Of a stretch of 64,000 bases of DNA, positions 1 through 64,000 are shown in pieces; positions within the stretch are counted from its first letter, which is position 1, and every line of letters begins with the position of its first letter. Location of the stretch: contig DAOTVY010000064.1 in NCBI GenBank assembly GCA_034436115.1, positions 21,235 through 85,234 on the forward strand, given 5' to 3'. The notes beneath the pieces were generated by a model. It was not told the DNA's origin. It was given only the letters and a program-made list of their open reading frames with translations, and did not search any database. Both the position numbers and the translations under genes were made by a program. Source of the DNA: Chloroflexia bacterium. Its GTDB lineage: Bacteria > Chloroflexota > Chloroflexia > DTKN01.

Positions 1-947
1 GAGGGGTTGCCCGGACGCAGGTGGCGCTCCTGCTGGCCTGGGCGATCGGGGCGCTGCTCCTGTTGGGCGCGGTATGGGTGCTCGCCGGGGCAGCCGGAGC
101 CAGAAGCGAGCTTCCGTTCCTGGTGCTGGGAGGAGTAGGGGCTGCGGCTGTGGGGGTCCTGGGCTCGGTCCTCTCGTTCCAGAAAGCATACGGCCAGTGG
201 GGATGGCTCTACCTGCCGCTCGGGCTGGTGGCCGGGCTGGCGATCGCACGCACGATCCTGTTGGGCCGGGCGGCGCTGCGTAGCGCCGTACTCCTCCCGT
301 TCGCTATCCTTTGCGCGTGCAGCGTCTCGAGCGCCTGGAGGCTGACCTATATTCTCAACGACACGCCGGTGGAGATGCTGGTCTATGTGCAGAGCTCTTC
401 GGACGTGCAATGGGTCATGGAGGAGTTGCGCGCACTCTCCACTTTGACCACCGGCGGGACCGAGATGCCCTTTCTCTACGATAGCGAGGTCGCCTGGCCC
501 CTGGAATGGTACTTCCGCAACTATACCCAAAAATGGTACAAGCCGACGATCGCTCCTCCCTTCGAGCGGCCCGTGGAGGAAGCCGGGATGGCGCTGGTCT
601 ACCGCTCCTATGGGGAATCCGAGGACAGCGCCAAGGCGTATCTGGAGGGCAAGTTCTACGCGTTCCGCTATTACGCCTTCAACTGGTGGTTCCCCGAGGA
701 GGTGATGCGCAGCCCGCGGGCCTTTGTGCGGTGGGCTGCTCCCCAGCTCCTCCCGGCGCAACAGGAAGCCACTTGGTGGGACGTCCTGCGCGCCCTGGGC
801 ACGGCTTCCGGCCAGATGAAGGTTTGGCGCTACTACCTGTTCCGTGAACCGCCGGCCCCGCTCGGCGCGCGCGAGTTCGCCGTCTATGTGCGCAGGGACC
901 TCTTGGCCCCGCTCGAGTGGGTAAGCGATGCCTTGCCCCGGCGGTAG
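1..947 (+). CDS. 5'-truncated C-terminal part of a TIGR03663/GT39-like (PMT/ArnT-type) membrane glycosyltransferase, tandem paralog of the next gene
   Basis: The reading frame is open to base 1. Multiple hydrophobic helices. The segment YILNDTPVEMLVYVQSSSDVQWV...WPLEWYFRNY parallels YHGDTPVEMLVYTQTAPDVPWV...WPFNWYLREF in the middle of the downstream 1068-aa protein. Confidence 0.5.
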   Translation, partial: GVARTQVALLLAWAIGALLLLGAVWVLAGAAGARSELPFLVLGGVGAAAVGVLGSVLSFQKAYGQWGWLYLPLGLVAGLAIARTILLGRAALRSAVLLPFAILCACSVSSAWRLTYILNDTPVEMLVYVQSSSDVQWVMEELRALSTLTTGGTEMPFLYDSEVAWPLEWYFRNYTQKWYKPTIAPPFERPVEEAGMALVYRSYGESEDSAKAYLEGKFYAFRYYAFNWWFPEEVMRSPRAFVRWAAPQLLPAQQEATWWDVLRALGTASGQMKVWRYYLFREPPAPLGAREFAVYVRRDLLAPLEWVSDALPRR

Positions 948-977
948 CCGGGCCGATGAGCCAGACCGGGGGTATGC

Positions 978-3900
978 ATGAGTCACGGCCACGGTTCTTC
1001 CACCCCTGAACAGGAGCACTGGTTGAATCGCAGGATCGACTTGACGCGGGTGGACCCGCAGATCGTCCTTTTCCTCCTGTTCATAGCCCTTGCCGCCGTG
1101 CTGCGGTTCTCCCACCTTGGGGTGCGCGCGATGCACCACGACGAGGCGATCCACGCCTGGTATTCCTGGCGATTCTACACGGGGCAGGAGTTGTACCGCT
1201 ACAACCCCATTTTCCATGGGCCTTTCCTGTACCATATCACCGCCTTCTTCTACTTCCTGTTCGGGGTGAGCGATGCGATCGCCCGGGCGCCGGAGGCGCT
1301 CTTCGGCGTGCTCCTGGTCGCGCTCTGTTATCCCTTGCGGCGGTACCTGGGCCGGTATGGGTGGTTGATCGCCGCCGGGCTGCTCGCGATCTCTCCCTCG
1401 TTCGTCTATTTTTCCCGCTTTGCCCGACACGATGCCTTTGCCGCGACGTTTACCCTGGCGGCGACGATCTCGCTCTTTCGCTACCTGGAGGAGCGTCGGC
1501 CGCGCGACCTCCTCTGGGCCGCCGGCGCGCTGGCCCTTTCCTTCACCGCAACGGAGGTCACCTTCATCAGCACTTTCATCCTGCTCGTTTTCCTGGGCCT
1601 GGTGTACCTGTTGGATCGGCAGGGAGAGCGCCTGCGTACGGAGGGCCGGATCGTTGCGATCGTGCTCCTGGTTGCAGCGTGGCTGTGGGAGCTCCGTCTG
1701 GTCGCTGCCGGGGAGGGTGCTCCGGCGACGCACGTGGCGTTGGTGACGCTGGCCCTGCTCGCGCTGGCCTACGTGGGCCCCTCGTCGCTTTGCGCCCGCC
1801 TGTTTCCCCGTGGCACTTCCCCGGTGCGGAAAGCCGTGGAGGCCCTTGCCGCGCAGCCGCGGGTGCTCTTGTCCGCTGTGGGGGTCTTCTTGCTGCTCTT
1901 TGGGCTCTTCTTTACCACCTTCCTGACGTATCCCCGGGGCTTTGTGGACGGACTGGTGCAGGGGCTGCAGCACTGGACGGCACAACAGAATGTCCGCCGG
2001 GGCGACCAGCCCTGGTTCTACTACCTGCTCTTGCTGGCACTCTATGAGCCAGTGACGCTCACTGCCGGCGTGGCCGGCGCAGCGCTCGTCCTCTCCCGCG
2101 TGCGCCGCTGGCGGGCAGAGGCCGGCGCGGTTTCGGAAAACCTGCTCTTTCCCGTGTTCCTGGTCCATTGGGCGCTCTTCGCCCTGGTGCTCTTTTCCTG
2201 GGCGGGCGAGAAGATGCCCTGGCTCGTCCTGCACGTCGCTCTCCCGCTTGTATTCCTCGCCGCGATCGCGCTCGACCGCTTCTATGCCTGGATCCTGTGG
2301 CGTCCCCTCTGGCGTAGCGGCGATTGGGTCGTCGGGCCGCTCCTGCTTTTGGTCCTGTTCGCCCTGCGTGGGATGGGAAACGCGTTGTCCAGGATGCAGC
2401 CCGGCGGCACAGGAAGCCTGGAGGATCAGTACCTGATGCTGCAGGCCGTGGTTCTCGGGTTGATCCTGGTCGGTTTGATCGTCGCGCTCACCTGGCGGGT
2501 GTACCGTGTCGAAGGCCGGCACTTGGGGCAATCCCTGGCGTTGGTGGGCTTGGCGTTGCTGGCGATGTACACGGTGCGCAGTACCTTCCTCGCGAACTAC
2601 TACCACGGAGATACCCCGGTGGAGATGCTCGTTTACACCCAGACGGCGCCCGATGTGCCCTGGGTGGTGCGGCAGATCGAGCGGATCTCCATCGACCAGA
2701 CGCGTAAAGTGCGCACGGAGCAAGATCCCACAGGCGGGCACGGCTTACGCATCGCCATCGATACCTCACAGGGGCTGGAATGGCCGTTCAATTGGTACCT
2801 GCGCGAGTTTCCCCTGCTCTATTTTGATGGAGCCTTCAATCCACCTCCGGATGCCGACATCGTGCTGGTGTTGGCCGATCACGAGCCTGCGCTGCGCCCC
2901 TACCTGCAGAACGGTTACACGGGTTGGCGCCACAAGCACCGCTGGTGGTTCCCGGAGTACGAGACCTACAAGCGCTGGCGCCTCTGGGCGGCCGGGGTAA
3001 CGGAACTCGGCTATCCGACCGAGCCCTGGCTGCGGCTGCGCACCTACACCCCGGAAGGGTTGAGCCATTTGTGGCAGTACCTGACCAAACGGAAGCTCCC
3101 CTACGCCCTGGCGAGCCAGGACTTTTACCTGTATGTGCGCAACGAACTCCTGCCCGGCGCGAAGGCCGCGGTGGCCCCCGATCCTTACCTGGAAAAGCTG
3201 GGCCGGCGTCCCGCGATCGCCTTCTTCGGGAGCGCCGGAAGCGGGCTAGGGCAACTCGCCTTCCCGCGCGGGGTCGCGGTGGATGAGGCCGCAAACTTGT
3301 ATATAGCCGACAGCGGCAACCACCGCATCGTGCGCTTCGATGCCCAGGGGCAGCCCAGCGCCTGGGGGAGCCTATGTGTCCTGGAGACGGGAGCCGGCTG
3401 CATCGACCCGGACGGGGCCGGACCGCTTCCCCTGGGAGCGGGCCAGTTCAACGAACCGTGGGGCGTTGCGGTCGATCCCCAAGGGCGGGTGTACGTCGCC
3501 GACACCTGGAACCACCGGATCCAGGTGCTGGATGCGGAAGGAAATTTCCTGGGGGCGTGGGGCGAGGGCCGGCTCATCGATGTCGGGGCCGACGCTGCTC
3601 TCCGTGAGGCCCGACCCTTCGGCTTCTACGGGCCGCGTGGGGTCGCGGTGGATCCGCAAGGGAACGTGTACGTCACCGATACCGGCAACGAGCGCGTGCT
3701 CGTCTACCGGGTGTACAGCGATGCTGGCGGGGGCGTCCAGGCCGAGTACGCCTACCAGTGGGGAGAGACCGGCTCGGCCCCCGGGCAGTTCCTGGAACCG
3801 GTGGGAATCGCCATCGACGCGTCGGGGCGGGTGTACGTAGCGGACACCTGGAACTTGCGGGTGCAGGTCTTTGCCCCGGGCCCCGACGGAAGAGTCTCGC

Positions 3901-4184
3901 CCATCCCGGTGGCTTCCATCCCCGTCACCGGCTGGGAAAGCGACTCCCGAGAGAACAAGCCCTACATCGCCGTGGACCCGGCAGGGCAGATCTACTTTAC
4001 CGTGCCAGAACGGAACTATGTGGCGATGGTCCGCCTGACCGGGGAGGTGCTGTCTGTGTGGGGAGGGTATGGGGTGGACCTGGCCTCGTTCCACCTGCCC
4101 ACCGGGATCGCGGTGGATGCGCGGGGCCAGGTGTACGTGAGCGACGCCGGGAACGGACGCATTCTCCTATTCCGCCTGCCGTAA
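978..4184 (+). CDS. Membrane glycosyltransferase (GT39/ArnT/PMT-like, TIGR03663-type N-terminal domain with DEAIHAWYSWRF motif) fused to a C-terminal NHL-repeat beta-propeller
   Basis: About 12 TM helices in the first ~600 aa. The C-terminus carries at least 5 NHL-type repeats (YIADSGNHRIVRFD, YVADTWNHRIQVLD, YVTDTGNERVLVYR, YVADTWNLRVQVF, YVSDAGNGRILLFR). Confidence 0.7.
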   Translation: MSHGHGSSTPEQEHWLNRRIDLTRVDPQIVLFLLFIALAAVLRFSHLGVRAMHHDEAIHAWYSWRFYTGQELYRYNPIFHGPFLYHITAFFYFLFGVSDAIARAPEALFGVLLVALCYPLRRYLGRYGWLIAAGLLAISPSFVYFSRFARHDAFAATFTLAATISLFRYLEERRPRDLLWAAGALALSFTATEVTFISTFILLVFLGLVYLLDRQGERLRTEGRIVAIVLLVAAWLWELRLVAAGEGAPATHVALVTLALLALAYVGPSSLCARLFPRGTSPVRKAVEALAAQPRVLLSAVGVFLLLFGLFFTTFLTYPRGFVDGLVQGLQHWTAQQNVRRGDQPWFYYLLLLALYEPVTLTAGVAGAALVLSRVRRWRAEAGAVSENLLFPVFLVHWALFALVLFSWAGEKMPWLVLHVALPLVFLAAIALDRFYAWILWRPLWRSGDWVVGPLLLLVLFALRGMGNALSRMQPGGTGSLEDQYLMLQAVVLGLILVGLIVALTWRVYRVEGRHLGQSLALVGLALLAMYTVRSTFLANYYHGDTPVEMLVYTQTAPDVPWVVRQIERISIDQTRKVRTEQDPTGGHGLRIAIDTSQGLEWPFNWYLREFPLLYFDGAFNPPPDADIVLVLADHEPALRPYLQNGYTGWRHKHRWWFPEYETYKRWRLWAAGVTELGYPTEPWLRLRTYTPEGLSHLWQYLTKRKLPYALASQDFYLYVRNELLPGAKAAVAPDPYLEKLGRRPAIAFFGSAGSGLGQLAFPRGVAVDEAANLYIADSGNHRIVRFDAQGQPSAWGSLCVLETGAGCIDPDGAGPLPLGAGQFNEPWGVAVDPQGRVYVADTWNHRIQVLDAEGNFLGAWGEGRLIDVGADAALREARPFGFYGPRGVAVDPQGNVYVTDTGNERVLVYRVYSDAGGGVQAEYAYQWGETGSAPGQFLEPVGIAIDASGRVYVADTWNLRVQVFAPGPDGRVSPIPVASIPVTGWESDSRENKPYIAVDPAGQIYFTVPERNYVAMVRLTGEVLSVWGGYGVDLASFHLPTGIAVDARGQVYVSDAGNGRILLFRLP

Positions 4185-5450
4185 AGGACGCAGGATCGCG
4201 TCGCTGATGCGTACAGCGCGCACCGCGGCCTGCACGTCGTGCACCCGGACAATGTCGGCGCCTCCGGCGACCCCCAGCGCGAGCGTGGCGAGCGTCCCTT
4301 CGAGCCGCTCTTGAGGAGGGAGGTTCAGCGTGAGACCGATGAACGACTTGCGCGATGTGCCCAGGAGGATCGGCCGGCCCAGGCTGCGCAACTCGTTCAA
4401 GCGACGCATCACCTCCAGGTTCTGTTCCGGGGTCTTGCCAAAGCCGATCCCGGGGTCGACGATGATCGACTCCCACGGGATGCCCTGAGCGACGGCGAAG
4501 GCGATGCTTTCCTCCAGGTCCGCAAAGATCTCGCCCATCAGGTCCCGATAGCGCACCTCGCGGTAGTGCCCGCCCAGCTCGCCCACGGTGGCCTGGGCGC
4601 GTCGGTTGTGCATGAGGATGATCGGCACCCCGGCGTCACGTACCACCGCGGCCAGCGCTTCGTTCCAGCCCTCTCCCTCCGGATCGCGTAGGCCCCAGAT
4701 GTCGTTGACCATATGGGCACCCGCCTGTAAGGCGGCCCGGGCTACCTCCGCCTTGTAGGTGTCGATGGAGATGGGGAGCGGGATCTCGCCGCGCAGGCGT
4801 TCGATCACCGGGACCACCCGCGCCATCTCTTCCTCCACAGGCACCCTGGGGGCCCCGGGGCGGGTCGATTCACCTCCCACGTCCAGGAGATCGGCCCCTT
4901 CTTCGGCAAAGCGTTGTGCCTGAGCCAGGGCGGCCTCCACTGGGGAGCTGCCGGCGCGCAGCAAGCCGTCGCCGGAGAACGAATCCGGCGTGAGGTTCAG
5001 GATGCCCATGACGAAGGTGCGTGTGCCCCAGCGGAAAGCGCGGCCGGCGATTTCCATCTCGCCCAGCGTCTCACCTTCGTAGCGACGGAGCAGCCTCTCG
5101 AGTTCCGTGGCCAGGGGGGCGAGCCCGAGGGAGCGAGGCTGAACCCGCAGTTTGGCGATCAAGGCGTGGAAGTGTCGTAGCGTCCCCAGGAGGAGGACAT
5201 CGCTGGTGGCCCCTGCCTCTGCGCGATAGGAAGTCCAGTTCAGCGCTGCTTCCCCCCCTTTGGAGAGCATCTCCTGCTTGATGATGTTCGCCTGAAAGGC
5301 GGGGACGCCCTGGATCTCGATGGCCCGGAAGACGCCTTTGGGCTGCATGATCGCCATCCCTTTGGCAGACACCCCGATGCGCGCCATTTCGCGGCGCAGA
5401 TCCTCGGGTGCATTCAAGCTGATGACACGTGCGTGGTACGATAGGGACAT
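4167..5450 (-). CDS. folP: Dihydropteroate synthase with ~140-aa N-terminal extension domain
   Basis: Classic DHPS motif GILNLTPDSFSGDG and a pterin-binding TIM-barrel C-terminal region. The 427-aa length exceeds a typical ~280-aa DHPS. Confidence 0.85.
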   Translation of the reverse strand: MSLSYHARVISLNAPEDLRREMARIGVSAKGMAIMQPKGVFRAIEIQGVPAFQANIIKQEMLSKGGEAALNWTSYRAEAGATSDVLLLGTLRHFHALIAKLRVQPRSLGLAPLATELERLLRRYEGETLGEMEIAGRAFRWGTRTFVMGILNLTPDSFSGDGLLRAGSSPVEAALAQAQRFAEEGADLLDVGGESTRPGAPRVPVEEEMARVVPVIERLRGEIPLPISIDTYKAEVARAALQAGAHMVNDIWGLRDPEGEGWNEALAAVVRDAGVPIILMHNRRAQATVGELGGHYREVRYRDLMGEIFADLEESIAFAVAQGIPWESIIVDPGIGFGKTPEQNLEVMRRLNELRSLGRPILLGTSRKSFIGLTLNLPPQERLEGTLATLALGVAGGADIVRVHDVQAAVRAVRISDAILRPLRQAE

Positions 5451-5499
5451 TCGGTTCCCTCCTCAGGGGGATGTTCTCTCCCGTGGCTGCGGGGCCGGT

Positions 5500-6849
5500 T
5501 CACGGTTCCTCCTTTTCGCGGGCCCGGAAGACGAGTTTCAGGGGCACTCCGGTAAAACCGAACACCTGGCGGATGCGGTTTTCCAGGTAGCGATGGTAGG
5601 AGAAATGGAGCCAATCTGGGTTGTTCAGGAAAAAGACGAAAGTCGGCGGCGCAACCGCTGCCTGGGTCGCGTAGTAGATCCGTACCTGGCGGCCTCGCAC
5701 CTTCGAGGGAGGCGCATGCGCCTCCACGGCGTCGCGCACTAGATCGTTCAGCAGCGCTGTGGGCACCCGCTTGCGGCGCTCCTGGTCGACAAAAAGCGCC
5801 GTCTCCACGGCCTTGGCCACCCGCTGCCCGGTCAGGGCAGAGACGGAAAGCACGGGGGCATAGTCCAGGAAGCGCAGGCGGGAACGCACCTCCTGGACGT
5901 AGGCGTCGTGCGTGCGGTGGTCCTTGGGGACGAGGTCCCACTTGTTCAGCAGGAGGACGATTCCCCGGTAGGCCTGAACCACATAGCCGGCGATGTGGGC
6001 ATCCTGCTCGGTCACCCCCTCGGTCGCGTCGAGCAAAAGGAGGGCCACGTCGGCGCGCTCGATCGCCCGTAGCGCCCGCATGACGCTGTAGCGTTCCACC
6101 CCGGTGCCGATCTTCCCTTTCCGACGGATGCCCGCGGTATCGATCAGCACGATCTCCCGATCCCCCCAGCGCAGGGGCGTATCCAGGGCATCGCGGGTGG
6201 TTCCGGGTATGGTGCTCACGATGGCCCGTTCCTGCCCCAGCAGGGTGTTGAGGAGCTGGGACTTGCCGACGTTCGGCCGGCCAACGATGGCGATGCGCAC
6301 CGCCTCCCCAGGCGGCCCTTCCTCTTCCGCAGGCGGGAGCAGGGGGACCAGCTCGTCCAGGAGCTCGGCGATGCCGCGGCCGTGGAGGGAGGAAATGGGG
6401 TGGGGATCGCCGAGTCCCAGGCGATAGAACTCGAACGCCTGCAGCCGCCGCTGCTCGTTATCCGCCTTGTTCGCGACCAGCAGGACAGGTTTGGTCGCCT
6501 GGCGCAAGAGCTGGGCGATCTCCTCGTCGCCGGGCGTGAGGCCGGCCTCCGCGTCCACCAGGAACAGGATCGCATCCGCCTCTTCGATGGCGAGCAACGC
6601 CTGTTCCCGCGTCCGACGGACGATCTCAGCGATCGGGAGGACCGCGATCTCCTCGTCGGAAAGGAGGAGGCCACCGGTATCCACCAGCACGAAGGAGGAA
6701 TCGCCCCAGTGGCACTCGCCGTAGAGGCGGTCGCGTGTGGTCCCGGGGAGGTCCTCGATGATCGCCTGGCGCTTGCCGAGCAGCCGGTTGAAGAGAGTCG
6801 ATTTGCCGACGTTCGGCCGGCCGACGATGGCGACAATCGGTTTGCCCAT
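5500..6849 (-). CDS. der: Ribosome biogenesis GTPase Der (EngA), tandem GTPase domains
   Basis: Two P-loops (GRPNVGKSTLFNRL and GRPNVGKSQLLNTL) and a KH-like C-terminus. Confidence 0.95.
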   Translation of the reverse strand: MGKPIVAIVGRPNVGKSTLFNRLLGKRQAIIEDLPGTTRDRLYGECHWGDSSFVLVDTGGLLLSDEEIAVLPIAEIVRRTREQALLAIEEADAILFLVDAEAGLTPGDEEIAQLLRQATKPVLLVANKADNEQRRLQAFEFYRLGLGDPHPISSLHGRGIAELLDELVPLLPPAEEEGPPGEAVRIAIVGRPNVGKSQLLNTLLGQERAIVSTIPGTTRDALDTPLRWGDREIVLIDTAGIRRKGKIGTGVERYSVMRALRAIERADVALLLLDATEGVTEQDAHIAGYVVQAYRGIVLLLNKWDLVPKDHRTHDAYVQEVRSRLRFLDYAPVLSVSALTGQRVAKAVETALFVDQERRKRVPTALLNDLVRDAVEAHAPPSKVRGRQVRIYYATQAAVAPPTFVFFLNNPDWLHFSYHRYLENRIRQVFGFTGVPLKLVFRAREKEEP

Positions 6850-7403
6850 CAGCCCCTACCCCGCGCCCTTTGTCCCAACCCGAGGCGCCGGAAAAAGCCT
6901 ACCTGGACAAGCAACCCGACCAAAAAGGCGATCGCCATCAGGTAGGTGTTCCCCGTAGCCTGGAAGATCAGGAACGAGCCGAGGACCACGGTGGCGAGGA
7001 TGATGATGTAGCGGTAGAGGAGGGCGGCCGCAACGCCGCCCGCGAGAGCAAGGGCAAAGGGCATCCAGGGCTCGCCCCACGGGCCGCCGGCGCCGGAGTC
7101 CAGCACGTAGCGCCCCATCACGTAGCCGAGCCCTGCGCCGATTAACAAGATCAGGAAGCGGTTGAGGGTGCGGAGGAAGAACCAGCCAAAGGCCGCCCCC
7201 AGGAGGGCGGCACCCAGGACGATGATCCACACCGTCGTGCGTTCCTGGATGTGGCCGAGATAGGCGGCAATGAGGCCGAGCAACGCGCCGAAGGTCCCGC
7301 CAAGCACCAGACCGACCAGCTTCAGGCTGCCCATGTACAGCGAGAAGCCGAACAGGCAGAGAAGGGCGCCCAGGACAAGCAAGAGCAACTGCGGGTGATC
7401 CAT
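6849..7403 (-). CDS. Small integral membrane protein (about 5 TM), function unknown
   Basis: The hydrophobic ORF most likely starts at MDHPQLLLLVLGALL (ATG at 7403) preceded by a GGAGGAAACA Shine-Dalgarno. The longer 296-aa ORF has a non-protein-like N-terminus. Confidence 0.55.
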   Translation of the reverse strand: MDHPQLLLLVLGALLCLFGFSLYMGSLKLVGLVLGGTFGALLGLIAAYLGHIQERTTVWIIVLGAALLGAAFGWFFLRTLNRFLILLIGAGLGYVMGRYVLDSGAGGPWGEPWMPFALALAGGVAAALLYRYIIILATVVLGSFLIFQATGNTYLMAIAFLVGLLVQVGFFRRLGLGQRARGRG

Positions 7404-7605
7404 TGTTTCCTCCGGCAAGCTTTCCCAAGGGTTAACGGCATCATACCATTGGGGAGTACCCTTGTCAAAAGCCGGCGGCAAGGGCCAGCCTGGTGAAACG
7501 CATCCCCATCTTGTGTCCGAATCTCCGGTTTGCGTTGCCCGGTGGCCTGGTGTACAATCGGGCTGCCCGTCCGGGTGTGTGAGACGGCGTTCGAAGGAGG
7601 CAGCC

Positions 7606-9186
7606 TTGCGCACATCCCGCTTTTTCTTGTTGCTCGTGGTGTTCCTGTGCGGTATGACCTCGATGGCGATCGAGATGACCGCTTCTCGCCTGATCGGGAC
7701 CTTTTTCGGAAGCCCGCTTCCGATCTGGGCGATCCTCATCGGGATGGTGATGATCTACCTCTCGCTGGGCTACACGCTGGGAGGCCGCCTGGCGGATCGA
7801 CGGCCCCACGCCTCCTTCCTCTATGGGCTGGTGGGCGTGGCCGCCGTGGCTACAGGGCTGATCCCTCCCCTGTCCCGCCCGCTGCTCGGTTGGGCGCAGG
7901 AGGGGCTAGCCAACGTCGCTGCCGGGCTTTACATCGGCGCGCTGGTGGGGGTACTGGTGCTCCTTTCCATCCCGATGGTGTTGCTGGGGTGCGTTTCGCC
8001 CTTTGCCATACGCCTGGAGATGATGGCGGTAGACCGGGCCGGGCGTACTTCGGGGTCGATCTATGCCCTCTCCACCGTGGGGAGCATCCTGGGGACTCTC
8101 TTGCCTTCCTTCGTGACGATCCCTCTTTGGGGGGTCTCGCTCACTTTCTATGCCTTCTCGCTGCTGTTGCTTCTGGTGCCGCTGATCGGGGTTCCGCGCT
8201 GGACCACGCGCCTGGTCTTCCTGTTGTTTCTGGTGGGGATCGGTGCCTTGGCCCTGCTTTTCCTATCCGGCCTCTGGCGCGGTTGGCGGGAGCCGCCTCC
8301 GGGGACGGTGTTGGTGGACGAGCGGGAGTCGGTCTACAACTACATCCAGGTGTATCGGGACGGGGACCGGATCTACCTGGCGCTGAACGAGGGGCTGGCG
8401 GTGCATTCCTACTATTCCCTGACCTACGGACGTACCGGGAACCCCTTCGACCTTCTTTCCTATGGCCCCTGGGACATCTTCCTCATCGCCCCCTATTTCG
8501 CGCCGGATGTGCCGGAGGGCGGCTTCTCCTCGATGTGCCTGATCGGTTCCGCTGCGGGCACGATCCCGAAACAATACGGCGCCGTCTACGGCGACCGGGT
8601 GCAGATCGATGGGGTGGAGTTGGATCCCGAGATCGTGGAGGTGGGCCGCAGGTATTTTCGCATGGGAGACGAGGAGGCGCGCGGGGTCCTGCGGGTCTAT
8701 GTACAGGACGGCCGCTATTTCCTGAGCACCGTTCCCCGCCGCTACGACATCGTGGCCGTCGATGCCTATCGGCAGCCTTACATCCCGTTCCACCTGACCA
8801 CCGAAGAGTTCTTCGCCCAGGTACGGGCCCACCTGAAACCCAACGGCGTGTGTGCGATCAACGTGGGGCATGTCGTCGGCGATGACCGCTTGGTCGATGC
8901 CATTGCGGCCACGATGCGCCGCGTGTTCCCCAGCGTCTATGTGATCGATCTGCCCGGGCATACGGTGACCAACAGCATCGTGGTGGCGACGGTGCGCGAG
9001 AGCTCTCTCGCAGACCTGGATCGGAACACCGCGCGCCTGGAACACCCGGTGCTGCGTCATGTGGTGGGCTACGTGCGGGGCCACACGCGGCTGTGGAGCG
9101 GGGAGGGGATTGTCTTCACGGATGACCGGGCGCCGGTGGAACACGTGGTCGACCAGATGATCCTCAACTACGTACAGGCGCGCTGA
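7606..9186 (+). CDS. Polyamine aminopropyltransferase (spermidine/spermine synthase)-like protein with N-terminal multi-TM domain
   Basis: A TTG start follows a GAAGGAGG RBS. About 7 TM helices, then a spermidine-synthase fold region (VLVDERESVYNYIQVY, MCLIGSAAGTIPKQY, VDAY). Confidence 0.7.
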   Translation: MRTSRFFLLLVVFLCGMTSMAIEMTASRLIGTFFGSPLPIWAILIGMVMIYLSLGYTLGGRLADRRPHASFLYGLVGVAAVATGLIPPLSRPLLGWAQEGLANVAAGLYIGALVGVLVLLSIPMVLLGCVSPFAIRLEMMAVDRAGRTSGSIYALSTVGSILGTLLPSFVTIPLWGVSLTFYAFSLLLLLVPLIGVPRWTTRLVFLLFLVGIGALALLFLSGLWRGWREPPPGTVLVDERESVYNYIQVYRDGDRIYLALNEGLAVHSYYSLTYGRTGNPFDLLSYGPWDIFLIAPYFAPDVPEGGFSSMCLIGSAAGTIPKQYGAVYGDRVQIDGVELDPEIVEVGRRYFRMGDEEARGVLRVYVQDGRYFLSTVPRRYDIVAVDAYRQPYIPFHLTTEEFFAQVRAHLKPNGVCAINVGHVVGDDRLVDAIAATMRRVFPSVYVIDLPGHTVTNSIVVATVRESSLADLDRNTARLEHPVLRHVVGYVRGHTRLWSGEGIVFTDDRAPVEHVVDQMILNYVQAR

Positions 9187-10139
9187 TGGCTGGCCTTCTG
9201 GACATTTTTCTCCGCGTGCTCTTGCCGCTCACCATCGTGTGGGGCGCGGGGTTTCTCGCGCGACGGCTCTTCCAGCTCGACCCCCGGCCGTTTTCGCGGG
9301 TGGCGTTCTACTTCCTGGCTCCATCGATTGTCTTTGTGTCGCTCATGGAAACCCAAGTGACGGCGGACGAGGCCGGCCGGATCTTCCTGGCTGTGCTCCT
9401 CCTCTTTGCCGTGCTGGCCGTCCTCTCCTCAGGGGTCGGGTGCCTCTTGCGGCTGCCGCCGCCGGAGCAGAGCGGGTTTGTGCTTTCGTCGGTGCTGATC
9501 AACTCGACCAACTACGGTTTTCCGGTGGTCTTGCTCGCCTTTGGCTCCGCAGGGCTCGAGCGGGCAGTCGTCTTTGGTATCGGCGCGGCGCTCCTGGCCA
9601 ACTCGTTGGGGGTGTATGTGGCGGCCCGTGGCCGTGCTGGGGGCACGAAGGAGGCTTTGAGGCAGGTGCTGCAGGTGCCGATGGTGTACGGAGTACTGCT
9701 TGCCCTGGTTCTGCGACTCTTGGGGCTGCGAGGGGGCGACACGATGGTGCTGGGAGGCCAGGAGATCGCCTGGCTGACCGGTCCCTACCGGGGGGTAAAG
9801 CTGCTCTCGCAGGCAGCCATTCCCCTTTTTTCCCTGGTGTTGGGCATGCAGCTCGCCGGGGACCAGCGTGCGGGCTTTTCCTGGCCGATGCTGCTTGCGG
9901 GGGCAATACGCCTGGCGCTGTCTCCCCTGGTTGCCTGGGGGCTGGTGCGGATGTTTGGCTTGAGCGGCCTGGCCGCCCAGGTGACCATCCTCGAAGCCGC
10001 GATGCCCACGGCGGTCATGTCGGTGATCCTCTCTACCGAGTTCGACGCAGCCCCGCGCTTCGTTTCCACGACCGTCGTCGGAACCACGCTGGCCAGCCTG
10101 GGGACGCTGACCGTCCTCCTGCATCTGCTGGGCGCATGA
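9186..10139 (+). CDS. AEC family (auxin efflux carrier-like) transporter
   Basis: A 10-TM hydrophobic profile and an N-terminus MAGLLDIFLRVLLPL typical of AEC/malate-permease family proteins. Confidence 0.8.
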   Translation: MAGLLDIFLRVLLPLTIVWGAGFLARRLFQLDPRPFSRVAFYFLAPSIVFVSLMETQVTADEAGRIFLAVLLLFAVLAVLSSGVGCLLRLPPPEQSGFVLSSVLINSTNYGFPVVLLAFGSAGLERAVVFGIGAALLANSLGVYVAARGRAGGTKEALRQVLQVPMVYGVLLALVLRLLGLRGGDTMVLGGQEIAWLTGPYRGVKLLSQAAIPLFSLVLGMQLAGDQRAGFSWPMLLAGAIRLALSPLVAWGLVRMFGLSGLAAQVTILEAAMPTAVMSVILSTEFDAAPRFVSTTVVGTTLASLGTLTVLLHLLGA

Positions 10140-10541
10140 GGCGGTGCCCACGGCCCAGCCGACGCTCGAGCCCAATGGTGGGGGGCCCAGAGCGCGTTTT
10201 TCTGGCGGGGGTTCAGGGGGAAGGCGGTTGCCGTGTCAGACCAGTGCCGCCAACGGCGTGGGGTAGCCCGGTCTGTGGGCGGTTGTTCCCTCCTGGCAGA
10301 GGGCTGGCCTCGGAGCGTCCGGGGAACCGGGGCAGCTCGCGCCCCTCGGCCGGCGCCCGTCAACGGGGCCGGGAAATGCCCGCTTCCCTGGAGGGCCTCG
10401 AATTCCCACTACCGGGGGCCGAGGCAACGCTGGCGCCTACCTTCGGGCGGAGGAAGCCTTGGGACAAGCAGGGCCTTGCGCCGGGGGCGAAGGCGATGGC
10501 AGGCGCATGGCGTACCCTGGGGATGTGGGTGTTCAGGGTGG

Positions 10542-10570
10542 TTGCCATTAGGTTCAGGCTGTGCTATACT
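10542..10570 (+). promoter_or_regulatory. Promoter TTGCCA-17-TATACT for the NarL-type two-component operon
   Basis: Hexamers with 17-nt spacing about 25 nt upstream of the GAGGAAA RBS and ATG 10596. Confidence 0.5.
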
Positions 10571-10595
10571 GAGACCAGAACGTGAGGAAACGCCC

Positions 10596-11651
10596 ATGGC
10601 TGGGTTGCTACAAGCCGAGGGCCCGGCGGAGAAAAGCGGCTACCTGACGCAGGCCGAGACGCTGGCGGAAAGCTTCTGCAGCAAATTGCGCGATCTCCTG
10701 GAGGCCGCGACCCGGCAACGGAATGCCCTGGAGGCGGAGCTCAGGCAGCTGGCCCGCCTGCGGGACGAAGTCGAAGTACGGCTGCGGTTCGCTCGCGAGG
10801 GAAACGCGCCCGCCGATCCCCAACTCCAGGAGAAACGAGACGCCCTCTGGGCAAACGAGCAACGGATACGCCAGGCGCTGGCGGAAGCCGAAGAGCATAC
10901 ACGGCGGCTCGAGCTGTTGTTGCGTCACGTCCAGATGAGCGCCCGTTCGCTTCGCTCGTCGCCGGCGGGCCAGCCGTACGACCCCTGGGAGATGGCCCTG
11001 CGTTCGCAGGCACTCTACGGGCGGGAGGCAGAGCGCAACGCCTTAGCGCGCGAGGTGCATGACGGGCCCGCGCAACTGTTGGCTTCCTTGGCATTGGGGC
11101 TGGAACAGCTGCGGGGGCACCTTTCTCCGCAGGAGGTTGCGCGAGAGGGCCTGGAGCGCCTGTTGCGGGATGTCCGTTGGGGCCTTCAGGAAGCGCGGCG
11201 CCTGATCTACGAATTGCGTCCATCTCCGTTCTCTGGGGAGACGCTGGGCAAGCAGGTCGAACGGTATGTTCACGATTTGGAAGCGGCCTATGGAATTGCG
11301 GTAGAGCTCCGTTGGGCGGATGCGCCGCGCGAGTTAACCCAGGAAGAGAAGGTGGCTGTTTACCGGATCGTCCAGGAGGCGTTGCGCAATGCCCACCGGC
11401 ACGCGCGCGCGAGTCGCATTGCTGTGGAAGCGTTTGCTGCGCCCACCGGCTGGACGGTCCGGGTCGTAGACGATGGCATCGGATTCGACCCTGACCTCCT
11501 TGGACAACAGCAGGATCATTGGGGCATCCGAGGGATGCGTGAGCGTGCCCAGCTGATCGGAGCGCAGCTCCGGATCGAGAGCCGTCGGGGCGAAGGGACG
11601 GCCGTGGTGCTGCATCTCCCTGAGGTGCCCGGTTCCACGGAGAGAGGATGA
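10596..11651 (+). CDS. Cytoplasmic sensor histidine kinase, NarL/DegS-type (HisKA_3 + HATPase_c) with N-terminal coiled coil
   Basis: H-box EVHDGPAQLLASL and an HATPase C-terminus. The ATG start follows GAGGAAA, and a TTGCCA-17-TATACT promoter lies upstream. The ORF-track extension to 10233 is Arg/Gly/Pro-rich junk. Confidence 0.8.
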   Translation: MAGLLQAEGPAEKSGYLTQAETLAESFCSKLRDLLEAATRQRNALEAELRQLARLRDEVEVRLRFAREGNAPADPQLQEKRDALWANEQRIRQALAEAEEHTRRLELLLRHVQMSARSLRSSPAGQPYDPWEMALRSQALYGREAERNALAREVHDGPAQLLASLALGLEQLRGHLSPQEVAREGLERLLRDVRWGLQEARRLIYELRPSPFSGETLGKQVERYVHDLEAAYGIAVELRWADAPRELTQEEKVAVYRIVQEALRNAHRHARASRIAVEAFAAPTGWTVRVVDDGIGFDPDLLGQQQDHWGIRGMRERAQLIGAQLRIESRRGEGTAVVLHLPEVPGSTERG

Positions 11652-11652
11652 G

Positions 11653-12390
11653 ATGATCCGAGGGAGCGAAGTGCTGACGGTTCTGATTGTCGACGATCAT
11701 CCGTTGTTCCGTCAAGGCGTCCGGGCGGTGTTGGAACGGGAGCCCGATCTGCGGGTCGTTGGCGAGGCCGGGGATGGACAGGAAGCGATCCGACTGGCGG
11801 AGCAATTGGCCCCCGACGTGGTGTTGATCGACATCAGCCTGCCCGGCCTGAACGGATTGGAAGTGACCCGGGTGATCAAACGCCGTCAGCCGCAGGCGGG
11901 CCTGATCGTGCTGACGGTCTACGAGGACGATGAGCAGCTGTTCAATGCGATCAAAGCCGGGGCTTCGGCCTATTTCTCCAAGGACATCCAGCCGCAGCAA
12001 CTGGTGCAGGTGATCCGGGAGGTTGGTCGAGGCACTTATCTGATCGACGAGCACGTGTTTGGCAAGCCTCACATCGCGGCCCGGGTGCTGAACCAGTTCC
12101 GGGAACTAGCGGCCGCGGAGGAAGAATTGGGCTCCATTTTCTCCCCGCTGACCAGCCGGGAGATCGAAATCCTCGATTGCATGGCCCAGGGGTTAACGAA
12201 CAAAGAGATCGCCGATCGGCTCTACATCAGCAGCCAAACGGTCAAGAACCACGTCACCGCGATCCTGCGCAAGCTTCAGGTGAACGACCGTACGTCTGCA
12301 GTCATCTATGCGCTGCGCCGCGGCTGGATCCGGGTCGCGGCACCAGGTCCGGCGGAGATTTCCCCGAGCAGCGAAGCCGGGGATGAATGA
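11653..12390 (+). CDS. NarL/LuxR-family response regulator (REC + LuxR HTH)
   Basis: [12 protein letters not shown] receiver signature and C-terminal [36 protein letters not shown]. Confidence 0.9.
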
Positions 12391-12416
12391 GGCACAGCCG
12401 AACGAAGGAGGGTTCC

Positions 12417-13346
12417 ATGCTAGTCATCGCCGAGAACATCCAGATCCGTGCCGTTCGGGTACAGCAGGCGATCGAGAATCGGGATGGGTCGTTCTTCCAG
12501 GAGTTGGCCCGACGGATGGTCGCTGCTGGAGCCCATGTGATCGACCTGAACATCGGCCCTCGGAAGAAAGACGGTCCAGAGGTGATGGCCTGGCTGGCCG
12601 GGACGATCGCAGAGGTTGTTGACGTGCCGCTCTCCTTTGACACGACCAACCTGGACGCGATCGAGGCCGGCCTGAAGGCAGTGCCCGGCCGTAAGCACAT
12701 CTTGAACCCGGGCTCGATCGCAGGCAACCCCGAGCGGACGGAGCGCGTCTTCTCCCTGGCCGTGGAGCACGGGGCAGGGGTGGTGGCGCTGACGCTGGAG
12801 CAGAGCGGCATGCCGGCCACTGCGGATGCCCGGATCAACATCGCGATGGAGCATCTGATCCCGGCGGCGCAGCAGTACGGCCTTCCGATGGAAGATCTGT
12901 ACATCGACCCCGTGGTGCTCACGGTCAAGGGGATGCAGGAGCACCCTAAGGAGGTCATCGAGGCCGTTCGGGCGTGCAAGTACCTCTGTGAACCGGCCCC
13001 CAGGACGACCTGTGGGCTTTCGAACGTTTCGAACGGCGTGCCCCACGAGAACCGGAGCCTGATCAACCGCACCTTCCTGGTGATGCTCCTGGCTGCTGGC
13101 CTGGATTCGGCCATCTGTGATCCCTTCGACCGGCAACTGATGGAGTGGCTGCGGATCGTAGAAGAGCGCGATGCCAGCACACCGGTGGGGCGCGTCCTCT
13201 TGCGCCTGTACGATGCCATCCAGGGCATGGGCGAGTTCGGACCGCAGGATGTGGACCTATCCGATCCAGCACAGGCGGAGATCTACAAGACGGTGCGCGT
13301 GCTGCGTAACGAGGTGATCTTTGCCGACGACTACCTGCGCTTCTAG
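12417..13346 (+). CDS. Pterin-binding domain methyltransferase (MtrH/AcsE-like methyl-tetrahydrofolate:corrinoid methyltransferase family; DHPS-like fold)
   Basis: A GAAGGAGGG RBS precedes the ATG. Motifs VIDLNIG, LSFDTTN and HILNPGS are consistent with a pterin-binding TIM barrel. Confidence 0.65.
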   Translation: MLVIAENIQIRAVRVQQAIENRDGSFFQELARRMVAAGAHVIDLNIGPRKKDGPEVMAWLAGTIAEVVDVPLSFDTTNLDAIEAGLKAVPGRKHILNPGSIAGNPERTERVFSLAVEHGAGVVALTLEQSGMPATADARINIAMEHLIPAAQQYGLPMEDLYIDPVVLTVKGMQEHPKEVIEAVRACKYLCEPAPRTTCGLSNVSNGVPHENRSLINRTFLVMLLAAGLDSAICDPFDRQLMEWLRIVEERDASTPVGRVLLRLYDAIQGMGEFGPQDVDLSDPAQAEIYKTVRVLRNEVIFADDYLRF

Positions 13347-13363
13347 CTCCGAGGAGGGGTGGA

Positions 13364-13750
13364 TTGACCGGTGAGGCGGTAGCCCGGCGGATTGCTGCCC
13401 GGGTACGGGAAGGGAAACTGCCCTGTGTGGAAGCCTTTGCCCTTGCCGAGGAACTCGGGATTCCGCCAGCCGAGGTGGCCGCTATTGCGGAAGCGGAAGG
13501 GTACCGCATCGGGTGGTGTCAGTTGGGCCTGTTTGGGGGCCGGGGGAAAGAGGCCCCGGCTGTCGCTGCGGTCGAGGTGCCCTTGCCGCTGCGCGAGCAG
13601 ATCCAGGCGCATTTGGAGGATGGGCATCTGCCCTGTCCTTCGGCGTGGGGGATCGCCCGGCGCTTGGGCGTGGAACGGATCGAAGTGGGCCGAGCCGCGG
13701 ATGCCCTGGGGGTGCGGATCAGCCGGTGTCTTCTGGGCTGTTTCTCCTGA
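13364..13750 (+). CDS. Small protein composed of two ~55-aa internal repeats, each with a conserved Cys (unknown function)
   Basis: Repeat 1 is GKLPCVEAFALAEELGIPPAEVAAIAEAEGYRIGWCQLGLF. Repeat 2 is GHLPCPSAWGIARRLGVERIEVGRAADALGVRISRCLLGCF. GAGGAGGGG RBS. Confidence 0.5.
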   Translation: MTGEAVARRIAARVREGKLPCVEAFALAEELGIPPAEVAAIAEAEGYRIGWCQLGLFGGRGKEAPAVAAVEVPLPLREQIQAHLEDGHLPCPSAWGIARRLGVERIEVGRAADALGVRISRCLLGCFS

Positions 13751-13767
13751 GGCCGGGGCTTGCGGGG

Positions 13768-14706
13768 CTAGTAGGTTCGCTCCACGACACGCCGGGCGAT
13801 CTCCTCGAGCGGGGAGCGTTGTTCCGGCTCGGTGACCACCTGCAGGTGTTTGAGGGCCTGTTCATAGTAGCGTAGCGCTTCTTCCCGGGCCAGTCGAGGC
13901 CCGGAGGAGTTCTGTACCCGCTGCAATACGGCCGCGAATTCCTCTGGCGGGAAGGGCTCCCCAAAACGGGCCACAGCGCGCCGGAGCAGGCCGTCGCTAT
14001 CGTCGTGGGCGACGGCATAGATCAGGGGCAGGGTGATCAGACCTCGGCGGAGGTCTCCCCCCGCCGGTTTGCCCAGGAGATGCTCGTCGCCCACATAGTC
14101 GAGCACGTCGTCCACGATCTGGAAGGCCATGCCGAGGGCATAGCCGAAAGCGCCCATGGCGGCCACGGTTTCCTCCGCCGCCCCGCCGCAGATGGCGCCG
14201 ATGCGCCCGGCTGCGCCAAAGAGGGAGGCCGTCTTCCGGCCGATCTTGAGGCGATAGCTTTCTAACGCCACCTCAAGCGGTTCCACCTGATCCACGGTGC
14301 TGATTTCCCCCTCGCAGATGGCCACAGCGGCTTCGGCGATCGCTTCCAGCACGCGGATCTCTCCCGTGAGCGCAATGGCTCGCGCGGCCAGGGCAAAGAG
14401 GTAGTCTCCGACCAGCACCGCGGCGTCGTGGTGCCACTTCTCATGGATCGTCGGCTGGCCACGCCGGTGGGGCGATTGGTCGATCAGGTCGTCGTGTACC
14501 AGGCTGGCGGCGTGCACCAGTTCCACTGCCGCTGCGGCATAGACCGTCTGGGGGGCAATCGGCCGGCCGCCCAGCTGAGCCGCGCGGAAAACCAGCGCGG
14601 CACGCAGCCTTTTCCCTCCGGCAGAGAGGAGGTGGCGGGCCGGCGCGGAAAGCCATAGCACAGGGGATTCCACCAGTCCCTGCATATAGGCTTCCAGGCG
14701 GGCCAT
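13768..14706 (-). CDS. Polyprenyl diphosphate synthase (trans-isoprenyl diphosphate synthase family)
   Basis: Both Asp-rich motifs are present (LVHDDLID and FQIVDDVLD). The start is taken at MARLEAYMQG (312 aa). The 653-aa ORF-track version is a spurious upstream extension. Confidence 0.85.
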   Translation of the reverse strand: MARLEAYMQGLVESPVLWLSAPARHLLSAGGKRLRAALVFRAAQLGGRPIAPQTVYAAAAVELVHAASLVHDDLIDQSPHRRGQPTIHEKWHHDAAVLVGDYLFALAARAIALTGEIRVLEAIAEAAVAICEGEISTVDQVEPLEVALESYRLKIGRKTASLFGAAGRIGAICGGAAEETVAAMGAFGYALGMAFQIVDDVLDYVGDEHLLGKPAGGDLRRGLITLPLIYAVAHDDSDGLLRRAVARFGEPFPPEEFAAVLQRVQNSSGPRLAREEALRYYEQALKHLQVVTEPEQRSPLEEIARRVVERTY

Positions 14707-14759
14707 GGCTTCTTCGATGCCGGTCAAGGAGTCCGCTCCTGCCACGCCTTTGGCCCTCC

Positions 14760-15074
14760 CTAAGGCATCACGGCAACCGTACGCGCTGCGCTCCAGAGGC
14801 GCTCCAGCTGGTAACGGTCGCGCTGGGCCAGGTTGAAGATGTGCAGCACCACAGAGCCAAAGTCCATCAGGATCCAGCCGCTTTCCGCCGTGCCCTCCAC
14901 ACGGCGCGGGGGCGCGTTTTCCTGTTCCGTCCTCTCCAGCACTTCGTCCGCGATGGCTTCCAGTTGACGCTCGCTCTCGCCGCTGCAGATCAGGAAATAG
15001 TCGGCGATCAAGGAAATGCCCCGCAGGTCCAGCAACACGATGCGGCTGGCTTTCTTGCCAGCCACCCACTCCAT
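14760..15074 (-). CDS. rsfS: Ribosomal silencing factor RsfS (Iojap family)
   Basis: ISLIADYFLICSGESERQLEAIADEV...DFGSVVLHIF...RYQLERLW matches RsfS. The start is uncertain: the ATG (MEWV) lacks an SD, while an in-frame ATC sits 6 nt after a perfect GGAGGAGG. Confidence 0.75.
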   Translation of the reverse strand: MEWVAGKKASRIVLLDLRGISLIADYFLICSGESERQLEAIADEVLERTEQENAPPRRVEGTAESGWILMDFGSVVLHIFNLAQRDRYQLERLWSAARTVAVMP

Positions 15075-15272
15075 CAATCGGTTGGCCAGTTCCCGAGGTT
15101 CGATCGTGTGCCTCCTCCGAGATCTGTTCGGGCACATAGGGAACGCCCGACCCCCAAAGGTCGGTTCGCAGCGGATTATACACCAAAGGAAACGCGGCGG
15201 CAACTGGCGCTTGCAGCGCGTGGAGGGGTATTGTACAATAGCCCACCAGGTAAAGACCGAAGGAGGATAACG

Positions 15273-15485
15273 ATGGCCCAGGTGCCGCAAGAGATTTCCC
15301 TGGAAGAAGCCTGGAAGCTGGCCATCCAGCGGGAAAAGGAAGCCCAGGAACTGTATCGCGACCTGGCGGAGCGGGTCGCGAGCGCGGAAGCGCGCGCCCT
15401 GTTCGCGTTCCTCCTGGAGCAAGAAAAGGAGCACGAGCGGAGGCTGCAGGACGAATTCGATCGCGCTTTTGCTCCAGAGTGGTAG
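15273..15485 (+). CDS. Small ferritin/rubrerythrin-like helical protein (70 aa)
   Basis: GAAGGAGGATAACG RBS. EEAWKLAIQREKEAQELYRDLAE...EQEKEHERRLQDEF resembles a rubrerythrin/DUF-type di-helix. Confidence 0.45.
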   Translation: MAQVPQEISLEEAWKLAIQREKEAQELYRDLAERVASAEARALFAFLLEQEKEHERRLQDEFDRAFAPEW

Positions 15486-15509
15486 AGAGGTTTTTGAGGG
15501 GAAAGCCGG

Positions 15510-16895
15510 ATGACCGGGCAGGAACTCCAGGCGCTTCTGGAGCAAGGGGAAGGGGAGACGCGCGTCTTCCTTCCGAGCCATAGCCGGCGCAGTGCCCTGG
15601 GAGAGGCGCTGGTCGCGCTGGCGAACACCCGGGGCGGCTATCTGGTGGTGGGCGTGCAGCGCTCGAAAAGCCGGGGCGGAGGTGTGGACACACCCGAGGA
15701 AGCATGTCGCGCCCTGCTGGAGGCGGCACAAGGTTGCCGCCCTCCCCTTCCCCTGCCGGTGCCAGAGGTGGTGCGGGTTGGGGAGCTGGCGTTCGTGGTG
15801 GCTCAGGTGCCGAGCGGTCTGGCCCACGTCTACCATTGGGAAGGGCGTTACCTGCACCGTGTCGGCGCGGCGACGCTTCCGCTGGAGCCGGGCGAACTCC
15901 GTGACCTGCTTCTGGAACGGAGCGAGGAAGGGTTCGATGGGCGGATCGTGCCTGGGGCGACGTGGGACGAGCTGGATATGGAGGAAGCCCGGGCCTACGC
16001 CCTGGCTTCAGGAGCCGATTCGACCGACCTCCTGGCCTGGTTGCGGGAGCGAGGGTGTGTCCGGGAGGTGGAAGGCATTGTGCGCCCCACGTATGCCGGG
16101 GTGCTGCTCTTCGGGCATAACCCGCAGGCGTACCTGCCCCAGGCCCGGATCCTCCTGGTCCATCGCGCCGGCACAGCAGAGGACGAAAACCTCCTAGCCT
16201 GCGAGGAAGCCGGCGGCACGCTCCCGGCGCAGGTCCGCCGGGCGGAGGCCTTTCTGGTGGAACGGATGCACCGGGGCCGGATGTGGGTGGGCGATGAGCG
16301 GGTGAGCGTGCCCGAATACCCCGTGGAGGCCGTGCGCGAGGCGCTGGTCAACGCCGTGGTGCATCGGGATTATGCCCGGCAGGGCGAGGAGATCCGGGTG
16401 ACGATGTGGGCGGACCGCATCGAGGTCTACAGCCCGGGCCGGCTTCCCGGATCGTTACGGGTGCAGGACCTCCCCGCGGCCCGATACGTCCGTAACCCGC
16501 GCATTGCCCGGATCCTGGGCGAGCTCGGCCTGCTGCAGGGGATCGGGGCGGGCGTGGGACGGATCCAGGCGCTCATGCGGGAGGCGCGCCTCCCGCCGCC
16601 GGAATGGCAGGAGAGCAGTACGGGTGTTCGGCTGGTCCTGTATGGGCCGAAAGGTGTGCCGTTGAGCACCTTTATGGCGGATCCGCAATCGCTGGCCCGC
16701 CTGGGGTTGAACGAACGCCAGGTGCAGATCGTGCTCAGCCTGAACGAACGAGGCCGGCTGACCAGCCGCGAGTGCCAGGAGCTGTGTCCCCAGGTGAGTG
16801 CGGAGACGTTACGCCGCGACCTGGCGGACCTGATCGCCCGTGGCCTGCTCCTGAAGGTCGGGGAAAGCCGGGCAACCTACTACATTTTGCGCTGA
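15510..16895 (+). CDS. AlbA_2/divergent-AAA (Schlafen-like AAA_4) + HATPase_c_4 + C-terminal wHTH putative transcriptional regulator
   Basis: Architecture typical of the 'ATP-dependent DNA helicase RecG C-terminal-like' family. The C-terminus LNERQVQIVLSLNERGRLTSRECQEL is a winged helix. Confidence 0.65.
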   Translation: MTGQELQALLEQGEGETRVFLPSHSRRSALGEALVALANTRGGYLVVGVQRSKSRGGGVDTPEEACRALLEAAQGCRPPLPLPVPEVVRVGELAFVVAQVPSGLAHVYHWEGRYLHRVGAATLPLEPGELRDLLLERSEEGFDGRIVPGATWDELDMEEARAYALASGADSTDLLAWLRERGCVREVEGIVRPTYAGVLLFGHNPQAYLPQARILLVHRAGTAEDENLLACEEAGGTLPAQVRRAEAFLVERMHRGRMWVGDERVSVPEYPVEAVREALVNAVVHRDYARQGEEIRVTMWADRIEVYSPGRLPGSLRVQDLPAARYVRNPRIARILGELGLLQGIGAGVGRIQALMREARLPPPEWQESSTGVRLVLYGPKGVPLSTFMADPQSLARLGLNERQVQIVLSLNERGRLTSRECQELCPQVSAETLRRDLADLIARGLLLKVGESRATYYILR

Positions 16896-16913
16896 TGCCG
16901 CAGGCGGTGTGGG

Positions 16914-17405
16914 ATGATGAAGGCAAGGACGGTGTTCGTGGTCTTGGGGTTGCTGGCGGTTCTGGGCTGTGCGGGCGGGGCGTTGAAGAAAGGGGATCCT
17001 GCACCGGAGCTGGTGTTGGAAAGTCTGGACGGGAGCACCGTGCGCCTGAGCGACTACCGTGGCCGGCCGGTGCTGATCAACTTCTGGGCCTCATGGTGCG
17101 CGCCGTGCCGTGAGGAGATGCCGGAACTGCAGAAGGTGTTTGCCGCCCAGCAAGCCGACGGCCTCGTGATCCTGGCGGTGAATACGACCTTCCAGGATCG
17201 AGTGGAAGATGTGAGACGCATGCGCACGGAGCTGGGGCTGACCTTCCCGATCCTCCTCGACCGGGACGGCAAGGCGGCGGCCGCCTACCGGGCGAGCGCC
17301 TGGCCGACAAGCGTCTTTGTGGACCGACAGGGACGCGTCCATCTGGTGCAGGTAGGTCCGATGAGCTGGCGCTTTGTGGAGAGCGTGCTCAGGGAGATCC
17401 GGTAG
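16914..17405 (+). CDS. TlpA/ResA-like thiol:disulfide oxidoreductase lipoprotein (redoxin)
   Basis: Lipoprotein signal LAVLGCAGG and a thioredoxin-fold active site WASWCAPCREE. Confidence 0.85.
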   Translation: MMKARTVFVVLGLLAVLGCAGGALKKGDPAPELVLESLDGSTVRLSDYRGRPVLINFWASWCAPCREEMPELQKVFAAQQADGLVILAVNTTFQDRVEDVRRMRTELGLTFPILLDRDGKAAAAYRASAWPTSVFVDRQGRVHLVQVGPMSWRFVESVLREIR

Positions 17406-19086
17406 GGAAAAAGAGCTGCTCGAGCAGCCGCCGCACTTCCCACAGGGACAACCATTTCCCCAGATACGATCCGTCGACGACTACCTCAAAGTGCAGGTGG
17501 GTTCCCCGCTGGGACCCCTCGGCCCCTTCCGAGGTCCCTGAATTGCCCGCATAGCCGATCACCTGCCCCTGCTGTACGAGCGTCCCGGAGATGACCTCAT
17601 CCGGGATGCCGGCCAGGTGAACGTAGCGCGTGACCAGGCCGTCGCCGTGGTCGATCCACACCTGCCGGCCGCGGAGACGGTCGAGGATTTCCGGGGGCGT
17701 GCGGTGCAGCCGGACGCACTCGGCGACGAGCGCTTCCCACTCGTCCAGGGTCATCTCCTGGTAGCCGTGATCGGCACGGATGACCCGTCCCGCGGCCACG
17801 GCGAGCACCGGCGTGCCGTAAGGGATTTCCACGCCCGCTGTGCCCCCGTACAGGTCTAGCCCTTGATGGATGCCAAAGCGGTAGACCCGGGGACTTCCGG
17901 GAAGAAGGGAGTCGCGCTCTGGGAGATACTTCAGCCCGGCGATCGGCGGGATGAACGGCCCCAGCGCGCTCAACCGGCGCAGGTCGTCCGGCCGCTCTTC
18001 GGGCAGGGGGCCCTCGGCACCACGGATGGAGTAGGTCTCCCCATAGCCAGGGTAGACGTACAGCGCCCCGGGCGTGCTCAGGTACAGGCGTCCTTCCCAG
18101 AGGAATGCGCCACGCATCTCGACGCTTTCGTCGGCAAAGGCAAGGACGGCTAGCGGCCGGGCGGAGCTTCGCTCGAGCGCCTGAAGGCGATGCCCGTCGC
18201 GATCGATCACCAGGATGACGTCACCCCCATTCGGTGCGAGGTACAGGAAAGTCGGGCGCTCGAGCGTCGCGGCAAATGCGGGATCCGGTGCGGCGGAAGC
18301 GCCCAGGAAGCGGAGCAGGCCCGCGGGCCCGTCCTGTCCTTCGCGCAGGAGGACGTACACGTCGCCGTCAACCCCCAGGCCGATCCCTCGCGCGAGGTCC
18401 GGCACGCCCTCTTCCGGCAGGTAACTTTCCCGGACCCCGTCCCCGTAGGGGTGTCGCCAAATCTGGCGGTAGCCGGTATCGAGGAGGTAGATACGCCCGT
18501 CAAAGGCAGCCAGAGCGGGAAAGACCGGGTTGGGGGAAACGCGGCGCTGATCGATCGGCCGTTCCAGGCTCCACTGCCCGCTCGCCGGATCGTAGCCGTA
18601 TACGTCTCCCCGCTTGTCCAGAAGGAAAAGGCGGTTGCCATCGGTGGTCAGCGCGATGAGCTCCCCAATCTGGAACTCGCCCACGCGCCCCTCTCCTGGA
18701 TAGAACCGTGCAGCCGCAGCTTCGCCCTGTAGCGGGATGGCGACCAGTTCCCCGGCGTCGATCAGGTAGGCGGTCCCGGCAACGATCGCAAGGCCATGGG
18801 GATGCGGGAGGGCACCGGGCTCGAGCTGGTAGCGGTCGGTGTTTTCCGGGCTTAGCGTAACCGTTCCAGTGAGCAGGCTTGGGAGAGGGGGGAAGGGGGG
18901 TGTGGGGGTAGCCGTCGGATACGGGGTGGTCGTCGGGACCGGGGAAGCGGCCGGGAGGGCAGAAGGGAAAGCCGAGCTGGGAGATGATAGAGGGGGCGTT
19001 CCTCGGTCACAGGCTGCAGGAAGAAGGAGCAGCAAGAAAAGCAGCCGCGCTAGGGCAAAACGGGGCAAAGCCGAGAGGGTGCTCAT
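17389..19086 (-). CDS. Secreted M23-family metallopeptidase with N-terminal signal peptide, Pro/Thr-rich linker and a large middle (possibly beta-propeller-like) domain
   Basis: C-terminal LytM motifs (GLDLYGG, HGDGLVTRYVHL, GNSGTSEGAEGSQRGTHLHFEV). The start MSTLSALPRFALARLLFLLLLLPAAC (ATG 19086) overlaps the rex stop as ATGA. Confidence 0.8.
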   Translation of the reverse strand: MSTLSALPRFALARLLFLLLLLPAACDRGTPPLSSPSSAFPSALPAASPVPTTTPYPTATPTPPFPPLPSLLTGTVTLSPENTDRYQLEPGALPHPHGLAIVAGTAYLIDAGELVAIPLQGEAAAARFYPGEGRVGEFQIGELIALTTDGNRLFLLDKRGDVYGYDPASGQWSLERPIDQRRVSPNPVFPALAAFDGRIYLLDTGYRQIWRHPYGDGVRESYLPEEGVPDLARGIGLGVDGDVYVLLREGQDGPAGLLRFLGASAAPDPAFAATLERPTFLYLAPNGGDVILVIDRDGHRLQALERSSARPLAVLAFADESVEMRGAFLWEGRLYLSTPGALYVYPGYGETYSIRGAEGPLPEERPDDLRRLSALGPFIPPIAGLKYLPERDSLLPGSPRVYRFGIHQGLDLYGGTAGVEIPYGTPVLAVAAGRVIRADHGYQEMTLDEWEALVAECVRLHRTPPEILDRLRGRQVWIDHGDGLVTRYVHLAGIPDEVISGTLVQQGQVIGYAGNSGTSEGAEGSQRGTHLHFEVVVDGSYLGKWLSLWEVRRLLEQLFFPTGSP

Positions 19087-19721
19087 GCAGGCTCCCCACT
19101 GGAGGCCAGGTAGTACGTCATGCTCTCCAGGGCGGCCAAGGGGTCCATCTGACGTACCCACACGCCCTCGGGCACCTTGAGGGTTACCGGAGCATAGTTC
19201 AGGATCGCCCGAACCCCGGCGCGGATCAGCAGGTCGGTCACCTCCTGGGCCTTGTCCGGCGGCACCGCGAGAAGGGCGATGCGGATGCCCATCTCCGGGA
19301 TGATATGTCCGATCTCGGTGTCGTTATGGACGGTCAAGCCCTGGACGCGGGTACCGACCTTGCGCGGGTCGGTATCGAAAACGGCGACGATGCGAAAGCC
19401 TTCTTCGGCAAAGCCCTGGTAGTGGAGGAGGGCGTGCCCCAGGTTCCCCAGGCCAACCAGGGCCATCGGCCAGGTGCGGTCCACACCGAGGATACGGCGG
19501 AGTTGTTCCAGAAGCACGGGCACGTTGTAGCCGATGCCCTGTTTGCCAAAACCGCCGAAGTACGAGAGGTCCTTACGGATTTGTGCGGCCGTCAGGTTCA
19601 GCATCTCCCCCAACGCCTGGGAGGAAACGATATCGATCCCCCGGTCGCGACAGGAACAGAGGGCGCGGTAGTATTGGGTTAGACGTCGCACGGCGACATC
19701 GGGCACGGATCGCGGACACAT
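19083..19721 (-). CDS. rex: Redox-sensing transcriptional repressor Rex
   Basis: Winged helix plus Rossmann fold (ALVGLGNLGHALL). Family signatures RLTQYYRAL and IRKDLSYFG. Confidence 0.9.
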   Translation of the reverse strand: MCPRSVPDVAVRRLTQYYRALCSCRDRGIDIVSSQALGEMLNLTAAQIRKDLSYFGGFGKQGIGYNVPVLLEQLRRILGVDRTWPMALVGLGNLGHALLHYQGFAEEGFRIVAVFDTDPRKVGTRVQGLTVHNDTEIGHIIPEMGIRIALLAVPPDKAQEVTDLLIRAGVRAILNYAPVTLKVPEGVWVRQMDPLAALESMTYYLASSGEPA

Positions 19722-19847
19722 CTTGTCCTCCTTCAGGCAGCGAAATGGGCATCGCGGCGATGTGCAGATGCCAGACCTCAGATCCGGAGGGGTATCGCCA
19801 AACCCAGGGTGGCCAGGATGGCCTCACTATAGCGGAAAAAGGCACAA

Positions 19848-19867
19848 TTGTCAAGGAGAGTTGACAG
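19848..19867. promoter_or_regulatory. Candidate Rex operator TTGTCAA-N6-TTGACAG in the rex/amidase divergent intergenic region, overlapping a TTGACA-17-TATGCT promoter (19861-19889)
   Basis: An inverted repeat one base per half-site away from the Rex consensus TTGTGAA-N6-TTCACAA. It lies 126 nt upstream of the rex start and overlaps the -35 of the plus-strand promoter. Confidence 0.45.
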
Positions 19868-19922
19868 GGGAATATGAATCGAGTATGCTAACAAAGGGTA
19901 AGGTGCGCGAAGGAGTTTGCCT

Positions 19923-22616
19923 GTGGGCTGGCGGCGTAAGGCCTTTGCAGTCCTGGGGTGGGTAGTTGCAAGCGGGCTGATGTGGCTTTTCCTTTATAAG
20001 CCGGCGCACCCCGTGATGGCCCGAAGCAGGCAGGGAAGCCGGGGGCAAGGGGGAGCCCCGATCCTGGCGCAGGATCTGACGCTGCAAGGGGTAGACCTGG
20101 GGCAGGGAGAGACGAAGGGACCCTTGGAAAAAGATGCGGGTCTGGTTTTGACCCTGCCGGCGACCGCGGTTTACACATCCCCGGTGTTGCTGGCCCCGAT
20201 GCCGTTCTCCGACCTGGGGAGCGTCTGGGAGGCCGAGCTACCAACGGGTACTTCCCTTTTCCTGGAGGTCCGCACCAGTCCCGATGTAGAGGGAGAGCGG
20301 TGGACGCCCTGGCAGTGGATCGAGGAGGAGGACGATGCGCCTGCGATGCCCTACGGGCTGCACGCCGGAAAGCTGCTCTACGTTCCTCAGCGCGACGGGG
20401 TGCACCGGAGGCTGCAGTTCCGCTTTTTCTTCTCTTCCAGCCGGGAAGGAGCGCGACCGGCCCTCAGGAAACTAACCTTCACCTTTATCGACGCGCGCGC
20501 AGGGCCAAGCACACGGGCGATCATGGAAAAGCAGGGTCCGGCGCCTAAGGGGCCGGGGCTGGAAAAGCCCCGAGTGATCCGGCGGGTGGATTGGGGCTGC
20601 CCGGATGCAGAAGGAAGCCCTCGCTGGCCGCCCGAATATGCGCCGGTAACCCACATCCTCTTGCACCACACGGTAACCCCGAACGACGACGTGGACTGGG
20701 CGGCGCGGGTGCGGGCCATCTGGTATTACCATACCTATACGCGGGGCTGGGGGGATATCGGCTATAACTACCTGATCGATCCCCTGGGGAATATCTACGA
20801 GGGACGCGCCGGGGGCGAGGACGTCGTGGGGGGGCATGCTCGCGGGTACAACCGCGGGACGATGGGGGTGGCCTGCATGGGGACGTACGCCCGCGTGGCA
20901 CCCCCGCCCGCGCTGGAAGAGAGCCTGGTGGCGCTCCTTTCCTGGAAAGCTGCCGAGCGAGGCATCGACCCCTTGGGCCAGGGTTTTAACGGGCACAAGG
21001 TTTTCCCTTATATCGCCGGGCATCGGGATGTGGGGCAGACCGCATGCCCTGGGGATGCGCTCTACGGACGGCTGCCCACGATCCGGGAGGCCGTGCGAGC
21101 ACGGCTCGAGGGACAGGCGCAATGGATCATCGTCGAGGAGCTCGACCCCGGCTTTGGCCGAAGCGAGGCCTACTGGCACGACGGATGCGGCCGAAAGGAC
21201 CACTCCTGGTGGACGCATACCGTGACCGACCCCTCGCTCTCCGCGAACTGGGGAGCGTGGCGGCCCGATCTTCCTCGGAGCGGCTGGTATGAGGTCCTGG
21301 CCTACGTCCCGTCCTGTAGCGGGGAGGGCATCCCGGACTACACCGCGGATGCACGCTACCGCCTCTACTATCGGGGGGGCGGTACGCTCGTTTCGGTCGA
21401 TCAAAAGGCCCAGCGGGGCCGTTGGGTGTCGCTGGGGACCTACCCCTTTTCTAAGGGGACGGCGGGGTATCTCTACCTGGACGATGTCGCTGGGGACCAG
21501 TGGCGGTCCCTCTGGTACGACGCGGTGGCGTGGGTGCTGCGGGTTCCTCTGGAAGAACAGCCACCGGTGCCCACCGGGTTGATGCCGGGCGATGGTTCCT
21601 GGGTGAACCGCCGGGAAATCACCCTGACCTGGAGTATCCCGGTGACAGCGACGGTGGATGGGTATCACCTGATCGTGTCAACGGATGCGGCCCTCAGCCG
21701 GCCGCTCGTGGATGCGGAGGTGCGGGCGGGTGAGTACCATCTGGCCCTGGTGCGCGACTATCCGGCACTCTATTGGACCGTCCGCGCCCGGCAGGGCAGC
21801 CTCTATGGCCCCTTTGCTCCGGTGCAGCGCTTCGGTGTGGACAGCGAGCCGCCCCGGGTGGAAATCTTGGGCTTCCACCGGGATCTGGCCGGGCGATACT
21901 GGTTGCGGTGGGTCGGTAGCGACGGGGGAAGTGGAGTTGCGGGGTATTCTGTGGAAGCACGCGACGCCCCCACAGAGTCCTGGCGCAGCCTGGGTGTGGA
22001 CCCTTCGGCCACCAGCGTGGTGCTGAGCGTTCCAGAGGGCGTAGTGCGGGAATTTCGCATCCTCGCGCGTGACCGGGCGGGGAACATCGGCCAGGCGCCA
22101 GGACCCGGGAGCGTGCTTTCGAGTGCCGCCGCAAGCCTGTTGGGAGGCGTGGGGTATCTGCCGCTCGTGTTACGCGGGGAGGTGCTGCCTGGGCCGCGGC
22201 CCTGGCCGACAGCGAGGCCCACCCAGGAGGTAACGCCAAGCACGCCCCTGCCTGCTGGGCCGGACCTGGTGGTGGTTGCGGTGCGCTCGAGCCAGAGCAC
22301 GCCCTTTGACTGCGACCGGCCGACCGGGATCGCGGTGGAGGTGCGCAACGTGGGCACGGCTGCGGCCGGCCGCTTCTTTCTGGCGTTGTTGGGTGAGGGA
22401 TTGGAGGAGTGTCGGTGGTTGAGCCCAGGCCTGCTTCCCGGGCAAAGCGCGGAGTACATTTGCCCCACGGTTGTGCTGAACACGGCCGTTCGGGCGGTAG
22501 TAGATCCCGAGGGGATGGTCGTCGAAGTGGACGAAGAAAACAACACGCTCGACACGTGGGTGAGCGTGCTTTTGCTTCCGCCCTGTACGCCCCGACCGGA
22601 ACCGATTCGTCCGTAG
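19923..22616 (+). CDS. Large cell-surface protein: N-acetylmuramoyl-L-alanine amidase (PGRP/Amidase_2) domain + fibronectin-III-like domains + C-terminal CARDB-like domain
   Basis: An N-terminal TM/signal anchor. HHTVTPND...GWGDIGYNYLIDPLGNIYEGRAGG...GGHARGYNRGTMGVACMG is an Amidase_2/PGRP signature. FN3-like repeats and a CARDB-like tail follow. The GTG start sits 8 nt after AAGGAG. Confidence 0.7.
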   Translation: MGWRRKAFAVLGWVVASGLMWLFLYKPAHPVMARSRQGSRGQGGAPILAQDLTLQGVDLGQGETKGPLEKDAGLVLTLPATAVYTSPVLLAPMPFSDLGSVWEAELPTGTSLFLEVRTSPDVEGERWTPWQWIEEEDDAPAMPYGLHAGKLLYVPQRDGVHRRLQFRFFFSSSREGARPALRKLTFTFIDARAGPSTRAIMEKQGPAPKGPGLEKPRVIRRVDWGCPDAEGSPRWPPEYAPVTHILLHHTVTPNDDVDWAARVRAIWYYHTYTRGWGDIGYNYLIDPLGNIYEGRAGGEDVVGGHARGYNRGTMGVACMGTYARVAPPPALEESLVALLSWKAAERGIDPLGQGFNGHKVFPYIAGHRDVGQTACPGDALYGRLPTIREAVRARLEGQAQWIIVEELDPGFGRSEAYWHDGCGRKDHSWWTHTVTDPSLSANWGAWRPDLPRSGWYEVLAYVPSCSGEGIPDYTADARYRLYYRGGGTLVSVDQKAQRGRWVSLGTYPFSKGTAGYLYLDDVAGDQWRSLWYDAVAWVLRVPLEEQPPVPTGLMPGDGSWVNRREITLTWSIPVTATVDGYHLIVSTDAALSRPLVDAEVRAGEYHLALVRDYPALYWTVRARQGSLYGPFAPVQRFGVDSEPPRVEILGFHRDLAGRYWLRWVGSDGGSGVAGYSVEARDAPTESWRSLGVDPSATSVVLSVPEGVVREFRILARDRAGNIGQAPGPGSVLSSAAASLLGGVGYLPLVLRGEVLPGPRPWPTARPTQEVTPSTPLPAGPDLVVVAVRSSQSTPFDCDRPTGIAVEVRNVGTAAAGRFFLALLGEGLEECRWLSPGLLPGQSAEYICPTVVLNTAVRAVVDPEGMVVEVDEENNTLDTWVSVLLLPPCTPRPEPIRP

Positions 22617-22638
22617 AGGGCGGCATTTTTGCCGCCCT

Positions 22639-23784
22639 CTACTCCAGGAATCCCCGCAGTTTTTTGCCGTAGTGGGGATGTCGTAACTTGCGCAGGACCT
22701 TTGCCTCGATCTGGCGGATCCGCTCGCGCGTGATGCCGAACTCCTTCCCCACTTCTTCCAGCGTACGGTAACGGCCGTCGTTCAGCCCAAACCGTAGCTG
22801 GATGATCCGCCGCTCCCGATCGGGGAGTTTCTGGAGCACCTCGTTGATCTGCTCGCGCAGCAGCTGGTAGGAGGCCGCATCCAGGGGGGCTGCTACACGG
22901 TCGTCCTCGATAAAGTCCCCCATACGGCTGTCGCCCTCTTTGCCCACGGGCATCTCCAGGGATACAGGGGTCCGGGATACCTCGATGACGCGCCGTACCT
23001 TTTCCGAGCTGATGCCCATGGCTTGCGCGATTTCATCGGTGGTGGGCTCCCGCTCCATCTGTTGCTGCAAGCGGTGGGAAACCCGCTTCACCCGGTTGAT
23101 CGTCTCCCCGACGTGCACCGGCAGGCGGATGGTCCGGCTCTGGTCGGAGATGGAACGGGTGATCGCCTGGCGGATCCACCAGGTGGCATAGGTGGAGAAC
23201 TTGTAGCCGCGGGTGTAATCGAACTTTTCCGTAGCCCGCATCAAGCCGATGTTCCCTTCCTGGATCAGGTCCAGGAACGACATCCCCCGGCCAATATACT
23301 TCTTGGCGATGCTGACCACCAGGCGTAGGTTGGCCTGGATGAGGTGTTGCCGCGCCTCCTCACCGGCAAAGATGCGCTGCTGGAGGGCCTGTTTCTGGGC
23401 TTCGTCGAGTTCGTGCTCTTTCTCTTGCAGTTCCCGGTAGGCCTCTTCGCCGTCGCGCAGACGGGTGGCCAGCTCGACCTCTTCCTCAGGGGTCAGGAGG
23501 GGTACGCGGCCGATCTCGTGCAGGTACAAACGGACCGGGTCGTCAATGCTGATCCCCTCGAGGTCCATCTCCGGCGCGGCGAGAAGGGCCTCCTCGGGGG
23601 GGGCCTCCGCTACAGCGGCAGGCTGCTCGGTCCCATCCAGCACGGGGATGCCGAGCTCTTGCAGCGTGCTGTAAAGCTCGTCGATCTCGTCCAAATGATA
23701 CTCGAGGTCCGGGAAGACCTCGAGGATCTCGTCCAGGGTGATCTCACCCTGAGCCTTTGCCCGTTCGATCAGTTCTTGAACCAT
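22639..23784 (-). CDS. rpoD: RNA polymerase primary sigma factor (sigma-70/SigA)
   Basis: Regions 1.2 through 4 are present ([78 protein letters not shown]). Confidence 0.95.
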
Positions 23785-23879
23785 AGGTCTGCCCCAAGTA
23801 GAAGTTGCGGGCTGCCGCCCCCAAGATCGATTTCACACGCGCCGCTAGGCGCATCCTGGCAGAATTGCTAAACTATGTA

Positions 23880-23908
23880 AACATAGCACATCTCCAAGAA
23901 AAAGTCAA
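23880..23908 (-). promoter_or_regulatory. Putative rpoD promoter (TTGACT-17-TATGTT on minus strand)
   Basis: The reverse complement reads TTGACTttttcttggagatgtgcTATGTT, about 95 nt upstream of the rpoD start, within an unusually A/G-rich low-GC tract. Confidence 0.45.
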
Positions 23909-24034
23909 GAAACAAAGGGAACGAAAAGGAAAGAAAAATAAGGAAAATAAAAAGAATGGTGAAGAAGGGGGATCACCAATGGAGAGCATCCCTATTTTGT
24001 TTGCCTATTGTTGCATCTGCACTTGCCACGCTAT

Positions 24035-24063
24035 TTGCACTTTTCTCGCCATTGCAGTAAGAT
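24035..24063 (+). promoter_or_regulatory. groESL sigma-A promoter (TTGCAC-17-TAAGAT)
   Basis: Hexamers with 17-nt spacing immediately upstream of the CIRCE element. Confidence 0.6.
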
Positions 24064-24072
24064 AAGGGGCGG

Positions 24073-24099
24073 TTAGCACTCTCCGGGCAAGAGTGCTAA
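24073..24099 (+). promoter_or_regulatory. CIRCE element (HrcA operator), perfect TTAGCACTC-N9-GAGTGCTAA
   Basis: Exact inverted repeat ttagcactc tccgggcaa gagtgctaa between the promoter and the groES RBS. Confidence 0.92.
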
Positions 24100-24149
24100 T
24101 ATTGCGCCCCGAAGGCCTTCGGGAGAATCTCAAAAGGAGGTGCGTCACC

Positions 24150-24452
24150 ATGGAGATCAAGCTTAGGCCGCTCGCGGATCGGGTTGTCGTGAAGCCGATT
24201 CCCCGCGAGGAGAAAACCAAGAGCGGCATCATCCTGCCCGACACGGCCGCCAAAGAAAAGCCCCAGGAGGGCACGGTGATTGCCGTGGGGCCGGGTCGCC
24301 TGCTCGACAATGGCACCCGCGTTCCGATCGATCTGGCGGTGGGTGACCGTGTCCTCTTTGCCAAGTATGCGGGGACCGAGTTCAAGAGCGAGGACGATGA
24401 GGAGTTCATCATCCTCAGCGAGAAGGATGTGCTGGCGGTGATCGAACGCTGA
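24150..24452 (+). CDS. groES: Co-chaperonin GroES
   Basis: A 100-aa protein with AAAAGGAGG RBS and the mobile loop [22 protein letters not shown]. Confidence 0.97.
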
Positions 24453-24478
24453 TCCCCTGTGGAAAGCTTCTGCGATAA

Positions 24479-26128
<1,650 letters not shown>

Positions 26129-26147
26129 ACCGTGCATCGTGCGACCG

Positions 26148-26186
26148 GAAAAGCCGCAGGGCGCCGGCCGGCGCCCTGCGGCTTTT
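26148..26186 (+). terminator. Rho-independent terminator after groEL
   Basis: A perfect 15-bp stem GCCGCAGGGCGCCGG/CCGGCGCCCTGCGGC followed by TTTTCC. Confidence 0.8.
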
Positions 26187-26274
26187 CCGCGCCTCCCGCG
26201 CGCACCCAGCCGCGGCGCCCAAGCGCTTTCGTGGGCCGGGGGCGATCTTCCCCCTTTCGGACGCTTCCGTATAT

Positions 26275-26303
26275 TTGACCCTCCCTGGCCCGCGTGATAC
26301 AAT
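26275..26303 (+). promoter_or_regulatory. Putative promoter TTGACC-17-TACAAT (extended TGa) for the threonine synthase-like gene
   Basis: Hexamers with 17-nt spacing, about 55 nt upstream of the GTG start. Confidence 0.45.
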
Positions 26304-26356
26304 GCCCCTGCCGACGTCGGCCCGGGCGGGACCAAGGGGCGAACTGGAGGAGGTCT

Positions 26357-27622
26357 GTGGGCGGTGTGATCGAACTGCGGTGTGTGCGTTGCGGGCGACG
26401 TTACCCCCCCGATGAGGTGGCCTACACCTGCCCCAGTTGCGGGGACGAAGGGACTCTGGATGTCCTCTACGATTACCCGGCGCTTCGACGGGAACTGGAT
26501 CGGGAACGCCTTTCCCGCAACCCCGAGCGTACGATGTGGCGCTATGCACCGCTCCTGCCAGTCCAGCAGCTACGGCTGGCGGCCCCGCTGACGGTTGGAT
26601 GGACGCCGCTCTACCGCGTCGATGGGCTGGCCTCGGAGCTTGGACTGGCCCGCCTCTACATCAAGGATGAGGGGCGCAATCCTTCCGCTTCCCTCAAGGA
26701 TCGGGCGAGCGCGGTCGCGCTTGTCCGCGCGCGCGAAGCGAGCGCGCCGGTGATCGCCGCGGCTTCCACTGGAAACGCGGCCTCCTCGCTTGCCTGCCTT
26801 TGCGCCGCCGTCGGCCAGCGTTGTGTGCTTCTGGTTCCGGAAACTGCGCCACCGGCCAAGGTGGCCCAGCTGCTGATCTTCGGTGCCGAAGTACGGCTCG
26901 TCCGCGGCACGTACGACGATGCCTTCGACCTCTGTATGGCCGCCTGCCGCGCCTACGGCTGGTACAACCGCAATACGGGCGTCAACCCTTATCTGGGCGA
27001 GGGGAAGAAGACGGTCGCCCTGGAGATCTGCGAGCAGCTGGAGTGGCAGGCTCCGGACCTGATCTTTGTCCCGGTGGGCGATGGGTGCATCCTGGGCGGG
27101 GTGGACAAAGGGCTGCGCGACCTCCTCTCGTTGGGCTGGATCGAGCGGATGCCCCGTCTGATCGGCGTCCAGGCGGAAGGGTCTGCGGCCCTGGCGAATG
27201 CCTGGCGCCGGGGCAGCACGGCGGTCGAACCGGTCATCCCCCAGACGCTGGCGGATAGCATCTCGGTCGGCCGGCCACGGGACGCGCTCAAGGCCCTGCG
27301 CGCGGTGCGCGAAAGCGGGGGGGCCTTCGTAACCGTCTCCGATGCCGAGATCCTGGAGGCCATGCAGCTCCTCGGCCGCTCCACCGGGGTCTTTGCCGAG
27401 CCGGCCGGTGCGGCTGCGTTGGCCGGCCTGATGTGCATGGCACGCAGAGGGGATCTCCCCGGCGACCAGACGGCGGTGGCGCTGATCACCGGCAACGGCC
27501 TCAAGGATATAGCCAGCGCTCTGCGGGCGGTGCCCGAACCCCCACGGATCGAGCCCAGCCTCGAAGCCCTGCGCCAATCCCTGGCTGCCGGGGGGATACG
27601 CCTTCACAGGGGTTCCCAGTGA
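26357..27622 (+). CDS. Threonine synthase-like PLP (fold type II) enzyme with N-terminal Cys4 zinc ribbon
   Basis: A GTG start follows GGAGGAGG. CVRCGRRY...CPSCGDEG zinc ribbon, SLKDRASAV (PLP lysine) and ASTGNAASS. Confidence 0.7.
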   Translation: MGGVIELRCVRCGRRYPPDEVAYTCPSCGDEGTLDVLYDYPALRRELDRERLSRNPERTMWRYAPLLPVQQLRLAAPLTVGWTPLYRVDGLASELGLARLYIKDEGRNPSASLKDRASAVALVRAREASAPVIAAASTGNAASSLACLCAAVGQRCVLLVPETAPPAKVAQLLIFGAEVRLVRGTYDDAFDLCMAACRAYGWYNRNTGVNPYLGEGKKTVALEICEQLEWQAPDLIFVPVGDGCILGGVDKGLRDLLSLGWIERMPRLIGVQAEGSAALANAWRRGSTAVEPVIPQTLADSISVGRPRDALKALRAVRESGGAFVTVSDAEILEAMQLLGRSTGVFAEPAGAAALAGLMCMARRGDLPGDQTAVALITGNGLKDIASALRAVPEPPRIEPSLEALRQSLAAGGIRLHRGSQ

Positions 27623-27669
27623 TTCCATCTCGCCCGACTGCCACAGCATTCGATCAGCGGAGGGGGAAC

Positions 27670-29067
27670 ATGCCCGAATCCGGTATCGTTGTCGGTCCGA
27701 CCTTCGAAGAGATGCTTCATCCGGAGCGCATCCCGCCCGACATCCGTACACGGGCGTTGGAGATGCAGGTGCGCGATCCCCTGGATCCGATCAACCTGTA
27801 CAACATTACCTGGCGCGACGGGGAGAACCGCATCTTCTACGAGGTGCTCCCGCCCCAGCTCACTGGGGTCGAAACCCCGATCGTCGTCCTGTACGCCAAG
27901 GACTTTCCCACCGGAAGCCACAAGGTCGGTGCGGCCTATGCGGTGCTCGTGGAGATGGAGCTGACCGGGGAAGTGGATCCCTCCCGACATACGCTTGTCT
28001 GGCCTTCTACCGGCAACTATGGCATCGGGGGGGCCTACGTCGGCTGCCGCATGCGCTTCGATAGCGTGGTCATCCTCCCCATAGGGATGAGTGCGGAACG
28101 CTTTGAACGCATCCGCTCCTACGGGGCGCGGATCATCGCCACCCCGGGTTCCGAGAGCAACGTGAGGGAGATCTATGACAAGTGCAAAGAGCTCAAGGCA
28201 GCCGATCCGGAACGCGTCCGGATCCTGAACCAGTTCGAAGTCTTTGGCAACTACCGCTTCCACTACTACGTCACCGGAAACACGGTCGTGGAGCTGGCCC
28301 AGGAGCTCGCCCGGCAGGGGATCGGCCGGGGCAAGGTGTCGGCCTTTGTCTCGGCTATGGGATCGGCCGGTACCATCGCTGCCGGCGACCGCTGCAAGCA
28401 GGTCTGGCCGGATCACCGCATCGTCGGGTTGGAGCCGATCCAGTGCCCTACCCTCTTCCTCAACGGCTACGGGAGCCACGACATCCAGGGGATCGGCGAC
28501 AAGCACGTGACCTGGATCCACCATGTGGGCAACATGGACGCCCTGATGTGCATCGACGATCTGGAGTGCAAGAAGGGCTTGCAGCTCCTCACCGAGGAGG
28601 CCGGATGGCGGGTGCTGATCGACCGCTATGGAATCCCGGAGGAAAAGGTCCACCGCCTGGCGGAGATTTTTGGCATCTCGGGGGTGTGCAACGTCCTGGG
28701 AGCGATCAAAACTGCGCGCTTCTACAGGTTCGGCCGGGACGACCTGATCGTCACCGTCTGCACGGATGCCATCGACCGTTACCGCTCGGTGATGGCCCAG
28801 TTGACCGCCCAGTACGGCCCGATGGACGAAACCGAGGCCATCGTGCGCCTGGAGAGCATCTTCCACGGCCAGAAGCTAGACTGGATCCAGGAGGGTACGT
28901 GGGAGACGCGCGCCCGCTGGCACAACCTGAAGTACTTCACCTGGGTGGAGCAGCAAGGCAAGACGGTGGAGGAGCTGGACGCCCAGCGGGACCCGGCCTA
29001 CTGGGAAGCCCATCAGGCTCGCGTGGCCGAGGTAGACCGCTTGATCCGAGAAGCTCGGGGCTGGTGA
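27670..29067 (+). CDS. PLP-dependent fold-type-II (tryptophan synthase beta/cysteine synthase-like) enzyme with ~130-aa C-terminal extension, specificity unknown
   Basis: GSHKVGAAY (PLP-Lys), PSTGNYGIGGAY and a glycine-rich SAMGSAGTIAAG loop. ATG start after GGAGGGGGAAC. Confidence 0.6.
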   Translation: MPESGIVVGPTFEEMLHPERIPPDIRTRALEMQVRDPLDPINLYNITWRDGENRIFYEVLPPQLTGVETPIVVLYAKDFPTGSHKVGAAYAVLVEMELTGEVDPSRHTLVWPSTGNYGIGGAYVGCRMRFDSVVILPIGMSAERFERIRSYGARIIATPGSESNVREIYDKCKELKAADPERVRILNQFEVFGNYRFHYYVTGNTVVELAQELARQGIGRGKVSAFVSAMGSAGTIAAGDRCKQVWPDHRIVGLEPIQCPTLFLNGYGSHDIQGIGDKHVTWIHHVGNMDALMCIDDLECKKGLQLLTEEAGWRVLIDRYGIPEEKVHRLAEIFGISGVCNVLGAIKTARFYRFGRDDLIVTVCTDAIDRYRSVMAQLTAQYGPMDETEAIVRLESIFHGQKLDWIQEGTWETRARWHNLKYFTWVEQQGKTVEELDAQRDPAYWEAHQARVAEVDRLIREARGW

Positions 29068-29085
29068 GGACGCACGGAGGAGACC

Positions 29086-29571
29086 ATGGCCGCGGAAACG
29101 CTCGAGGCGCGCGTCGGTTCCTGCCTGCGCGCCCGGGGATGGAGGTTGGCAACCGCCGAATCGTGCACCGGAGGCTTGTTGGGGCACCGCCTGACCGATG
29201 TGCCGGGGAGTTCCGACTACTACCTGGGCGGGGTTGTCGCCTATGCGGATGAGGTCAAGGTCGCCCTGCTGGGGGTCAGCCCGGAGCGACTGGCGCGCGA
29301 AGGGGCAGTGAGCGAAGGGGTTGCCCGGGAGATGGCGCTCGGCGTGCGCCAGCGCCTGGGCGCGGAGGTGGGTGTGGGGATCACCGGCATCGCTGGTCCG
29401 AGCGGAGGCACGCCCGAAAAACCGGTGGGCCTGGTGTTCATCGCGGTGGCCAGTCCCAGCGGCATCCGGTGCGAGCGTCACCGCTGGCCCTACGACCGCG
29501 CGGGCAACAAGGAAGCTTCGGTACGGCGTGCTCTGGAGATGGTGGTGGAAGTGTTGGAGAAGGAGCCCTGA
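29086..29571 (+). CDS. CinA C-terminal domain protein (nicotinamide-nucleotide amidase PncC-like)
   Basis: [13 protein letters not shown]...GGVVAY...[10 protein letters not shown] are CinA_C signatures. Confidence 0.8.
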
Positions 29572-30855
29572 GTGTACACCCGGACGGTGCTGCCCAACGG
29601 GTTGCGCATCCTTACCTGCGCGATGCCCCATATCCGTTCCGCGACGCTCTGTTTCTACATCGCCGCGGGTTCCCGGGTAGAGCCGGACGAGCGGGCCGGC
29701 GTGGCGCATTTCCTGGAGCACATGCTCTTCAAGGGGACGGCCCGTTATCCTACGGCTCGCGAGGTCTCCGAGGCCATCGAAGGGGTAGGTGGGGTGCTGG
29801 ACGCGCAGACCTCCCCGGAGGTCACAGCCTATTGGGCCAAGGTGCCGGTGCAGCATTTCCCTCGTGCCCTGGAGCTGCTCACCGAGATGCTTCGCTTCCC
29901 CCGCCTGGACCCGGCCGAGATCGAGAAAGAACGCCAGGTGATCGTCGAGGAGATCCATATGATCATCGACTCCCCGGCCGACTGGGTTGGGGAACTGCTT
30001 GGGGAAGCGCTGTGGCCGGGCCATCCCCTGGGCCGTGATGTGGCCGGCCGGGAAGAGACGGTCCGCGCCATCGCGCGGGAGGACCTGGAGGCATACCGGG
30101 CCACCTACTATGTGCCCGGCCGTATCGTGGCCGTGGTGGCGGGAGCATTGCCCGCTTCCGAGGTGGAAGCGGCGCTCGCCGACGCACTGGGCGATCTGGG
30201 CGTAGCAGCACCACCGTCGCTGGATGTTCCTCCTCCCCGCACCCGAGGGGCACAGCTGTTGGTCCGGTATCGGGAGTGCGAGCAGGCGCACCTCTGCCTG
30301 GGCCTCCCTGCCCTGTCCTATCGCCACCCTGACCGCTATGCGCTCCTCCTGTTGGACACGATCCTGGGCGCAGGGATGAGCTCGCGCCTGTTCCTTTCCA
30401 TCCGCGAGGAGCGCGCGCTGGCCTACAACGTCTATTCCGCGCTGCGCCAGTTCGCCGATTGCGGCGCCGAGACGATCTACGCCGGGGTCGCACCGGAGCG
30501 CGCCGGGGAGTGCCTGGCCGCCATCTGGGAAGAGCTGGAGCGGCTGGCCACGGAGGGTGTTCCGGAGGAAGAACTCCAACGTGCCAAGGAGTATACCAAG
30601 GGGCGCATCCTGCTGCGGATGGAGGATTCCTACGGGGTGGCCTCCTGGTACGGGGCCCAAGAAACTCTCCTCCAGCGGATCGAGGAGGTGGATGAAGTGA
30701 TCGCGCAGATCGAGGCCGTGGAGCCGGCCGACCTGCAGCGTCTGGCTGCCCTCCTTTTCCGGCGGGACGCGCTTTGCCTGGCCGCGGTTGGCCCTTTCCC
30801 GGAGGATGCCCCGTTCCGTAGGGCACTCGGCCTGGATAGCGTGGCGGTGGTGTGA
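29572..30855 (+). CDS. M16-family zinc peptidase (insulinase/pitrilysin-like)
   Basis: The inverted zinc motif HFLEHMLFKGT. A GTG start overlaps the upstream stop (GAGAAGGAG RBS). Confidence 0.85.
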   Translation: MYTRTVLPNGLRILTCAMPHIRSATLCFYIAAGSRVEPDERAGVAHFLEHMLFKGTARYPTAREVSEAIEGVGGVLDAQTSPEVTAYWAKVPVQHFPRALELLTEMLRFPRLDPAEIEKERQVIVEEIHMIIDSPADWVGELLGEALWPGHPLGRDVAGREETVRAIAREDLEAYRATYYVPGRIVAVVAGALPASEVEAALADALGDLGVAAPPSLDVPPPRTRGAQLLVRYRECEQAHLCLGLPALSYRHPDRYALLLLDTILGAGMSSRLFLSIREERALAYNVYSALRQFADCGAETIYAGVAPERAGECLAAIWEELERLATEGVPEEELQRAKEYTKGRILLRMEDSYGVASWYGAQETLLQRIEEVDEVIAQIEAVEPADLQRLAALLFRRDALCLAAVGPFPEDAPFRRALGLDSVAVV

Positions 30856-30867
30856 CCGCGACGAGGC

Positions 30868-30979
30868 GGGGAGCAAGGGGTAGTCGAGGGATCCGCCTGC
30901 CGCACCGGTGTTCCCAGGTCGCACGCATGGGGAAGACCACCGGGAGCAAGGGGGAGTCGAGGGATCCGCCTGCCGCACC
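30868..30979. repeat. Two near-identical ~38-nt direct repeats (GGGAGCAAGGGGKAGTCGAGGGATCCGCCTGCCGCACC), 74 nt start to start, in a ~475-bp non-coding region
   Basis: Copy 1 is ~30868-30906 and copy 2 is ~30942-30979, with a single mismatch. They lie upstream of the putative promoter (TTGACG-17-TATAGT at ~31273-31301) of the RACo-like gene. Confidence 0.6.
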
Positions 30980-31330
30980 TCCTTGCAGGGGGCCTCCGCC
31001 CCCTGGCCGTGCGACGCGGGGAGCATCTGCCCATCTCGCGCCGCTCCGGAGGCCGTTTTGGCGCCGCCGCCGCTGGTCCGGCTACAAGGCTGCTTACAAT
31101 GCCTGCGGCCTGGCCGGGTGCGTCCCCTTCGTGCTGCACGTGCCAGTGGCTACGACGGGGCAGCGACCCGGGCAAGCGGCGCGACCCCTCCATCCCCTGG
31201 ATGGGCCGCGAATCGCTGACCGGTCGGTGTGGCGCTCCCTGGAGAGGAGGAGGCCTCGCTTCGGTACGCCGGTTGACGCGGGGTATGGGATATGTTATAG
31301 TGCGGGCAAATCCCGTAGGGAAACCGAAGC

Positions 31331-33235
31331 ATGTCCCTTCGTGTGACCTTTCTACCCCAACGCCTGACCGTGGAGGTGCCTCTCGGGACGACGATCCTGG
31401 AGGCGGCCGCACGGGCCGGGATCGAGATCGCTGCGCCCTGCGGAGGCCAGGGCCGCTGTGGGCGCTGTCGCGTCCAGCTGGAAGAAGGGCTGGTCGACCA
31501 GCCGGAGAATGCGCACCTCTCGGCTGCAGACCGGGCCGAAGGATATGTCCTGGCGTGCCAGGCGCGGCTCCTGGGGCCGGCCTCGGTACGGGTACCGGAG
31601 GCGGTGCCGCTGGAACGGGTGGTCGCGGGAGTCGGGGTGACCGATTTCCAGGCCCTGAGTCCGGCCTGCGACTGGAAGCATTCGCCGACCCTTCAGGTGC
31701 TCTATGTGGAGTGCGATCCCCCCTCCCTTGCGGACAACACGAACGACCTGGACCGCCTCCGCCGCGCGCTGTCGCAACGGCACGGGGTTGCGCCGGTCGA
31801 GATCGGCCTTCCCCTGTTGCGCATGCTCCCGCAGCGGCTGCGGGCCGAGGGGTGGCGCGTCACGACGGTCCTGGAACCGCGGGAGGGAGGATTTCGGCTG
31901 GTCGACGTGCTCCCGGGGCGGCCCCCGGAGCGTGTGTACGGTGCCGCAGTGGATATCGGCACCACCACGGTGAAACTCTTCCTGGTGGACATGCTCACCG
32001 GCGAAGTGGTGGACAGCGCCTCGGCCTACAACGCTCAGATCTCCCGGGGGGAGGACATCATCTCCCGCATCATCTTTTCCCAGAAAGAGGGGGGATTGGA
32101 GCACCTGCAGCGCCTGGCGCTCAAGACGATCAACGGTTTGCTCGCCGAGGTGGCGCGGCGGCAGGGCATCGACCTGCGGCAGATCCAGGCGTTCTCCGCC
32201 GCCGGCAACACCACGATGACCCAACTCTTCCTCGGGGTGAACCCCAAATACATCCGGGAGGAGCCCTATCTTCCGACGATGGCCCACGCCCCCCGCATGA
32301 CCGCGGGCGAGGTCGGCCTGGCGATCAACCCGAACGCGCCGGTGTACTGCGCCCCTTGCGTGGGGGCCTATGTGGGTGGGGATATCGTGGCCGGCGTGCT
32401 CAGTTCCGGCATGTACCGGACGGATCGCCTGACCCTCTTTATCGACGTGGGGACGAACGGGGAGATCGTCCTGGGAAACAGCGACTGGCTGATCGCCTGT
32501 GCCTGCTCGGCCGGCCCGGCCTTCGAGGGTGCGGGCGTGCGCTGTGGCATGCGGGCGACCGACGGGGCGATCGATGAGGTGATCATCGATGGCCGGACGC
32601 TGGAGGCGACCTATCGCGTCATCGGTGGGACCGAGCCCCAGGGGATCTGCGGTTCGGGGTTGCTTTCGGCCCTGGCAGAACTGTTCGTGACGGGGGTCGT
32701 GGACAAGGCTGGTCGCATTCGGCGCGATCTCCCTTCCCCGCGCATCCGGATGGGGGAGCACGGCCCGGAGTATGTGATCGCTTGGGGTAGGGACGGCCGA
32801 CCGGACATCGTGCTCACCGAAGTGGACATCAACAACTTGATCCGCGCCAAAGGGGCGATCTACGCTGGCTTTTCCATCCTCCTGCGGAGCCTGGAGCTCG
32901 ATTTCTCGATGGTCGAGCAGATCCTCATCGCCGGTTCCTTCGGCCAGTACATCAACATCGAGAAGGCGATCCAGATCGGCCTGCTCCCCGACCTGCCGTG
33001 GGATCGCTTCCGGTACCTGGGCAACACCTCCCTCTTGGGGGCCTACCAGACCCTCCTCTGTCAGGAAAGCCGGGATATTGCCGACCAGATCGCCGCCCGA
33101 ATGACTTACCTGGAACTATCGGCCGATAACCGCTTCATGCACGAATATACCTCCGCCCTTTTCCTCCCGCATACGGACCTGGAAGCTTTCCCCTCTGTGA
33201 AGGCTCTCCTCCAACGGGTGCGCTCCTTTGCCTGA
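31331..33235 (+). CDS. ASKHA-domain (DUF4445) protein with N-terminal plant-type [2Fe-2S] ferredoxin domain; RACo-like reductive activator of corrinoid enzymes
   Basis: N-terminal CGGQGRCGRCRV...LACQA ferredoxin, then an acetate/sugar-kinase-like fold (DIGTTTVKLFLVD, AGNTTMTQLFLG). The 634-aa size matches RACo. Confidence 0.65.
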   Translation: MSLRVTFLPQRLTVEVPLGTTILEAAARAGIEIAAPCGGQGRCGRCRVQLEEGLVDQPENAHLSAADRAEGYVLACQARLLGPASVRVPEAVPLERVVAGVGVTDFQALSPACDWKHSPTLQVLYVECDPPSLADNTNDLDRLRRALSQRHGVAPVEIGLPLLRMLPQRLRAEGWRVTTVLEPREGGFRLVDVLPGRPPERVYGAAVDIGTTTVKLFLVDMLTGEVVDSASAYNAQISRGEDIISRIIFSQKEGGLEHLQRLALKTINGLLAEVARRQGIDLRQIQAFSAAGNTTMTQLFLGVNPKYIREEPYLPTMAHAPRMTAGEVGLAINPNAPVYCAPCVGAYVGGDIVAGVLSSGMYRTDRLTLFIDVGTNGEIVLGNSDWLIACACSAGPAFEGAGVRCGMRATDGAIDEVIIDGRTLEATYRVIGGTEPQGICGSGLLSALAELFVTGVVDKAGRIRRDLPSPRIRMGEHGPEYVIAWGRDGRPDIVLTEVDINNLIRAKGAIYAGFSILLRSLELDFSMVEQILIAGSFGQYINIEKAIQIGLLPDLPWDRFRYLGNTSLLGAYQTLLCQESRDIADQIAARMTYLELSADNRFMHEYTSALFLPHTDLEAFPSVKALLQRVRSFA

Positions 33236-33300
33236 TCCGCCCGGGCGGCCCGCCCAGTGTTATGGTATAATACCTCCGACACCGTTTGCGAGGGACGAGC

Positions 33301-35130
33301 GTGTCCAACCGCCCGGAATTCGAGGAACGCTTGCGCGCCCTTCCGGAACAGCCGGGGGTCTATCTGTTCAAGGACGCCCAGGGCAAGATCCTCTATGTCG
33401 GCAAGTCGGTGTCCCTGCGCAACCGCGTGCGGGCCTATTTCGGGTCGCCGCACAACCTGGATGCCAAGACGCGCGAACTCGTCGCCCGCATCGCCGATTT
33501 CGATATCATCCTCACGGACAACGAGCTGGAAGCGCTGATCCTCGAAAGCACCCTGATCAAGGAGCACAAACCCCGCTACAACATCTCCCTGCGCGACGAC
33601 AAGGGGTACCCGTTCATCAAGGTGACGCTGAACGAGGAGTGGCCGAGGGTCATCAAGGTACGCCGTGTGGAGGACGATGGGGCGCGCTACTTCGGCCCCT
33701 ACTCGAGCGCTGGCTCCGTGAACCGCACGCTGGAGCTGTTGAAAAAGACCTTCCCCTACCGAGGTTGCGATGAACGGATCGATGGGCGCCGCAAACGCCC
33801 CTGCCTGGACTACCACATCGGCCGCTGTCTGGCTCCATGCGTGGGCCTGGCGGATCGTGCCGCTTACATGGAGGCGATCCACCAGGTCATCCTTTTCCTC
33901 GAGGGGAAGGGAGACCAAGTGGTGCGACGGGTGCGGCGGCAGATGGAGGAGGCGGCGGCGGCGCTGGAGTTCGAGCGGGCCGCGCTGCTGCGCGATCAGC
34001 TGAACGACCTGGAGCACGTGCTGGAACGCCAGAAGGTCGTGTCCATGGTCGCCGGGGATAGCGATGTGATCGCCTTTGCCCGGGACGACGGGGAAGCGTG
34101 CGTGCAGGTCTTTTTCATCCGGCGCGGTCGCCTCATCGGGAACGAGACGTTCGTCCTTCAGGGGACGGCCGAGGCGGAGCCGCAGGAGATCATGGCTTCG
34201 TTCGTCACCCAGTTCTACCAGACCGCGGCGCAGGTGCCCCCGACCATCCTCCTGCAGCACGAGTTGGCCGACCGTCGGGTGATCGAGGAGTGGCTGCAGC
34301 GGAAGCGGGGAGGGAGGGTCGCCCTCCGGGTCCCACGGCAGGGAGAGAAACGCCAACTCGTGGAGCTCGTAGCGCGGAATGCCGGGGAGGCGCTTGAGCA
34401 GATGCGCCTGAAGTGGTTGAGCGAGCGCCAGCGCCAGGCGGGGGCACTGGCTGAGCTGCGCGACCTGTTGGGCCTGTCGGCCATGCCGAGGCGCATCGAA
34501 GGATTCGACATCTCCACCCTGCAGGGAGCAGCGGCTGTGGGGAGCATGGTGGTCTTTGTAGATGGGGCCCCCAGGCGCAACGCCTATCGGCGCTTTCAGA
34601 TCCGCACCGTGGCCGGCCAGGACGATTACGCGATGCTGCAGGAGGTGCTCAGACGCCGCTTCCGCCACGTTCCCCAGACCGCCGAGGCGGACGAGGCCTG
34701 GGAATTGCCCGACCTGGTGCTCGTGGACGGGGGACGTGGGCAGGTGAATGCCGCGGCGCAGGTGCTTCAGGAGGCGGGAATGGGCCACCTCCCCTTGCTC
34801 GGCTTGGCCAAGCGGGAGGAAACCGTCCACGTAGCGACGCGGCCTGAACCGCTGCTCCTGCCGCGCGATTCGACGGCCCTTTACCTCCTGCAGCGCATCC
34901 GCGACGAGGCGCATCGTTTCGCCATCACCTACCACCGCGCGCGGAGGGAGAAAGAAGTCGTCTCTTCCCGGTTGGAGGAAATCCCCGGCATCGGCCCGCG
35001 CCGCCGCGCCGCGCTGCTCCGGCGGTTTGGGAGTATCGATGCCATTCGCCAGGCCACCGTAGAGGAACTGGCGGCCGTGCCGGGCATGAACCGGGCTGTG
35101 GCACAACGGCTAAAGGAGCTTCTCGGTTGA
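33301..35130 (+). CDS. uvrC: Excinuclease ABC subunit C
   Basis: GIY-YIG domain (PGVYLFKD...ILYVGKS), UvrBC-interacting region and a C-terminal (HhH)2 domain. The GTG start is preceded by an extended -10 TGgTATAAT. Confidence 0.95.
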
Positions 35131-37319
35131 GGCCAAGTGCGGTACGTCCTCCAGCGGTGCGACAGGCCCAGCAACCGCGTCACCGCTTTTGGCGCGATAG
35201 CTACATGGTGACGGTCACGGCTTTGGCACTGGCGCTGCTGGGGTGGCACTGGGAAGCCTGGCAAGGCACGGACGCTGAAGCGTGGCTCCTCTTCCTGGCT
35301 TTGGCCCTCGGTGCCGAAATCCTGGGCGTAACGCTCCCGAACGGCGCGCGCATCGTGTTCGGTATGGTGGTGGCCCTGCCGGCCACGGTGCTCTTCGGTC
35401 CGCTCCCCGGGGCGAGCGTGGGCGCGGCATCCAGCCTCCTGTGGCGGATCGCGCGCTCGTTGTGGCGGGAGCGGCGCTTTCCCTCCCCTTTGGTCGCTGG
35501 CTTTGCGGCCTCGCAGTACCTGATCGGCTATGCCCTCGCGGGTGCGGTCTACCATGCTTTGGCCCCGGGCACGGCCGCTTTGGCACCGACCGTGGGCGCC
35601 TATGTGTTTGCCGCCTTTGCCTTCAAGGCGATCAACGCGCTGCTGGTCGATCAGGCCTACAACCGCCTGCGTGGTTCCTATAGCCGCGAGCGCTTTATCA
35701 CCACCTTGGGCATCGAGAGCGCGATCCACCTGGCTACGGCCCCGCTCGGGCTGCTCCTGGTTTTGGTGTATCGCCTCCATGGCATCCCGGGCGCGCTGCT
35801 TAGCTTTGCGTCCATGGTCATCGCGGGTTTTGCCATCCGTCGCTACGTGCAGGTGCAAGAGCTGAACCGCCTGCTGGAGCAGCGGGCCACGCAGATGGCC
35901 CAGATCCTGCGCATCAGTGAGACGTTGCGTACCGATCTCGAACTGGACGCCCTTCTACGGCGCATCGTGGAAGCGGTCCACCACAGTTTGGGCTTTCGCG
36001 TGGTGCTGCTGAGCCTGCTGGATGAGGAGAACGGCTGTTTTATGCGCCGTGCGGCGGCTGGGCTTACGTCGGAAGAGTACGCGGCTCTGGAAGCGCAGCC
36101 CGTGCCGCGCCGGGAAGTCGAGCGTTTTCTCGAAGAACGCTTCCGGGTGGGCCACTGCTATCTGGTGTGCCACGAGGCCGGAGAGCGGAGCCCCTATAGT
36201 TACGTCCTCCGGCTCCCTGTGCGTACGGACCCCGGTGCCTGGCATCCAGAAGACCTCCTTCTGGTGCCGCTCTATGGGCGCCAGGGAGAGTTGATCGGGG
36301 TTATGTCGGTGGACGATCCGCTGGACGGACGCCGCCCGCAGCCAGAGACCTTGCGCGCACTGGAGATCTTTGCCCATCAGGCCGCTCAGGCGATCGAGAA
36401 CGCCCGCCTGTATCACGAACTGCGGGAACGCTACCGTTCCCTGGAGGAAGCCCACCGCGCGATTCGCGAGGCGCAGGAGGAGCTGGCACGCTACAGCCGT
36501 TCGTTGGAAGAGATGGTCGCGCAGCGGACGGCGCAGCTCGAGGAACGGAGCCGTCAGCTCGAAGACGCCCTGCAGCGGGCCAGGGAGGCCGATCGGATCA
36601 AGGGCGAGTTTCTCGCCACCATGAGCCACGAGCTGCGCACCCCGCTGAACGCGATCATCGGCTTTTCCCGCGTCATCCTGAACCGGATCGATGGGCCGCT
36701 GACCGAACTCCAGGAAGCCGACCTGCGCACCATCTACCACAGCGGCCTCCACCTGCTCGGCCTGATCAACGACATCCTGGACCTTTCCAAGATCGAGGCA
36801 GGCTATCTGGAGCTGCGTCGCGAAGCCTGTGCTCTGAGTCCCTTGATCCAGGAAGCGTTGGACAGCTGTGCCGCGCTGGCACTGGAGCGGCCGATCGCTT
36901 TGCAGGAAGAGGTGCCGGCCGACCTTCCCCTGGTCGATGCCGACCCCACCCGTGTGCGCCAGATCTTGCTGAACCTGCTCAGCAACGCCATCCGATATAC
37001 CGAACGCGGCCAGGTCGTCGTTCGGGCCCGTCTTCAGGAGGGCGAGGTCGTGGTCAGCGTCCGCGACACCGGCGTAGGCATCCCGCCGGACCAACTCGAC
37101 CGGGTATTCGAGCCTTTCCGCCAGGCGAGCCAGGCCCTGGGGGCTCAGGGCATGGGGACCGGGCTGGGGCTGGCGATCAGCCGCCGGCTGGTGGAGATGC
37201 ACGGGGGCCGTATCTGGGTGGAAAGCGAGGTGGGTCGCGGTTCCACTTTCTTTTTCACGCTCCCGATCGCTAAAGTCCGGGGGGAGCTGCAGGGCGAGTC
37301 CCCGGTATGGGCGAGGTGA
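35127..37319 (+). CDS. Membrane sensor histidine kinase (multi-TM N-terminal domain + GAF + HisKA + HATPase_c)
   Basis: H-box [19 protein letters not shown], with N/G1/G2 boxes, and a GAF region upstream. The start is either the TTG at 35127 (TTGA overlap with uvrC) or the ATG at 35205 (MVTVTAL). Confidence 0.8.
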
Positions 37320-37323
37320 GACC

Positions 37324-38151
37324 GTGCCGGGATGGAGCGTATGGCGCCTGGCCTGGGGAGCCGTGCTCAGCCTGACGATCGCTGGACTTGCCCGGCGATG
37401 GCGCGCGCTTTCGCGCGATGGCTTTTGGGGGGCGCTGCTGACGGGAACCTTGACCCTGGGGTTTGGCGGTTGGGCCTGGGGGGTGGCGCTGGTCGCCTTT
37501 TTCCTCACCTCGACCGCGCTCACCCGCTGGCACAGGGAAAGCAAAGCGGCATTGGCGCGTTTCGGAGCGAAAGGGGGCGAACGCGACCTTGGCCAGGTCC
37601 TGGCGAACGGAGGGGTGGCGGCTCTGCTTGCCGTGCTTTCGGCCCTGCTTTCGCAGCGGCTGGTTGCGGTCGCCTTTGCCGGGTCCCTTGCCGCAGCCAC
37701 AGCGGATACCTGGGCCACCGAGGTGGGCGTGCTGAGCCGCACGCCACCGCGCCGTATTGTCGACGGCCGCGTGGTGCCTCCCGGGACGTCGGGAGGGGTG
37801 ACCCCGATGGGCTGGCTGGCCGGAGCCGCTGGAGCGCTCTTTCTTCCCGCCTTTTTCTTCCTGCTCGCGCGGGGGGAAGCGGCGCTCGCCGGCCTGCCGG
37901 CCCTGCCGGTGAGGGATGCGCTCCCCGCTGCCCTGGGGGGTGTGGTGGGGATGACCGTCGACAGCCTGCTCGGGGCGACGTTGCAGGGGTGCTATCGTTG
38001 CCCGGCCTGCGGGGAGATGACGGAGCGCCGGGTGCACTGCGGCCGGCCGGCGCTCCGGCAGCGGGGATGGGCGTGGCTGGACAACGACGGGGTCAACCTG
38101 GCGGCCACGATCACCGGCGCCCTGGTCGCAACCGCCTGCGCCTGGGGATGA
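37324..38151 (+). CDS. DUF92 (TMEM19-like) integral membrane protein with C-terminal Cys4 zinc ribbon
   Basis: Hydrophobic. Motifs GGVT.MGWLAG and DSLLGATLQ. C-terminus CYRCPACGEMTERRVHCG. Confidence 0.65.
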   Translation: MPGWSVWRLAWGAVLSLTIAGLARRWRALSRDGFWGALLTGTLTLGFGGWAWGVALVAFFLTSTALTRWHRESKAALARFGAKGGERDLGQVLANGGVAALLAVLSALLSQRLVAVAFAGSLAAATADTWATEVGVLSRTPPRRIVDGRVVPPGTSGGVTPMGWLAGAAGALFLPAFFFLLARGEAALAGLPALPVRDALPAALGGVVGMTVDSLLGATLQGCYRCPACGEMTERRVHCGRPALRQRGWAWLDNDGVNLAATITGALVATACAWG

Positions 38152-38153
38152 GC

Positions 38154-38182
38154 TTGACGAAATTCGTCATTTGTGGTAGACT
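38154..38182 (+). promoter_or_regulatory. Putative hydrogenase-operon promoter TTGACG-17-TAGACT (extended TGg), overlapped by the 15-bp palindrome TGACGAAATTCGTCA (38155-38169)
   Basis: Hexamers with 17-nt spacing. A perfect 7-1-7 palindrome covers the -35 and spacer. Confidence 0.5.
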
Positions 38183-38321
38183 TCACACGGAACAGGGCCT
38201 CAGCGAGGAGGTGGTGTTAGATGGAAGTCCAGGACAATGGTGTCTTGGCAGATGGACACAGTGCTTTCCCGCCGCGGAAAGTAACTGTGGTTTTTTTGTG
38301 AGTCCAGGTTAGGAGGCGATC

Positions 38322-39356
38322 ATGGCCCTTTTTGTTCTGCCCAAGGAACGGGTGGCCGACTGGGTGCGGCAGTTGATGGCCGAGTACGAGGTCGTGGGTC
38401 CAGTGGCGAAGGACGGTGCTTTCGTTTTCGCTCCATTGGAGGGGCCGGAAGCGCTCCGGCTGGACTACCCGATCACCCTGCAGTCGCCCAAGGCGTTCCT
38501 CTTTCCTCCTGAAGAGACGCTGCTGCGCTTCCGCCGTGGCAGCCCTCCGGAGGTCGAGCCGGTGCGCGACGCGCGTCCGCGCGTCCTCTTCGGTGTCCAT
38601 CCCTGCGACTTGAACGCGACCTGGCTGTTGGACCTGGCTTTCTCGCAGGATACGCTGGATACCCCCTATATGGAGCGGCGTGGGCGCACCCTGATCGTCG
38701 GTCTGGACTGCCTGAAGCCGTGCGATGCCCATTCGTTTTGCAAGAGCATGGGGTCGCTTGAGGTGACCGGCGGGTACGATCTCTTCCTGACGGACCTGGG
38801 CGATGCCTACGCGGTCGAGGTGGGCACCGATGCGGGCCAGGCGTTGCTCGAGCGTGCGGAGGGAGCCCAGCCAGCTACGGAGGCGGATATCGCTCGCCTG
38901 AACCTGGTTCTGAGCGAGAAATGGCCCCGCTTCCCCTTGCGGCTCGACCTGGACCCCAAGGACTTGGCGAGCATCATGGAGCTCACCTACGATAGCCCGC
39001 TCTGGGAGGAACTGGCCCAGAAGTGTCTGGGGTGCGGCTCCTGCAACCTGGTCTGCCCGACCTGCTACTGCTTCGACGTTCAGGACCGGCTGGGGCTGGA
39101 CCTGCGCTCGGGCAAGCGGGTACGGCTGTGGGACGGCTGTATGCTGCGCGACTTTGCACGCGTGGCTTCGGGAGAGAACTTTCGCGAGCACCGTTCTGCC
39201 CGCCTACGCCACCGTTTCTACCGCAAGGGGAAGTACCTCCTGGAGGACTATGGGCGCGTCGGGTGTGTGGGCTGCGGACGGTGCGTGCGCGCCTGCCTGG
39301 TGAAGATCGACCCGGTGGAGGTCTTTAACGCCCTGAAGGCTGCCTGCACCGTCTAA
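38322..39356 (+). CDS. hydB: Cytoplasmic [NiFe]-hydrogenase (group 3b/sulfhydrogenase-like) beta subunit, 4Fe-4S protein
   Basis: VLFGVHPCDLNA...CLGCGSCNLVCPTCYCFD...CVGCGRCVRACLVKID. The first gene of a beta-gamma-delta-alpha operon. Confidence 0.7.
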   Translation: MALFVLPKERVADWVRQLMAEYEVVGPVAKDGAFVFAPLEGPEALRLDYPITLQSPKAFLFPPEETLLRFRRGSPPEVEPVRDARPRVLFGVHPCDLNATWLLDLAFSQDTLDTPYMERRGRTLIVGLDCLKPCDAHSFCKSMGSLEVTGGYDLFLTDLGDAYAVEVGTDAGQALLERAEGAQPATEADIARLNLVLSEKWPRFPLRLDLDPKDLASIMELTYDSPLWEELAQKCLGCGSCNLVCPTCYCFDVQDRLGLDLRSGKRVRLWDGCMLRDFARVASGENFREHRSARLRHRFYRKGKYLLEDYGRVGCVGCGRCVRACLVKIDPVEVFNALKAACTV

Positions 39357-39394
39357 GCGGTCGATCGTTAGGCCGGATTGAGGAGGAGCCGACC

Positions 39395-40237
39395 ATGGTC
39401 GAACAAACCCCAACGAGCGGATCGCTGTACCTGCCCCGTATGGCGGAGGTGCTCCGCATCCGGACGCTCACGGAGAAGGAGAAGGTATTCACCCTCCGCC
39501 TGGAACAGGGCCAGTCGCTGGCCCACCAGCCGGGGCAGTTTGTAGAAGTTTCCCTTTTCGGCATCGGCGAGGCCCCGATCTCCGTTTCCTCTTCTCCCAC
39601 GCGCAACGGCACCTTCGAGCTGTGTGTGCGTGCGGTGGGCGATGTGACTAATGCCATGCACCGCCTCCAGGAGGGAGACTGGGTTGGGATTCGGGGGCCT
39701 TTTGGGCACGGCTTTCCGGTGGCCAAGATGCGCGGCAAGGACCTCTTGTTTGCCGCCGGGGGCCTGGGGTTGGCCCCGTTGCGCTCGCTGATCCAGTTTG
39801 TCTTGGATGAGCGGCCGTCCTTCGGGCGGGTGATCATCCTCTACGGCGCGCGCAACCCCGGGGAGCTCCTCTTCCGCGACGAGCTGGAAGAGTGGGCGCA
39901 CCGAAACGACGTGGAGTTCCACCTCACGGTCGACCGCGCGGATGCCTCCTGGACCGGCCACGTCGGCGTGATCACTACCCTCTTCCCGAAGGTCGCGGTG
40001 AATCCCCGGAGCACCGTAGCCGTGACCTGTGGACCGCCGATCATGTACCGGTTCGTGTTGATCGAGCTTTTGGCCAAGGGCCTGCCGGAGAACCAGATCT
40101 ACCTCTCCCTGGAGCGCCGGATGAAGTGTGGGGTCGGGAAATGCGGCCACTGCCAGATCAACGGCGTCTACTGCTGCCAGGAGGGGCCTGTCTTCTCGTA
40201 CGCCCAGGTGAAAGGGCTGAAGGAGGCGATCGGATGA
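39395..40237 (+). CDS. hydG: Hydrogenase gamma subunit: FAD/NAD(P)-binding oxidoreductase with C-terminal [2Fe-2S] (sulfhydrogenase gamma/anaerobic sulfite reductase B-like)
   Basis: Ferredoxin-reductase-type fold (RPSFGRVIILYGARNPGELLF) and C-terminal CGVGKCGHCQINGVYCCQEGPVF. Confidence 0.8.
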   Translation: MVEQTPTSGSLYLPRMAEVLRIRTLTEKEKVFTLRLEQGQSLAHQPGQFVEVSLFGIGEAPISVSSSPTRNGTFELCVRAVGDVTNAMHRLQEGDWVGIRGPFGHGFPVAKMRGKDLLFAAGGLGLAPLRSLIQFVLDERPSFGRVIILYGARNPGELLFRDELEEWAHRNDVEFHLTVDRADASWTGHVGVITTLFPKVAVNPRSTVAVTCGPPIMYRFVLIELLAKGLPENQIYLSLERRMKCGVGKCGHCQINGVYCCQEGPVFSYAQVKGLKEAIG

Positions 40238-41010
40238 AGCCGAAGGTGGCCGTCTTCGAGTTCGGCTGCTGCGAGGGATGCCAGCTGCAGATCGTGAACC
40301 TGGAGGAGGAGCTGCTCGACCTCCTTGGCGTGGTGGAGGTGGTAACGTGGCGGGAAGCGATGAGCGAGCAGTCCGAGACCTTTGACATCGCCCTGGTCGA
40401 AGGCTCGATCACCCGTGAGGAGGAGATCGAGCGGCTGCGCGGCATCCGAGAGCGGGCGAAGGTGCTCGTGGCCATCGGCGCCTGTGCTTGCATCGGTGGC
40501 ATCAACTGCATGAAGAACCGCTTCGACCTGGAAGAGGTTCGTCGCTACGTCTACGGCGAGCACGCCCAATGGTTCGATACCATCGCCACCCGGCCCCTGA
40601 GTGCGGTCGTCCCGGTGGATGCCGAGGTGCCGGGTTGCCCCATCAACCGCCAGGAACTGGTGGAGATCGTCAAAGCCTTGCTCTTGGGGAAGAGGCCGGC
40701 CTTGCCCACTTATGCCGTCTGCGTCGAGTGCAAGCGCCGCAACAACGTGTGCGTCTTTGACCGGGGCCTGGTGTGCCTGGGGCCGGTCACGCGCGCCGGT
40801 TGCAACGCCATCTGCCCCACTTACGGCAACCGCTGCGTCGGCTGCCGGGGGCTGGTGCCCGACCCGAACCTGAACTCCCATCGTGAGGTGCTCGCCCAGC
40901 ATGGCCTTTCTCCGGAGGACATCCTGCGCTTCTTCCACCTGTACGGGGGGTGCCTGCCGGAGATCGGCTGCCTGCAGGGGGCCTTGGAAGCATCTGGAGG
41001 ACGGCCATGA
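40234..41010 (+). CDS. hydD: [NiFe]-hydrogenase small (delta) subunit
   Basis: MKPKVAVFEFGCCEGCQLQIVN, the NuoB/20-kDa-like proximal cluster ligands. ATGA overlap with the gamma gene. Confidence 0.85.
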   Translation: MKPKVAVFEFGCCEGCQLQIVNLEEELLDLLGVVEVVTWREAMSEQSETFDIALVEGSITREEEIERLRGIRERAKVLVAIGACACIGGINCMKNRFDLEEVRRYVYGEHAQWFDTIATRPLSAVVPVDAEVPGCPINRQELVEIVKALLLGKRPALPTYAVCVECKRRNNVCVFDRGLVCLGPVTRAGCNAICPTYGNRCVGCRGLVPDPNLNSHREVLAQHGLSPEDILRFFHLYGGCLPEIGCLQGALEASGGRP

Positions 41011-42308
41011 AGGATGGGACGATCCACGTCCATTACCTGACCCGTGTGGAAGGCCACGGCAACATCCACGTGGAGGTGGAAGGCGGGGCCCTGAAGGCGT
41101 TCCGCTGGGAGATCCCCGAAGCCCCCCGGTTCTTCGAGGCGATGGTCCGAGGACAGAGCTATGCGGACGTGGCCCATATTGTCTCGCGCATCTGCGGCAT
41201 CTGCTCCATTGGACACACCCTCTGCGCCCTGCAGGCGGTCGAGAACGCGCTGGGCGTGAGGCCTTCCGAGCAGACGGTGCTGCTGCGCAAACTGCTCCTC
41301 CACGGGGAGACGGTGCAGAGCCATGTCCTCCACGCGGGCTACCTTGCAGCGCCCGACTTTTTCGGGGTACCCAGCGTGGTCCCTCTGGTGGCCAGCCATC
41401 GCGAGGCCGTGCTCACGATCGTACGGCTCCATCGCCTGGCCAACGAGTGGTGTGACCAGATCGGCGGTCGGACGACACATCCGATCACCCCGGTGGTGAA
41501 CGGGTGGACCCGGCTTCCGACCCCCGAGGAGCTGGCCAACCTGCGTGCGCGCATCGAGGCCGGGATGGCCGACGCCTGGGCATTGGTGGAGATCTTTCGC
41601 ACGCTTGACATCCCCGATTTTCAGCGTCCTACCGAGTACATTGCCCTGAAACACCCCGAGGAGTATGCGTTCTACGAGGGAGTCATCGCTTCCACCGACG
41701 GCGACACGACCGCCGTGCCGGATTACCGGCAAAAAGTGCACGAGTTCGTTGTGCCGTATTCCACCTCGAAGCGAGCCCGGGCGAACCGCAACTCCTTTGC
41801 TGTGGGAGCCCTGGCGCGTTTCAACAACAACGCCGAGCAGCTTTCCCCCCAGGCGAAAAAGGCTGCAGAAGCGCTCGGGCTGCGTCCGATTTGCACCAAC
41901 CCGTTTCTGAACACCGTGGCTCAGGTGGTGGAAGTCGTGCATGCGCTGGAAGATAGCCTGCGCTTGATCGACCTGCTCCTGGCACGCGGGATCGAGCCGG
42001 AGGTACCTTGGGTGCAGGTGCGCGCAGGCCGGGGTGTGGGGGCGGTCGAGGTGCCCCGGGGCATCCTGTTCCACGAGTATACCCTGGACGAGACCGGGCA
42101 CGTGGTGGACGCGAACATGATCATCCCCACCGGCCAGAACCATCAGAATATCGAGGACGACATGGCCGTCCTGATCCCGCAGATCCTGGACCGGCCGGAG
42201 GAGGAGATCCGCCTGCGTCTGGAGATGCTCGTGCGCGCCTACGACCCCTGCATCTCCTGTTCCACCCACCTGCTGCACCTGGAGCTACGCGGAGGAAAAT
42301 CGCGGTGA
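41007..42308 (+). CDS. hydA: [NiFe]-hydrogenase large (alpha) subunit
   Basis: N-terminal RICGICSIGHTLCA (L1 CxxC) and C-terminal DPCISCSTHLLH (L2 DPCxxC). ATGA overlap with the small subunit. Confidence 0.9.
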   Translation: MKDGTIHVHYLTRVEGHGNIHVEVEGGALKAFRWEIPEAPRFFEAMVRGQSYADVAHIVSRICGICSIGHTLCALQAVENALGVRPSEQTVLLRKLLLHGETVQSHVLHAGYLAAPDFFGVPSVVPLVASHREAVLTIVRLHRLANEWCDQIGGRTTHPITPVVNGWTRLPTPEELANLRARIEAGMADAWALVEIFRTLDIPDFQRPTEYIALKHPEEYAFYEGVIASTDGDTTAVPDYRQKVHEFVVPYSTSKRARANRNSFAVGALARFNNNAEQLSPQAKKAAEALGLRPICTNPFLNTVAQVVEVVHALEDSLRLIDLLLARGIEPEVPWVQVRAGRGVGAVEVPRGILFHEYTLDETGHVVDANMIIPTGQNHQNIEDDMAVLIPQILDRPEEEIRLRLEMLVRAYDPCISCSTHLLHLELRGGKSR

Positions 42309-42799
42309 CGGACCGGCGACGTGCCCCGGTGCTCGTCCTGGGCCTGGGGAATCCCTACTGGGGCGACGATGGCGTAGGGCAGGCGGCGTTGGAAGCGCTC
42401 TCCCGCCGATCGTTGCCCCCTGGGGTGGAAATACGCGATGGCGGCACTGGCGGCCTGCTCCTCCTGGATGTGATCGCCGACCGCGAACACCTGCTGGTGA
42501 TCGACGCCGCCGATTTCGGCGAGGCACCGGGCACGGTTCGTGACTTTTCGCCAGAGGAGGCTGGCCTCTGTCGCGCCGATCGGCCCCTTTCGTTCCACCA
42601 GGCGGGGCTGGCCGAAGTGCTGGATCTTGCGCGCAAGCTCGGCATGGCTCCCCGGAACGTGCACTTATGGGTCGTCCAGCCGGGCCGGTTGGGCCCGGGA
42701 CGTGGGTTGAGTGACCCGGTCCAGGCAGCCCTGCCTGGGTTGGTGGATTCGGTGTGCCGCGCGCTCGGGGCGTTGCTTCCCGAGGCGGCGCGCGTTTGA
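42305..42799 (+). CDS. Hydrogenase maturation endopeptidase (HycI/HoxW family)
   Basis: VLVLGLGNPYWGDDGVGQAA...LLVIDAADFG. A GTG start overlaps the large-subunit stop (GTGA). Confidence 0.8.
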   Translation: MTDRRRAPVLVLGLGNPYWGDDGVGQAALEALSRRSLPPGVEIRDGGTGGLLLLDVIADREHLLVIDAADFGEAPGTVRDFSPEEAGLCRADRPLSFHQAGLAEVLDLARKLGMAPRNVHLWVVQPGRLGPGRGLSDPVQAALPGLVDSVCRALGALLPEAARV

Positions 42800-42811
42800 G
42801 GAGGATAGCCG

Positions 42812-43216
42812 ATGCCAAAGAAGATCCTCGTGGTGGATGACGACCCGGACACGGTCGAAGTGATCCGCCTGACCCTGGAGAGCGCAGGCTATGAGGTAGT
42901 CAGCGCAGCGAGCGGGGAGGAAGGGCTGCGTCGGGTGGTGCAGGAAAAGCCGGACCTCATCATCCTGGACGTGATGATGGATACCACGACCGAGGGGTTC
43001 CACGTTAGCCTGCAGCTGCGGAGCCCTGACCCGGCCTCGCCCTACGCCGATTTCCGGCAGATCCCCATCCTGATGCTCACCGCGATCCACACGACCACGC
43101 CGCTGCGCTTTGCTCCGGATGCGGACTACCTGCCGGTGGACGAATTTGTGGAAAAGCCGATCGCCCCGGAGGCGCTTCTCGCCAAGGTAGAGGCGCTGCT
43201 TGCGGGGAAGAAGTGA
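42812..43216 (+). CDS. Stand-alone response-regulator receiver (CheY-like) protein
   Basis: KILVVDDDPDTVEVIRLTL...DLIILDVMMD...KPI. No output domain. Confidence 0.8.
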   Translation: MPKKILVVDDDPDTVEVIRLTLESAGYEVVSAASGEEGLRRVVQEKPDLIILDVMMDTTTEGFHVSLQLRSPDPASPYADFRQIPILMLTAIHTTTPLRFAPDADYLPVDEFVEKPIAPEALLAKVEALLAGKK

Positions 43217-43697
43217 GGCACGAGCTTTGGGCAAGATCCAGATCGGCGGCATCCTGCAATTTCGGGATCTGGCCTTGATCCAAGTGCTGGGGCTTCCGCA
43301 GAGCGCAGCCGTGGCCACGTTGTTGCGAGCGCTGGGCGACCGCGGGATCCCGGCTCAGGCGGTCGTCCAGTGCCAGGAATCGGGCGGCCGCTACGCCTTG
43401 GCCTTCACCGTGGCCGAGGTGCACCGTGAGGAAGCCCGGGCGATCGTGGAAGAGCTGGCCCGCCGCGGCGGTGCGTGCGAGGTGACCGTGCGCTCGCCGG
43501 TCGGGATGGTGGCCGTCTTCGGGCCCCATTTCCGGGATCGGCCGGCGATCGCAGGTACGATGTTCAGCGCCCTGGTTGCAGCCGAGGTGGAGGTGTTGGC
43601 CATCAGCACCTCGATCTCGACCGTGGCCGGTGTCGTTGTCGCCGAGGAGATGGACCGCGCGGTCGCCATCCTGCGGGCGACGTTTGAGCTCCCATAG
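43200..43697 (+). CDS. Stand-alone ACT-domain protein (aspartokinase regulatory-domain-like)
   Basis: Two ACT-like segments (GKIQIGGILQ...; VGMVAVFGPHFRDRPAIAGTMFSALVAAEVEVLAISTSISTVAGVV). The start codon is uncertain and overlaps the upstream gene end. Confidence 0.55.
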   Translation: MRGRSEARALGKIQIGGILQFRDLALIQVLGLPQSAAVATLLRALGDRGIPAQAVVQCQESGGRYALAFTVAEVHREEARAIVEELARRGGACEVTVRSPVGMVAVFGPHFRDRPAIAGTMFSALVAAEVEVLAISTSISTVAGVVVAEEMDRAVAILRATFELP

Positions 43698-43713
43698 CTT
43701 GCGGCCGGCCTTG

Positions 43714-43722
43714 TGGTAGAAT
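43714..43722 (+). promoter_or_regulatory. Extended -10 element TGgTAGAAT upstream of hdrC
   Basis: A perfect extended -10 about 68 nt upstream of the hdrC ATG (43790), with no good -35. Confidence 0.4.
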
Positions 43723-43789
43723 GTTGCATATTGAGAGATCCTCGGGGCACGGCGGCGCGGTTGGTTCGGGCCCTGACGTGGAGGCATAC

Positions 43790-44362
43790 ATGGTGGAGAA
43801 TCCTCTACTCCGGCTAGATCTGCGCCACAAATCCCTGGCGCAGGCGATCCTGCGCCGGCTCCAGGTGGATGTGCGCGCGTGCTACCAGTGTGGGCGCTGT
43901 ACCGCCGGCTGCCCGGTGGCATATGCGATGGACGCAGGCCCGCACCAGATCCTGCGCGGCATCCAGCTGGAACTGCACGACTGGGTGCTCAGCCGCAATA
44001 CCTACTGGATTTGCGCCAGTTGCGTGACTTGCACCACCCGCTGCCCCTGCGAGGTGGATGTCGCCCGGGTGATGGACGGCCTGCGCGAGCTGGCGCTGCA
44101 GGAAGGCATTCGCCCTTCGGAGCAGACGGTCAAGGTGTTCCACCAGGTGTTCCTGGAGTGGGTGCGCCTGACCGGCCGGATGTACGAGGCGGGCCTGGTG
44201 GGGCTCTACAACCTGCGTTCGCGCGAGTTCCTGGCCAGCGCAGACCTCGTCCTTCCGATGCTGACCCATAACAAGGTCCCCCTCCTGCCCCGGCGTTATC
44301 CTGCCCAGGCGGAGGTCGAGCGCATCTTCGAGCGTGCGCGTGCCCTGGAGGAGAAGCGATGA
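43790..44362 (+). CDS. hdrC: Heterodisulfide reductase subunit C-like (two 4Fe-4S clusters)
   Basis: CYQCGRCTAGCP and CASCVTCTTRCP. ATG after GGAGG. Confidence 0.85.
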   Translation: MVENPLLRLDLRHKSLAQAILRRLQVDVRACYQCGRCTAGCPVAYAMDAGPHQILRGIQLELHDWVLSRNTYWICASCVTCTTRCPCEVDVARVMDGLRELALQEGIRPSEQTVKVFHQVFLEWVRLTGRMYEAGLVGLYNLRSREFLASADLVLPMLTHNKVPLLPRRYPAQAEVERIFERARALEEKR

Positions 44363-45237
44363 CCCGTTACGGCTACTACCCTGGCTGTTCCCTGGAGGGG
44401 ACGGCACGCGAGTACGATGTGTCGACGCGCATTGCCTGCCAGGAGCTGGGGATCGAACTTGTGGAGTTGGAGGGGTGGAGCTGTTGCGGGGCCTCTTCGG
44501 CTCACGCGACCCGTTACTGGCTCTCGCTTGCGCTGCCTGCCCGGAACCTCCGCCTGGCCCAGGAGCAGGGTTTTTCCGCCCTTGTGGCTCCCTGCGCCAT
44601 GTGCTATGCCCGGTTGCGCCATACGCAGCATGCCCTGCGGGATCCCGCGGTACGGGAGCAGGTGAACAGCCTCCTCGATCGGCCCTTGCAGGATGCTGAG
44701 GTCAAGGTGCATTCGCTGGTCGACCTCTTCTCGGAAGAAGAGCGGCTGAACCTGTTGCGCAGCAAGGTGCAGCGCGACCTTTCGGGGCTGCGGCTGGCCT
44801 GCTACTACGGATGTCTGCTCGTGCGGCCCCCGGAGGTTCTGGAGCCGGATGACCCGGAGTACCCCACCATGCTCGACCGGATCGTCGAGGCTGCCGGCGC
44901 TACCGTGGTCGATTGGCCGCTGAAGACAGAGTGCTGCGGGGGTAGCCTGTCCCTGTCCCGCACGGACATCGCGCTCGAGCTCACGCGTCGTCTGCTCGAG
45001 GATGCCCTGTGCCGTGGGGCCAACGGCATCGTCACCGCCTGCCCGATGTGTCACGCGAACCTGGACATGCGGCAGCAGCAGATCAACCGACGGTACGGCA
45101 CCCAACTGGACCTGCCGATCCTTTACTTCACCCAGCTTGTGGGGTTGGCAACCGGACACGCCCCGAAGGAGCTGCTCCTGCACCATCATCTGGTCGAACC
45201 CTGGTCGCTTCTCGCCCAGGCCGGCATTCCGGCATAG
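44359..45237 (+). CDS. hdrB: Heterodisulfide reductase subunit B-like (two CCG domains)
   Basis: YYPGCSL...CCGAS...CAMC and YYGCLLVRP...CCGGS...CPMC. Confidence 0.9.
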   Translation: MTRYGYYPGCSLEGTAREYDVSTRIACQELGIELVELEGWSCCGASSAHATRYWLSLALPARNLRLAQEQGFSALVAPCAMCYARLRHTQHALRDPAVREQVNSLLDRPLQDAEVKVHSLVDLFSEEERLNLLRSKVQRDLSGLRLACYYGCLLVRPPEVLEPDDPEYPTMLDRIVEAAGATVVDWPLKTECCGGSLSLSRTDIALELTRRLLEDALCRGANGIVTACPMCHANLDMRQQQINRRYGTQLDLPILYFTQLVGLATGHAPKELLLHHHLVEPWSLLAQAGIPA

Positions 45238-45255
45238 GGCATGGGAGGTCGTTCG

Positions 45256-47283
45256 ATGGCCCGAGTCGGCGTTTTCGTCTGCCATTGCGGAAGCAACATC
45301 GCGGCGACGGTGGATGTGGCCAAGGTGGCCGAAGAAGCGGTCAAGATGGACCACGTCGTGTATGCCACGCACTACGTGTACATGTGCTCTACCCCGGGGC
45401 AGGAGTTGATCCAGCAAAAGATCCAGGAGTACCAGCTGGACCGGGTAGTGGTGGCGGCCTGTAGCCCGCGGATGCACGAGCGCACCTTCCGCAAGGCCAC
45501 CGCTCAGGGAGGGCTGAACCCCTACCTGATGGAACAGGCGAACATTCGGGAACACGATTCGTGGGTGCATGCGGACATCCCGGTGGCCACGGAGAAGGCG
45601 ATCGAGATCGTGCGCATGGCGGTGGCCAAGGCGGTGGGGCTGGCCCCCCTGGAAGCGGCCCAGGTGGGGATCACGAAGCGCTGCCTGGTGATTGGCGGCG
45701 GCATCGCCGGGGTGCAGGCGGCGCTGGATGTGGCCGAGGCCGGGTATGAGGTGGTGATCGTCGAACGCGAGCCCTCGCTGGGCGGGCATATGGCCCAATT
45801 GGACAAGACCTTCCCCACCCTGGACTGCTCAGCCTGTATCCTCACACCAAAGCTTGTCGACGCGGCCCAACACCCCAAGATCAAACTCTATACCTATTCC
45901 GAGGTAGTCGGCGTCAAGGGCTTTGTGGGGAATTTTCAGGTGACCATCCGGCGCAAGCCCCGTTACGTGGACGAAAAGCTCTGCACCGGGTGCGGCATCT
46001 GCTGGAACAGCTGCCCGCTGCGCCCGCGGGTGCAGGAGGACGGCACGGTCAAGGGCGGCTTCCCTTCCAAGTTCGAGGCCAACCTGGGCCGCCGGGCGGC
46101 CATCTATGTGCCCTTTGCCCAGGCGGTGCCGCTCGTGCCGGTGATCGATACGGAGCACTGCACCTGGTTCGTGAAGGGGGGCAAGTGCGGGCTCTGCGCG
46201 CAAAAGTGCCCACGGGGTGCGGTCAACTATACCCAGAGCGAGGAATTGATCACCGAGCCCTTTGGGGCAATCATCGTTGCCACCGGATTCGACCTGTTCG
46301 ACGCGCGGGCCCTAGGCGAGTACGGCTACGGACGGTACCCGGATGTGATCACGGGCCTGGAACTGGAACGGTTGATGAACGCTTCCGGGCCGACGCACGG
46401 CCACGTCCTGCGCCCTTCCGACGGCCGGCCGCCGAAGACGGTGGTGCTCGTCTCGTGCGTGGGCTCGCGCGATGAGAAGATCGGCCGGCCGTACTGCTCG
46501 GTCGTCTGCTGCATGTACCTGGCCAAGCACGCCATCATGCTCAAAGAGCACGACCCCGAGGTCGAGGTCTATAACTTTTACATGGACATCCGCGCCGGTG
46601 GCAAGGACTATGACGAGTTCACGCGCCGCGCGATCGAGCAGTACGGTGCCCACTACCTGCGCGGACGCGTCTCCCAGGTCTACGAGCGGGATGGGAAGTT
46701 GATCGTCGAGGGAGTGGACACGCTGATCGGCCGGCCGGTGGAGATCCAGGCCGATCTGGTGGTGCTCGCCACCGGCATCACTGCCCCTGAGGGGGCACGC
46801 GAGCTCTTCCAGACGCTGAACATCTCCTATAACCAGTACGCCTTCATCAACGAGGCCCATCCGAAGCTCCAGCCGGTCGAGACGAACACCGACGGGATCC
46901 TCCTGGCTGGTTGCGCGACTGGCCCCAAGGATATCCCCGCTACCGTGGCCCAGGCGAGCGGGGCTGCTGCCAAGGCGATCGGCATCCTTTCCAAGGAGAC
47001 GCTGATCGCCAACCCGATGGTCGCGGAGGTGAACGAGCGCGAGTGCGTGGCCTGCCAGCTGTGTGTCCAGGTGTGCCCCTATCGCGCGATCGAGATGACC
47101 ACCACCCGGCGCGGTAAACCGGTGGCCCACGTGAACCCCAGCGTCTGTAAGGGTTGTGGTCTCTGCGTGAACGCCTGCCGCGGTGGGGCGATCAACCTGA
47201 AAGGCTTTACCGATCAGCAGCTGGTCAGCCAGGTGAGCGCTCTCCTCGCCGAACCACTGGCCGAGGTCCTGGACGAGCGCTGA
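45256..47283 (+). CDS. hdrA: Heterodisulfide reductase subunit A-like flavoprotein (FAD + multiple Fe-S)
   Basis: CLVIGGGIAGVQAALDVAEAGYEVVIVE dinucleotide fold. Several CxxCxxC(P) ferredoxin motifs and an N-terminal CHCG...C cluster. Confidence 0.9.
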   Translation: MARVGVFVCHCGSNIAATVDVAKVAEEAVKMDHVVYATHYVYMCSTPGQELIQQKIQEYQLDRVVVAACSPRMHERTFRKATAQGGLNPYLMEQANIREHDSWVHADIPVATEKAIEIVRMAVAKAVGLAPLEAAQVGITKRCLVIGGGIAGVQAALDVAEAGYEVVIVEREPSLGGHMAQLDKTFPTLDCSACILTPKLVDAAQHPKIKLYTYSEVVGVKGFVGNFQVTIRRKPRYVDEKLCTGCGICWNSCPLRPRVQEDGTVKGGFPSKFEANLGRRAAIYVPFAQAVPLVPVIDTEHCTWFVKGGKCGLCAQKCPRGAVNYTQSEELITEPFGAIIVATGFDLFDARALGEYGYGRYPDVITGLELERLMNASGPTHGHVLRPSDGRPPKTVVLVSCVGSRDEKIGRPYCSVVCCMYLAKHAIMLKEHDPEVEVYNFYMDIRAGGKDYDEFTRRAIEQYGAHYLRGRVSQVYERDGKLIVEGVDTLIGRPVEIQADLVVLATGITAPEGARELFQTLNISYNQYAFINEAHPKLQPVETNTDGILLAGCATGPKDIPATVAQASGAAAKAIGILSKETLIANPMVAEVNERECVACQLCVQVCPYRAIEMTTTRRGKPVAHVNPSVCKGCGLCVNACRGGAINLKGFTDQQLVSQVSALLAEPLAEVLDER

Positions 47284-47298
47284 TTTCGGGAGGACAAG

Positions 47299-47733
47299 AT
47301 GTCCGAACCGTTCGAACCCCGGATCGTCGGATTCCTGTGCAACTGGTGCTCCTACGCGGGCGCCGACCTGGCGGGCACCTCTCGTATCCCTTACCCGCCG
47401 AACATCCGTATCATCCGCGTACCCTGTTCCGGCCGGGTGGACCCGATGCTGGCCATGAAGGCCTTCCTGGAGGGGGCGGACGGGGTGATCGTCCTGGGCT
47501 GCCATCCAGGCGACTGCCACTATAGCGAAGGCAACTACCACGCCCGCCGGCGGCTGGTCCTCTTCCACCGCCTGCTCGAGTTTTTCGGCGTCGAGCGCGA
47601 TCGTTTCCGCCTGGACTGGGTGTCCGCCTCCGAGGGGGTTCGTTTCGCCCAGGTCGTGGGCGAGTTTACCGAGGCGGTGCGGCGGTTGGGGCCGCGGCGC
47701 CGGCCCGAGGCCGTTCTCGAAGGGTCGCGATGA
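47299..47733 (+). CDS. mvhD: MvhD/FlxD-type [2Fe-2S] electron-transfer subunit
   Basis: IVGFLCNWCSYAGADLAG...RVPCSGRVDP...VLGCHPGDCHY. Confidence 0.85.
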   Translation: MSEPFEPRIVGFLCNWCSYAGADLAGTSRIPYPPNIRIIRVPCSGRVDPMLAMKAFLEGADGVIVLGCHPGDCHYSEGNYHARRRLVLFHRLLEFFGVERDRFRLDWVSASEGVRFAQVVGEFTEAVRRLGPRRRPEAVLEGSR

Positions 47734-48146
47734 GCGTGGTACGTTCGGGGCCGGGTTGTCTGCTTCAGTTTCTATGGTTCGTCTTCGTGGGCTGGTGGCT
47801 TGGGTTTATCTGGGTCGCCATTGCCTGGTTGCTGAACTTGACCCTCATCGGGCTGCCGTTGGGGGTGTGGATGCTCAACCGCATCCCCCAGGTGATGTTG
47901 CTGAGGGATGAGCCTTGCCTGACCACGGTCGTACGGGCCCCGGACGGAAGCCTCGTCCTGCGGCAGAGCGAGCTGCCGCAGCGTCCCTGGTGGCTGCGTG
48001 CCCTATGGTTTCTCCTGATTGGCTGGTGGCTTTCCTTGTTGTGGCTCCTAATGGCCTGGTTGCTTTGCGGGACCATAATCCTTCTGCCGCTGGGGATGGC
48101 GATGTTCGATCGCGTTCCGGCGGTGGTTTCGCTGCGTCGAACCTAG
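47730..48146 (+). CDS. YccF-like (DUF307) inner-membrane protein
   Basis: Two repeats with GWWLGFIW...LIGLPLG and GWWLSLLW...ILLPLGM. Confidence 0.7.
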   Translation: MSVVRSGPGCLLQFLWFVFVGWWLGFIWVAIAWLLNLTLIGLPLGVWMLNRIPQVMLLRDEPCLTTVVRAPDGSLVLRQSELPQRPWWLRALWFLLIGWWLSLLWLLMAWLLCGTIILLPLGMAMFDRVPAVVSLRRT

Positions 48147-49016
48147 TTGCCCGGCGGCATGGACCGAGACAGGAGGCTGTGCTTGAGCACGAGCGATGAC
48201 ATCCGTCGCGTTGCACGAGAACTGCTGGAAAAAGGGGAGGTGGCGCGCATCTACGGGTATGCGGAGGGCCGGCGGGGCCAGGTGCGCCCCTTTATCGCCC
48301 GTACGCCCGCGGAGGCGGAACGCCTTCTCTTCGATCGAAGGTGTGTCCACAACCTGGCCCTCTATCTCCTGGACCTGAAGGCAGAGGGCGCCGAGGCGCC
48401 CCGCGTGGGCGTGGTCATGAAGCCGTGCGATGCGCGCGCGCTGAACGTGCTGGTGCTGGAGCACCAGCTCGACCGTGCCCAGGTGCATGTGATCGGCGTG
48501 CCCTGCAACGGTGTGGAGGGAAAACGCGCCTGTGGAACGTGCCCAGACCGCACCCCGCCGACCTACGATACTCTCGTTGGCGAGGTGCCGACGGAAGAAC
48601 CCGGCCAGGCAGCGGAGGACGAACTCGCCCGTCTGCTCGCCCTCCCTCCCGAGGAGCGCCGGCGCTTCTGGGCGGAGCAGTTCGCGCGCTGCATCCGGTG
48701 TTACGCTTGCCGGCAGGTCTGCCCGATGTGTTACTGCGAGGTCTGCATCGCCGAGAAACTCGACCCGCCCTGGGAGAGCATCGCCATTGCCCCGTCGGAG
48801 AACGAGTTTTACCACGTGTTGCGGGGCTACCACCTGATCGGGCGCTGCATCGAGTGCGGCGAATGTGAACGGGTGTGCCCGATGGGCATCCCGGTGTTTC
48901 TCTACCAGCGTTATCTGGCGGAGGAAGTGCGCCGAACCTTCGATTTCCGACCCGGTATGGATGCGGAGACGCTGGCGCCGTTCATGACGTTCCGCAAGGA
49001 GGAACTGGAAGGGTAA
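48147..49016 (+). CDS. FrhB/FdhB-like iron-sulfur (flavo)protein, FlxB-like
   Basis: VVMKPCDARALNVLVLE...VIGVPCNG N-terminal domain, plus CIRCYACRQVCPMCYC and CIECGECERVCPMG. Confidence 0.6.
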   Translation: MPGGMDRDRRLCLSTSDDIRRVARELLEKGEVARIYGYAEGRRGQVRPFIARTPAEAERLLFDRRCVHNLALYLLDLKAEGAEAPRVGVVMKPCDARALNVLVLEHQLDRAQVHVIGVPCNGVEGKRACGTCPDRTPPTYDTLVGEVPTEEPGQAAEDELARLLALPPEERRRFWAEQFARCIRCYACRQVCPMCYCEVCIAEKLDPPWESIAIAPSENEFYHVLRGYHLIGRCIECGECERVCPMGIPVFLYQRYLAEEVRRTFDFRPGMDAETLAPFMTFRKEELEG

Positions 49017-49042
49017 ACCTTCCGTTCGGTCGAGGTGTTTCG

Positions 49043-50086
49043 ATGCCCCAACGGCTGCTGAACCCCGAAGAACTGCTTGCATGGGTGGACCGCTTGCTCC
49101 CGGGCTACCGGGTCGTGGCTCCGGTGCGGGAGGGCGAGGGACGGTTCTTCCTTCGCCCGATCGGAGGCGCCCAGGAGATGGACCTTTCGGTGACCCGGAC
49201 GGTAAACAGCCTCAAGGAGTACTTCTTCCCCCCCACGGAGGCGATCGTGCAGATCCGCCGCGGGAAGACGGCGGTGCGCCTGGAGGTGCCCGTTCCGGAA
49301 GAGCGGCAGCTCCTCTTTGCCGTCCGCCCCTGCGATGCCGCCGCGTTGGCCTCTATGGACGCGCTTTTCCTGGGGGATCCGGCCGACCCCTACTATGGCG
49401 CGCGCCGCCGGCAGAGCGTGCTCGTGGGGCTGGCCTGTTTGGAAGTACCCACGCCCGAGTGCTTCTGCACGACCACCGGCGGCTCGCCCATCGGGACGGC
49501 AAACCTGGACCTGATCCTCTACCGGGTACCCGAGGGGTACATCGTGGAGGCTCTGACCCCGCGGGGGGAGGAGCTGTTCCAGGAGGCCTCCGGCCGACCG
49601 GTCGAGCCACCCTTCCGCCCCCAGGCGCCGGGGCTTCCGGCCTATCCTTGCCCGCCCCAGGAGGACTGGATCCGCGTCTTCACCGATCCCCTGTGGGAAG
49701 AGCTAGGCGAGCGTTGCCTGGGATGCAAGATCTGTACCTACGTCTGCCCGACCTGCTACTGCTTCGACATCCGCGACCGGGGGGCCGGGGGACGGGTCGA
49801 GCGCCTGCGTGCCTGGGATGCCTGCACTTCCAAGCACTACTCCGTCGAAGCCAGCGGCCACGACCCGCGGCCGACGCGGGGGACGCGGCTTCGCAACCGT
49901 TTCTGTCACAAATACTACTACTTCCCGTGGCGCTACCAGGGTACCCTCCTTTGCTCGGGATGCGGCCGCTGTGTGGCGGCCTGTCCGGTGAACATCGACC
50001 TGACGGAAGTCCTGGAAGAAGTGGCTACCCGATCCCGGGTGGATCGCTCAAGCGGGCGCAACCAAGCACAGGGATTGGACCATTAG
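49043..50086 (+). CDS. 4Fe-4S protein paralogous to hydrogenase beta subunit (FlxC-like)
   Basis: FAVRPCDAAAL...CLGCKICTYVCPTCYCFD...CSGCGRCVAACPVNID, with domain order matching the 38322 gene. Confidence 0.7.
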   Translation: MPQRLLNPEELLAWVDRLLPGYRVVAPVREGEGRFFLRPIGGAQEMDLSVTRTVNSLKEYFFPPTEAIVQIRRGKTAVRLEVPVPEERQLLFAVRPCDAAALASMDALFLGDPADPYYGARRRQSVLVGLACLEVPTPECFCTTTGGSPIGTANLDLILYRVPEGYIVEALTPRGEELFQEASGRPVEPPFRPQAPGLPAYPCPPQEDWIRVFTDPLWEELGERCLGCKICTYVCPTCYCFDIRDRGAGGRVERLRAWDACTSKHYSVEASGHDPRPTRGTRLRNRFCHKYYYFPWRYQGTLLCSGCGRCVAACPVNIDLTEVLEEVATRSRVDRSSGRNQAQGLDH

Positions 50087-50121
50087 GACAAAAAGGTGCC
50101 TGGCAGAGGGGAGGTGGTCCG

Positions 50122-50511
50122 GTGACCACTCGTGCGCAAGACTGGCTCCGTCAGGCCGTACGGGATCTGGAGCACGCCATCGACTCGCAGGGGTTGGGGC
50201 GACACGAATGGGCCTGCTTTGCCGCACATCAGGCCGCCGAAAAGGCCGTGAAGGCCCTCCATTTGCACCATGGTCAGGAGGCCTGGGGGCACCTGGTGGC
50301 CAGGCTCCTTCGAGAGTTGCCCGGGGCGGTCATAGTTCCTGCGATGCTCGTCGAGCAGGCTCGCGTGCTGGATACGTTTTACATCCCCACCCGCTATCCC
50401 AACAGCCATCCGGAGGGGCCGCCCTTCGAGCATTATGGCCCTCTGCAGAGCGAGGAGGCGATCCGTTATGCCCGTGCGATCGTTGAGTTCGTCCGTTCTC
50501 AAATGGCCTGA
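50122..50511 (+). CDS. HEPN-domain protein (putative toxin of a HEPN/MNT pair)
   Basis: A GTG start follows GGGGAGGTGG. Rx4H motif in TRYPNSH. An all-helical ~129-aa protein. Confidence 0.7.
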   Translation: MTTRAQDWLRQAVRDLEHAIDSQGLGRHEWACFAAHQAAEKAVKALHLHHGQEAWGHLVARLLRELPGAVIVPAMLVEQARVLDTFYIPTRYPNSHPEGPPFEHYGPLQSEEAIRYARAIVEFVRSQMA

Positions 50512-50860
50512 TGCCCGGGAGGTCGTGGCCGCGGTACAGCGTTGGGCGGAGCGTAAAGCCCGGGAACACCCGGAGGTCGTGCGGATCGGGTACCTGGGTT
50601 CTTACGCGCGCGGCGATTGGGGTGTCGGCAGCGATGTGGATCTGCTGATCCTTGTCGAGCATTCTGGTGTTCCCTTCGAAGGCCGCGGTGCCCAATGGGC
50701 ACCGGACGAACTACCCGTTCCGGCCGACGTGCTGGTCTATACGCTGGCCGAGTGGCAATCCCTTCCCCGGGAGGGGCGGTTCTATCGCACCGTGATGCGC
50801 GAGGCGGTGTGGGTTTGGGAGCGCGGCACCGGAGAATCCCGGGGGCAACCCGAGGAGTGA
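50468..50860 (+). CDS. Minimal nucleotidyltransferase (MNT; putative antitoxin partner of HEPN)
   Basis: GSYARGDWGVGSDVDLLIL is the GS-x9-DxD polymerase-beta-like NTase motif. It overlaps the HEPN gene 3' end. Confidence 0.7.
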   Translation: MPVRSLSSSVLKWPDAREVVAAVQRWAERKAREHPEVVRIGYLGSYARGDWGVGSDVDLLILVEHSGVPFEGRGAQWAPDELPVPADVLVYTLAEWQSLPREGRFYRTVMREAVWVWERGTGESRGQPEE

Positions 50861-50876
50861 ACAAGGAGCATACCCG

Positions 50877-51707
50877 ATGTCCAATCCGTTCTTGCCCTTT
50901 GTCGGTACCCTGACTGAAGTGCGTGACCTGGCGCTCGGCATCCGGTTGCTGCGGGTGCGGCTGGAGGACGAGGCCGGCCGGGCGGCCTTTGCGGACTATC
51001 GGCCGGGGCAGTTCGCCTTCCTTTCCGCCTTTGGCGTGGGCGAAGTGCCCTTTGGGTTGGCATCGACGCCGGCGCGGAGCGCGGAATTGGAGTTTGCTGT
51101 CGCCCGCGTGGGCACGGTGACCTCTGCCCTGCACAACCTGGAGGTAGGGGCGCCGGTGGGCGTGCGCGGGCCTATGGGCAACTCCTTCCCGATGGAGGAG
51201 TTCCGCGGCCGGAACCTGGTGATCATCGGCGGGGGCATCGGTTTTGCACCGCTTCGCCCGGTGATCCAGTACGCGCTCGACCACCGCGCCGACTACGGCC
51301 ACCTCACCATCCTGGCCGCGGCCCGCGCCCCCAACCTCCTGGTGTTCCGCGAGGAGTACGAAGAGTGGGCCTCGGCGCCCGATACCGAGTTGCACGTGAC
51401 CGTGGACGTGGGGGACGAGACCTGGACGGGGAACGTAGGCCTGGTAACCGAACTGCAGGCCAAGGTGGCTCCGTCGCCGGATAACGCCATCGCGATCACC
51501 TGTGGCCCGCCGATCATGATCAAGTTTGTGGTACAGCTGTTGCAGAAGCAGGGATTTGCCCCGGAGCAGATCTACACCACGCTCGAGATGAAGATGAAGT
51601 GCGGCCTGGGGAAATGTGGCCGCTGTAACATCGGCGAGCGCTACGTCTGTGTGGACGGGCCGGTCTTTAGCCACGCCCAGATCCTGCAGTTCATCGATTC
51701 CTTCTAG
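50877..51707 (+). CDS. FAD/NAD(P)-binding oxidoreductase with C-terminal [2Fe-2S], paralog of hydrogenase gamma (FlxA-like)
   Basis: Same architecture as the 39395 gene. The C-terminus is CGLGKCGRCNIGERYVCVDGPVF. Confidence 0.8.
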   Translation: MSNPFLPFVGTLTEVRDLALGIRLLRVRLEDEAGRAAFADYRPGQFAFLSAFGVGEVPFGLASTPARSAELEFAVARVGTVTSALHNLEVGAPVGVRGPMGNSFPMEEFRGRNLVIIGGGIGFAPLRPVIQYALDHRADYGHLTILAAARAPNLLVFREEYEEWASAPDTELHVTVDVGDETWTGNVGLVTELQAKVAPSPDNAIAITCGPPIMIKFVVQLLQKQGFAPEQIYTTLEMKMKCGLGKCGRCNIGERYVCVDGPVFSHAQILQFIDSF

Positions 51708-51933
51708 GGTGTTTGGGGCAATGGGGCCGGTGCCCAAGCCGCCCGCCCCAACCCTCTTTTGCTTCTCCCAAACGGGGGCTGGCACGGACCGCATTGCCCC
51801 CCGAACCTCTTTGCGCCCGGGGTGAGGCCGAAACACCCTGGCGGAGTTTCCTCTTGCGACGGGTTGCTCAAGGCTACTTCTCACCCCAGAGCGGGTGATC
51901 CACCGCGGATAGCCGCCGGACCCCTAAAGCCGT

Positions 51934-51962
51934 TTGACGGTCTTCCATGTATCTGTTAAGAT
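51934..51962 (+). promoter_or_regulatory. Putative promoter TTGACG-17-TAAGAT for the PAS/GAF kinase operon
   Basis: Hexamers with 17-nt spacing in a 340-bp intergenic region. Confidence 0.4.
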
Positions 51963-52047
51963 GTTTTGGGAGGCGGCGTGGAGCAAGACGATCTTTCACT
52001 AGCGGAGTTCTGGGACTGGGTAAGGCATCGGCTGTAAGGCTTGATAG

Positions 52048-54207
52048 ATGCCGCGAGGGGAAATGTGCCCGGGTGAGGACCCCTATCCTCGACAGCTGTG
52101 GCTGCAGCAGCTTGAGTTCATCGTCAACCGGAGCCCTGCGGTTGCCTTCCTGTGGCGCGCCGAGCCGCGCTGGCCGGTAGAGTTCGTTTCCGAGAACGTG
52201 CGCCAGTTCGGTTATACGGTCGAGGAGTTCCTGTCCGGTTCCCTGCTCTACGGCGATATCATCCACCCGGACGATCTTCCACGCGTCGTGGATGAGGTGG
52301 AGCGCTATACCTGCGAGGGACGCAGCGAATTCCTTCAGGAGTACCGCATCTTGACCCGCTCGGGCGAGCTGCGCTGGGTGGACGACCATACCTGGGTGCG
52401 CCGTGGTCCGGACGGCCGCGTGACCCACTACCAGGGGATCGTTCTGGACATCACCGCCCGCAAGCAAGTCGAGTCCGAACTCCAGCGGGAACGGGATCTC
52501 GCGCGCACGCTGATCGAGGCCTCGCCGGCCTTTTTTGTGGCCATCGCTCCGGATGGCCGCACGATCGCCATGAACCGGACGATGCTCGAAGCGCTAGGCT
52601 ATAGGGCCGAAGAGGTGCAAGGGACCGACTACCTGAATACCTTTGTCCCCCTGGAGGACCGCCCCTTGCTGGCCCGCGTGTTTGAGCAGCTGGCGCAAGC
52701 GCGGGTGCCCACAGTCAACCAGAATCGGGTGCTCACCCGCGACGGACGGATGCTCTGGGTCGAATGGCATGGTACGCCGGTGCTGCGCGCGGATGGGACG
52801 CTGGACTATTTCTTCGGCCTCGGGATCGACGTCACCGAGCGCAAGAAGGCACAAGAGGAGCTCGAGCGACGCTACCGTACCTTAAGCCTGCTGAACCGTC
52901 TGGGCACGGCTCTGGGATCGACGCTGGAGCTGCCCGAGATCTACCGGATCGCCTACGAGCATGTTTCCCAGATGGTGGATTGCGCCAACTTTTGCATCTC
53001 GCTTTACGACCCGGCGGAGCGCGTGCTGCGGGCAGGCTTTGTACTGAGCGACGGCCAACCCTTGGACCCTTCCCTCTTTCCTCCGCTGCGGATCGAGGAA
53101 GGTGAGAGGCTCGCGGGGCGGGCGCGTGCGCTGCTCAGCGGGCAGGTGGAAATGGTGGAGGACCTGGAGCGAGCACGCGCTGCTGCGCGCCAGGCGGGGG
53201 AACCAGTGCACCTGGTGGGGGAGGGGGAGGAGCCGCTTTCGGCGGTCTATGTCCCGATGTGGGTCGCGGGGCAGGTGCTCGGCCTCCTGGAGCTGCAGAG
53301 CTACCGCCGGCACGCCTATCGCGAGGAGGATGTCGCCCTGCTTGCTCCGGTGGCCAATCAGATCGGGCTCGCCCTGGCCAACGCACGCCTCTACGAGCAG
53401 GTGCGCCAGCAGGCCCGCGAGCTGGAGCAACGGGTAGCGGAGCGCACGGCACAGTTGCAGGCGGCGAACCAGGAGCTGGAAGCCTTTACGTACACCGTCT
53501 CCCACGACCTGCGGGCCCCGCTGCGGGCCGTCGCGGGATTCTCGCGCCTTCTCGAGGAGGCCTACGGCGATCGCCTGGACGACAACGGGCGTCATTACCT
53601 GGACGAGATCCACAAGCAGGTGGGACACATGGAACGGCTGCTTTCCGGCCTCTTGGCGTTCTCCCGCCTGACCCGGCAGCCGCTGCGCTTGGAGACAGTT
53701 CCTTTGCGGGAGGTGGTGGAGTCGGCATGGCAGGAGCTCGCCCCGGAACGGGAGGGCCGGCAGGTCGAGCTGGTCGTGGGGGACCTCCCGGTTTGCCAGG
53801 GGGATCCGCTGTTGCTGCAGCAGCTCTTCGTCAACCTGCTTTCCAACGCCCTGAAGTTCACCCGGCCCCGCGAGGTGGCACGGATTGAGGTGGGTTGTAA
53901 GGAGATGGGCGCGCCGGGTGCCCCTGGGCAACCGGTGTTCTACGTTCGCGACAATGGCGTTGGTTTTGACATGCGCTACGCCAAGGGGTTGTTCGGCGTC
54001 TTTCAGCGGCTGCATCGGGAAGAAGAGTTCGAGGGGACGGGCGTGGGGCTGGCCATTGCGCGGCGGATTGTCCAGCGGCACGGGGGGGAGATCTGGGCAC
54101 AGGGGGAAGTAGGCCAAGGGGCGACCTTTTCCTTTACCCTGGGAGGTGAACACCATGTCAGCCATCGAGACGGCGGACATCCTGCTCGTGGAGGACAGAG
54201 AGAGTGA
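52048..54207 (+). CDS. Cytoplasmic sensor histidine kinase with two PAS domains, GAF, HisKA and HATPase_c
   Basis: H-box FTYTVSHDLRAPLRAVAGFSRLL, with N/G1/G2 boxes. No TM segments. Confidence 0.85.
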   Translation: MPRGEMCPGEDPYPRQLWLQQLEFIVNRSPAVAFLWRAEPRWPVEFVSENVRQFGYTVEEFLSGSLLYGDIIHPDDLPRVVDEVERYTCEGRSEFLQEYRILTRSGELRWVDDHTWVRRGPDGRVTHYQGIVLDITARKQVESELQRERDLARTLIEASPAFFVAIAPDGRTIAMNRTMLEALGYRAEEVQGTDYLNTFVPLEDRPLLARVFEQLAQARVPTVNQNRVLTRDGRMLWVEWHGTPVLRADGTLDYFFGLGIDVTERKKAQEELERRYRTLSLLNRLGTALGSTLELPEIYRIAYEHVSQMVDCANFCISLYDPAERVLRAGFVLSDGQPLDPSLFPPLRIEEGERLAGRARALLSGQVEMVEDLERARAAARQAGEPVHLVGEGEEPLSAVYVPMWVAGQVLGLLELQSYRRHAYREEDVALLAPVANQIGLALANARLYEQVRQQARELEQRVAERTAQLQAANQELEAFTYTVSHDLRAPLRAVAGFSRLLEEAYGDRLDDNGRHYLDEIHKQVGHMERLLSGLLAFSRLTRQPLRLETVPLREVVESAWQELAPEREGRQVELVVGDLPVCQGDPLLLQQLFVNLLSNALKFTRPREVARIEVGCKEMGAPGAPGQPVFYVRDNGVGFDMRYAKGLFGVFQRLHREEEFEGTGVGLAIARRIVQRHGGEIWAQGEVGQGATFSFTLGGEHHVSHRDGGHPARGGQRE

Positions 54208-54607
54208 TGCCGAACTTGCCCTCCGGGTATGGACACGGGAACGGTTGAGCGAGCGCGTTCGGGTCGCGCGCGACGGTCCGGAAGCCCTGGAGTACCTCTC
54301 GGCCTGTGCGGAGGCAAATGGGTTGCCGAGGGTGGTGGTATTGGACCTGAAGTTGCCCCGCATGCATGGCCTGGAGGTACTGCGTCGCATCCGCGAGGAC
54401 ATGCGCACCGTTTACCTCCCCGTGGTCGTGTTGAGTTCCTCCTCCGAAGAGGCCGACATCGCCGGGAGCTACCAGGCGGGCGCGAACAGCTATGTGGTGA
54501 AACCGGTGATCTACGATCGGTTCGCCGAGATCGTGCGCGAGGTAGGGCACTACTGGCTTTGCGTGAACCGGTTGCCTCGCCCGGAGTGGGCCCGCGGTCA
54601 GCGCTGA
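54155..54607 (+). CDS. Single-domain response-regulator receiver
   Basis: ATG (MSAIET) 6 nt after GGGAGGTG. ILLVEDRESDAELA...VVVLDLKLP...KPV. Confidence 0.8.
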   Translation: MSAIETADILLVEDRESDAELALRVWTRERLSERVRVARDGPEALEYLSACAEANGLPRVVVLDLKLPRMHGLEVLRRIREDMRTVYLPVVVLSSSSEEADIAGSYQAGANSYVVKPVIYDRFAEIVREVGHYWLCVNRLPRPEWARGQR

Positions 54608-54630
54608 TCTTGGTGGCTCGGAGGTGTGGA

Positions 54631-56031
54631 ATGGCCACTCCCTTACGGGTGCTGATTCTAGAGGATCGGGAGGCGGATGCGGAGCTTCTGGCGCTGGAGC
54701 TGAGCCGGGCCGGCTTTGCCCCCGAGTGGACCCGGGTAAGCAGCGAAGCGGAGTACCTGGCCGAGTTGGAGAAGGGCTATGATGTGATCCTGGCCGACTA
54801 CCGCCTGCCCCAGTTCGACGGGCTACAGGCGCTTCAGTTGATGCAGGAGCGCGGCCTGGATATCCCCTTTGTGCTGGTCTCGGGGACGATCGGTGAGGAT
54901 CTGGCCGTGGAGGCGATGAAGCGGGGAGCGGCCGACTACCTGCTCAAGGACCGGCTGGCACGCCTGGGAGCGGCGGTTGCCCGCGCTCTAGAAGAAAAGC
55001 AACTGCGCGAGGCCAGGCAGCGAGCGGAGGCATCGTTGCGCGAGGCCGAGGCGCGCTACCGCACCCTGTTCGAGGGGATGCCCATCGGGCTATACCGCAC
55101 CAGTCCAGACGGCCGTATCCTGGAGGTGAACGCGGCGCTGGCCCAGATGCTGGGGTTGCCGGACCGGGAAAGCGTGTTCGCGCACTACCGGCGTGCCGAG
55201 GAATTCTACGTCCATCCGGAAGAACGGGCGCGGTGGAAGGCTTGGATCGAGCGCACGGGTGTGGTTCGGCAGTATGTGGCGCAGTGGCGGCGGGCCGACG
55301 GCTCGGCCATCTGGGTGAGGGAGAGCGCGCGGGCGATCCGCGACGGGCGGGGGGAGACGGTCTACTACGACGGTGCGGTGGAGGACATCACCGCGCTGGT
55401 GCTGGCGGAGGAGGAGCGGCAGCGCACCCTGGAGCGGCTGCGGCGGATGGTGGAGGGGACGGTGCGCGCCCTGTCGGCCACGGCGGAGTATCGGGATCCC
55501 TACACGGCTGGCCACCAGCGACGGGTGGCGCGGCTGGCGGCGGCGATCGCCCGTGAGATGGGGCTTTCCCCCGAACAGGTCGAAGGGGTGGAGGTGGCCG
55601 GCATCGTGCACGACATCGGCAAATCCACCGTGCCTACGGAGATCCTGAGCAAACCCGGGCGCCTTTCGCCCGAGGAGATGGCCCTGGTACGGATGCATCC
55701 GAGGGCGAGCTTCGAGATCTTGCGCAAGATCGAGTTCCCCTGGCCGGTGGCGCTCGTTTCCCTGCAGCACCACGAACGGCTCGACGGTTCGGGCTATCCG
55801 GAGGGACTGGCTGGGGAACAGATCCTCCTGGAAGCGCGCATCCTGGCGGTGGCCGACGTGGTGGAGGCGATGTCCTCCCACCGTCCTTACCGGGCAGCGC
55901 TGGGGCTGGAGCGAGCTTTGGAGGAAGTCCGGACCCAGCGCGGCATCCTCTTCGAGCCGCAGGCTGTGGACGCCTGCCTTCGCCTCTTTGCGACGGGGTT
56001 CAAGCTCGATGAGCCCAACGGGCGGGACTGA
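54631..56031 (+). CDS. Response regulator REC-PAS-HD-GYP (putative c-di-GMP phosphodiesterase)
   Basis: VLILEDREADAELL receiver, a PAS core and the HD-GYP signature HDIGKS...HHERLDGSGYPEGL. Confidence 0.8.
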   Translation: MATPLRVLILEDREADAELLALELSRAGFAPEWTRVSSEAEYLAELEKGYDVILADYRLPQFDGLQALQLMQERGLDIPFVLVSGTIGEDLAVEAMKRGAADYLLKDRLARLGAAVARALEEKQLREARQRAEASLREAEARYRTLFEGMPIGLYRTSPDGRILEVNAALAQMLGLPDRESVFAHYRRAEEFYVHPEERARWKAWIERTGVVRQYVAQWRRADGSAIWVRESARAIRDGRGETVYYDGAVEDITALVLAEEERQRTLERLRRMVEGTVRALSATAEYRDPYTAGHQRRVARLAAAIAREMGLSPEQVEGVEVAGIVHDIGKSTVPTEILSKPGRLSPEEMALVRMHPRASFEILRKIEFPWPVALVSLQHHERLDGSGYPEGLAGEQILLEARILAVADVVEAMSSHRPYRAALGLERALEEVRTQRGILFEPQAVDACLRLFATGFKLDEPNGRD

Positions 56032-56043
56032 CGGAATCCGTCA
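56029..56043. promoter_or_regulatory. Perfect 15-bp palindrome TGACGGAATCCGTCA (copy 1 of 3)
   Basis: Begins with the stop codon of the HD-GYP gene. It lies 47 nt upstream of the TTGACA-17-TAACAT promoter (56090-56118). Confidence 0.5.
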
Positions 56044-56089
56044 ATATTGGTCTCTATGTTGCCCCTTTGGGTCGTTATTTTGCATCTGC

Positions 56090-56118
56090 TTGACAGATTT
56101 CGTTTCCTATGCTAACAT
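56090..56118 (+). promoter_or_regulatory. Promoter TTGACA-17-TAACAT for the AsnC-REC / GcvH-kinase genes
   Basis: Consensus -35 with 17-nt spacing in an AT-rich tract. Confidence 0.55.
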
Positions 56119-56159
56119 GAGTTCAGATATCGTGACCGGTCGCACAAGGAAGTGCCCGA

Positions 56160-57017
56160 ATGTATCGCCTGGATGCCCTGGACCGCCAGATCATTCTACA
56201 TTTGCAGCGCGACGGGCGTATTCCCTATGTAGAGTTAGCTCGTTTGGTAGGGGTAAGTGAGGCTACTGTCCGGAGGCGGGTAGAGCGTCTGATTGCGGAA
56301 GGGGTGATCGAGGTTGTCGCCTGTGTCGAGCCGCGCAAGGTGGGGCTGGGAGTCGAAGCGCTGGTCTACCTCCAGGCAGAGTTGGACAAGCTGACGCACA
56401 TCGGCCAGACCCTGGCGGCCATGCCGGAGGTGCGGGAGGTGATTTACACTTCCGGGGCGCACGATCTGGTGCTGCGGGTGGCGCTGGCCTCGAACGATGA
56501 CCTTTTGCCCTTCCTGACCCGCCGGGTGGCGACGATTCCGGGAGTCAAGGCGACCCAAACCTCCTACGTTCTGCAGACGGAAAAGCACATCCACGATTGG
56601 CAGCTGCCGGAGCGGCCGGTGGCTCCGCAGCCATCTCAGGCCCGGCCCTTGATCCTGGTGGTGGATGACGACGCCGACTTTTGTGCTGCGGCCAGCATGG
56701 TGCTGGAAGCTGAGGGCTATCAAGTGATGGCCTCCTGCAATGGGCGAGAGGCAAAGGCCATATTGCAGGAGCAGACGCCAGCGCTGATCCTGCTGGATCT
56801 CATGATGGAGACGCCACTGGCCGGGCTGGAGGTATTGCAGGCCGTACGGGACGACCCACGTCTCTGTGGGATCCCTGTGCTGGCCATTTCGGCTATTCGC
56901 TCGAGCGAATGGGCAAGCGCCATCCCATCGCCGGAACAGCTGCCTTTCGACGGCTTTGTGGACAAGCCGATCGAGCCAGGGCTGCTCCTGGAGAAGGTGC
57001 ACCGACTGGTCGGCTAG
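56160..57017 (+). CDS. Lrp/AsnC-family transcriptional regulator (HTH + RAM domain) fused to a C-terminal receiver-like domain
   Basis: The N-terminus LDRQIILHLQRDGRIPYVELARLVGVSEATVRRRV is an AsnC HTH. The C-terminus LILVVDDDADF...ILLDLMME...KPI is REC-like. Confidence 0.75.
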   Translation: MYRLDALDRQIILHLQRDGRIPYVELARLVGVSEATVRRRVERLIAEGVIEVVACVEPRKVGLGVEALVYLQAELDKLTHIGQTLAAMPEVREVIYTSGAHDLVLRVALASNDDLLPFLTRRVATIPGVKATQTSYVLQTEKHIHDWQLPERPVAPQPSQARPLILVVDDDADFCAAASMVLEAEGYQVMASCNGREAKAILQEQTPALILLDLMMETPLAGLEVLQAVRDDPRLCGIPVLAISAIRSSEWASAIPSPEQLPFDGFVDKPIEPGLLLEKVHRLVG

Positions 57018-57035
57018 CTGCCCCTGGGGAAAGCG

Positions 57036-58754
57036 GTGCAAATCGAGCGCTACCATTTCCCGGAGGATCGTTTCTACGACCGCCAGCACAATTGGGTGCG
57101 AATCGAAGACGGCCTGGTCGTTCAGGGATTGTCCGACTATGCCCGCCAGTCCAGAGGGCCGGTGCTTTGCCTGGATCTGCCTCGCCCTGGGCGATGGGTC
57201 GCGCGGGGTGAACCGTTGACAGTTCTGGAGGCGGAGCAAGGGATCATCCGCGTCCTTGCGGCTGTCAGCGGCGAGGTGGTGGCGATCAACGAGCAGCTAC
57301 GCGACAATGCCGGCCTGGTGTACGAGGATCCCTACGAAGCGGGCTGGCTGGTGAAACTCTGTCCCACCTCTCCCGAGGAGCTCGCGCAGTTGACCCGCCC
57401 GGACGATCCGGCATTCAAGGAGTGGTTCCTGGTCTGCCTTTCTGGGGAGATCTCGCGCCAACTGGGCCGCCCGGAACGGGAGGTGCTCTCCCTGCGGCGG
57501 GACCTGGAGCGTGCCTATCATCGGCTGGAAACGCTTTACCAGATCGGCCGGGCCACGACCTCGACGATCCATCTGGAGCAAGTGCTGCAAATGGTCGTTC
57601 GTCTGACTGCCGAGGCGCTTGACGCCAAGGGATGCTCCATTCGCCTTCTGGACGATAGTGGCCAAATCTTGCGGATTGTAGCGGCCTGGGGTCTGAGTGA
57701 TCAGTATCTGCAGAAGGGACCGGTGGAGGTACGGCACAGCCTGATCGATCAGGAAGCACTCCGGGGCAAGCCGGTGATCGTGCTGGAAGCGCCTTTGGAT
57801 CCCCGGTTCCAGTACCCGGAAGAGATCGAGCGAGAGGGCATCTGTTCCGTCCTGTGCTGTCCGCTGATGGTACGGGGGCAAGCCATTGGCGTGATCCGGA
57901 TCTACAGCGCGGCCTGCTATCGCTACGGCCAGGAGGAAGCCGACTTCTTGATGACGATTGCCAGCGAGGTGGCGGTGGCGATCGCGAACGCGATGGCCTA
58001 CCGGAAGCTGGAAGAGATCGACCGGGCCAAGTCCCAGTTTGTCCTCACGGTTACCCATGAGCTTCGCTCGCCTGTGGCCACGGTACAGAGCCTCCTGCGG
58101 GTCATTTCGGGCGGGTATGCAGGCCAGGTATCCTCCAAGCAAAAGGAACTGATCGAGCGGGCCGAACGCCGGATCCTCTTCCTGCAGCAGCTGATCGACG
58201 ACCTTCTGGACCTCGCTGCGGGGAAAACGGAACATCTCACGGAGACCCCGCGACCGGTGACGGTGAATCCGGTTGTGACCAAAGTGGTCGCCCAATTGCG
58301 CCCGGTGGCCGAGGAAAAGTCGTTGGATCTGCGGGTCTATGTACCCCACGAGGCCCTTTCCGTCCTCGCTGTAGAGGACGGAATGGAGCGCATCGTGGTC
58401 AACCTGGTGGGCAATGCGATCAAGTACACGCTTCCCGGGGGGCGCGTCGAGGTCACCCTGGAGCGCCGCGGGAACGAGGCCGTGTTGATCGTGTCCGATA
58501 CCGGCATTGGTATCCCGCAGGATGCGCTGCCCCATCTGTTCGAGGAGTTCTTTCGGGCGGAGAATGCCCGGGCGATCGAGCGGGAAGGTACCGGCCTGGG
58601 CCTTTCGATCGTCAAGAACCTGGTCGAGCGGTACGGAGGCAGGATCGCAGTGGAAAGCCAGCTGGGCCAAGGGTCGACCTTCACCGTGCGCTTCCCGCTC
58701 CTGGGGACCGGAACGGTCGATGGCGGAATTCGTAAGGAAACGTCATTATCATGA
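57036..58754 (+). CDS. Histidine kinase with N-terminal glycine-cleavage H-protein (GcvH)-like domain lacking the lipoyl-lysine, followed by GAF, HisKA and HATPase_c
   Basis: The N-terminus YDRQHNWVRIEDGLVVQGLSDYA...AVSGEVVAINEQL...EDPYEAGWLVKL matches the GcvH fold, with ESVK replaced by EAEQ. H-box TVTHELRSPVATV. Confidence 0.75.
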   Translation: MQIERYHFPEDRFYDRQHNWVRIEDGLVVQGLSDYARQSRGPVLCLDLPRPGRWVARGEPLTVLEAEQGIIRVLAAVSGEVVAINEQLRDNAGLVYEDPYEAGWLVKLCPTSPEELAQLTRPDDPAFKEWFLVCLSGEISRQLGRPEREVLSLRRDLERAYHRLETLYQIGRATTSTIHLEQVLQMVVRLTAEALDAKGCSIRLLDDSGQILRIVAAWGLSDQYLQKGPVEVRHSLIDQEALRGKPVIVLEAPLDPRFQYPEEIEREGICSVLCCPLMVRGQAIGVIRIYSAACYRYGQEEADFLMTIASEVAVAIANAMAYRKLEEIDRAKSQFVLTVTHELRSPVATVQSLLRVISGGYAGQVSSKQKELIERAERRILFLQQLIDDLLDLAAGKTEHLTETPRPVTVNPVVTKVVAQLRPVAEEKSLDLRVYVPHEALSVLAVEDGMERIVVNLVGNAIKYTLPGGRVEVTLERRGNEAVLIVSDTGIGIPQDALPHLFEEFFRAENARAIEREGTGLGLSIVKNLVERYGGRIAVESQLGQGSTFTVRFPLLGTGTVDGGIRKETSLS

Positions 58755-58770
58755 CGGAATCCGTCTTTTT
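58752..58770 (+). terminator. TGACGGAATCCGTC palindrome (copy 2 of 3) followed by TTTTT; a weak intrinsic terminator or operator
   Basis: Begins with the kinase stop codon. A 5-6-bp stem (GACGG/CCGTC) plus a T5 run. Confidence 0.45.
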
Positions 58771-58791
58771 CGGGCATTTGTCCCAGGATTT

Positions 58792-58820
58792 TTGACAAAT
58801 GTCCCGGATTGTGCTATGAT
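58792..58820 (+). promoter_or_regulatory. Promoter TTGACA-17-TATGAT for the HdrD-like operon
   Basis: Consensus hexamers. Flanked and overlapped by direct repeats TTGTCCCAGGATT / ATGTCCCGGATT. Confidence 0.55.
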
Positions 58821-58856
58821 TCTCGATGTGGCCACGGAGCTGGCGAGGCGGGGGGC

Positions 58857-60209
58857 ATGGCGCTAAAGACGTTCGACCTCACCCGCGAGATGTTGGACCA
58901 TGCCTTCCCGGATGTTGTTGCTCCGGATAAGGAAAGGCTGCTGACTTGCATCCAATGTGGCACCTGTACGGCTTCCTGTCCAACCGCCTATGCGATGGAT
59001 TACACGCCTCGCCAGCTGTGGCGCCTGATTCAGGTCGGTCTGCGCGAGGAAGTCCTTCTGAGCAATTCGTTTTGGCTTTGTGCGGCCTGTTATGCGTGCA
59101 ACACGCGTTGCCCTCGCGGCATCCCCACCATGGAGACGATGCTAGAGCTGAAGGTGCTGGCATCGCGCGAACGGGGCGTGATGCCGCTTCCGCTGCGAGA
59201 GCGCTGCCAGCTGGTGGCGGGCACGCACAACGTAGCCGGAGAAGACAACGCCCTCCGGCTCTCCTGGGCGCTCAACCTGCCGGGGGGAAGTGGACGGTAT
59301 ACCGGGCCGCGCCGGGCAGAACTTGCCTACTTTGTTGGGTGCTATGCGGCCTTTTTCCCGCTGGCTTTCGGTGTGCCCCAGGCGATGGTGCACTTGCTCG
59401 AGCATCTGGGGCTTTCGTTCACCACGCTGGGCACGGAAGAGTGGTGCTGTGGCTACCCTTTGCTCGTCGCCGGCCGGCGCGAGGAGGCGGCAGCGCTGGC
59501 GCGTCACAATCTGGAGGTAGTGGAGCAAACGGGCGCCTCACGTCTGGTTACGGCCTGTGCGCATTGTTACCGTGTCTGGCGGGAAATCTACCCCCAGCTC
59601 CTGCCCGGCCGGAGCATTCCTCCGGTGGAGCACTCGAGCACCCTGCTCCTGGAGGAGTTCACTCGCCAGGGGATTGCTCCTTTCCCCGTGGAGGCCGTCG
59701 TCACCTTCCACGACCCCTGCGATCTAGGCCGGCAGGCAGGGCTGTACGAGCCGCCGCGGAGGCTTTTGGAAATGATCCCGGACCTGAAGCGGATCGAGAT
59801 GGCCAACTCGGGCGAGGGGGCCATCTGCTGTGGCGGGGGAGGGAACCTGCCCTGGTTGCGGGACGATGTGGTCATGGAACTGGGCCGTCGGCGGCTTGGA
59901 CAGGCGCTCGATGTACGCGTGAGCGCCTTGATCACCGCTTGCCAGCTATGCCGTCATACCTTAAGTCGGACGGCTTACCGCTGGGGGGCGCGTTTGCGGG
60001 TTTACGATCTGGTCGAGCTGGTTTGGAGCGCTCTCTCGGCACAGCCGCTCGACATTCCTGGAGCGAGGTGGCCCACTGTGCGCCATCCGGGCGCCTCGTC
60101 CCTTGGCGCCTGTTCCGAGCCGCCTTCTGGGTTCACCGGAGGGCCGCGCCCTCCGGAGGGTGGGGAACAGACCGCGCAGGCGGGCGATGATCGGGGGCCG
60201 GCCATCTAG
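58857..60209 (+). CDS. HdrD-like fused Fe-S oxidoreductase (N-terminal HdrC-like 2x[4Fe-4S] + two CCG domains; GlpC/LutA/DsrK-type)
   Basis: CIQCGTCTASCP and CAACYACNTRCP, then CCGYP...CAHC and ICCGGGGN...CQLC. Confidence 0.75.
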   Translation: MALKTFDLTREMLDHAFPDVVAPDKERLLTCIQCGTCTASCPTAYAMDYTPRQLWRLIQVGLREEVLLSNSFWLCAACYACNTRCPRGIPTMETMLELKVLASRERGVMPLPLRERCQLVAGTHNVAGEDNALRLSWALNLPGGSGRYTGPRRAELAYFVGCYAAFFPLAFGVPQAMVHLLEHLGLSFTTLGTEEWCCGYPLLVAGRREEAAALARHNLEVVEQTGASRLVTACAHCYRVWREIYPQLLPGRSIPPVEHSSTLLLEEFTRQGIAPFPVEAVVTFHDPCDLGRQAGLYEPPRRLLEMIPDLKRIEMANSGEGAICCGGGGNLPWLRDDVVMELGRRRLGQALDVRVSALITACQLCRHTLSRTAYRWGARLRVYDLVELVWSALSAQPLDIPGARWPTVRHPGASSLGACSEPPSGFTGGPRPPEGGEQTAQAGDDRGPAI

Positions 60210-60291
60210 TGCGGGTCGAGCCACCGATGGTTTGGAGTCGTGGAGGATACAGGGCTCTTTCCGCAAGAAGTTCTGGAGGAGGTAAGCTACC

Positions 60292-60879
60292 ATGGCCCTT
60301 CAGTCGTTCAACCTGACCCGGGAGATGCTTGACCACTCCTTCGCCGAAACGGTAGCCCCGGACCGGGAGAAGCTGCTCACCTGCATCCAGTGCGGCACTT
60401 GCACCGCTTCCTGTCCTACCGCTTACGCGATGGAGTACACGCCGCGGCAGCTCTGGCGGCTGATCCAGGTGGGGCTACGCGACGAGGTGCTGCAGAGCGA
60501 TACCTTCTGGCTCTGCACGACTTGCTACTCGTGCACCATCCGCTGCCCGCGCGGCATCGCGGTCACCGAAACCATGGCCACGTTGAAGCGGCTCTCGGTT
60601 GCCGAGGGCGTGGAGAAGAAGGACCGTAGCGCGCGCTTCTACGAAAGTTTCATGGAAGTGGTCCACGATACCGGGCGTATGCACGAGACGCTCTTGATGT
60701 TGCGCTGGCTGCTGAAGACGAATCCGCTGCAGGCCTTTTCCTTCGCCCGGCTAGGCCTGGCGCTCCTGCGCAGGGGGAAGATGCCGCTGCGGCCCACGCG
60801 CATCCGAGGGCTGGACCAGATCTGGGCGATGTACGACAAGGTGCGCGAGATGGAGCAGAAGGAGGAGATCCTGCGATGA
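60292..60879 (+). CDS. HdrC-like 4Fe-4S protein (copy 2)
   Basis: The first ~85 aa are about 85% identical to the N-terminus of the upstream HdrD-like protein. CIQCGTCTASCP and CTTCYSCTIRCP. Confidence 0.8.
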   Translation: MALQSFNLTREMLDHSFAETVAPDREKLLTCIQCGTCTASCPTAYAMEYTPRQLWRLIQVGLRDEVLQSDTFWLCTTCYSCTIRCPRGIAVTETMATLKRLSVAEGVEKKDRSARFYESFMEVVHDTGRMHETLLMLRWLLKTNPLQAFSFARLGLALLRRGKMPLRPTRIRGLDQIWAMYDKVREMEQKEEILR

Positions 60880-61754
60880 AGTACGCTTACTATCCCGGCT
60901 GCACGTTGGAAACGGCTGCGCGCGAGTACGATGTCTCAGCCCGCGCGGTCTTTCGGGAATTGGGAGCGGAACTCGCTCCGATCCCCGACTGGAGCTGCTG
61001 CGGTTCGTCTCCAGCCGAATCGGTGGATTACCTGCTTTCCATCGCCCTGCCTGCCCGGAACCTGGCCCTGGCCGAGCAGATGGGCCTCGACATCATCGCG
61101 ACCTGTAGCTCCTGTTACCTGAGCCTCTTCAAAGTGGAGAAACATTGTCAGCGGGATCCTTCCTTGAGGGCTCGTTTGAGCGAGATCCTGGGCGCAGCCG
61201 GCCTGACCTACCAGGGCAAGGTACGGGTTCGCCACATGCTCGACGTCATCGCCAACGATATCGGTCCGGAAAAGATCCAGGCCCGGATGCGGCGCAGCCT
61301 AAGAGGACTCCGCGTGGTGCCCTACTACGGTTGCCAGACGGTGCGCCCGTTCATGGAGTACGATGGTCCCGATCTTCCCGAGTCGATGGACCGGCTTCTG
61401 GCGGCGATGGAAGCTGACGTCGTGCCCTATCTCTATAAGACGCGCTGCTGCGGTGGCATTCTGATCACTTCGACCAGAGACGTGGGCATTAAGCTGGTGT
61501 CCGACCTCCTGGCCGAGACCGATGGGGCCGACTGCGTCGTGACCGTTTGCCCTCTATGCCAGATGAACCTGGATGCCTACCAGGCAGAAGTCTCCCGGAA
61601 ACTCGGGCGCCGGGTGAACATTCCCGTGCTCTACCTGACGCAGCTGATGGCTCTGGCTTTCGACCTTCCGGATAGCGAGATCCTGCTTCAGAGGAACATT
61701 GTCTCGCCCAAGCCGGTGCTGGAAAAGCTGGGCATGCTCGGAGGGGGACGGTAG
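60876..61754 (+). CDS. HdrB-like CCG-domain protein (copy 2)
   Basis: YYPGCTL...CCGSS...CSSC and YYGCQTVRP...CCGG...CPLC. ATGA overlap with hdrC2. Confidence 0.85.
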   Translation: MKYAYYPGCTLETAAREYDVSARAVFRELGAELAPIPDWSCCGSSPAESVDYLLSIALPARNLALAEQMGLDIIATCSSCYLSLFKVEKHCQRDPSLRARLSEILGAAGLTYQGKVRVRHMLDVIANDIGPEKIQARMRRSLRGLRVVPYYGCQTVRPFMEYDGPDLPESMDRLLAAMEADVVPYLYKTRCCGGILITSTRDVGIKLVSDLLAETDGADCVVTVCPLCQMNLDAYQAEVSRKLGRRVNIPVLYLTQLMALAFDLPDSEILLQRNIVSPKPVLEKLGMLGGGR

Positions 61755-61800
61755 AGCTCCGGGTAGGCACGCGGAGGAGCCTGTTCCTCCGGCGGTCGGG

Positions 61801-62205
61801 ATGAATCGGATGAAACTGCGGGAGATTGTCGAGATCGTCGAGGGCACGCCGGTGTTTGAAACCGACCTGGATCTCGAGATCGGTTGCGGTGCTGCAGCGG
61901 ATCTGATGAGCGATGTGCTGGCGCTGGTGGAGCCGGGTGCCGTGTTGCTGACAGGGCTGTGTAATCCGCAGGTGGTGCGTACGGCGGAAATGGCCGACAT
62001 CACGGCCATCGTCTTTGTCCGCGGCAAGCAGCCGATGCCGGAGACCATCGCCCTGGCCAAGGAGAAGGGCATTCCGCTGGTGACCACCGCGCTTCCGATG
62101 TTCGAAGCCTGCGGACGGCTTCATCAGGCCGGCCTGCGGAGCTGCGATATCTCCTGTCGCATTCCCTGGCGGACCCCGGATGGCCCGGACGAGCTATCCC
62201 AGTAG
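61801..62205 (+). CDS. DRTGG-domain protein
   Basis: IGCGAAADLMSDVLA...VLLTGLCNPQVVRTAEMADITAIVFVRG...PLVTT matches the DRTGG fold seen on phosphotransacetylase N-termini. Confidence 0.6.
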   Translation: MNRMKLREIVEIVEGTPVFETDLDLEIGCGAAADLMSDVLALVEPGAVLLTGLCNPQVVRTAEMADITAIVFVRGKQPMPETIALAKEKGIPLVTTALPMFEACGRLHQAGLRSCDISCRIPWRTPDGPDELSQ

Positions 62206-62211
62206 GTTGCG

Positions 62212-63150
62212 ATGGCCGAGATCACCCGTCTTCAGGAACTTGCCTACGAGGTCAAGATCGGAGAGGTGATGACGAAGGACGTAGTCACGGTAACGCCTCA
62301 GAATACCATGGCCGAGCTCCGGGTGATCCTGCGCGACCACCGCATTTCCGGTGCACCTGTCGTGGAAGGCGGGGAACTGGTGGGGATCATCAGCGTCGAG
62401 GACCTCATCAAGGCACTGGCGGCCGGCGAGATGGATGCCCAGGTGGGGACGAAGATGACTCCTCGCCCGGTGACGGTTCGGGCCGACGAATCGGTCGTGA
62501 TGGCGATCCGCTACTTCAACCGACATGGGTACGGCCGTTTCCCTGTGGTGGATCGCGCAGGGAAACTGGTCGGCATCCTCACCCGGGGGGATATCATCCG
62601 CGGGCTGCTCAAGCAACTGGAGATGGAATACCATCGCGAGGAGGAGCTGCGCTATCGGTTCAGCCACATCTTCGAAGAACTGATTTCCGATCTCACCAGC
62701 ATTACCTTGCGTTGCCGGGTGGAGGCTCAGGACTTTGACCGTGCCGGTGAGGCCTCCAGCAAGATCAAGCGGGCGCTCACCCGCCTGGCGGTTGCCCCGC
62801 AGCTCGTCCGGCGGGCGGCGATCGTTACCTACGAACTGGAGATGAACATCATCATCCACACCACGGCAGGCGGCGAGATCCTGGCCGAAATCCAGCGCGA
62901 CCGGATCATTATCCGGGCGATCGACAGCGGTCCGGGCATTCCGGATATCGAGCAGGCGCTGCAGCCGGGCTTCTCCACCGCTCCGGACTGGGTGCGAGAG
63001 ATGGGGTTTGGGGCCGGCGTGGGGCTGAACAACGTGCAGCGTTGTGCGGACGAGATGTTGATCGAGTCGCCGGGTGCCCAGTGGACCTCTGTGAAGGTGG
63101 CGATCTACCTGAATCGGGAGTGCCTGGAGGCCGGGAAAGCGGCGGCCTGA
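62212..63150 (+). CDS. CBS-pair + GHKL (anti-sigma-factor/RsbW-like HATPase) protein
   Basis: Two CBS motifs (VMTKDVVTV..., ISGAPVV...LVGIIS; MTPRPVTV...GKLVGILTRGDII). The C-terminus AIVTYELEMNIIIHT...IRAIDSGPGIP...GFGAGVGL is HATPase_c_2-like. Confidence 0.7.
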   Translation: MAEITRLQELAYEVKIGEVMTKDVVTVTPQNTMAELRVILRDHRISGAPVVEGGELVGIISVEDLIKALAAGEMDAQVGTKMTPRPVTVRADESVVMAIRYFNRHGYGRFPVVDRAGKLVGILTRGDIIRGLLKQLEMEYHREEELRYRFSHIFEELISDLTSITLRCRVEAQDFDRAGEASSKIKRALTRLAVAPQLVRRAAIVTYELEMNIIIHTTAGGEILAEIQRDRIIIRAIDSGPGIPDIEQALQPGFSTAPDWVREMGFGAGVGLNNVQRCADEMLIESPGAQWTSVKVAIYLNRECLEAGKAAA

Positions 63151-63167
63151 TGCAGGGAGGCCGGGCG

Positions 63168-63515
63168 ATGAAGCTGGAAACGGTGGTTCGGGAACTTGCC
63201 CTGGAGGTCCGCAGCGCCGCAGGGAATCTGGGGCGCGAGGTCACCGGCGGTTACGCCGCGGACCTGTTGAGTTGCGTCATGGCTCGGGCTCAGCCCGGGA
63301 ATATCTGGGTTACGCTCCAGGGCCATCCGAACATCGTTGCCGTGGCCAGCCTCCTGAACCTGGCGGCCATTGTGGTGACCGAGGGCGTTGCACCTGACCC
63401 GGCGACCCTTTCCAAGGCCGAGGAGGAAGGCATCCCGATCCTGACCACACCGCTCACCACGTATACCGTGGTGGGAAGGCTCTTTGGATTGGGCATCCGG
63501 GGGCCGGAACGGTGA
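63168..63515 (+). CDS. DRTGG-domain protein (paralog 2)
   Basis: ATG after AGGGAGG. TGGYAADLLSCVMARAQPGNIWVTLQGHPNIVAVASLL...ILTT. Confidence 0.65.
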   Translation: MKLETVVRELALEVRSAAGNLGREVTGGYAADLLSCVMARAQPGNIWVTLQGHPNIVAVASLLNLAAIVVTEGVAPDPATLSKAEEEGIPILTTPLTTYTVVGRLFGLGIRGPER

Positions 63516-63550
63516 AGGCGATGTCTTTTTGGGAGCGGCAGCGGTAGGGC

Positions 63551-64000
63551 ATGCGCGAATTGAGCCTCCATATCCTAGACGCCCTGCAGAATGCGCTGGA
63601 GGCGGGTGCCAGCCGGGTTGAACTGGTGATCGAAGAGGATCCGAAAGCGGATCGATTGCACATTACCATCCGAGACAACGGTCGCGGGATGAGCGCAGAG
63701 CAGCTTGCTCGGGCTTTCGACCCCTTCTATACCACCCGCAAGACGCGCCACGTCGGATTGGGCCTCCCGCTCTTCAAGGCGGCGGCGCAACGTTGCAATG
63801 GCGATGTCACCCTCATCTCCGAGGAAGGCAAGGGGACAACGCTGCAGGCGACGTTTCGGTACAGCCACATCGACCGTGCCCCGATGGGCGATCTGCCGGG
63901 CACGTTGTTGGCCTTCCTCTTGAGCGGGGGATGCGACCTGGCTTACCGCCACCGGGTGGGCGACCGGGAGTTTGCCTTCGATACCGCGGAGATCCGTGCC
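63551..64000 (+). CDS. GHKL-type ATP-binding protein (HATPase-like; 3'-truncated by the window end)
   Basis: N-box LHILDALQNALEAGAS, G1 RDNGRGM and G2 GLGLPL. Open to the window end. Confidence 0.5.
   Translation, partial: MRELSLHILDALQNALEAGASRVELVIEEDPKADRLHITIRDNGRGMSAEQLARAFDPFYTTRKTRHVGLGLPLFKAAAQRCNGDVTLISEEGKGTTLQATFRYSHIDRAPMGDLPGTLLAFLLSGGCDLAYRHRVGDREFAFDTAEIRA

Follow-up and report, generated by a model that had tools for sequence, protein, structure and literature searches.

The 64-kb window (the whole stretch of DNA that was analysed) contains a group-3 [NiFe]-hydrogenase operon, a gene pair encoding a candidate regulator and its partner histidine kinase, and an Hdr-like operon, each behind a predicted promoter:

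38154..38182, + strand: predicted sigma-70-type promoter of the group-3 [NiFe]-hydrogenase/HdrABC/MvhD operon, TTGACG-17-TAGACT with TG
38322..39356, + strand: first gene of the hydrogenase operon, Fer4_22 beta-type subunit (Pfam)
56090..56118, + strand: predicted asnC-REC promoter, TTGACA-17-TAACAT
56160..57017, + strand: candidate cognate regulator, AsnC-type HTH, RAM (AsnC_trans_reg) and C-terminal receiver (Pfam)
57036..58754, + strand: partner histidine kinase, GcvH-like, GAF, HisKA and HATPase domains (Pfam)
58792..58820, + strand: predicted promoter of the Hdr-like (HdrD-like/HdrC/HdrB-like) operon, TTGACA-17-TATGAT, extended -10
58857..60209, + strand: HdrD-like gene (CCG and 4Fe-4S domains), first of the putative target operon

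Following its first gene, the hydrogenase operon encodes NAD-binding, small and large NiFe subunit, HycI, REC, ACT, HdrC, HdrB, HdrA and MvhD proteins (Pfam). The HdrD-like start was taken as the ATG at 58857, which is in frame with the listed ORF 58809-60209; the call in the orthologous locus L081 begins at the equivalent ATG.

Palindromic sites lie at 38155-38169, 56029-56043 and 58752-58766 (copies 1, 2 and 3). The first-pass annotation described them as three perfect 15-bp palindromes found nowhere else in the window. Copies 1 (TGACGAAATTCGTCA) and 2 (TGACGGAATCCGTCA) are indeed exact 15-bp palindromes, but because the sequence at 58752-58766 is TGACGGAATCCGTCT, copy 3 is palindromic only over its 13-bp core, GACGGAATCCGTC (58753-58765). 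The 15-mer pattern has 2 matches in the window compared with 0.00 expected, TGACG-N5-CGTCA has 2 compared with 0.03 expected, and the 13-mer core, with one mismatch allowed, matches these three sites only (0.46 expected). The palindromes are real and non-random. Their confinement to these sites holds for exact copies, but weaker boxes of the same family occur at 56092-56104 and 58722-58734.

Each copy had also been described as fused to the stop codon of the preceding gene. This is correct for copies 2 and 3, whose TGA triplets are the true stops of ORFs 54229-56031 and 57036-58754, respectively. In contrast, the TGA of copy 1 is an in-frame triplet located two codons past the actual stop (38149-38151) of the DUF92 ORF 37324-38151 (Pfam E=4.9e-66). 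Among orthologues the fusion is kept in L089, whereas the kinase stop lies elsewhere in L081, L084 and L090. The fusion is not conserved and is incidental.

The three palindromes belong to arrays of 13-bp boxes, GACGRAWTYCGYC, of which they are the strongest examples. The boxes usually have a T immediately before them and are spaced 30–31 bp from centre to centre (three helical turns). There are three boxes at the asnC-REC promoter, two at the Hdr-like promoter and one at the hydrogenase promoter, and the palindromes are only part of these larger phased arrays:

38156-38168: copy 1 box, GACGAAATTCGTC, centre about -27, over the -35 hexamer and spacer of the hydrogenase promoter, 19.7 bits
56029..56043: distal box (box 3) of the asnC-REC promoter, identical with copy 2, centre about -89, 19.3 bits
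56061..56073: middle box of the asnC-REC promoter, degenerate, GCCCCTTTGGGTC, at the -31 position
56092..56104: proximal box of the asnC-REC promoter, GACAGATTTCGTT, centre about -27, over the -35 hexamer, 17.2 bits
58722..58734: distal box of the Hdr-like promoter, GGCGGAATTCGTA, centre about -99, 15.0 bits
58753-58765: copy 3 box, GACGGAATCCGTC, centre about -68 on the Hdr-like promoter, 19.3 bits

The boxes all have an A/T-only centre (AAT or ATT), and the 32 behind the PWM have A at position 6 in 28/32, A or T at position 7 in 32/32 and T at position 8 in 32/32. At 17 bits or more the window has 4 matches compared with 0.15 expected, and 2.06 Mb of loci have 19, of which 12 are at orthologous promoters and about 7 in ~1.87 Mb of unrelated DNA; at 13 bits or more the window has 8 compared with about 3 expected; these counts come from a partly circular PWM, some source boxes having been picked by similarity, which is mitigated by held-out loci and by a pattern taken from the window only. 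Window matches at 11208, 15450 and 52324 (14–16 bits) fall within chance expectation. Box-like matches inside genes (window 48195 and L174 6710) were rejected as operators since they reflect coding conservation: both fall on the codons for one conserved stretch (D-[DE]-I-R-R-V) shared by homologous proteins. The half-sites had been called CRE-like. However, CRE is an 8-bp element, TGACGTCA, and CRP/FNR-type sites are 5-6-5 palindromes such as TGTGA-N6-TCACA; the boxes have a 5-3-5 geometry with an A/T centre that fits neither, and the resemblance is superficial.

Phylogenetic footprinting, proposed as a check in the first-pass annotation, supports the operator reading. Of 11 orthologous loci (43–80% protein identity), 10 carry these arrays at the corresponding promoters, with position and spacing kept despite divergence of the intergenic DNA around them. 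When a pattern derived solely from the three window palindromes was applied, its best match upstream was 31 or 61–63 bp from the proximal box in 10/12 asnC-REC promoters, and the mean match profile has its maximum at 31 bp (9.08 of 13 compared with 4.02 ± 0.82). Loci held out of the PWM set have the same layout (L174 at 9874/9904/9935; L172 at 5894/5957 and at 6878/6909).

At the asnC-REC promoter, the register of the proximal box is identical in all 11 orthologous promoters. The middle box, though degenerate in the window, is the best conserved among orthologues, with GATGGAATCCGTC, GGCGGAATCCGCC, GCCGAAATTCGTC and similar sequences at exactly that place. Copy 2 lies 62 bp from the proximal box, and equivalents are found at 61–63 bp in L081, L084, L087, L088, L174 and L172. 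Boxes therefore lie in the regulator's own control region, with overlap between the proximal box and the -35 hexamer at all loci examined, a position that suggests autoregulation of the kind associated with Lrp/AsnC operators.

The positions of the copies relative to the predicted promoters were confirmed. Copies 2 and 3, placed by the first-pass annotation 27–47 nt before a -35 hexamer, end 46 nt upstream of TTGACA-17-TAACAT and 25 nt upstream of TTGACA-17-TATGAT, respectively. The spacer of the Hdr-like promoter is conserved among orthologues. Its distal box, which falls within the 3' end of the kinase gene, is 31 bp from copy 3, and a pair with this 31-bp spacing is also seen in L081, L089, L090 and L172; a spacing of 30–31 bp is present in 5 Hdr-like promoters and in 10/12 asnC-REC promoters. 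Boxes orthologous to copy 3 were located at L081 12598, L084 12643, L089 12593, L090 5912 and L172 6909, whereas L088, L174 and L087 have no boxes at this promoter. A search for a third box over the -35 hexamer of the Hdr-like promoter found none, the proximal box being 41–47 bp from the -35.

Copy 1 overlaps the -35 and spacer of TTGACG-17-TAGACT, as had been reported. The position of the hydrogenase promoter is conserved in L091 and L093–L096, while the box is found at only 2/6 close orthologous promoters. It is absent in L091, L093, L094 and L095, and in L096 a box, TGACGAATTTCGTCA, occupies a different position, 9 nt upstream of the -35 hexamer (about -53). A Rex-like reading of the hydrogenase -10 region was rejected, having 3 mismatches, with 41% of shuffles giving at least one match; nothing useful on a Rex motif in Chloroflexi emerged from the literature searched. 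Neither the window nor the hydrogenase leader has a match to an Rfam family.

The form of the boxes points to a class of regulator. Lrp/AsnC (FFRP) sites are inverted repeats of 13–15 bp with an A/T-only centre, preferably AAT or ATT, and the form abcdeWWWedcba (PMC2715240), which is that of GACGA-AAT-TCGTC, GACGG-AAT-CCGTC and, from L001, TGCGA-TTT-TCGCA. Lrp-family proteins are also known for autoregulation and for clustered sites two or three helical turns apart (PMC2995911), in agreement with the 30–31 bp spacing seen here. The protein encoded at 56160-57017 belongs to this family (HTH PF13404, RAM PF01037) and aligns without gaps to FL11/PH1519 (E about 2e-23). Its DNA-contact residues in FL11 numbering, Tyr24, Ser34, Glu35, Ala36, Thr37 and Arg39, are conserved in its family and match those of Ptr2, LysM and TvFL3 at positions said to specify a C-G-A core (PMC2715240). 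These residues predict the CGA core (c, d, e) of the boxes. The fit is good but inexact, because positions a and e match approximately: the contact code predicts T, not G, at a (Thr37) and A, not G/A, at e. There is a hint that residue 36 and base b covary, L087 combining Ser36 with a G-rich b, but it is not clean: L089 and L090 have G as well, with Ala36.

The palindromes probably serve as operators for a regulator of the Lrp/AsnC family, and the 56160-57017 protein is the likeliest candidate. The first-pass annotation had suggested that a dimeric regulator, which could be the AsnC-REC protein encoded here, has a shared operator at these sites; footprinting, the 31-bp phasing, the Lrp/AsnC site form and the contact residues support this reading. 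The boxes could instead be operators of another regulator encoded outside the window, either an unlinked Lrp/AsnC paralogue or another dimeric HTH protein. SE[AGS]TxR recognition loops are common across the Lrp family, and a paralogue could therefore share the box specificity. We regard this as unlikely, since the arrays accompany the asnC-REC gene, in its own promoter, across orthologues of 43–80% identity in differing neighbourhoods, and since 56160-57017 is the only Lrp-type gene within the 64 kb. Further, the a and b positions of the box are altered in L001, whose protein has Ala34.

A second alternative, raised in the first-pass annotation, is that the boxes are short intrinsic terminator hairpins closing the upstream genes. 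The T5 run noted after copy 3 is present, a permissive terminator scan picks up copies 1 and 3, and the L081 box upstream of asnC-REC lies within ACGACG...CGTCG followed by TTTTAT. However, the stems have only 5–6 pairs, at about -6 to -8 kcal/mol, and do not outperform shuffles (z-scores +0.2 to -1.2), copies 1 and 2 lack a U-tract, and the hairpin is lost in L084 and L089 despite retained sequence. Fully complementary arms occur in only 8/39 boxes and Watson-Crick counts equal the expectation from marginals, so the arms are no more complementary than half-sites conserved independently would be. Many boxes also lie over -35 hexamers or inside arrays, away from gene ends. Lacking the stable GC-rich stem with a U-tract and the conserved structure of Rho-independent terminators, the boxes are very unlikely to serve in this way. 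Finally, that they are chance or neutral repeats without function, such as small palindromic repeat elements, is scarcely credible. Exact copies number only three in one window, yet the chance expectation is zero, position and spacing persist within diverged intergenic DNA, and no flanking sequence is common to the copies.

Operators of this type (Lrp/AsnC palindromes, phased and autoregulatory) are already well known. A close likeness is to Ptr2, an Lrp-family activator from Methanocaldococcus jannaschii with the consensus GGACGA[AAA/TTT]TCGTCC, whose sites have the same abcde bases (G-A-C-G-A) and A/T centre as the boxes and which shares Tyr24, Ser34, Glu35 and Arg39 with the regulator (PMC2715240). 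Its targets carry two regularly spaced sites upstream of the promoter (PMC2995911). In contrast to the bacterial system described here, with sigma-70-type promoters and Ala36/Thr37, Ptr2 is archaeal, has Ser36/Ser37, lacks a receiver domain and acts on TBP recruitment. SELEX sites of TvFL3, FL10 and FL11 have the same 13-bp abcdeWWWedcba form with an AAT/ATT centre, and TvFL3[G36A] (Ser34 Glu35 Ala36 Thr37 Arg39) selected TACGAWWWTCGTA first and GACGAWWWTCGTC second (PMC2715240). These proteins respond to amino acids through RAM, whereas the regulator described here carries an added receiver and its gene is co-transcribed with that of a histidine kinase. Ss-LrpB and E. coli Lrp similarly place multiple imperfect palindromes on one DNA face of their own control regions, at intervals of two or three helical turns, but their box sequences (TTGCAAWWWTTGCAA and YAGHAWATTWTDCTR, respectively; PMC2715240) are unlike those found here, where the putative targets are Hdr-like and hydrogenase operons rather than amino-acid metabolism.

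If the 56160-57017 protein is the cognate regulator, its dimers would bind each box via the HTH, and higher oligomers mediated by RAM would cooperatively occupy phased boxes on one face of the DNA. Occupancy of the -27 boxes would block RNA polymerase, resulting in autorepression and hydrogenase repression, while the upstream Hdr boxes may serve in activation or in cooperative repression. The GcvH-like/GAF kinase, co-transcribed with the regulator, would phosphorylate the receiver at Asp213, and this would replace or supplement amino-acid control of oligomerisation and affinity.

The receiver (PF00072, E=2.5e-16) has D169-D171, D213, K269 and P270 invariant or nearly so. With its acidic pocket, predicted phospho-acceptor Asp, Lys and adjacent kinase, the protein has the features expected of a response regulator. 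The kinase adjoins the regulator gene in every orthologue of 66–80% identity, and its GcvH-like domain lacks the lipoyl lysine, which is replaced by Gln, Arg or Ala. Classical response regulators of the OmpR, NarL and NtrC classes likewise combine a receiver bearing the canonical Asp and Lys with an adjacent histidine kinase; here the order is reversed, with DNA binding N-terminal and REC C-terminal, and the output is an Lrp/AsnC HTH and RAM. No description of the AsnC-HTH/RAM/REC fusion was found in the searched literature. We see about an even chance that this protein and its GcvH-like/GAF kinase form an undescribed type of two-component system, in which phosphorylation and not amino acids would switch oligomerisation-dependent binding to 31-bp-phased boxes. 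In anaerobic Chloroflexota, the redox or metabolite signal that the kinase senses would then be coupled to expression of Hdr-like, electron-bifurcating and [NiFe]-hydrogenase genes.

For an uncultured Chloroflexota lineage with Wood-Ljungdahl, Hdr and hydrogenase genes, the analysis provides a concrete cis-element, defined by box consensus and 31-bp phasing, and a candidate regulon with three named target promoters. The fusion of an Lrp-family DNA-binding and oligomerisation module to a receiver would extend the response-regulator output repertoire and offer a natural system in which Lrp-type nucleoprotein assemblies are controlled by phosphorylation. The architecture is rare: among 1.84 billion representatives, clustering at 50% identity gives about 6 clusters of full-length members. 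A profile search of genome contigs with the family alignment recovered receiver-domain patterns, almost all from unrelated REC proteins, and one true orthologue, L001.

The first-pass annotation had described three perfect 15-bp palindromes, each fused to the stop codon of the preceding gene. Copies 1 and 2 are indeed exact, whereas copy 3 is palindromic in its 13-bp core only. Chance is expected to supply essentially none of them in the window (0.00 occurrences of the 15-mer pattern and 0.03 of TGACG-N5-CGTCA). The stop-codon fusion is true of copies 2 and 3, whose TGA ends the HD-GYP response-regulator gene (54229-56031) and the GcvH-kinase gene (57036-58754), respectively, but not of copy 1, which the DUF92 stop (38149-38151) precedes by six bases. 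All three copies lie at or just 5' of good predicted sigma-70-type promoters, as had been proposed. The palindromes, the additional 13-bp boxes of the same family and the two central genes are as follows.

38155-38169: copy 1, TGACGAAATTCGTCA, exact 15-bp palindrome
56029-56043: copy 2, TGACGGAATCCGTCA, exact 15-bp palindrome
56061-56073: middle box of the asnC-REC promoter, degenerated in the window
56092-56104: proximal box of the asnC-REC promoter, GACAGATTTCGTT
56160-57017: regulator gene (asnC-REC), encoding an AsnC-type HTH, a RAM (AsnC_trans_reg) domain and a C-terminal receiver domain
57036-58754: kinase gene (GcvH-like/GAF/HisKA/HATPase)
58722-58734: distal box of the Hdr-like promoter, inside the kinase 3' end
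58752-58766: copy 3, TGACGGAATCCGTCT, palindromy limited to the 13-bp core

Downstream of the kinase are HdrD-like, HdrC-like and HdrB-like genes followed by CBS-HATPase and DRTGG genes, and a group-3 [NiFe]-hydrogenase operon, which includes HycI, REC, ACT, HdrCBA and MvhD genes, is located upstream. The nearest named relatives are Chloroflexota MAG proteins. For comparison, we used AsnC-REC orthologue loci at 66-80% identity (L081-L090, L174) and at 43-48% identity (L001, L171, L172, L173). Synteny among the fetched orthologous loci covers the regulator and kinase genes and, after them, HdrCB-like, DRTGG, CBS, PHP and NuoEF-like genes. A RACo gene (reductive activator of corrinoid iron-sulfur protein) is found upstream at 31331-33235, and MTHFR and NAD-linked formate dehydrogenase genes adjoin the regulator in orthologous loci, which places the regulon in a Wood-Ljungdahl-type context. 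Separately, HEPN-domain and nucleotidyltransferase-domain ORFs that look like a toxin-antitoxin-type pair (49081-50860) are flanked by a Fer4 gene (48147-49016) and an NAD-binding oxidoreductase gene (50877-51707). Because L088 and L174 carry a Fer4_22 gene at that position, the pair is a possible insertion.

When asnC-REC promoters were aligned on the -35 TTGAC as anchor, one box began at the G of TTGAC in every promoter, followed in the upstream direction by a second box at 31 bp and, in most cases, a third at 61-63 bp. In the window, copy 2 takes the distal position of this array. With a pattern drawn from the three window palindromes alone, 10 of 12 promoters had their best upstream match at a distance of 31 or 61-63 bp, and the mean match profile showed a sharp peak at 31 bp (9.08/13; background, 4.02 +/- 0.82) and another at 61-62 bp. 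At the Hdr-like promoter two boxes form an array, in which copy 3 is proximal and the other box lies 31 bp upstream; this pair also occurs in L081, L089, L090 and L172, and a lone box in L084. At the hydrogenase promoter, copy 1 covers the -35 hexamer and spacer. In L096, a related organism from a metagenome shared with L082, TGACGAATTTCGTCA lies 9 nt upstream of the corresponding -35 hexamer, and the box is absent from four other close orthologous hydrogenase promoters. Boxes at the Hdr-like and hydrogenase promoters are not universal among orthologues.

A PWM built from 32 boxes, which is partly circular, gave 4 window matches at >=17 bits (0.15 expected) and 19 in the 2.06 Mb of all fetched loci, 12 at orthologous promoters and ~7 in ~1.87 Mb of unrelated DNA. 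In every 20-kb orthologous locus, matches were confined to the orthologous promoters. The same box layout was found in L172 and L174, which were held out of the PWM.

The palindromes had alternatively been read as short terminator hairpins, copy 3 being followed by a T5 run. That run is not conserved, and the predicted RNA hairpins are weak (centroid ~-6 to -8 kcal/mol), shuffled sequence doing as well. Further, the hairpin fails to form in L084 and L089 despite conserved sequence. The arms of 39 boxes show Watson-Crick complementarity as often as their half-site compositions would give independently (for example, 26 observed vs 24.5 expected, 31 vs 29.1 and 26 vs 26.0), and only 8 of 39 have fully complementary arms. 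The palindromy is thus that of two half-sites matching one consensus rather than of selection for pairing, so the hairpin reading is not supported; two such half-sites are what a dimeric protein would predict.

The other proposal, a shared dimeric-regulator operator with AsnC-REC as candidate, is favored by the conserved phasing, the form of the site and compatible contact residues. The boxes conform to the abcdeWWWedcba pattern of Lrp/AsnC (feast/famine regulatory protein) sites, with AAT or ATT at the centre. The Ptr2 consensus is GGACGA[AAA/TTT]TCGTCC, and GACGAWWWTCGTC ranks second-best in SELEX with TvFL3[G36A] (PMC2715240). AsnC-REC aligns without gaps to FL11, and its contact residues (FL11 numbering: Tyr24, Ser34, Glu35, Ala36, Thr37, Arg39) are conserved across the family. 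The published contact table pairs Tyr/Phe24, Glu35 and Arg39 with C (position c), G (d) and A (e), and Ser34/Ala36/Thr37 with either T or G for position a and either A or T for b (PMC2715240); on this basis the core agrees, and the outer positions do so approximately. The L001 protein has Ala34, and its boxes are shifted to TGCGA...TCGCA. According to a review, Lrp-type targets are clustered imperfect palindromes separated by two or three helical turns, and autoregulation is usual for most of the family (PMC2995911). We found no further Lrp-type gene in the window.

[quoted passage not shown] Relative to start sites estimated from -10 hexamers only, boxes centred near -27, in the hydrogenase promoter and in the regulator's own, would keep RNA polymerase out, and those near -68 and -99 in the Hdr-like promoter could act through activation or cooperative wrapping, with either sign possible. 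Because the receiver carries canonical residues and the kinase always adjoins the regulator in the 66-80% identity group, phosphorylation probably modulates oligomerisation or affinity. Phased, autoregulatory Lrp-type operators are of an already known kind; we found no description in the searched literature of an HTH-RAM-REC fusion with a GcvH-like/GAF kinase over Hdr/hydrogenase promoters. The fusion is rare, forming ~60 clusters at 90% identity and, among 1.84 billion representatives, ~6 full-length ones at 50% identity.

In the kinase, the N-terminal GcvH-like domain (57036-57440) lacks the lipoyl-lysine in 8/8 orthologues (window, L081, L084, L087-L090, L174), the ESVK of genuine GcvH being replaced by E-[AT]-E-[QRA]. 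It therefore cannot be lipoylated and is probably a sensor or interaction module.

Other elements accompany the promoters. Between the -10 hexamer and ribosome-binding site of asnC-REC, several orthologues carry an inverted repeat of the type TTGTTCC-N4-GGCACAA (L084 9966-9990, L089 9968-9990, L090 3176-3195, L088 9982-10000, L174 9972-9995), with a weaker version, TCGTGACCGGTCGCACAA, at 56131-56148 of the window. Its likeness to the Rex operator, TTGTGAA-N4-TTCACAA, suggests that redox-responsive regulation acts here as a second layer. At the Hdr-like promoter, a direct repeat, ATTTGTCCCAGGAT / AAATGTCCCGGAT (58776-58809), lies either side of the -35 hexamer, and the promoter's spacer CCCGGATTGTG is kept in L081, L084 and L089; these may be a second-factor site. 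Across the hydrogenase -10 region, 2 nt past copy 1, TTGTGGTAGACTTCACAC (38171-38188) is the sole window match to the Rex consensus at <=3 mismatches, not significant alone since 41% of shuffles contain at least one match. Even so, L093, L094 and L096 all retain TGTGGTAnnATTCAC. Finally, a 5' leader (38225-38300) precedes the beta-subunit gene of the hydrogenase operon; it is kept in five orthologues (L091-L095) at 77-80% identity and matches no Rfam family. In it, the motif CCUGGACAAUGGnGUCUUGGC comes before a long terminator hairpin that shows compensatory changes and has a U-run. The leader is a candidate for transcription attenuation or for riboswitch-like control. Its first small hairpin carries an AAUGGN hexaloop, which presumably resembles an ANTAR target.

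Follow-up and report, generated by a model that had tools for sequence, protein, structure and literature searches.

The DNA analysed here, a stretch of 64 kb referred to below as the window, comes from an uncultured Chloroflexia bacterium and carries at 43790-51707 ten genes on the plus strand, all of them confirmed by Pfam and NCBIfam searches; the interval extends exactly from the first start codon to the last stop codon (Table 1). An earlier description of the window, made by a model and called the sequence-only reading in the following, had listed the same ten genes. They are tightly packed, with a spacing of -4 to 36 nt; the hdrB start, for instance, overlaps the hdrC stop by 4 nt. Co-transcription of the ten genes is predicted; terminator-like sites and internal promoters occurred across the cluster in numbers no higher than chance, and an Rfam scan of the whole 64-kb window gave no match.

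Table 1. Genes of the hdr-flx region, with positions counted from the first letter of the window.
Gene	Predicted product	Position	Strand	Supporting match or motif
hdrC	2x[4Fe-4S] subunit of a heterodisulfide-reductase-like module	43790..44362	+	Fer4_8/Fer4_17 matches; two 4Fe-4S motifs
hdrB	Subunit with putative disulfide-reducing site	44359..45237	+	PF02754 CCG x2, E 2e-24
hdrA	FAD and Fe-S protein, putative bifurcating flavoprotein	45241..47283 (start possibly 45256)	+	GGGIAG FAD motif; Fer4 domains inserted and C-terminal
flxD (mvhD)	[2Fe-2S] connector subunit	47299..47733	+	PF02662 FlpD, E 4e-54, full domain
yccF	Small inner-membrane protein, two YccF/DUF307 repeats	47730..48146	+	PF03733, 43.5 bits (cut-off 27)
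flxC	Truncated FdhB/ElpB-like poly-[4Fe-4S] protein	48183..49016 (alternative starts 48147 or 48159)	+	Fer4 matches
flxB	HydB/AsrA-like 4Fe-4S subunit	49043..50086	+	Fer4_22, E 4e-28
HEPN gene	Putative toxin	50122..50511	+	PF05168, E 3e-30
MNT gene	Minimal nucleotidyltransferase, putative antitoxin	50525..50860 (alternative start 50468)	+	PF01909 NTP_transf_2
flxA	FAD/NAD(P)-binding [2Fe-2S] flavoprotein, putative NAD(P)H entry point	50877..51707	+	NAD_binding_1 and DHODB_Fe-S_bind

All seven core proteins have the expected domains in Pfam and NCBIfam. The FAD and Fe-S domains of HdrA, the two CCG domains of HdrB, where both C...CCG...CxxC motifs are legible in the translation, and the two [4Fe-4S] clusters of HdrC are those of an HdrABC-type module. 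The top NCBIfam match of HdrC is the HdrC model, and HdrA scores 830 and 590 bits against the HdrA2 and HdrA models, respectively; all NCBIfam Hdr matches, these included (the HdrA2 cut-off is 1100 bits), lie under the curated cut-offs because the models were trained on methanogen enzymes. HdrA is 83-91% identical to its counterparts in sister Chloroflexia loci. FlxB gives sub-threshold matches to sulfhydrogenase beta and AsrA, while FlxA combines a weak FAD_binding_6 match with the motifs GGGIGFAP and C-x4-C-x2-C...C in its translation. The dN/dS values of the core genes against the sister loci are 0.07-0.29.

Gene order and identity of the cluster

Apart from two inserts, the genes follow the order hdrC-hdrB-hdrA-flxD-flxC-flxB-flxA on one strand, with hdrC as the first of the seven, and this order has been published under the name hdrCBA-flxDCBA (PMC12125255). 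The same seven-gene order was found in 73 of the 162 fetched loci, that is, on every contig long enough to hold all seven genes; of the remaining loci, 23 represent a variant without hdrB and the others are cut by contig ends, most of them showing the order in part. It spans Bacillota, Actinomycetota, Thermodesulfobacteriota, Nitrospirota, Bacteroidota and Chloroflexota and was found for instance in Moorella, Eggerthella, Desulfosporosinus and Syntrophomonas; for the last of these a full cluster has been reported, and our Syntrophomonas locus (L076) shows the same order. The sequence-only reading had proposed a Flx-Hdr-type cluster, which is borne out by the domains and the canonical order, but its statement that the genes stand in a different order from that of known clusters is incorrect. 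Its label flxB-like for the FdhB-like gene also has to be changed, since by position this gene is flxC. The subunits are accordingly named as follows: MvhD is FlxD, the 277-aa Fe-S protein is FlxC, the HydB-like protein is FlxB and the HydG-like protein is FlxA. Among the loci flxD always stands in the order hdrA-flxD-flxC, and fusion proteins of MvhD and FlxC are known (P0026 and P0036).

It is in our view likely that the region is an orthologous copy, in this uncultured Chloroflexia bacterium, of the hdrCBA-flxDCBA operon for the FlxABCD-HdrABC complex. The same seven genes, with the same order and domain content, are known from Desulfovibrio/Nitratidesulfovibrio vulgaris, Bilophila wadsworthia, Syntrophomonas and others, from which the window differs in its Chloroflexia MAG host, in having yccF between flxD and flxC and a HEPN-MNT pair between flxB and flxA, and in the absence of an adjacent alcohol dehydrogenase gene; in three genomes the genes of a group 3b hydrogenase adjoin the cluster on its upstream side. 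That the proteins are orthologous to those studied genetically in D. vulgaris Hildenborough may be surmised from the synteny shared with many taxa, Syntrophomonas among them. A Desulfovibrionaceae MAG locus (L044) was dropped as canonical Desulfovibrio reference, as it is a non-canonical variant with an HdrD-like protein, EtfBA and HdrA-FlxDCBA, and in L031, the second of the two Desulfovibrio-labelled loci retrieved, hdrC and hdrB were not detected either.

FlxC and the predicted electron path

The proposal of the sequence-only reading that FlxC is an FrhB/FdhB-like Fe-S protein is supported by its AlphaFold model (pLDDT 84.6, pTM 0.84), for which the top Foldseek matches are FdhB (7bkb_E; E 2.5e-14, TM 0.78 on the query and 0.54 on the target) and ElpB (8rvu_E), followed by FrhB-family proteins. 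Such a fold, and the fact that the fused HdrA2 model gives the best alignment to HdrA and MvhD, could be taken to mean that FlxC is the true entry site and works like its counterparts in the methanogen Elp-Hdr and HdrA2B2C2 systems, taking electrons from F420H2 to FAD, with FlxA and FlxB as accessory proteins. We regard this as very unlikely. With 277 aa FlxC lacks some 100-130 residues relative to FdhB and ElpB (380-411 aa), which is also reflected in the two TM values, and its sequence similarity is limited to residues 158-273, which align with the C-terminal ferredoxin domain of FdhB in phmmer. In Pfam the FrhB_FdhB_C match is sub-threshold and covers 38 residues only, and FrhB_FdhB_N was unmatched. 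Furthermore, HdrA and MvhD are encoded by separate genes here, the HdrA2 score of HdrA stays under its cut-off, and the NAD(P)-binding flavoprotein FlxA accompanies FlxC in every locus extending far enough. FlxC probably lacks a flavin, and 16 of its cysteines are invariant among 35 homologs.

Electrons in the solved Hdr complexes run along the Fe-S chain of the FdhB and ElpB subunits to MvhD and the flavin of HdrA (PMC12350162). The methanogen complexes FdhAB-MvhD-HdrABC (7BKB) and ElpABC-HdrABC (8RVU) have the HdrABC core and the MvhD connector in common with the window, and their FdhB/ElpB fold is that predicted for FlxC; the window differs from them in its truncated FlxC, in a HydG/HydB-like NAD(P)H module that would serve as donor in place of formate or F420H2, and in a substrate other than CoM-S-S-CoB.

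For an assembled FlxABCD-HdrABC complex of this composition, we propose an electron path of the same logic as that put forward for the known Flx-Hdr systems. NAD(P)H would be oxidised at the FAD of the HydG-like, [2Fe-2S]-containing FlxA, from where the 4Fe-4S clusters of FlxB and of the truncated FlxC may carry electrons to the [2Fe-2S] cluster of FlxD and on to the HdrA flavin. There the pair would be split, with one electron going to ferredoxin and the other, via HdrC and the CCG clusters of HdrB, to a disulfide. Confurcation, with electrons running the opposite way, is just as possible. For Desulfovibrio, DsrC has been proposed as the disulfide substrate; within the 64-kb window no candidate for a DsrC/TusE-like disulfide carrier was identified. 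The role assigned to the cluster in the literature is NADH oxidation coupled to the reduction of ferredoxin and DsrC (PMC12125255; PMC6687939). The predicted FdhB/ElpB-like fold of FlxC ties the donor arm of the bacterial Flx proteins to the solved donor arms of the methanogen Hdr complexes, and thereby gives a concrete electron path that can be tested. To our knowledge, no in vitro reconstitution of Flx-Hdr bifurcation has been achieved; this includes the Desulfovibrio system, whose assigned function is based on genetics and physiology.

The upstream hydrogenase

Directly upstream of hdrC, at a distance of 1.5 kb and on the same strand, lie the genes of a group 3b [NiFe]-hydrogenase (hyhBGSL-hycI) together with a response regulator and an ACT-domain gene. 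The beta and gamma genes of this cluster (hyhB, 38322-39356, and hyhG, 39395-40237) belong to the same superfamily as flxB and flxA, and the sequence-only reading had described the Flx modules as duplicated 10 kb upstream and suggested module sharing between hydrogenase and Hdr complex. Paralogs are indeed present there, but a recent copying is not compatible with the identities, which are just 36% for FlxB/HyhB and 46% for FlxA/HyhG.

FlxB and FlxA are full-length homologs of the beta subunit and the NADPH-binding gamma subunit of P. furiosus SHI, the solved relative used for comparison (9NEZ). Against SHI beta (9nez_B) FlxB scores 154 bits and HyhB of the window 200 bits, and against SHI gamma (9nez_C) the values are 196 bits for FlxA and 230 bits for HyhG. 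The reverse is found with profiles built from Flx loci of other phyla, where the Flx copies outscore the Hyh copies (312 bits for FlxB and 289 for HyhB). A phylogeny of the two paralogous pairs had been proposed as a check. The neighbour-joining tree for gamma groups HyhG with Pfu HydG (99/100 bootstrap) and FlxA with Chloroflexia FlxA (100/100); the beta tree was not decisive (44/100). No hydrogenase large or small subunit gene lies inside the flx cluster, and FlxB and FlxA are linked to Hdr and not to such subunits, so that the genes at 49043-50086 and 50877-51707 do not qualify as group 3b beta and gamma genes of the HyhBG/SHI type. We conclude that the hydrogenase beta/gamma genes and the flx copies are old paralogs and not shared modules; identities, reciprocal scores and gamma bootstrap values led us to reject both a recent beta/gamma duplication and sharing.

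These data also bear on the possibility that the hydrogenase and Flx-Hdr form one H2-dependent bifurcating machine with exchanged beta and gamma subunits, for which the adjacency, recurring in L003 and L004, and the common superfamily might be invoked. We consider it highly unlikely. Each of the two clusters encodes its own complete beta/gamma pair, which makes sharing unneeded, and the pairs are as divergent as described above, set apart by the reciprocal scores and by the clade of HyhG and Pfu HydG. Adjacency is restricted to the window, L003 and L004 and was rejected as a general feature; it is absent in L005 and L170, and a Hyh gene was detected in none of the remaining related loci. Moreover, metabolic coupling through the free NAD(P)H pool would require no physical link.

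The yccF and HEPN-MNT insertions

The sequence-only reading regarded the cluster as interrupted by foreign-looking genes, which holds for the HEPN-MNT pair and not for yccF. Throughout one Chloroflexia subclade the yccF gene separates flxD from flxC, with 63-79% identity (at the same position in L005, L084, L085, L170 and L171); it is ancestral in this clade on the concatenated tree and has been lost from two sister genomes. Its dN/dS of 0.16-0.32 is similar to that of FlxB, and its ATG overlaps the flxD stop (ATGA). The two PF03733 repeats place the protein in the YccF/DUF307 family, which the NCBIfam YccF models also match, under their cut-offs; homologs at up to 60% identity are stand-alone genes elsewhere. 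The gene is therefore an old, conserved operon member in this clade that is under purifying selection and derives from a resident Chloroflexota yccF family. A resident gene was captured between flxD and flxC early in the clade and then kept by selection. One may speculate, although we find it rather unlikely, that YccF is an eighth subunit by which the Flx-Hdr complex, in itself soluble, is tethered to the membrane or gated there, and that together with the neighbouring group 3b hydrogenase a route from H2 via NAD(P)H to ferredoxin results. If true, the clade would have a bifurcating Hdr of a membrane-associated type, and the route would be functionally equivalent to Mvh-Hdr of methanogens.

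The HEPN-MNT pair is mobile and entered the flxB-flxA spacer recently. A close relative (L171) has the empty site with the same flanks and identical downstream synteny, and the pair is absent from 160 other loci, L171 among them. The GC3 of the HEPN gene is 0.72 as compared to 0.80-0.85 in the flx, hdr and hyh genes, and that of the cassette is about 0.10 under its neighbours. The HEPN family is widely mobile, comprising more than 6000 proteins that are 75-83% identical across phyla. The protein in the window has an R-x4-H motif (RYPNSH), and GGGAGG lies 4-5 nt upstream of the GTG of the MNT gene at 50525. Adjacent small genes for a HEPN protein and a minimal nucleotidyltransferase (PF05168 and PF01909) at variable sites are typical of HEPN-MNT toxin-antitoxin modules, and sizes and order match those in toxin-antitoxin islands of sister MAGs, such as that of L003, where the same HEPN-MNT order (129 and 103 aa) occurs; the pair in the window differs in being lodged inside a bioenergetic operon. 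A search for transposon-like ends around the pair (target-site duplications and terminal repeats) gave only short repeats at chance level, and PADLOC found no defence model for HEPN or YccF and only weak PDC-S09 matches for MNT.

The cassette breaks the overlap of flxB and flxA seen in L003 and could have altered flxA expression. This replacement of an L003-type translational coupling, and a C-terminal tail of FlxB that is unlike those of relatives, would fit a decaying operon that the two insertions have uncoupled or inactivated on its way to loss. Such decay is, however, very hard to reconcile with ten intact reading frames, conserved cysteines and cofactor motifs, and dN/dS values well under 1 for yccF and every core gene. 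The strong AAGGAG Shine-Dalgarno site of flxA is retained and identical to that of the uninterrupted relative L171, and the same arrangement was seen on two independent metagenome contigs. An intact operon remains our reading, in which HEPN-MNT arrived recently and left every reading frame, as well as the ribosome-binding site of flxA, undamaged.

Overall, the current understanding of Hdr systems is unchanged by our data, whose main outcome is the canonical gene order and the absence of shared modules. Among open-access papers mentioning Chloroflexi, FlxABCD and hydrogenase, no report of Flx-Hdr in Chloroflexia was found in titles and abstracts, and the known Flx-Hdr cluster is here extended to uncultured members of this class. 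In at least three lineages the flxB/flxA junction is occupied by small genes that differ between them, and this core bioenergetic operon tolerates small insertions both there and at the flxD/flxC junction.

Gene content and order of the operon

The ten genes of the region are co-directional and closely packed on a chromosomal stretch with 65% GC (window value). The nearest genomes are MAGs labelled Chloroflexia bacterium, and two JGI metagenome contigs carry proteins identical to those of the window. Each item in the gene list of the sequence-only reading was matched by Pfam and NCBIfam, which together with the hyh cluster present upstream confirms that observation, and its core identification of a Flx-Hdr-type cluster stands.

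The claim that the genes follow a different order is, on the other hand, wrong. With the 277-aa Fe-S protein (FlxC) as query, 80 genome and 80 metagenome loci were retrieved, and the window proteins were placed on them by tblastn. The order HdrC-HdrB-HdrA-MvhD-X-HydB'-HydG' was found in all loci long enough to show every gene (73/73), and most of the shorter contigs show a truncated version of the same order. This arrangement, present in Moorella, Syntrophomonas, Desulfosporosinus, Eggerthella, Coriobacteriia, Nitrospirota, Thermodesulfobacteriota, Bacteroidota and Dehalococcoidia, is the published hdrCBA-flxDCBA operon, whose product is a flavin oxidoreductase with a heterodisulfide reductase (PMC12125255); the full cluster has been reported for Syntrophomonas (PMC6687939). 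By position MvhD is FlxD, X is FlxC, HydB' is FlxB and HydG' is FlxA, so that the FdhB-like gene previously called flxB-like is flxC. The operon of this region is canonical Flx-Hdr; what is new is the host lineage.

A variant cluster was observed in the related locus L044, where a fused HdrD-like Fer4+CCG protein, EtfB and EtfA stand in place of hdrC/hdrB, followed by hdrA-flxDCBA and adjoining a beta-oxidation gene. Its tblastn pattern recurs in 22 other loci and, since hdrC/hdrB are swapped, the HdrA-FlxDCBA donor arm appears to join different acceptor modules.

Features of the window and of related loci; domain assignments from HdrC to FlxA are those supported by Pfam and NCBIfam
Feature	Locus	Position	Strand	Content
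Flx-Hdr operon	window	43790-51707		
HdrC	window			2x4Fe-4S
HdrB	window			two CCG domains
HdrA	window			FAD + Fer4 domains
MvhD/FlpD (FlxD)	window			E 4e-54
YccF	window			membrane protein
FlxC	window			277-aa Fe-S protein, weak FrhB_FdhB_C signal
FlxB	window			HydB/AsrA-like, Fer4_22
HEPN-MNT	window			HEPN protein + minimal nucleotidyltransferase
FlxA	window			HydG/AsrB-like; FAD, NAD, [2Fe-2S] domains
hyhBGSL-hycI	window	38322-42799	+	complete group 3b [NiFe]-hydrogenase cluster, upstream of hdrC
Hydrogenase block	window	38322-43697	+	hyhB, hyhG, hyhS, hyhL, hycI protease, stand-alone receiver-domain gene, ACT-domain gene; adjoins hdrC
326-aa ORF	window	37332-38312	+	directly upstream of hyhB
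Promoter-like site	window	38154-38182		
Terminator-like hairpin	window	38262-38291		
Sensor histidine kinase	window	57036-58754	+	
HdrD-like	window	58809-60209		second Hdr-like set
HdrC2	window	60292-60879		second Hdr-like set
HdrB2	window	60876-61754		second Hdr-like set
RACo-type activator + two pterin-binding genes	window	31331-33235, 4167-5450, 12387-13346	+, -, +	reductive activator of corrinoid proteins; MeTr/DHPS-like
Variant cluster	L044	2441-10842		
Toxin-antitoxin island	L163	69-4051		
flxB-flxA gap	L170	11355-11801		
flxB-flxA gap	L099	7858-8232		

The donor arm and FlxC

FlxA and FlxB match over their full length the gamma and beta subunits in the solved structure of P. furiosus sulfhydrogenase I (9nez_C, 196 bits; 9nez_B, 154 bits). 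The sequence similarity of FlxC is limited to the C-terminal 2x[4Fe-4S] domain of FdhB from Hdr supercomplexes, and its 16 invariant Cys are sufficient for four clusters. An AlphaFold model from 35 homologs (pLDDT 84.6, pTM 0.84) matches FdhB (7bkb_E; E 2.5e-14, TM 0.78 on query, 0.54 on target) and also ElpB (8rvu_E), so that FlxC is, judged from its predicted fold, a truncated FdhB/ElpB-type protein. It is ~100-130 residues shorter than FdhB/ElpB and gave no significant match to the FrhB N- or C-domains, for which reason we think that it has probably lost the FAD/F420 site. This counts against the reading in which the FlxC-containing complex would depend on F420H2.

In the passage of PMC12125255 that cites Ramos et al. 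2015, FlxABCD-HdrABC oxidises NADH and the electrons are proposed to be bifurcated to ferredoxin and DsrC. In the Fdh-Hdr and Elp-Hdr structures, the Fe-S chain of the FdhB/ElpB subunit feeds the [2Fe-2S] cluster of MvhD/ElpC and the HdrA flavin at which bifurcation takes place (PMC12350162). Two natural fusions, P0026 (446 aa) and P0036 (473 aa), in which an MvhD/FlpD domain is joined to a FlxC homolog with 47-52% identity to that of the window, support a direct FlxD-FlxC contact. The sulfhydrogenase matches, the FdhB/ElpB-like FlxC, the solved chains and these fusions support by homology a path in which electrons would pass from FlxA to FlxB, FlxC, FlxD and HdrA. The proposed mechanism as a whole is taken over, on grounds of homology, from Desulfovibrio genetics and methanogen Hdr structures.

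The adjoining hydrogenase and neighbouring genes

The hydrogenase block lies next to Flx-Hdr in the window and in the related loci L003 and L004; L005 and L170 lack it, and none of the remaining fetched loci showed a Hyh gene. Module sharing between the two systems, as proposed earlier, is not borne out. FlxA and HyhG are 46% identical and FlxB and HyhB 36%; the Hyh proteins score higher against the P. furiosus subunits (HyhG 230, HyhB 200 bits), and the Flx proteins score higher against HMMs built solely from Flx loci outside Chloroflexota (FlxA 346 vs HyhG 311 bits; FlxB 312 vs HyhB 289 bits). Each cluster has its own complete beta/gamma pair. In NJ trees the FlxA and FlxB of the window each cluster with Flx proteins from Chloroflexia (100/100), and HyhG falls with P. 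furiosus HydG (99/100); the corresponding beta grouping of Hyh with P. furiosus was weak (44/100). The pairs are old paralogs, and nothing points to shared subunits. Metabolic coupling of Flx-Hdr and Hyh through NAD(P)H is possible and speculative.

The 326-aa ORF has no Pfam match, and the promoter-like site and terminator-like hairpin lie near its 3' end. The N-terminal domain of the histidine kinase is GcvH-like (PF01597, E 1e-24), has EAEQ in place of the lipoyl-lysine motif ESVK, and is fused to GAF-HisKA-HATPase. The kinase is encoded directly upstream of the second Hdr-like set, which is without HdrA. In L171, a locus of a close relative, the regulator block that follows flxA is conserved as far as the kinase start; L171 then breaks off inside the kinase gene. 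The RACo and pterin-binding genes hint at corrinoid-dependent methyl transfer or at Wood-Ljungdahl-type metabolism, the latter of which would use up reduced ferredoxin.

yccF and the HEPN-MNT pair

Both extra elements had been described as foreign-looking; yccF is not foreign. Its start overlaps the flxD stop codon (ATGA), it holds the same position in L005, L084, L085, L170 and L171, and ~21 clusters of YccF homologs (63-79% identity) parallel, in the lengths of their contigs, the closest FlxC homologs. In the concatenated FlxD/C/B/A tree the deepest branches are among yccF-bearing loci, and L003 and L004 are without the gene while L084, sister of L004 (99.5% support), has it; it follows that the ancestor of the clade had yccF and that L003/L004 lost it later. 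With this history, a dN/dS of 0.16-0.32 against three relatives (similar to the FlxB range), a normal GC3 of 0.79, and homologs of <=60% identity that are stand-alone genes without Hdr context in other Chloroflexota, yccF is a resident gene captured by the operon and kept. A role of YccF as membrane tether of Flx-Hdr is speculative, and we consider it rather unlikely that a YccF-associated, membrane-linked Flx-Hdr acts downstream of the adjoining NAD(P)-linked hydrogenase.

For the HEPN-MNT pair the foreign origin holds. Among 162 loci it occurs solely in the window's population; L171, which has yccF and the same downstream regulators, has an uninterrupted flxB-flxA spacer of 98 bp and shares with the window the Shine-Dalgarno context AAGGAGCATAC before flxA, and flxB of L003 runs with its stop codon into the start codon of flxA. 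The GC3 of the pair is 0.71-0.72 vs 0.80-0.85 in flx, hdr and hyh genes, and the HEPN family comprises >6000 proteins, which share 75-83% identity between Chloroflexota, Rokubacteria and other groups. In other lineages different small genes occupy this junction, namely a Zn-ribbon/DUF4190 membrane protein gene in L170 and in L099 a 124-aa ORF which, judged from its sequence, may be read as a 23S-rRNA-IVP-type four-helix-bundle protein; genes seem to land at this junction repeatedly. The pair itself showed no flanking repeats. Given the uninterrupted spacer, low GC3, mobile family and other occupants, the cassette is a mobile element that inserted recently into a permissive spacer.

The MAG of L003 has the same HEPN->MNT pair at another place, within an island of small, selfish-type toxin-antitoxin genes (L163: 23S rRNA IVP protein, HEPN->MNT, HicB-like/HicA pair, Polbeta/HepT-like genes) adjoining polysaccharide-biosynthesis genes, which indicates dense seeding of these Chloroflexia genomes with toxin-antitoxin cassettes. 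Overall, the Flx-Hdr operon here carries one clade-specific retained extra gene, yccF, and one strain-specific selfish insertion, HEPN-MNT, despite which all reading frames are intact.

Follow-up and report, generated by a model that had tools for sequence, protein, structure and literature searches.

Introduction

Sensor kinases are known to receive their signals through PAS, GAF, Cache and membrane modules; to our knowledge, no carrier-protein fold has been described as such an input. In H2 sensing by HoxJ-HoxBC, a soluble histidine kinase contacts a redox enzyme and controls hydrogenase gene expression. The PAS domain of HoxJ is bound to a dedicated sensory [NiFe] hydrogenase, and the regulator is of the NtrC type. 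This regulatory hydrogenase has been described for Ralstonia/Cupriavidus (PMC5665086). In the sulfur-oxidising sHdr system, the lipoate-binding protein is LbpA (Cao et al. 2018, PMC6067878); its lipoyl lysine is strictly conserved, and so are two cysteines, one close to each terminus (PMC6067878). The shdr cluster further comprises genes for DsrE/TusA/rhodanese sulfur transferases and the maturation genes sLpl/LipS (PMC6067878, PMC11094781, PMC10332631).

Here, we analyzed a 64-kb stretch of Chloroflexia DNA (hereafter, the window) that encodes a histidine kinase fused to a domain with the fold of the glycine-cleavage H protein (GcvH), next to Hdr-like genes. The author of a preliminary description, made from the sequence alone, did not recognize this domain combination as a described one; likewise, our literature search found no published description of a GcvH-kinase fusion, nor of GcvH combined with GlcD/HdrD.

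Domain Structure of the Kinase

The kinase gene (57036..58754, plus strand, GTG start) encodes a soluble histidine kinase of 572 residues, in which a GcvH fold, a helical linker, a GAF domain, HisKA and HATPase follow one another from the N- to the C-terminus. The start is kept among homologs, as every N-terminus reads (M/V/L)xI(E/G)RY. Pfam locates GCV_H at residues 13–122 (87.1 bits, cut-off 22.2, E 1.1e-24), GAF at 179–317, HisKA at 331–394 and HATPase_c at 446–555. The H, N, G1 and G2 boxes (H341, 456, 488 and 518, respectively) are intact and invariant across the kinase family; by these boxes and the adjoining receiver regulator, the protein is classified as a HisKA-class two-component sensor kinase.

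The N-terminal domain closely resembles GcvH (PF01597), with the same fold (TM ~0.9) and ~33% identity. A phmmer search against the PDB retrieved Thermus thermophilus GcvH (1onl) with an E value of 3.6e-21, and the AlphaFold2 model of residues 1–135, a hybrid barrel-sandwich with a mean pLDDT of 94.7, had 1onl_A as its best Foldseek match (TM 0.89/0.94, rmsd 1.4 Å) among 22 GcvH-type chains at E ≤ 0.001. Since the 1onl alignment sets ESVK against EAEQ, the lipoyl lysine position corresponds to Gln68. In the model, Gln68 occupies the tip of the hairpin between strands 60–66 and 69–74, the site of the lipoyl lysine in GcvH. Thus, the preliminary description was correct in assigning a GcvH fold to the first ~125 residues, in reading ESVK as replaced by EAEQ and in placing this domain in front of GAF-HisKA-HATPase; all the features it listed are present, far above chance.

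Several differences from GcvH are nevertheless evident. Besides the Lys-to-Gln replacement, the kinase domain has Arg where GcvH has Glu (position 50) and Asp (position 72), which reverses both charges, and it possesses an additional C-terminal helix; neither gcvT nor gcvP is located nearby, and no GCV_T or GCV_P was detected among the window genes scanned. No Lys, Cys or His of the N-domain is conserved across the family alignment, and Cys45, Cys109 and Cys134 are peculiar to the window protein. Lipoylation at an alternative lysine was considered and ruled out, because no lysine is conserved there. Another repurposing of the GcvH fold outside glycine cleavage, GcvH-L of Streptococcus/Staphylococcus (PDB 5a35), ranked 22nd in the fold search; it is only 17% identical, however, and is a standalone protein that keeps its role in modification and has no link to a kinase or to Hdr.

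Conservation of the Kinase Family

The preliminary description had proposed a search for further GCV_H-kinase fusions. Collected with the full-length kinase as the query, these form a family of 25 clusters at 90% identity that share the same architecture. Of 185,579 species genomes, eight carry the fusion, all of them MAGs of uncultured Chloroflexia. In an exhaustive representative search with residues 1–330, the whole family falls into a single 50% cluster; the matches were dominated by multi-GAF proteins and also included P0138, a GlcD-HdrD fusion considered below.

Within the family, the column of the lipoyl lysine is occupied by various residues (A13/R4/Q3 plus others, from A/R/Q/D/V/G); lysine occurs once, and 24 of the 25 clusters have another residue. 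Its flanks (E65, E67, G69, R72 and A75–E80), by contrast, are invariant or nearly so, as are more than 40 positions over the 25 clusters. With dN/dS values of 0.08–0.28 (10 pairs), the sequences indicate that the N-domain is under purifying selection while the lysine column is unconstrained. The domain is present in every family member, even where overall identity has fallen to 62%. Among members of the window's own clade, the N-domain has evolved 2–5 times faster than the GAF domain, which has the lowest dN/dS there (0.02–0.05), whereas in two other pairs the N-domain is the more conserved of the two. The faster evolution in the window's clade could mean a looser role.

Relationship to Lipoate-Binding Proteins

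Sequence comparison places the nearest relatives of the N-domain in an Hdr-associated LbpA-like subfamily (classes A and B), delineated in the present analysis, and not among glycine-cleavage H proteins. Arg72 is present in 24/24 kinases, 15/16 class A and 19/19 class B proteins, whereas canonical GcvH has Asp (6/6). Position 50, where the subfamily is marked by a basic or aromatic residue, is Arg in the kinases, including that of the window, and in class A, and Glu in canonical GcvH. The models show the additional C-terminal helix (P125, aromatic residue at 130), which canonical GcvH lacks. Lysine-less GcvH homologs of class C, which served as a negative control, have neither the subfamily markers nor an Hdr context.

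Members of the subfamily repeatedly adjoin, or are fused to, CCG-domain proteins of the HdrB/HdrD type (loci L004, L005, L007, L017, L018, L019 and L022). Class A proteins retain the lipoyl lysine and are located beside HdrD-like or GlcD-HdrD genes (L004, L017 and L018) or beside HdrC/B/A-MvhD and a lipoate ligase (L019); at L020, lipoate-ligase and radical-SAM neighbours take the place of a CCG-domain gene. Sister lysine-less domains are fused to GlcD-HdrD proteins (P0138 and L005). The likeness to LbpA thus lies in a GcvH fold outside glycine cleavage with a genetic tie to HdrB/HdrC-type CCG proteins, and in class A relatives that have retained the lysine and are accompanied by Hdr genes as well as by radical-SAM genes and a dedicated lipoate ligase. 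In contrast to LbpA, the kinase domain has neither the lipoyl lysine nor the two conserved cysteines, is fused to a kinase and stands in a hydrogenase/NADH-type Hdr context with no sulfur transferases. These comparative data suggest that lipoylated LbpA-like proteins are by no means confined to sulfur oxidisers but occur in Chloroflexota and Moorellaceae as well.

Operon Organization and Candidate Operators

The features of the locus are listed in Table 1. The AsnC-HTH/RAM/REC gene ends 18 bp upstream of the kinase and is directly upstream in all family loci; the preliminary description had missed this regulator. The Hdr-like genes that it reported immediately downstream were identified as HdrD-like, HdrC-like and HdrB-like by Pfam, NCBIfam and motifs, although the NCBIfam equivalog scores are below the cut-off. 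The HdrD-like gene is confined to the window's own clade, and the N-terminal part of its product is paralogous to HdrC2; both CCG motifs are intact.

Table 1. Features of the kinase locus and of the upstream hydrogenase promoter region (positions within the window).
Feature	Position	Strand	Remarks
Promoter-like element, -35 overlapped by palindrome variant TGACGAAATTCGTCA	38154..38182	+	Upstream of [NiFe]-hydrogenase operon (38322-42308)
13-bp palindrome GACGGAATCCGTC (exact), candidate operator	56030..56042		Upstream of regulator-kinase operon
Sigma-70-like promoter, TTGACA-17-TAACAT, TG-extended	56090..56118	+	-35 followed by half-site GATTTCGT; kept in L011-L016
Response regulator: Lrp/AsnC HTH, RAM (AsnC_trans_reg), C-terminal receiver; unusual architecture	56160..57017	+	HTH_AsnC-type 6e-18, AsnC_trans_reg 8e-16, Response_reg 2.5e-16
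Kinase N-domain (aa 1-124), GcvH-fold, LbpA-like, lysine-less	57036..57407	+	Gln68 codon 57237-57239
Helical linker (aa 125-178)	57408..57569	+	Helix 1, subfamily-specific C-terminal helix (DPAFKEWF); helix 2, long signalling helix
GAF domain (aa 179-318)	57570..57989	+	Cysteines 200, 270, 274, 275
HisKA/DHp (His341) and HATPase_c catalytic core	57990..58754	+	Pfam, motif check
Second exact copy of GACGGAATCCGTC	58753..58765		Overlaps kinase stop codon; upstream of hdr promoter
Second palindrome GGGCATTTGTCC and half-site TTGACAAATGTCC, overlapping -35/spacer	58772..58804		Kept in L009, L011, L012, L015
Sigma-70-like hdr-operon promoter, TTGACA-17-TATGAT, 11/12, TG-extended	58792..58820	+	Sequence match, footprint
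HdrD-like Fe-S protein, 4Fe-4S dicluster and 2 CCG domains	58857..60209	+	Likely ATG start 58857; listed ORF from TTG 58809
HdrC-like 4Fe-4S dicluster protein	60292..60879	+	2 CxxCxxCxxxC clusters
HdrB-like protein	60876..61754	+	Two intact CCG motifs (C..CC..CxxC)
DRTGG protein, CBS-plus-HATPase protein, second DRTGG protein	61699..63515	+	Conserved accessory operon genes; operon extends past window end

In every family locus that reaches past the kinase, the Lrp/AsnC-REC regulator and the kinase are followed by HdrC, HdrB, the DRTGG/CBS-HATPase genes, an HdrA fragment and NuoE/F-like genes. The order regulator-kinase-HdrC-HdrB persists even where N-domain identity drops to 56%, whereas the flanks vary; the loci are orthologous, so that synteny alone could reflect common ancestry. 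The continuation of the operon also contains a PHP gene and a large Fe-S protein; the last gene encodes ~594 residues with Fer2_4 and Fer4 domains, and its identity as a hydrogenase is putative. The window additionally carries HdrCBA-MvhD and a [NiFe] hydrogenase. DsrE, TusA, rhodanese, sLpl and LipS genes were found nowhere in the 64-kb window and none were called in the family loci; an lbpA-like, ligase or LipS gene is absent from the window and from every 20-kb family locus. From this gene content, the operon belongs to the hydrogenase/NADH-linked Hdr type, in an anaerobic H2/NADH-linked setting, and the Hdr/hydrogenase complex may be electron-bifurcating.

The exact 13-mer GACGGAATCCGTC occurs twice in the window, and we read it as a candidate operator because of these two exact copies, their intergenic positions and a phylogenetic footprint. 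Upstream of the regulator, all kinase-family loci carry the motif at the corresponding position, often in two or three copies ~30 bp apart, and the position of the copy at 58753 is kept in L002/L003/L015 (one contig), L009, L011 and L012. With up to two mismatches, the motif occurs five times window-wide versus 2.5 expected, which is not itself significant, and the second palindrome GGGCATTTGTCC shows no window-wide enrichment. A terminator-like hairpin at 58753 was re-read as a conserved palindromic operator, as the identical 13-mer is present upstream of the regulator and across the family. At the hdr promoter, the TTGACA -35 is kept across the family loci and the TG-extended -10 is visible in L009 and L013–L016. 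We infer that the palindromes are recognized by the Lrp/AsnC-REC regulator, for which the element at 38154..38182 is a possible further target.

Possible Role of the N-Terminal Domain

The explanation that we favour, with a probability of about 0.45, is that the protein is a cytoplasmic sensor kinase whose degenerate, non-lipoylatable input module of the Hdr-associated LbpA-like type docks on CCG subunits and controls hdr and hydrogenase transcription. The lysine-less domain would act as a pseudo-substrate probe, docking on CCG-domain subunits (HdrB, HdrD-like) whose usual partner is the lipoylated carrier, and its docking would vary with how abundant or occupied the Hdr complex is, or with its redox state. 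The signal would then reach the DHp/CA core by way of the GAF domain and the helical linker of ~50 residues and shift the kinase/phosphatase balance, with the phosphoryl group going from the kinase to the adjacent Lrp/AsnC-HTH-RAM-receiver regulator. Bound to the GACGGAATCCGTC palindromes, the regulator would govern not only its own operon but also the hdr-(NuoE/F, large Fe-S protein) operon and, in the window genome, the [NiFe]-hydrogenase operon. Located at the head of an Hdr/hydrogenase operon, kinase and regulator probably let the cell read the state of its redox machinery. It is possible, though on balance doubtful, that the dead carrier domain goes as far as inserting its lysine-less hairpin into the CCG active site of HdrB/HdrD, thereby reading the occupancy or redox state of the Hdr/hydrogenase and controlling the H2/Hdr operons via the Lrp/AsnC-type regulator. 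The preliminary description had suggested a non-lipoylated interaction or sensing module tied to Hdr; the module and its tie are strengthened by the lysine column left free under selection, the LbpA-like subfamily and the HdrC/HdrB synteny, and the mechanism of sensing is what we infer.

The GAF domain might instead be the true sensor, of a small ligand or by cysteine thiol/redox chemistry, with the GcvH-like domain merely tethering or dimerizing a soluble kinase in place of a membrane anchor. The 6TM_PilS-GAF-HisKA-HATPase sister kinases (e.g., P0030 and P0046), which have a polytopic membrane input in place of the soluble GcvH-like domain, are in line with this idea: they share 47–55% identity with the window kinase in the GAF-kinase core, and the GAF domain, which contains cysteines, matches the GAF domains of sister kinases at ~50–55% identity although their N-termini are very unlike its own; the motifs KGCSIRLL and EGICS.LC.PL recur among these kinases. 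The low dN/dS of the GAF domain in the window's clade also agrees with it. However, a mere tether needs no invariant hairpin flanks, Arg50 or Arg72, and could have come from any GcvH subfamily, not just the one linked to CCG proteins; moreover, the two pairs with a more conserved N-domain do not follow the pattern. We therefore consider GAF sensing unlikely as the explanation, although it and docking on Hdr are not mutually exclusive. The fully preserved, confidently modelled fold and the purifying selection would also suit a metabolite sensor that binds free lipoate, dihydrolipoate or another thiol/disulfide cofactor in the lipoyl-arm cleft. Yet we know of no GcvH-fold protein that is a free-ligand receptor, no conserved Cys, His or Lys is available for binding or reacting with such ligands, and the Rosetta-stone and neighbourhood evidence points to protein partners, which renders a metabolite sensor rather improbable.

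A lipoyl-protein partner was the second option of the preliminary description for what is sensed. Such a kinase would respond to that partner, or to the ligase or reductase servicing it, and not to Hdr, for instance by competing or pairing with a lipoylated LbpA-like protein. The dedicated lipoate ligase and radical-SAM maturation genes that travel with class A relatives speak for this proposal, but it has little likelihood given that the window and the 20-kb family loci contain no lbpA-like, ligase or LipS gene and that the neighbours always present are HdrC and HdrB. That the key lysine is lost, and that in the closest pair the N-domain evolves faster than the neighbouring domains, might be expected of a functionless relic of accidental gene fusion; the low dN/dS, the many invariant positions, the high-confidence fold and the retention of the domain by all members make a relic very improbable. 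Finally, the preliminary description had set the kinase against a background of sulfur-oxidising Hdr complexes. The LbpA-sHdr partnership is established (PMC6067878, PMC11094781) and Hdr-like genes adjoin the kinase, but this background fits poorly, with no sulfur-transferase or lipoate-maturation genes, an operon that goes on with DRTGG/CBS-HATPase, PHP, HdrA-fragment, NuoE/F-like and large Fe-S protein genes, and the HdrCBA-MvhD and [NiFe] hydrogenase of an anaerobic setting. A sulfur-oxidising sHdr locus was rejected after annotation of the window, and sensing of an sHdr-LbpA system is hardly credible.

As a concept, docking of the N-domain on Hdr resembles HoxJ-HoxBC in that a soluble kinase would read a redox enzyme by direct contact; it differs in that the proposed contact is a carrier-protein mimic, the proposed partner an Hdr CCG subunit and the regulator of the Lrp/AsnC type. 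If docking holds true, it would offer a natural handle on the regulation of Hdr-type and hydrogenase complexes and on the disulfide substrate of Hdr-like enzymes outside methanogens. Were the domain to work as a pseudo-substrate probe, it would be the first case of a carrier-protein mimic serving as a two-component input, and the system the first dedicated regulator of such Hdr complexes; this would also imply that, in Chloroflexota and other anaerobes, the physiological disulfide of Hdr enzymes outside methanogens is protein-bound lipoamide. As its regulator is defined and candidate operators are at hand, the system is directly testable in vitro despite its uncultured hosts.

Fusion of an lbpA-like gene to a neighbouring GAF kinase is the likely origin of the protein: an lbpA-like gene beside a membrane-anchored GAF kinase would have fused with it and displaced the 6-TM module, and the lysine would have been lost later. 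For at least one of the 6TM_PilS sister kinases, the partner is likewise the AsnC-HTH/RAM/REC regulator, and a [NiFe] hydrogenase lies next to the pair. An example of the unfused state is found in an Hdr cluster, where a GcvH-like gene that stands alone and retains the lysine precedes a sister kinase (49% identical) by 33 bp.

Overall Structure of the Fusion Kinase

The kinase gene lies exactly where the preliminary description had placed it, and its product consists of four distinct domains. The first ~125 residues had been proposed to adopt the fold of the glycine-cleavage H protein (GcvH). As expected, Pfam identified a GCV_H domain, followed by GAF, HisKA, and HATPase_c domains, which bears out the predicted fusion and sets its boundaries. 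A sequence search matched 13 GcvH chains in the PDB, with that from T. thermophilus (1onl) at the top (E 3.6e-21). The ESVK motif of 1onl is aligned with EAEQ of the kinase; thus, the lipoyl lysine is replaced by Gln68, as had been noticed. The AlphaFold2 model of residues 1–135 (mean pLDDT 94.7) could be superimposed on 1onl_A with an rmsd of 1.4 Å (TM 0.89/0.94), and a structure search with this model gave 22 GcvH-type chains with E ≤ 0.001. Gln68 is predicted to lie at the tip of the hairpin formed by residues 60–66 and 69–74.

The H, N, G1, and G2 boxes are all intact in a motif check, and no transmembrane segment was found in the 572 residues. In the full-length model (pLDDT 77.8), the GCV_H domain is followed by helices 125–142 and 145–176, the GAF domain, and a long helix (299–358) bearing His341, after which come DHp helix 2 and the CA domain. 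The protein is a two-component sensor kinase whose input domain is of a new type. The impression that this combination had not been described held, as no GcvH–kinase fusion was found described or discussed in the literature; one source's automated annotation, ‘signal transduction histidine kinase/glycine cleavage system H lipoate-binding protein’, shows that the domain pair has been recognized by machine.

Features of the window and of compared loci
Feature	Position	Strand	Remarks
Kinase ORF	57036–58754	+	572 aa, GTG start
GCV_H	aa 13–122		Pfam, 87.1 bits (cut-off 22.2), E 1.1e-24
GAF	aa 179–317		Pfam
HisKA	aa 331–394		Pfam
HATPase_c	aa 446–555		Pfam
Regulator	56160–57017	+	Lrp/AsnC HTH and RAM N-terminal, receiver C-terminal
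HdrD-like	58857–60209
HdrC2 (HdrC-like)	60292–60879
GACGGAATCCGTC, copy 1	56030–56042		exact 13-mer; upstream of sigma-70-like promoter of regulator–kinase operon
GACGGAATCCGTC, copy 2	58753–58765		exact 13-mer; overlaps kinase stop codon, upstream of hdr-operon promoter
GACGGAATCCGTC variant	38156–38168		overlaps -35 of promoter-like site upstream of [NiFe]-hydrogenase operon
GGACATTTGTCC, GG(G/A)CATTTGTCC	58772–58804		second palindrome; flanks and overlaps hdr promoter, half-site over -35/spacer
[NiFe]-hydrogenase operon	38322–42308		Fer4_22, FAD/NAD, small and large subunits
HdrC-HdrB-HdrA-MvhD	43721–47733		complete set, after receiver protein and ACT protein
Rex-type redox-sensing repressor	19083–19721	-	Put_DNA-bind_N and CoA_binding
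RACo corrinoid activase	31331–33235
HEPN-like ORF, putative	in 49081–50511		C-terminal part of ORF, by eye
Nucleotidyltransferase-like ORF, putative	50435–50860		motif GSYARGDWGVGSDVDLLI, by eye
P0138 fusion, locus L007	3234–7409		three tandem GCV_H-like domains, FAD_binding_4, FAD-oxidase_C, 4Fe-4S dicluster, two CCG
L005 fusion	8001–11693		1042 aa; standalone class B gene in front
L019 (Moorellaceae)			class A; GCV_H, HdrC, HdrB, HdrA-MvhD, then lipoate ligase (LplA-B_cat and DUF116)
L020			class A; two ligase-like genes and FAD protein, then GCV_H, then two radical-SAM genes
L018			class A; GCV_H, HdrD-like, HdrA fragment, NuoE-like
L004			class A; GCV_H, GlcD-like, HdrD-like
L017			lysine-bearing homolog between HdrD-like gene and HdrC-HdrB-HdrA-MvhD

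Kinase Family and Its GcvH-like Relatives

Other fusions of this kind exist: a full-length homolog search revealed 25 clusters at 90% identity (P0002–P0026) with the same four-domain architecture, 62–100% identical. Some are labelled Chloroflexia MAGs in the source records, and a single representative covers the entire family in an exhaustive 50%-representative library. A scan of 185,579 species, one genome each, placed the family in eight uncultured Chloroflexia MAGs and a standalone relative in one Anaerolineae MAG. One member is seemingly split into a GCV_H fragment (P0312, 96 aa) and a GAF-kinase fragment (P0027, 394 aa), which probably lie on one contig, as both are listed with a longest contig of 6558 bp; a true gene split, an assembly error, or a frameshift may account for this.

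The position of the lipoyl lysine varies freely in the family (Ala in 13 members, Arg in four, Gln in three, then Asp, Val, and Gly, with Lys in one), and the hairpin flanks (Glu65, Glu67, Gly69, Arg72, and 75–80, from Ala75 to Glu80) show little or no variation. The aligned N-domains share no conserved lysine or cysteine, which makes an alternative modification site or a thiol switch there unlikely.

A profile search with the N-domain yielded three kinds of standalone relatives: class A (141–150 aa, ESGKW..GR, lysine kept), class B (177–183 aa, Anaerolineae, lysine lost, three-residue insertion), and class C (124 aa, ES[ED][DE]A..SSP, lysine lost). Compared position by position, Arg72 is present in 24/24 kinases, 15/16 class A, and 19/19 class B proteins, whereas it is Asp in all six canonical GcvH and Pro in class C. 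Position 50 is Arg in kinases and class A versus Glu in canonical GcvH, and an extra C-terminal helix (Pro125, aromatic residue at 130) is absent from canonical GcvH and class C. On these residue patterns, the N-domain groups with classes A and B and belongs to an Hdr-associated LbpA-like subfamily, as delineated here. It differs from functional GcvH in lacking the lipoyl lysine and a gcvT/gcvP context, and from LbpA (PMC6067878) in lacking the lysine, the conserved cysteine pair, and a sulfur-transferase context; both identities were ruled out on these grounds.

Gene context identifies the class A proteins as lipoate-binding proteins of the LbpA type, tied to Hdr-like enzymes. The arrangement of L020 resembles the sLpl/LipS1/LipS2 pathway (PMC10332631). 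In Anaerolineae, Moorellaceae, and other anaerobes, lysine-bearing LbpA-like (ESGKW) proteins accompany Hdr-like or GlcD-HdrD genes at six loci (L004, L017–L020, and L022), sometimes together with radical-SAM genes and a dedicated lipoate ligase. This co-occurrence suggests that protein-bound lipoamide is an Hdr substrate beyond sulfur oxidizers; a GcvH-type protein serving HdrB outside sulfur oxidation has been considered for Culexarchaeia (PMC9723716). Class B domains also occur as physical fusions with GlcD-HdrD proteins (P0138, L005). In these giant fusions, one to three lysine-less GcvH-like domains precede a GlcD-like FAD oxidase and an HdrD-like module (dicluster and two CCG). Genes for a PAS/GAF histidine kinase and an OmpR-type regulator lie in front of the fusion genes.

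The class C-type group (P0001, P0297, P0300–P0387; 124 aa), 80 of the best 120 profile matches, is often annotated ‘GcvH’ (Dormibacteraeota and others), although ES[ED][DE]A replaces ESVK. The one context examined (L023, 2746–3120) is unrelated to Hdr or glycine cleavage; as a negative control, it indicates that lysine loss alone does not track with Hdr.

Operon Organization and Candidate Operators

The Hdr-like set reported downstream is present, with cluster motifs intact in the HdrD-, HdrC-, and HdrB-like proteins. The window and every family locus extending past the kinase gene share one gene order: AsnC-HTH/RAM/REC regulator, kinase, (HdrD-like), HdrC, HdrB, DRTGG, CBS-HATPase, DRTGG, HATPase, PHP, HdrA-like fragment, NuoE-like, NuoF-like, and a ~594-aa Fer2_4 and Fer4 protein that looks like a putative bifurcating-hydrogenase-type subunit. 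The regulator–kinase–HdrC–HdrB order is kept down to 56% N-domain identity, and regions further upstream vary. The domain arrangement of the regulator is unusual. The HdrD-like gene is confined to the window's clade (window, L009, L011, and L012), and its first 100 residues are nearly identical to HdrC2 (MALKTFDLTREMLDH... vs MALQSFNLTREMLDH...); it seems to have arisen recently by duplication of HdrC and fusion to an HdrB-like part.

With the hydrogenase operon and the complete HdrC-HdrB-HdrA-MvhD set nearby, the kinase lies within a dense redox and signalling island, which also encodes two further kinases, two receivers, and a REC-PAS-HD-GYP protein. Rex, RACo, and two pterin-binding proteins encoded in the window hint at a Wood–Ljungdahl-type anaerobe. 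Two putative ORFs (~50100–50860) between Fer4_22 and FAD/NAD oxidoreductase genes resemble an inserted HEPN/MNT pair.

The hdr operon has a strong promoter-like site (TTGACA-17-TATGAT). Among the family loci compared (L001–L003, L009–L016), the 13-mer motif occurs upstream of every regulator gene, often as 2–3 copies ~30 bp apart, a spacing that fits the cooperative binding typical of the Lrp/AsnC family. The motif is also found directly after the kinase stop codon, both in the window and in four separate family loci (L009, L011, L012, and one contig comprising L002/L003/L015); unrelated loci have scattered matches only. Taken by itself, the number of matches across the window, mismatches allowed, is not significant, and the weight of the evidence lies in the two exact copies, their positions, and their conservation. 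The palindrome is a candidate operator of the response regulator. The second palindrome is conserved in L009, L011, L012, and L015, with no enrichment window-wide.

Proposed Mechanism

The lysine-less domain may act as a carrier mimic that docks on the CCG subunits, to which the lipoylated carrier is normally delivered, and thereby reports how abundant or occupied the Hdr complex is, or its redox state. The signal would pass through the helical linker and the GAF domain to the kinase core, and the phosphorylated regulator would control its own operon as well as the hdr and hydrogenase operons. We give this reading, whose key docking interaction we infer, a probability of roughly 0.45. The closest functional analogy is HoxJ, a kinase that reads the state of a regulatory hydrogenase. 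The regulatory hydrogenase of that system is treated in PMC5665086. The fusion kinase is unusual, suggests a mechanism, and brings a regulon that can be tested, although it is restricted to a narrow lineage of uncultured bacteria.

The main rival, in which sensing falls to the GAF domain and the N-domain serves only to tether or dimerize the kinase, is rather unlikely. We doubt more strongly that the N-domain binds a small molecule, and slightly more again that it senses a lipoyl-protein partner or its maturation enzymes. It is improbable that the domain is a relic: dN/dS of the GCV_H part is 0.08–0.28 in ten pairs (Nei–Gojobori), values that are rough because dS is near saturation and yet clearly in the purifying range, so the domain is functional. 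It evolves faster than the GAF domain in the window's clade and is more conserved than GAF in two other pairs. Sulfur sensing through sHdr is the least probable reading, since no DsrE, TusA, rhodanese, lipoate ligase, or LipS gene was found in the 64-kb window. Their absence, together with the [NiFe] hydrogenase and HdrC-HdrB-HdrA-MvhD, points to an anaerobic H2/NADH-linked Hdr setting, and the sulfur-oxidizing background evoked in the preliminary description was dropped.

Origin of the Fusion

The next-closest kinases are 47–55% identical over GAF-HisKA-HATPase; in these, a 6TM_PilS membrane module occupies the place of the GcvH-like domain. In the simplest history, an lbpA-like gene would have adjoined a membrane GAF kinase and fused with it, the membrane module being lost; the lipoyl lysine would have been lost after fusion. 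At L021, such a sister kinase is paired with the same unusual type of regulator (AsnC-HTH/RAM/REC) and adjoins a [NiFe] hydrogenase. L022 apparently shows the unfused arrangement: 33 bp upstream of a sister kinase lies a standalone GCV_H gene, class-A-like and with the lysine kept, within an HdrA/MvhD/HdrC ... GlcD/HdrD cluster.
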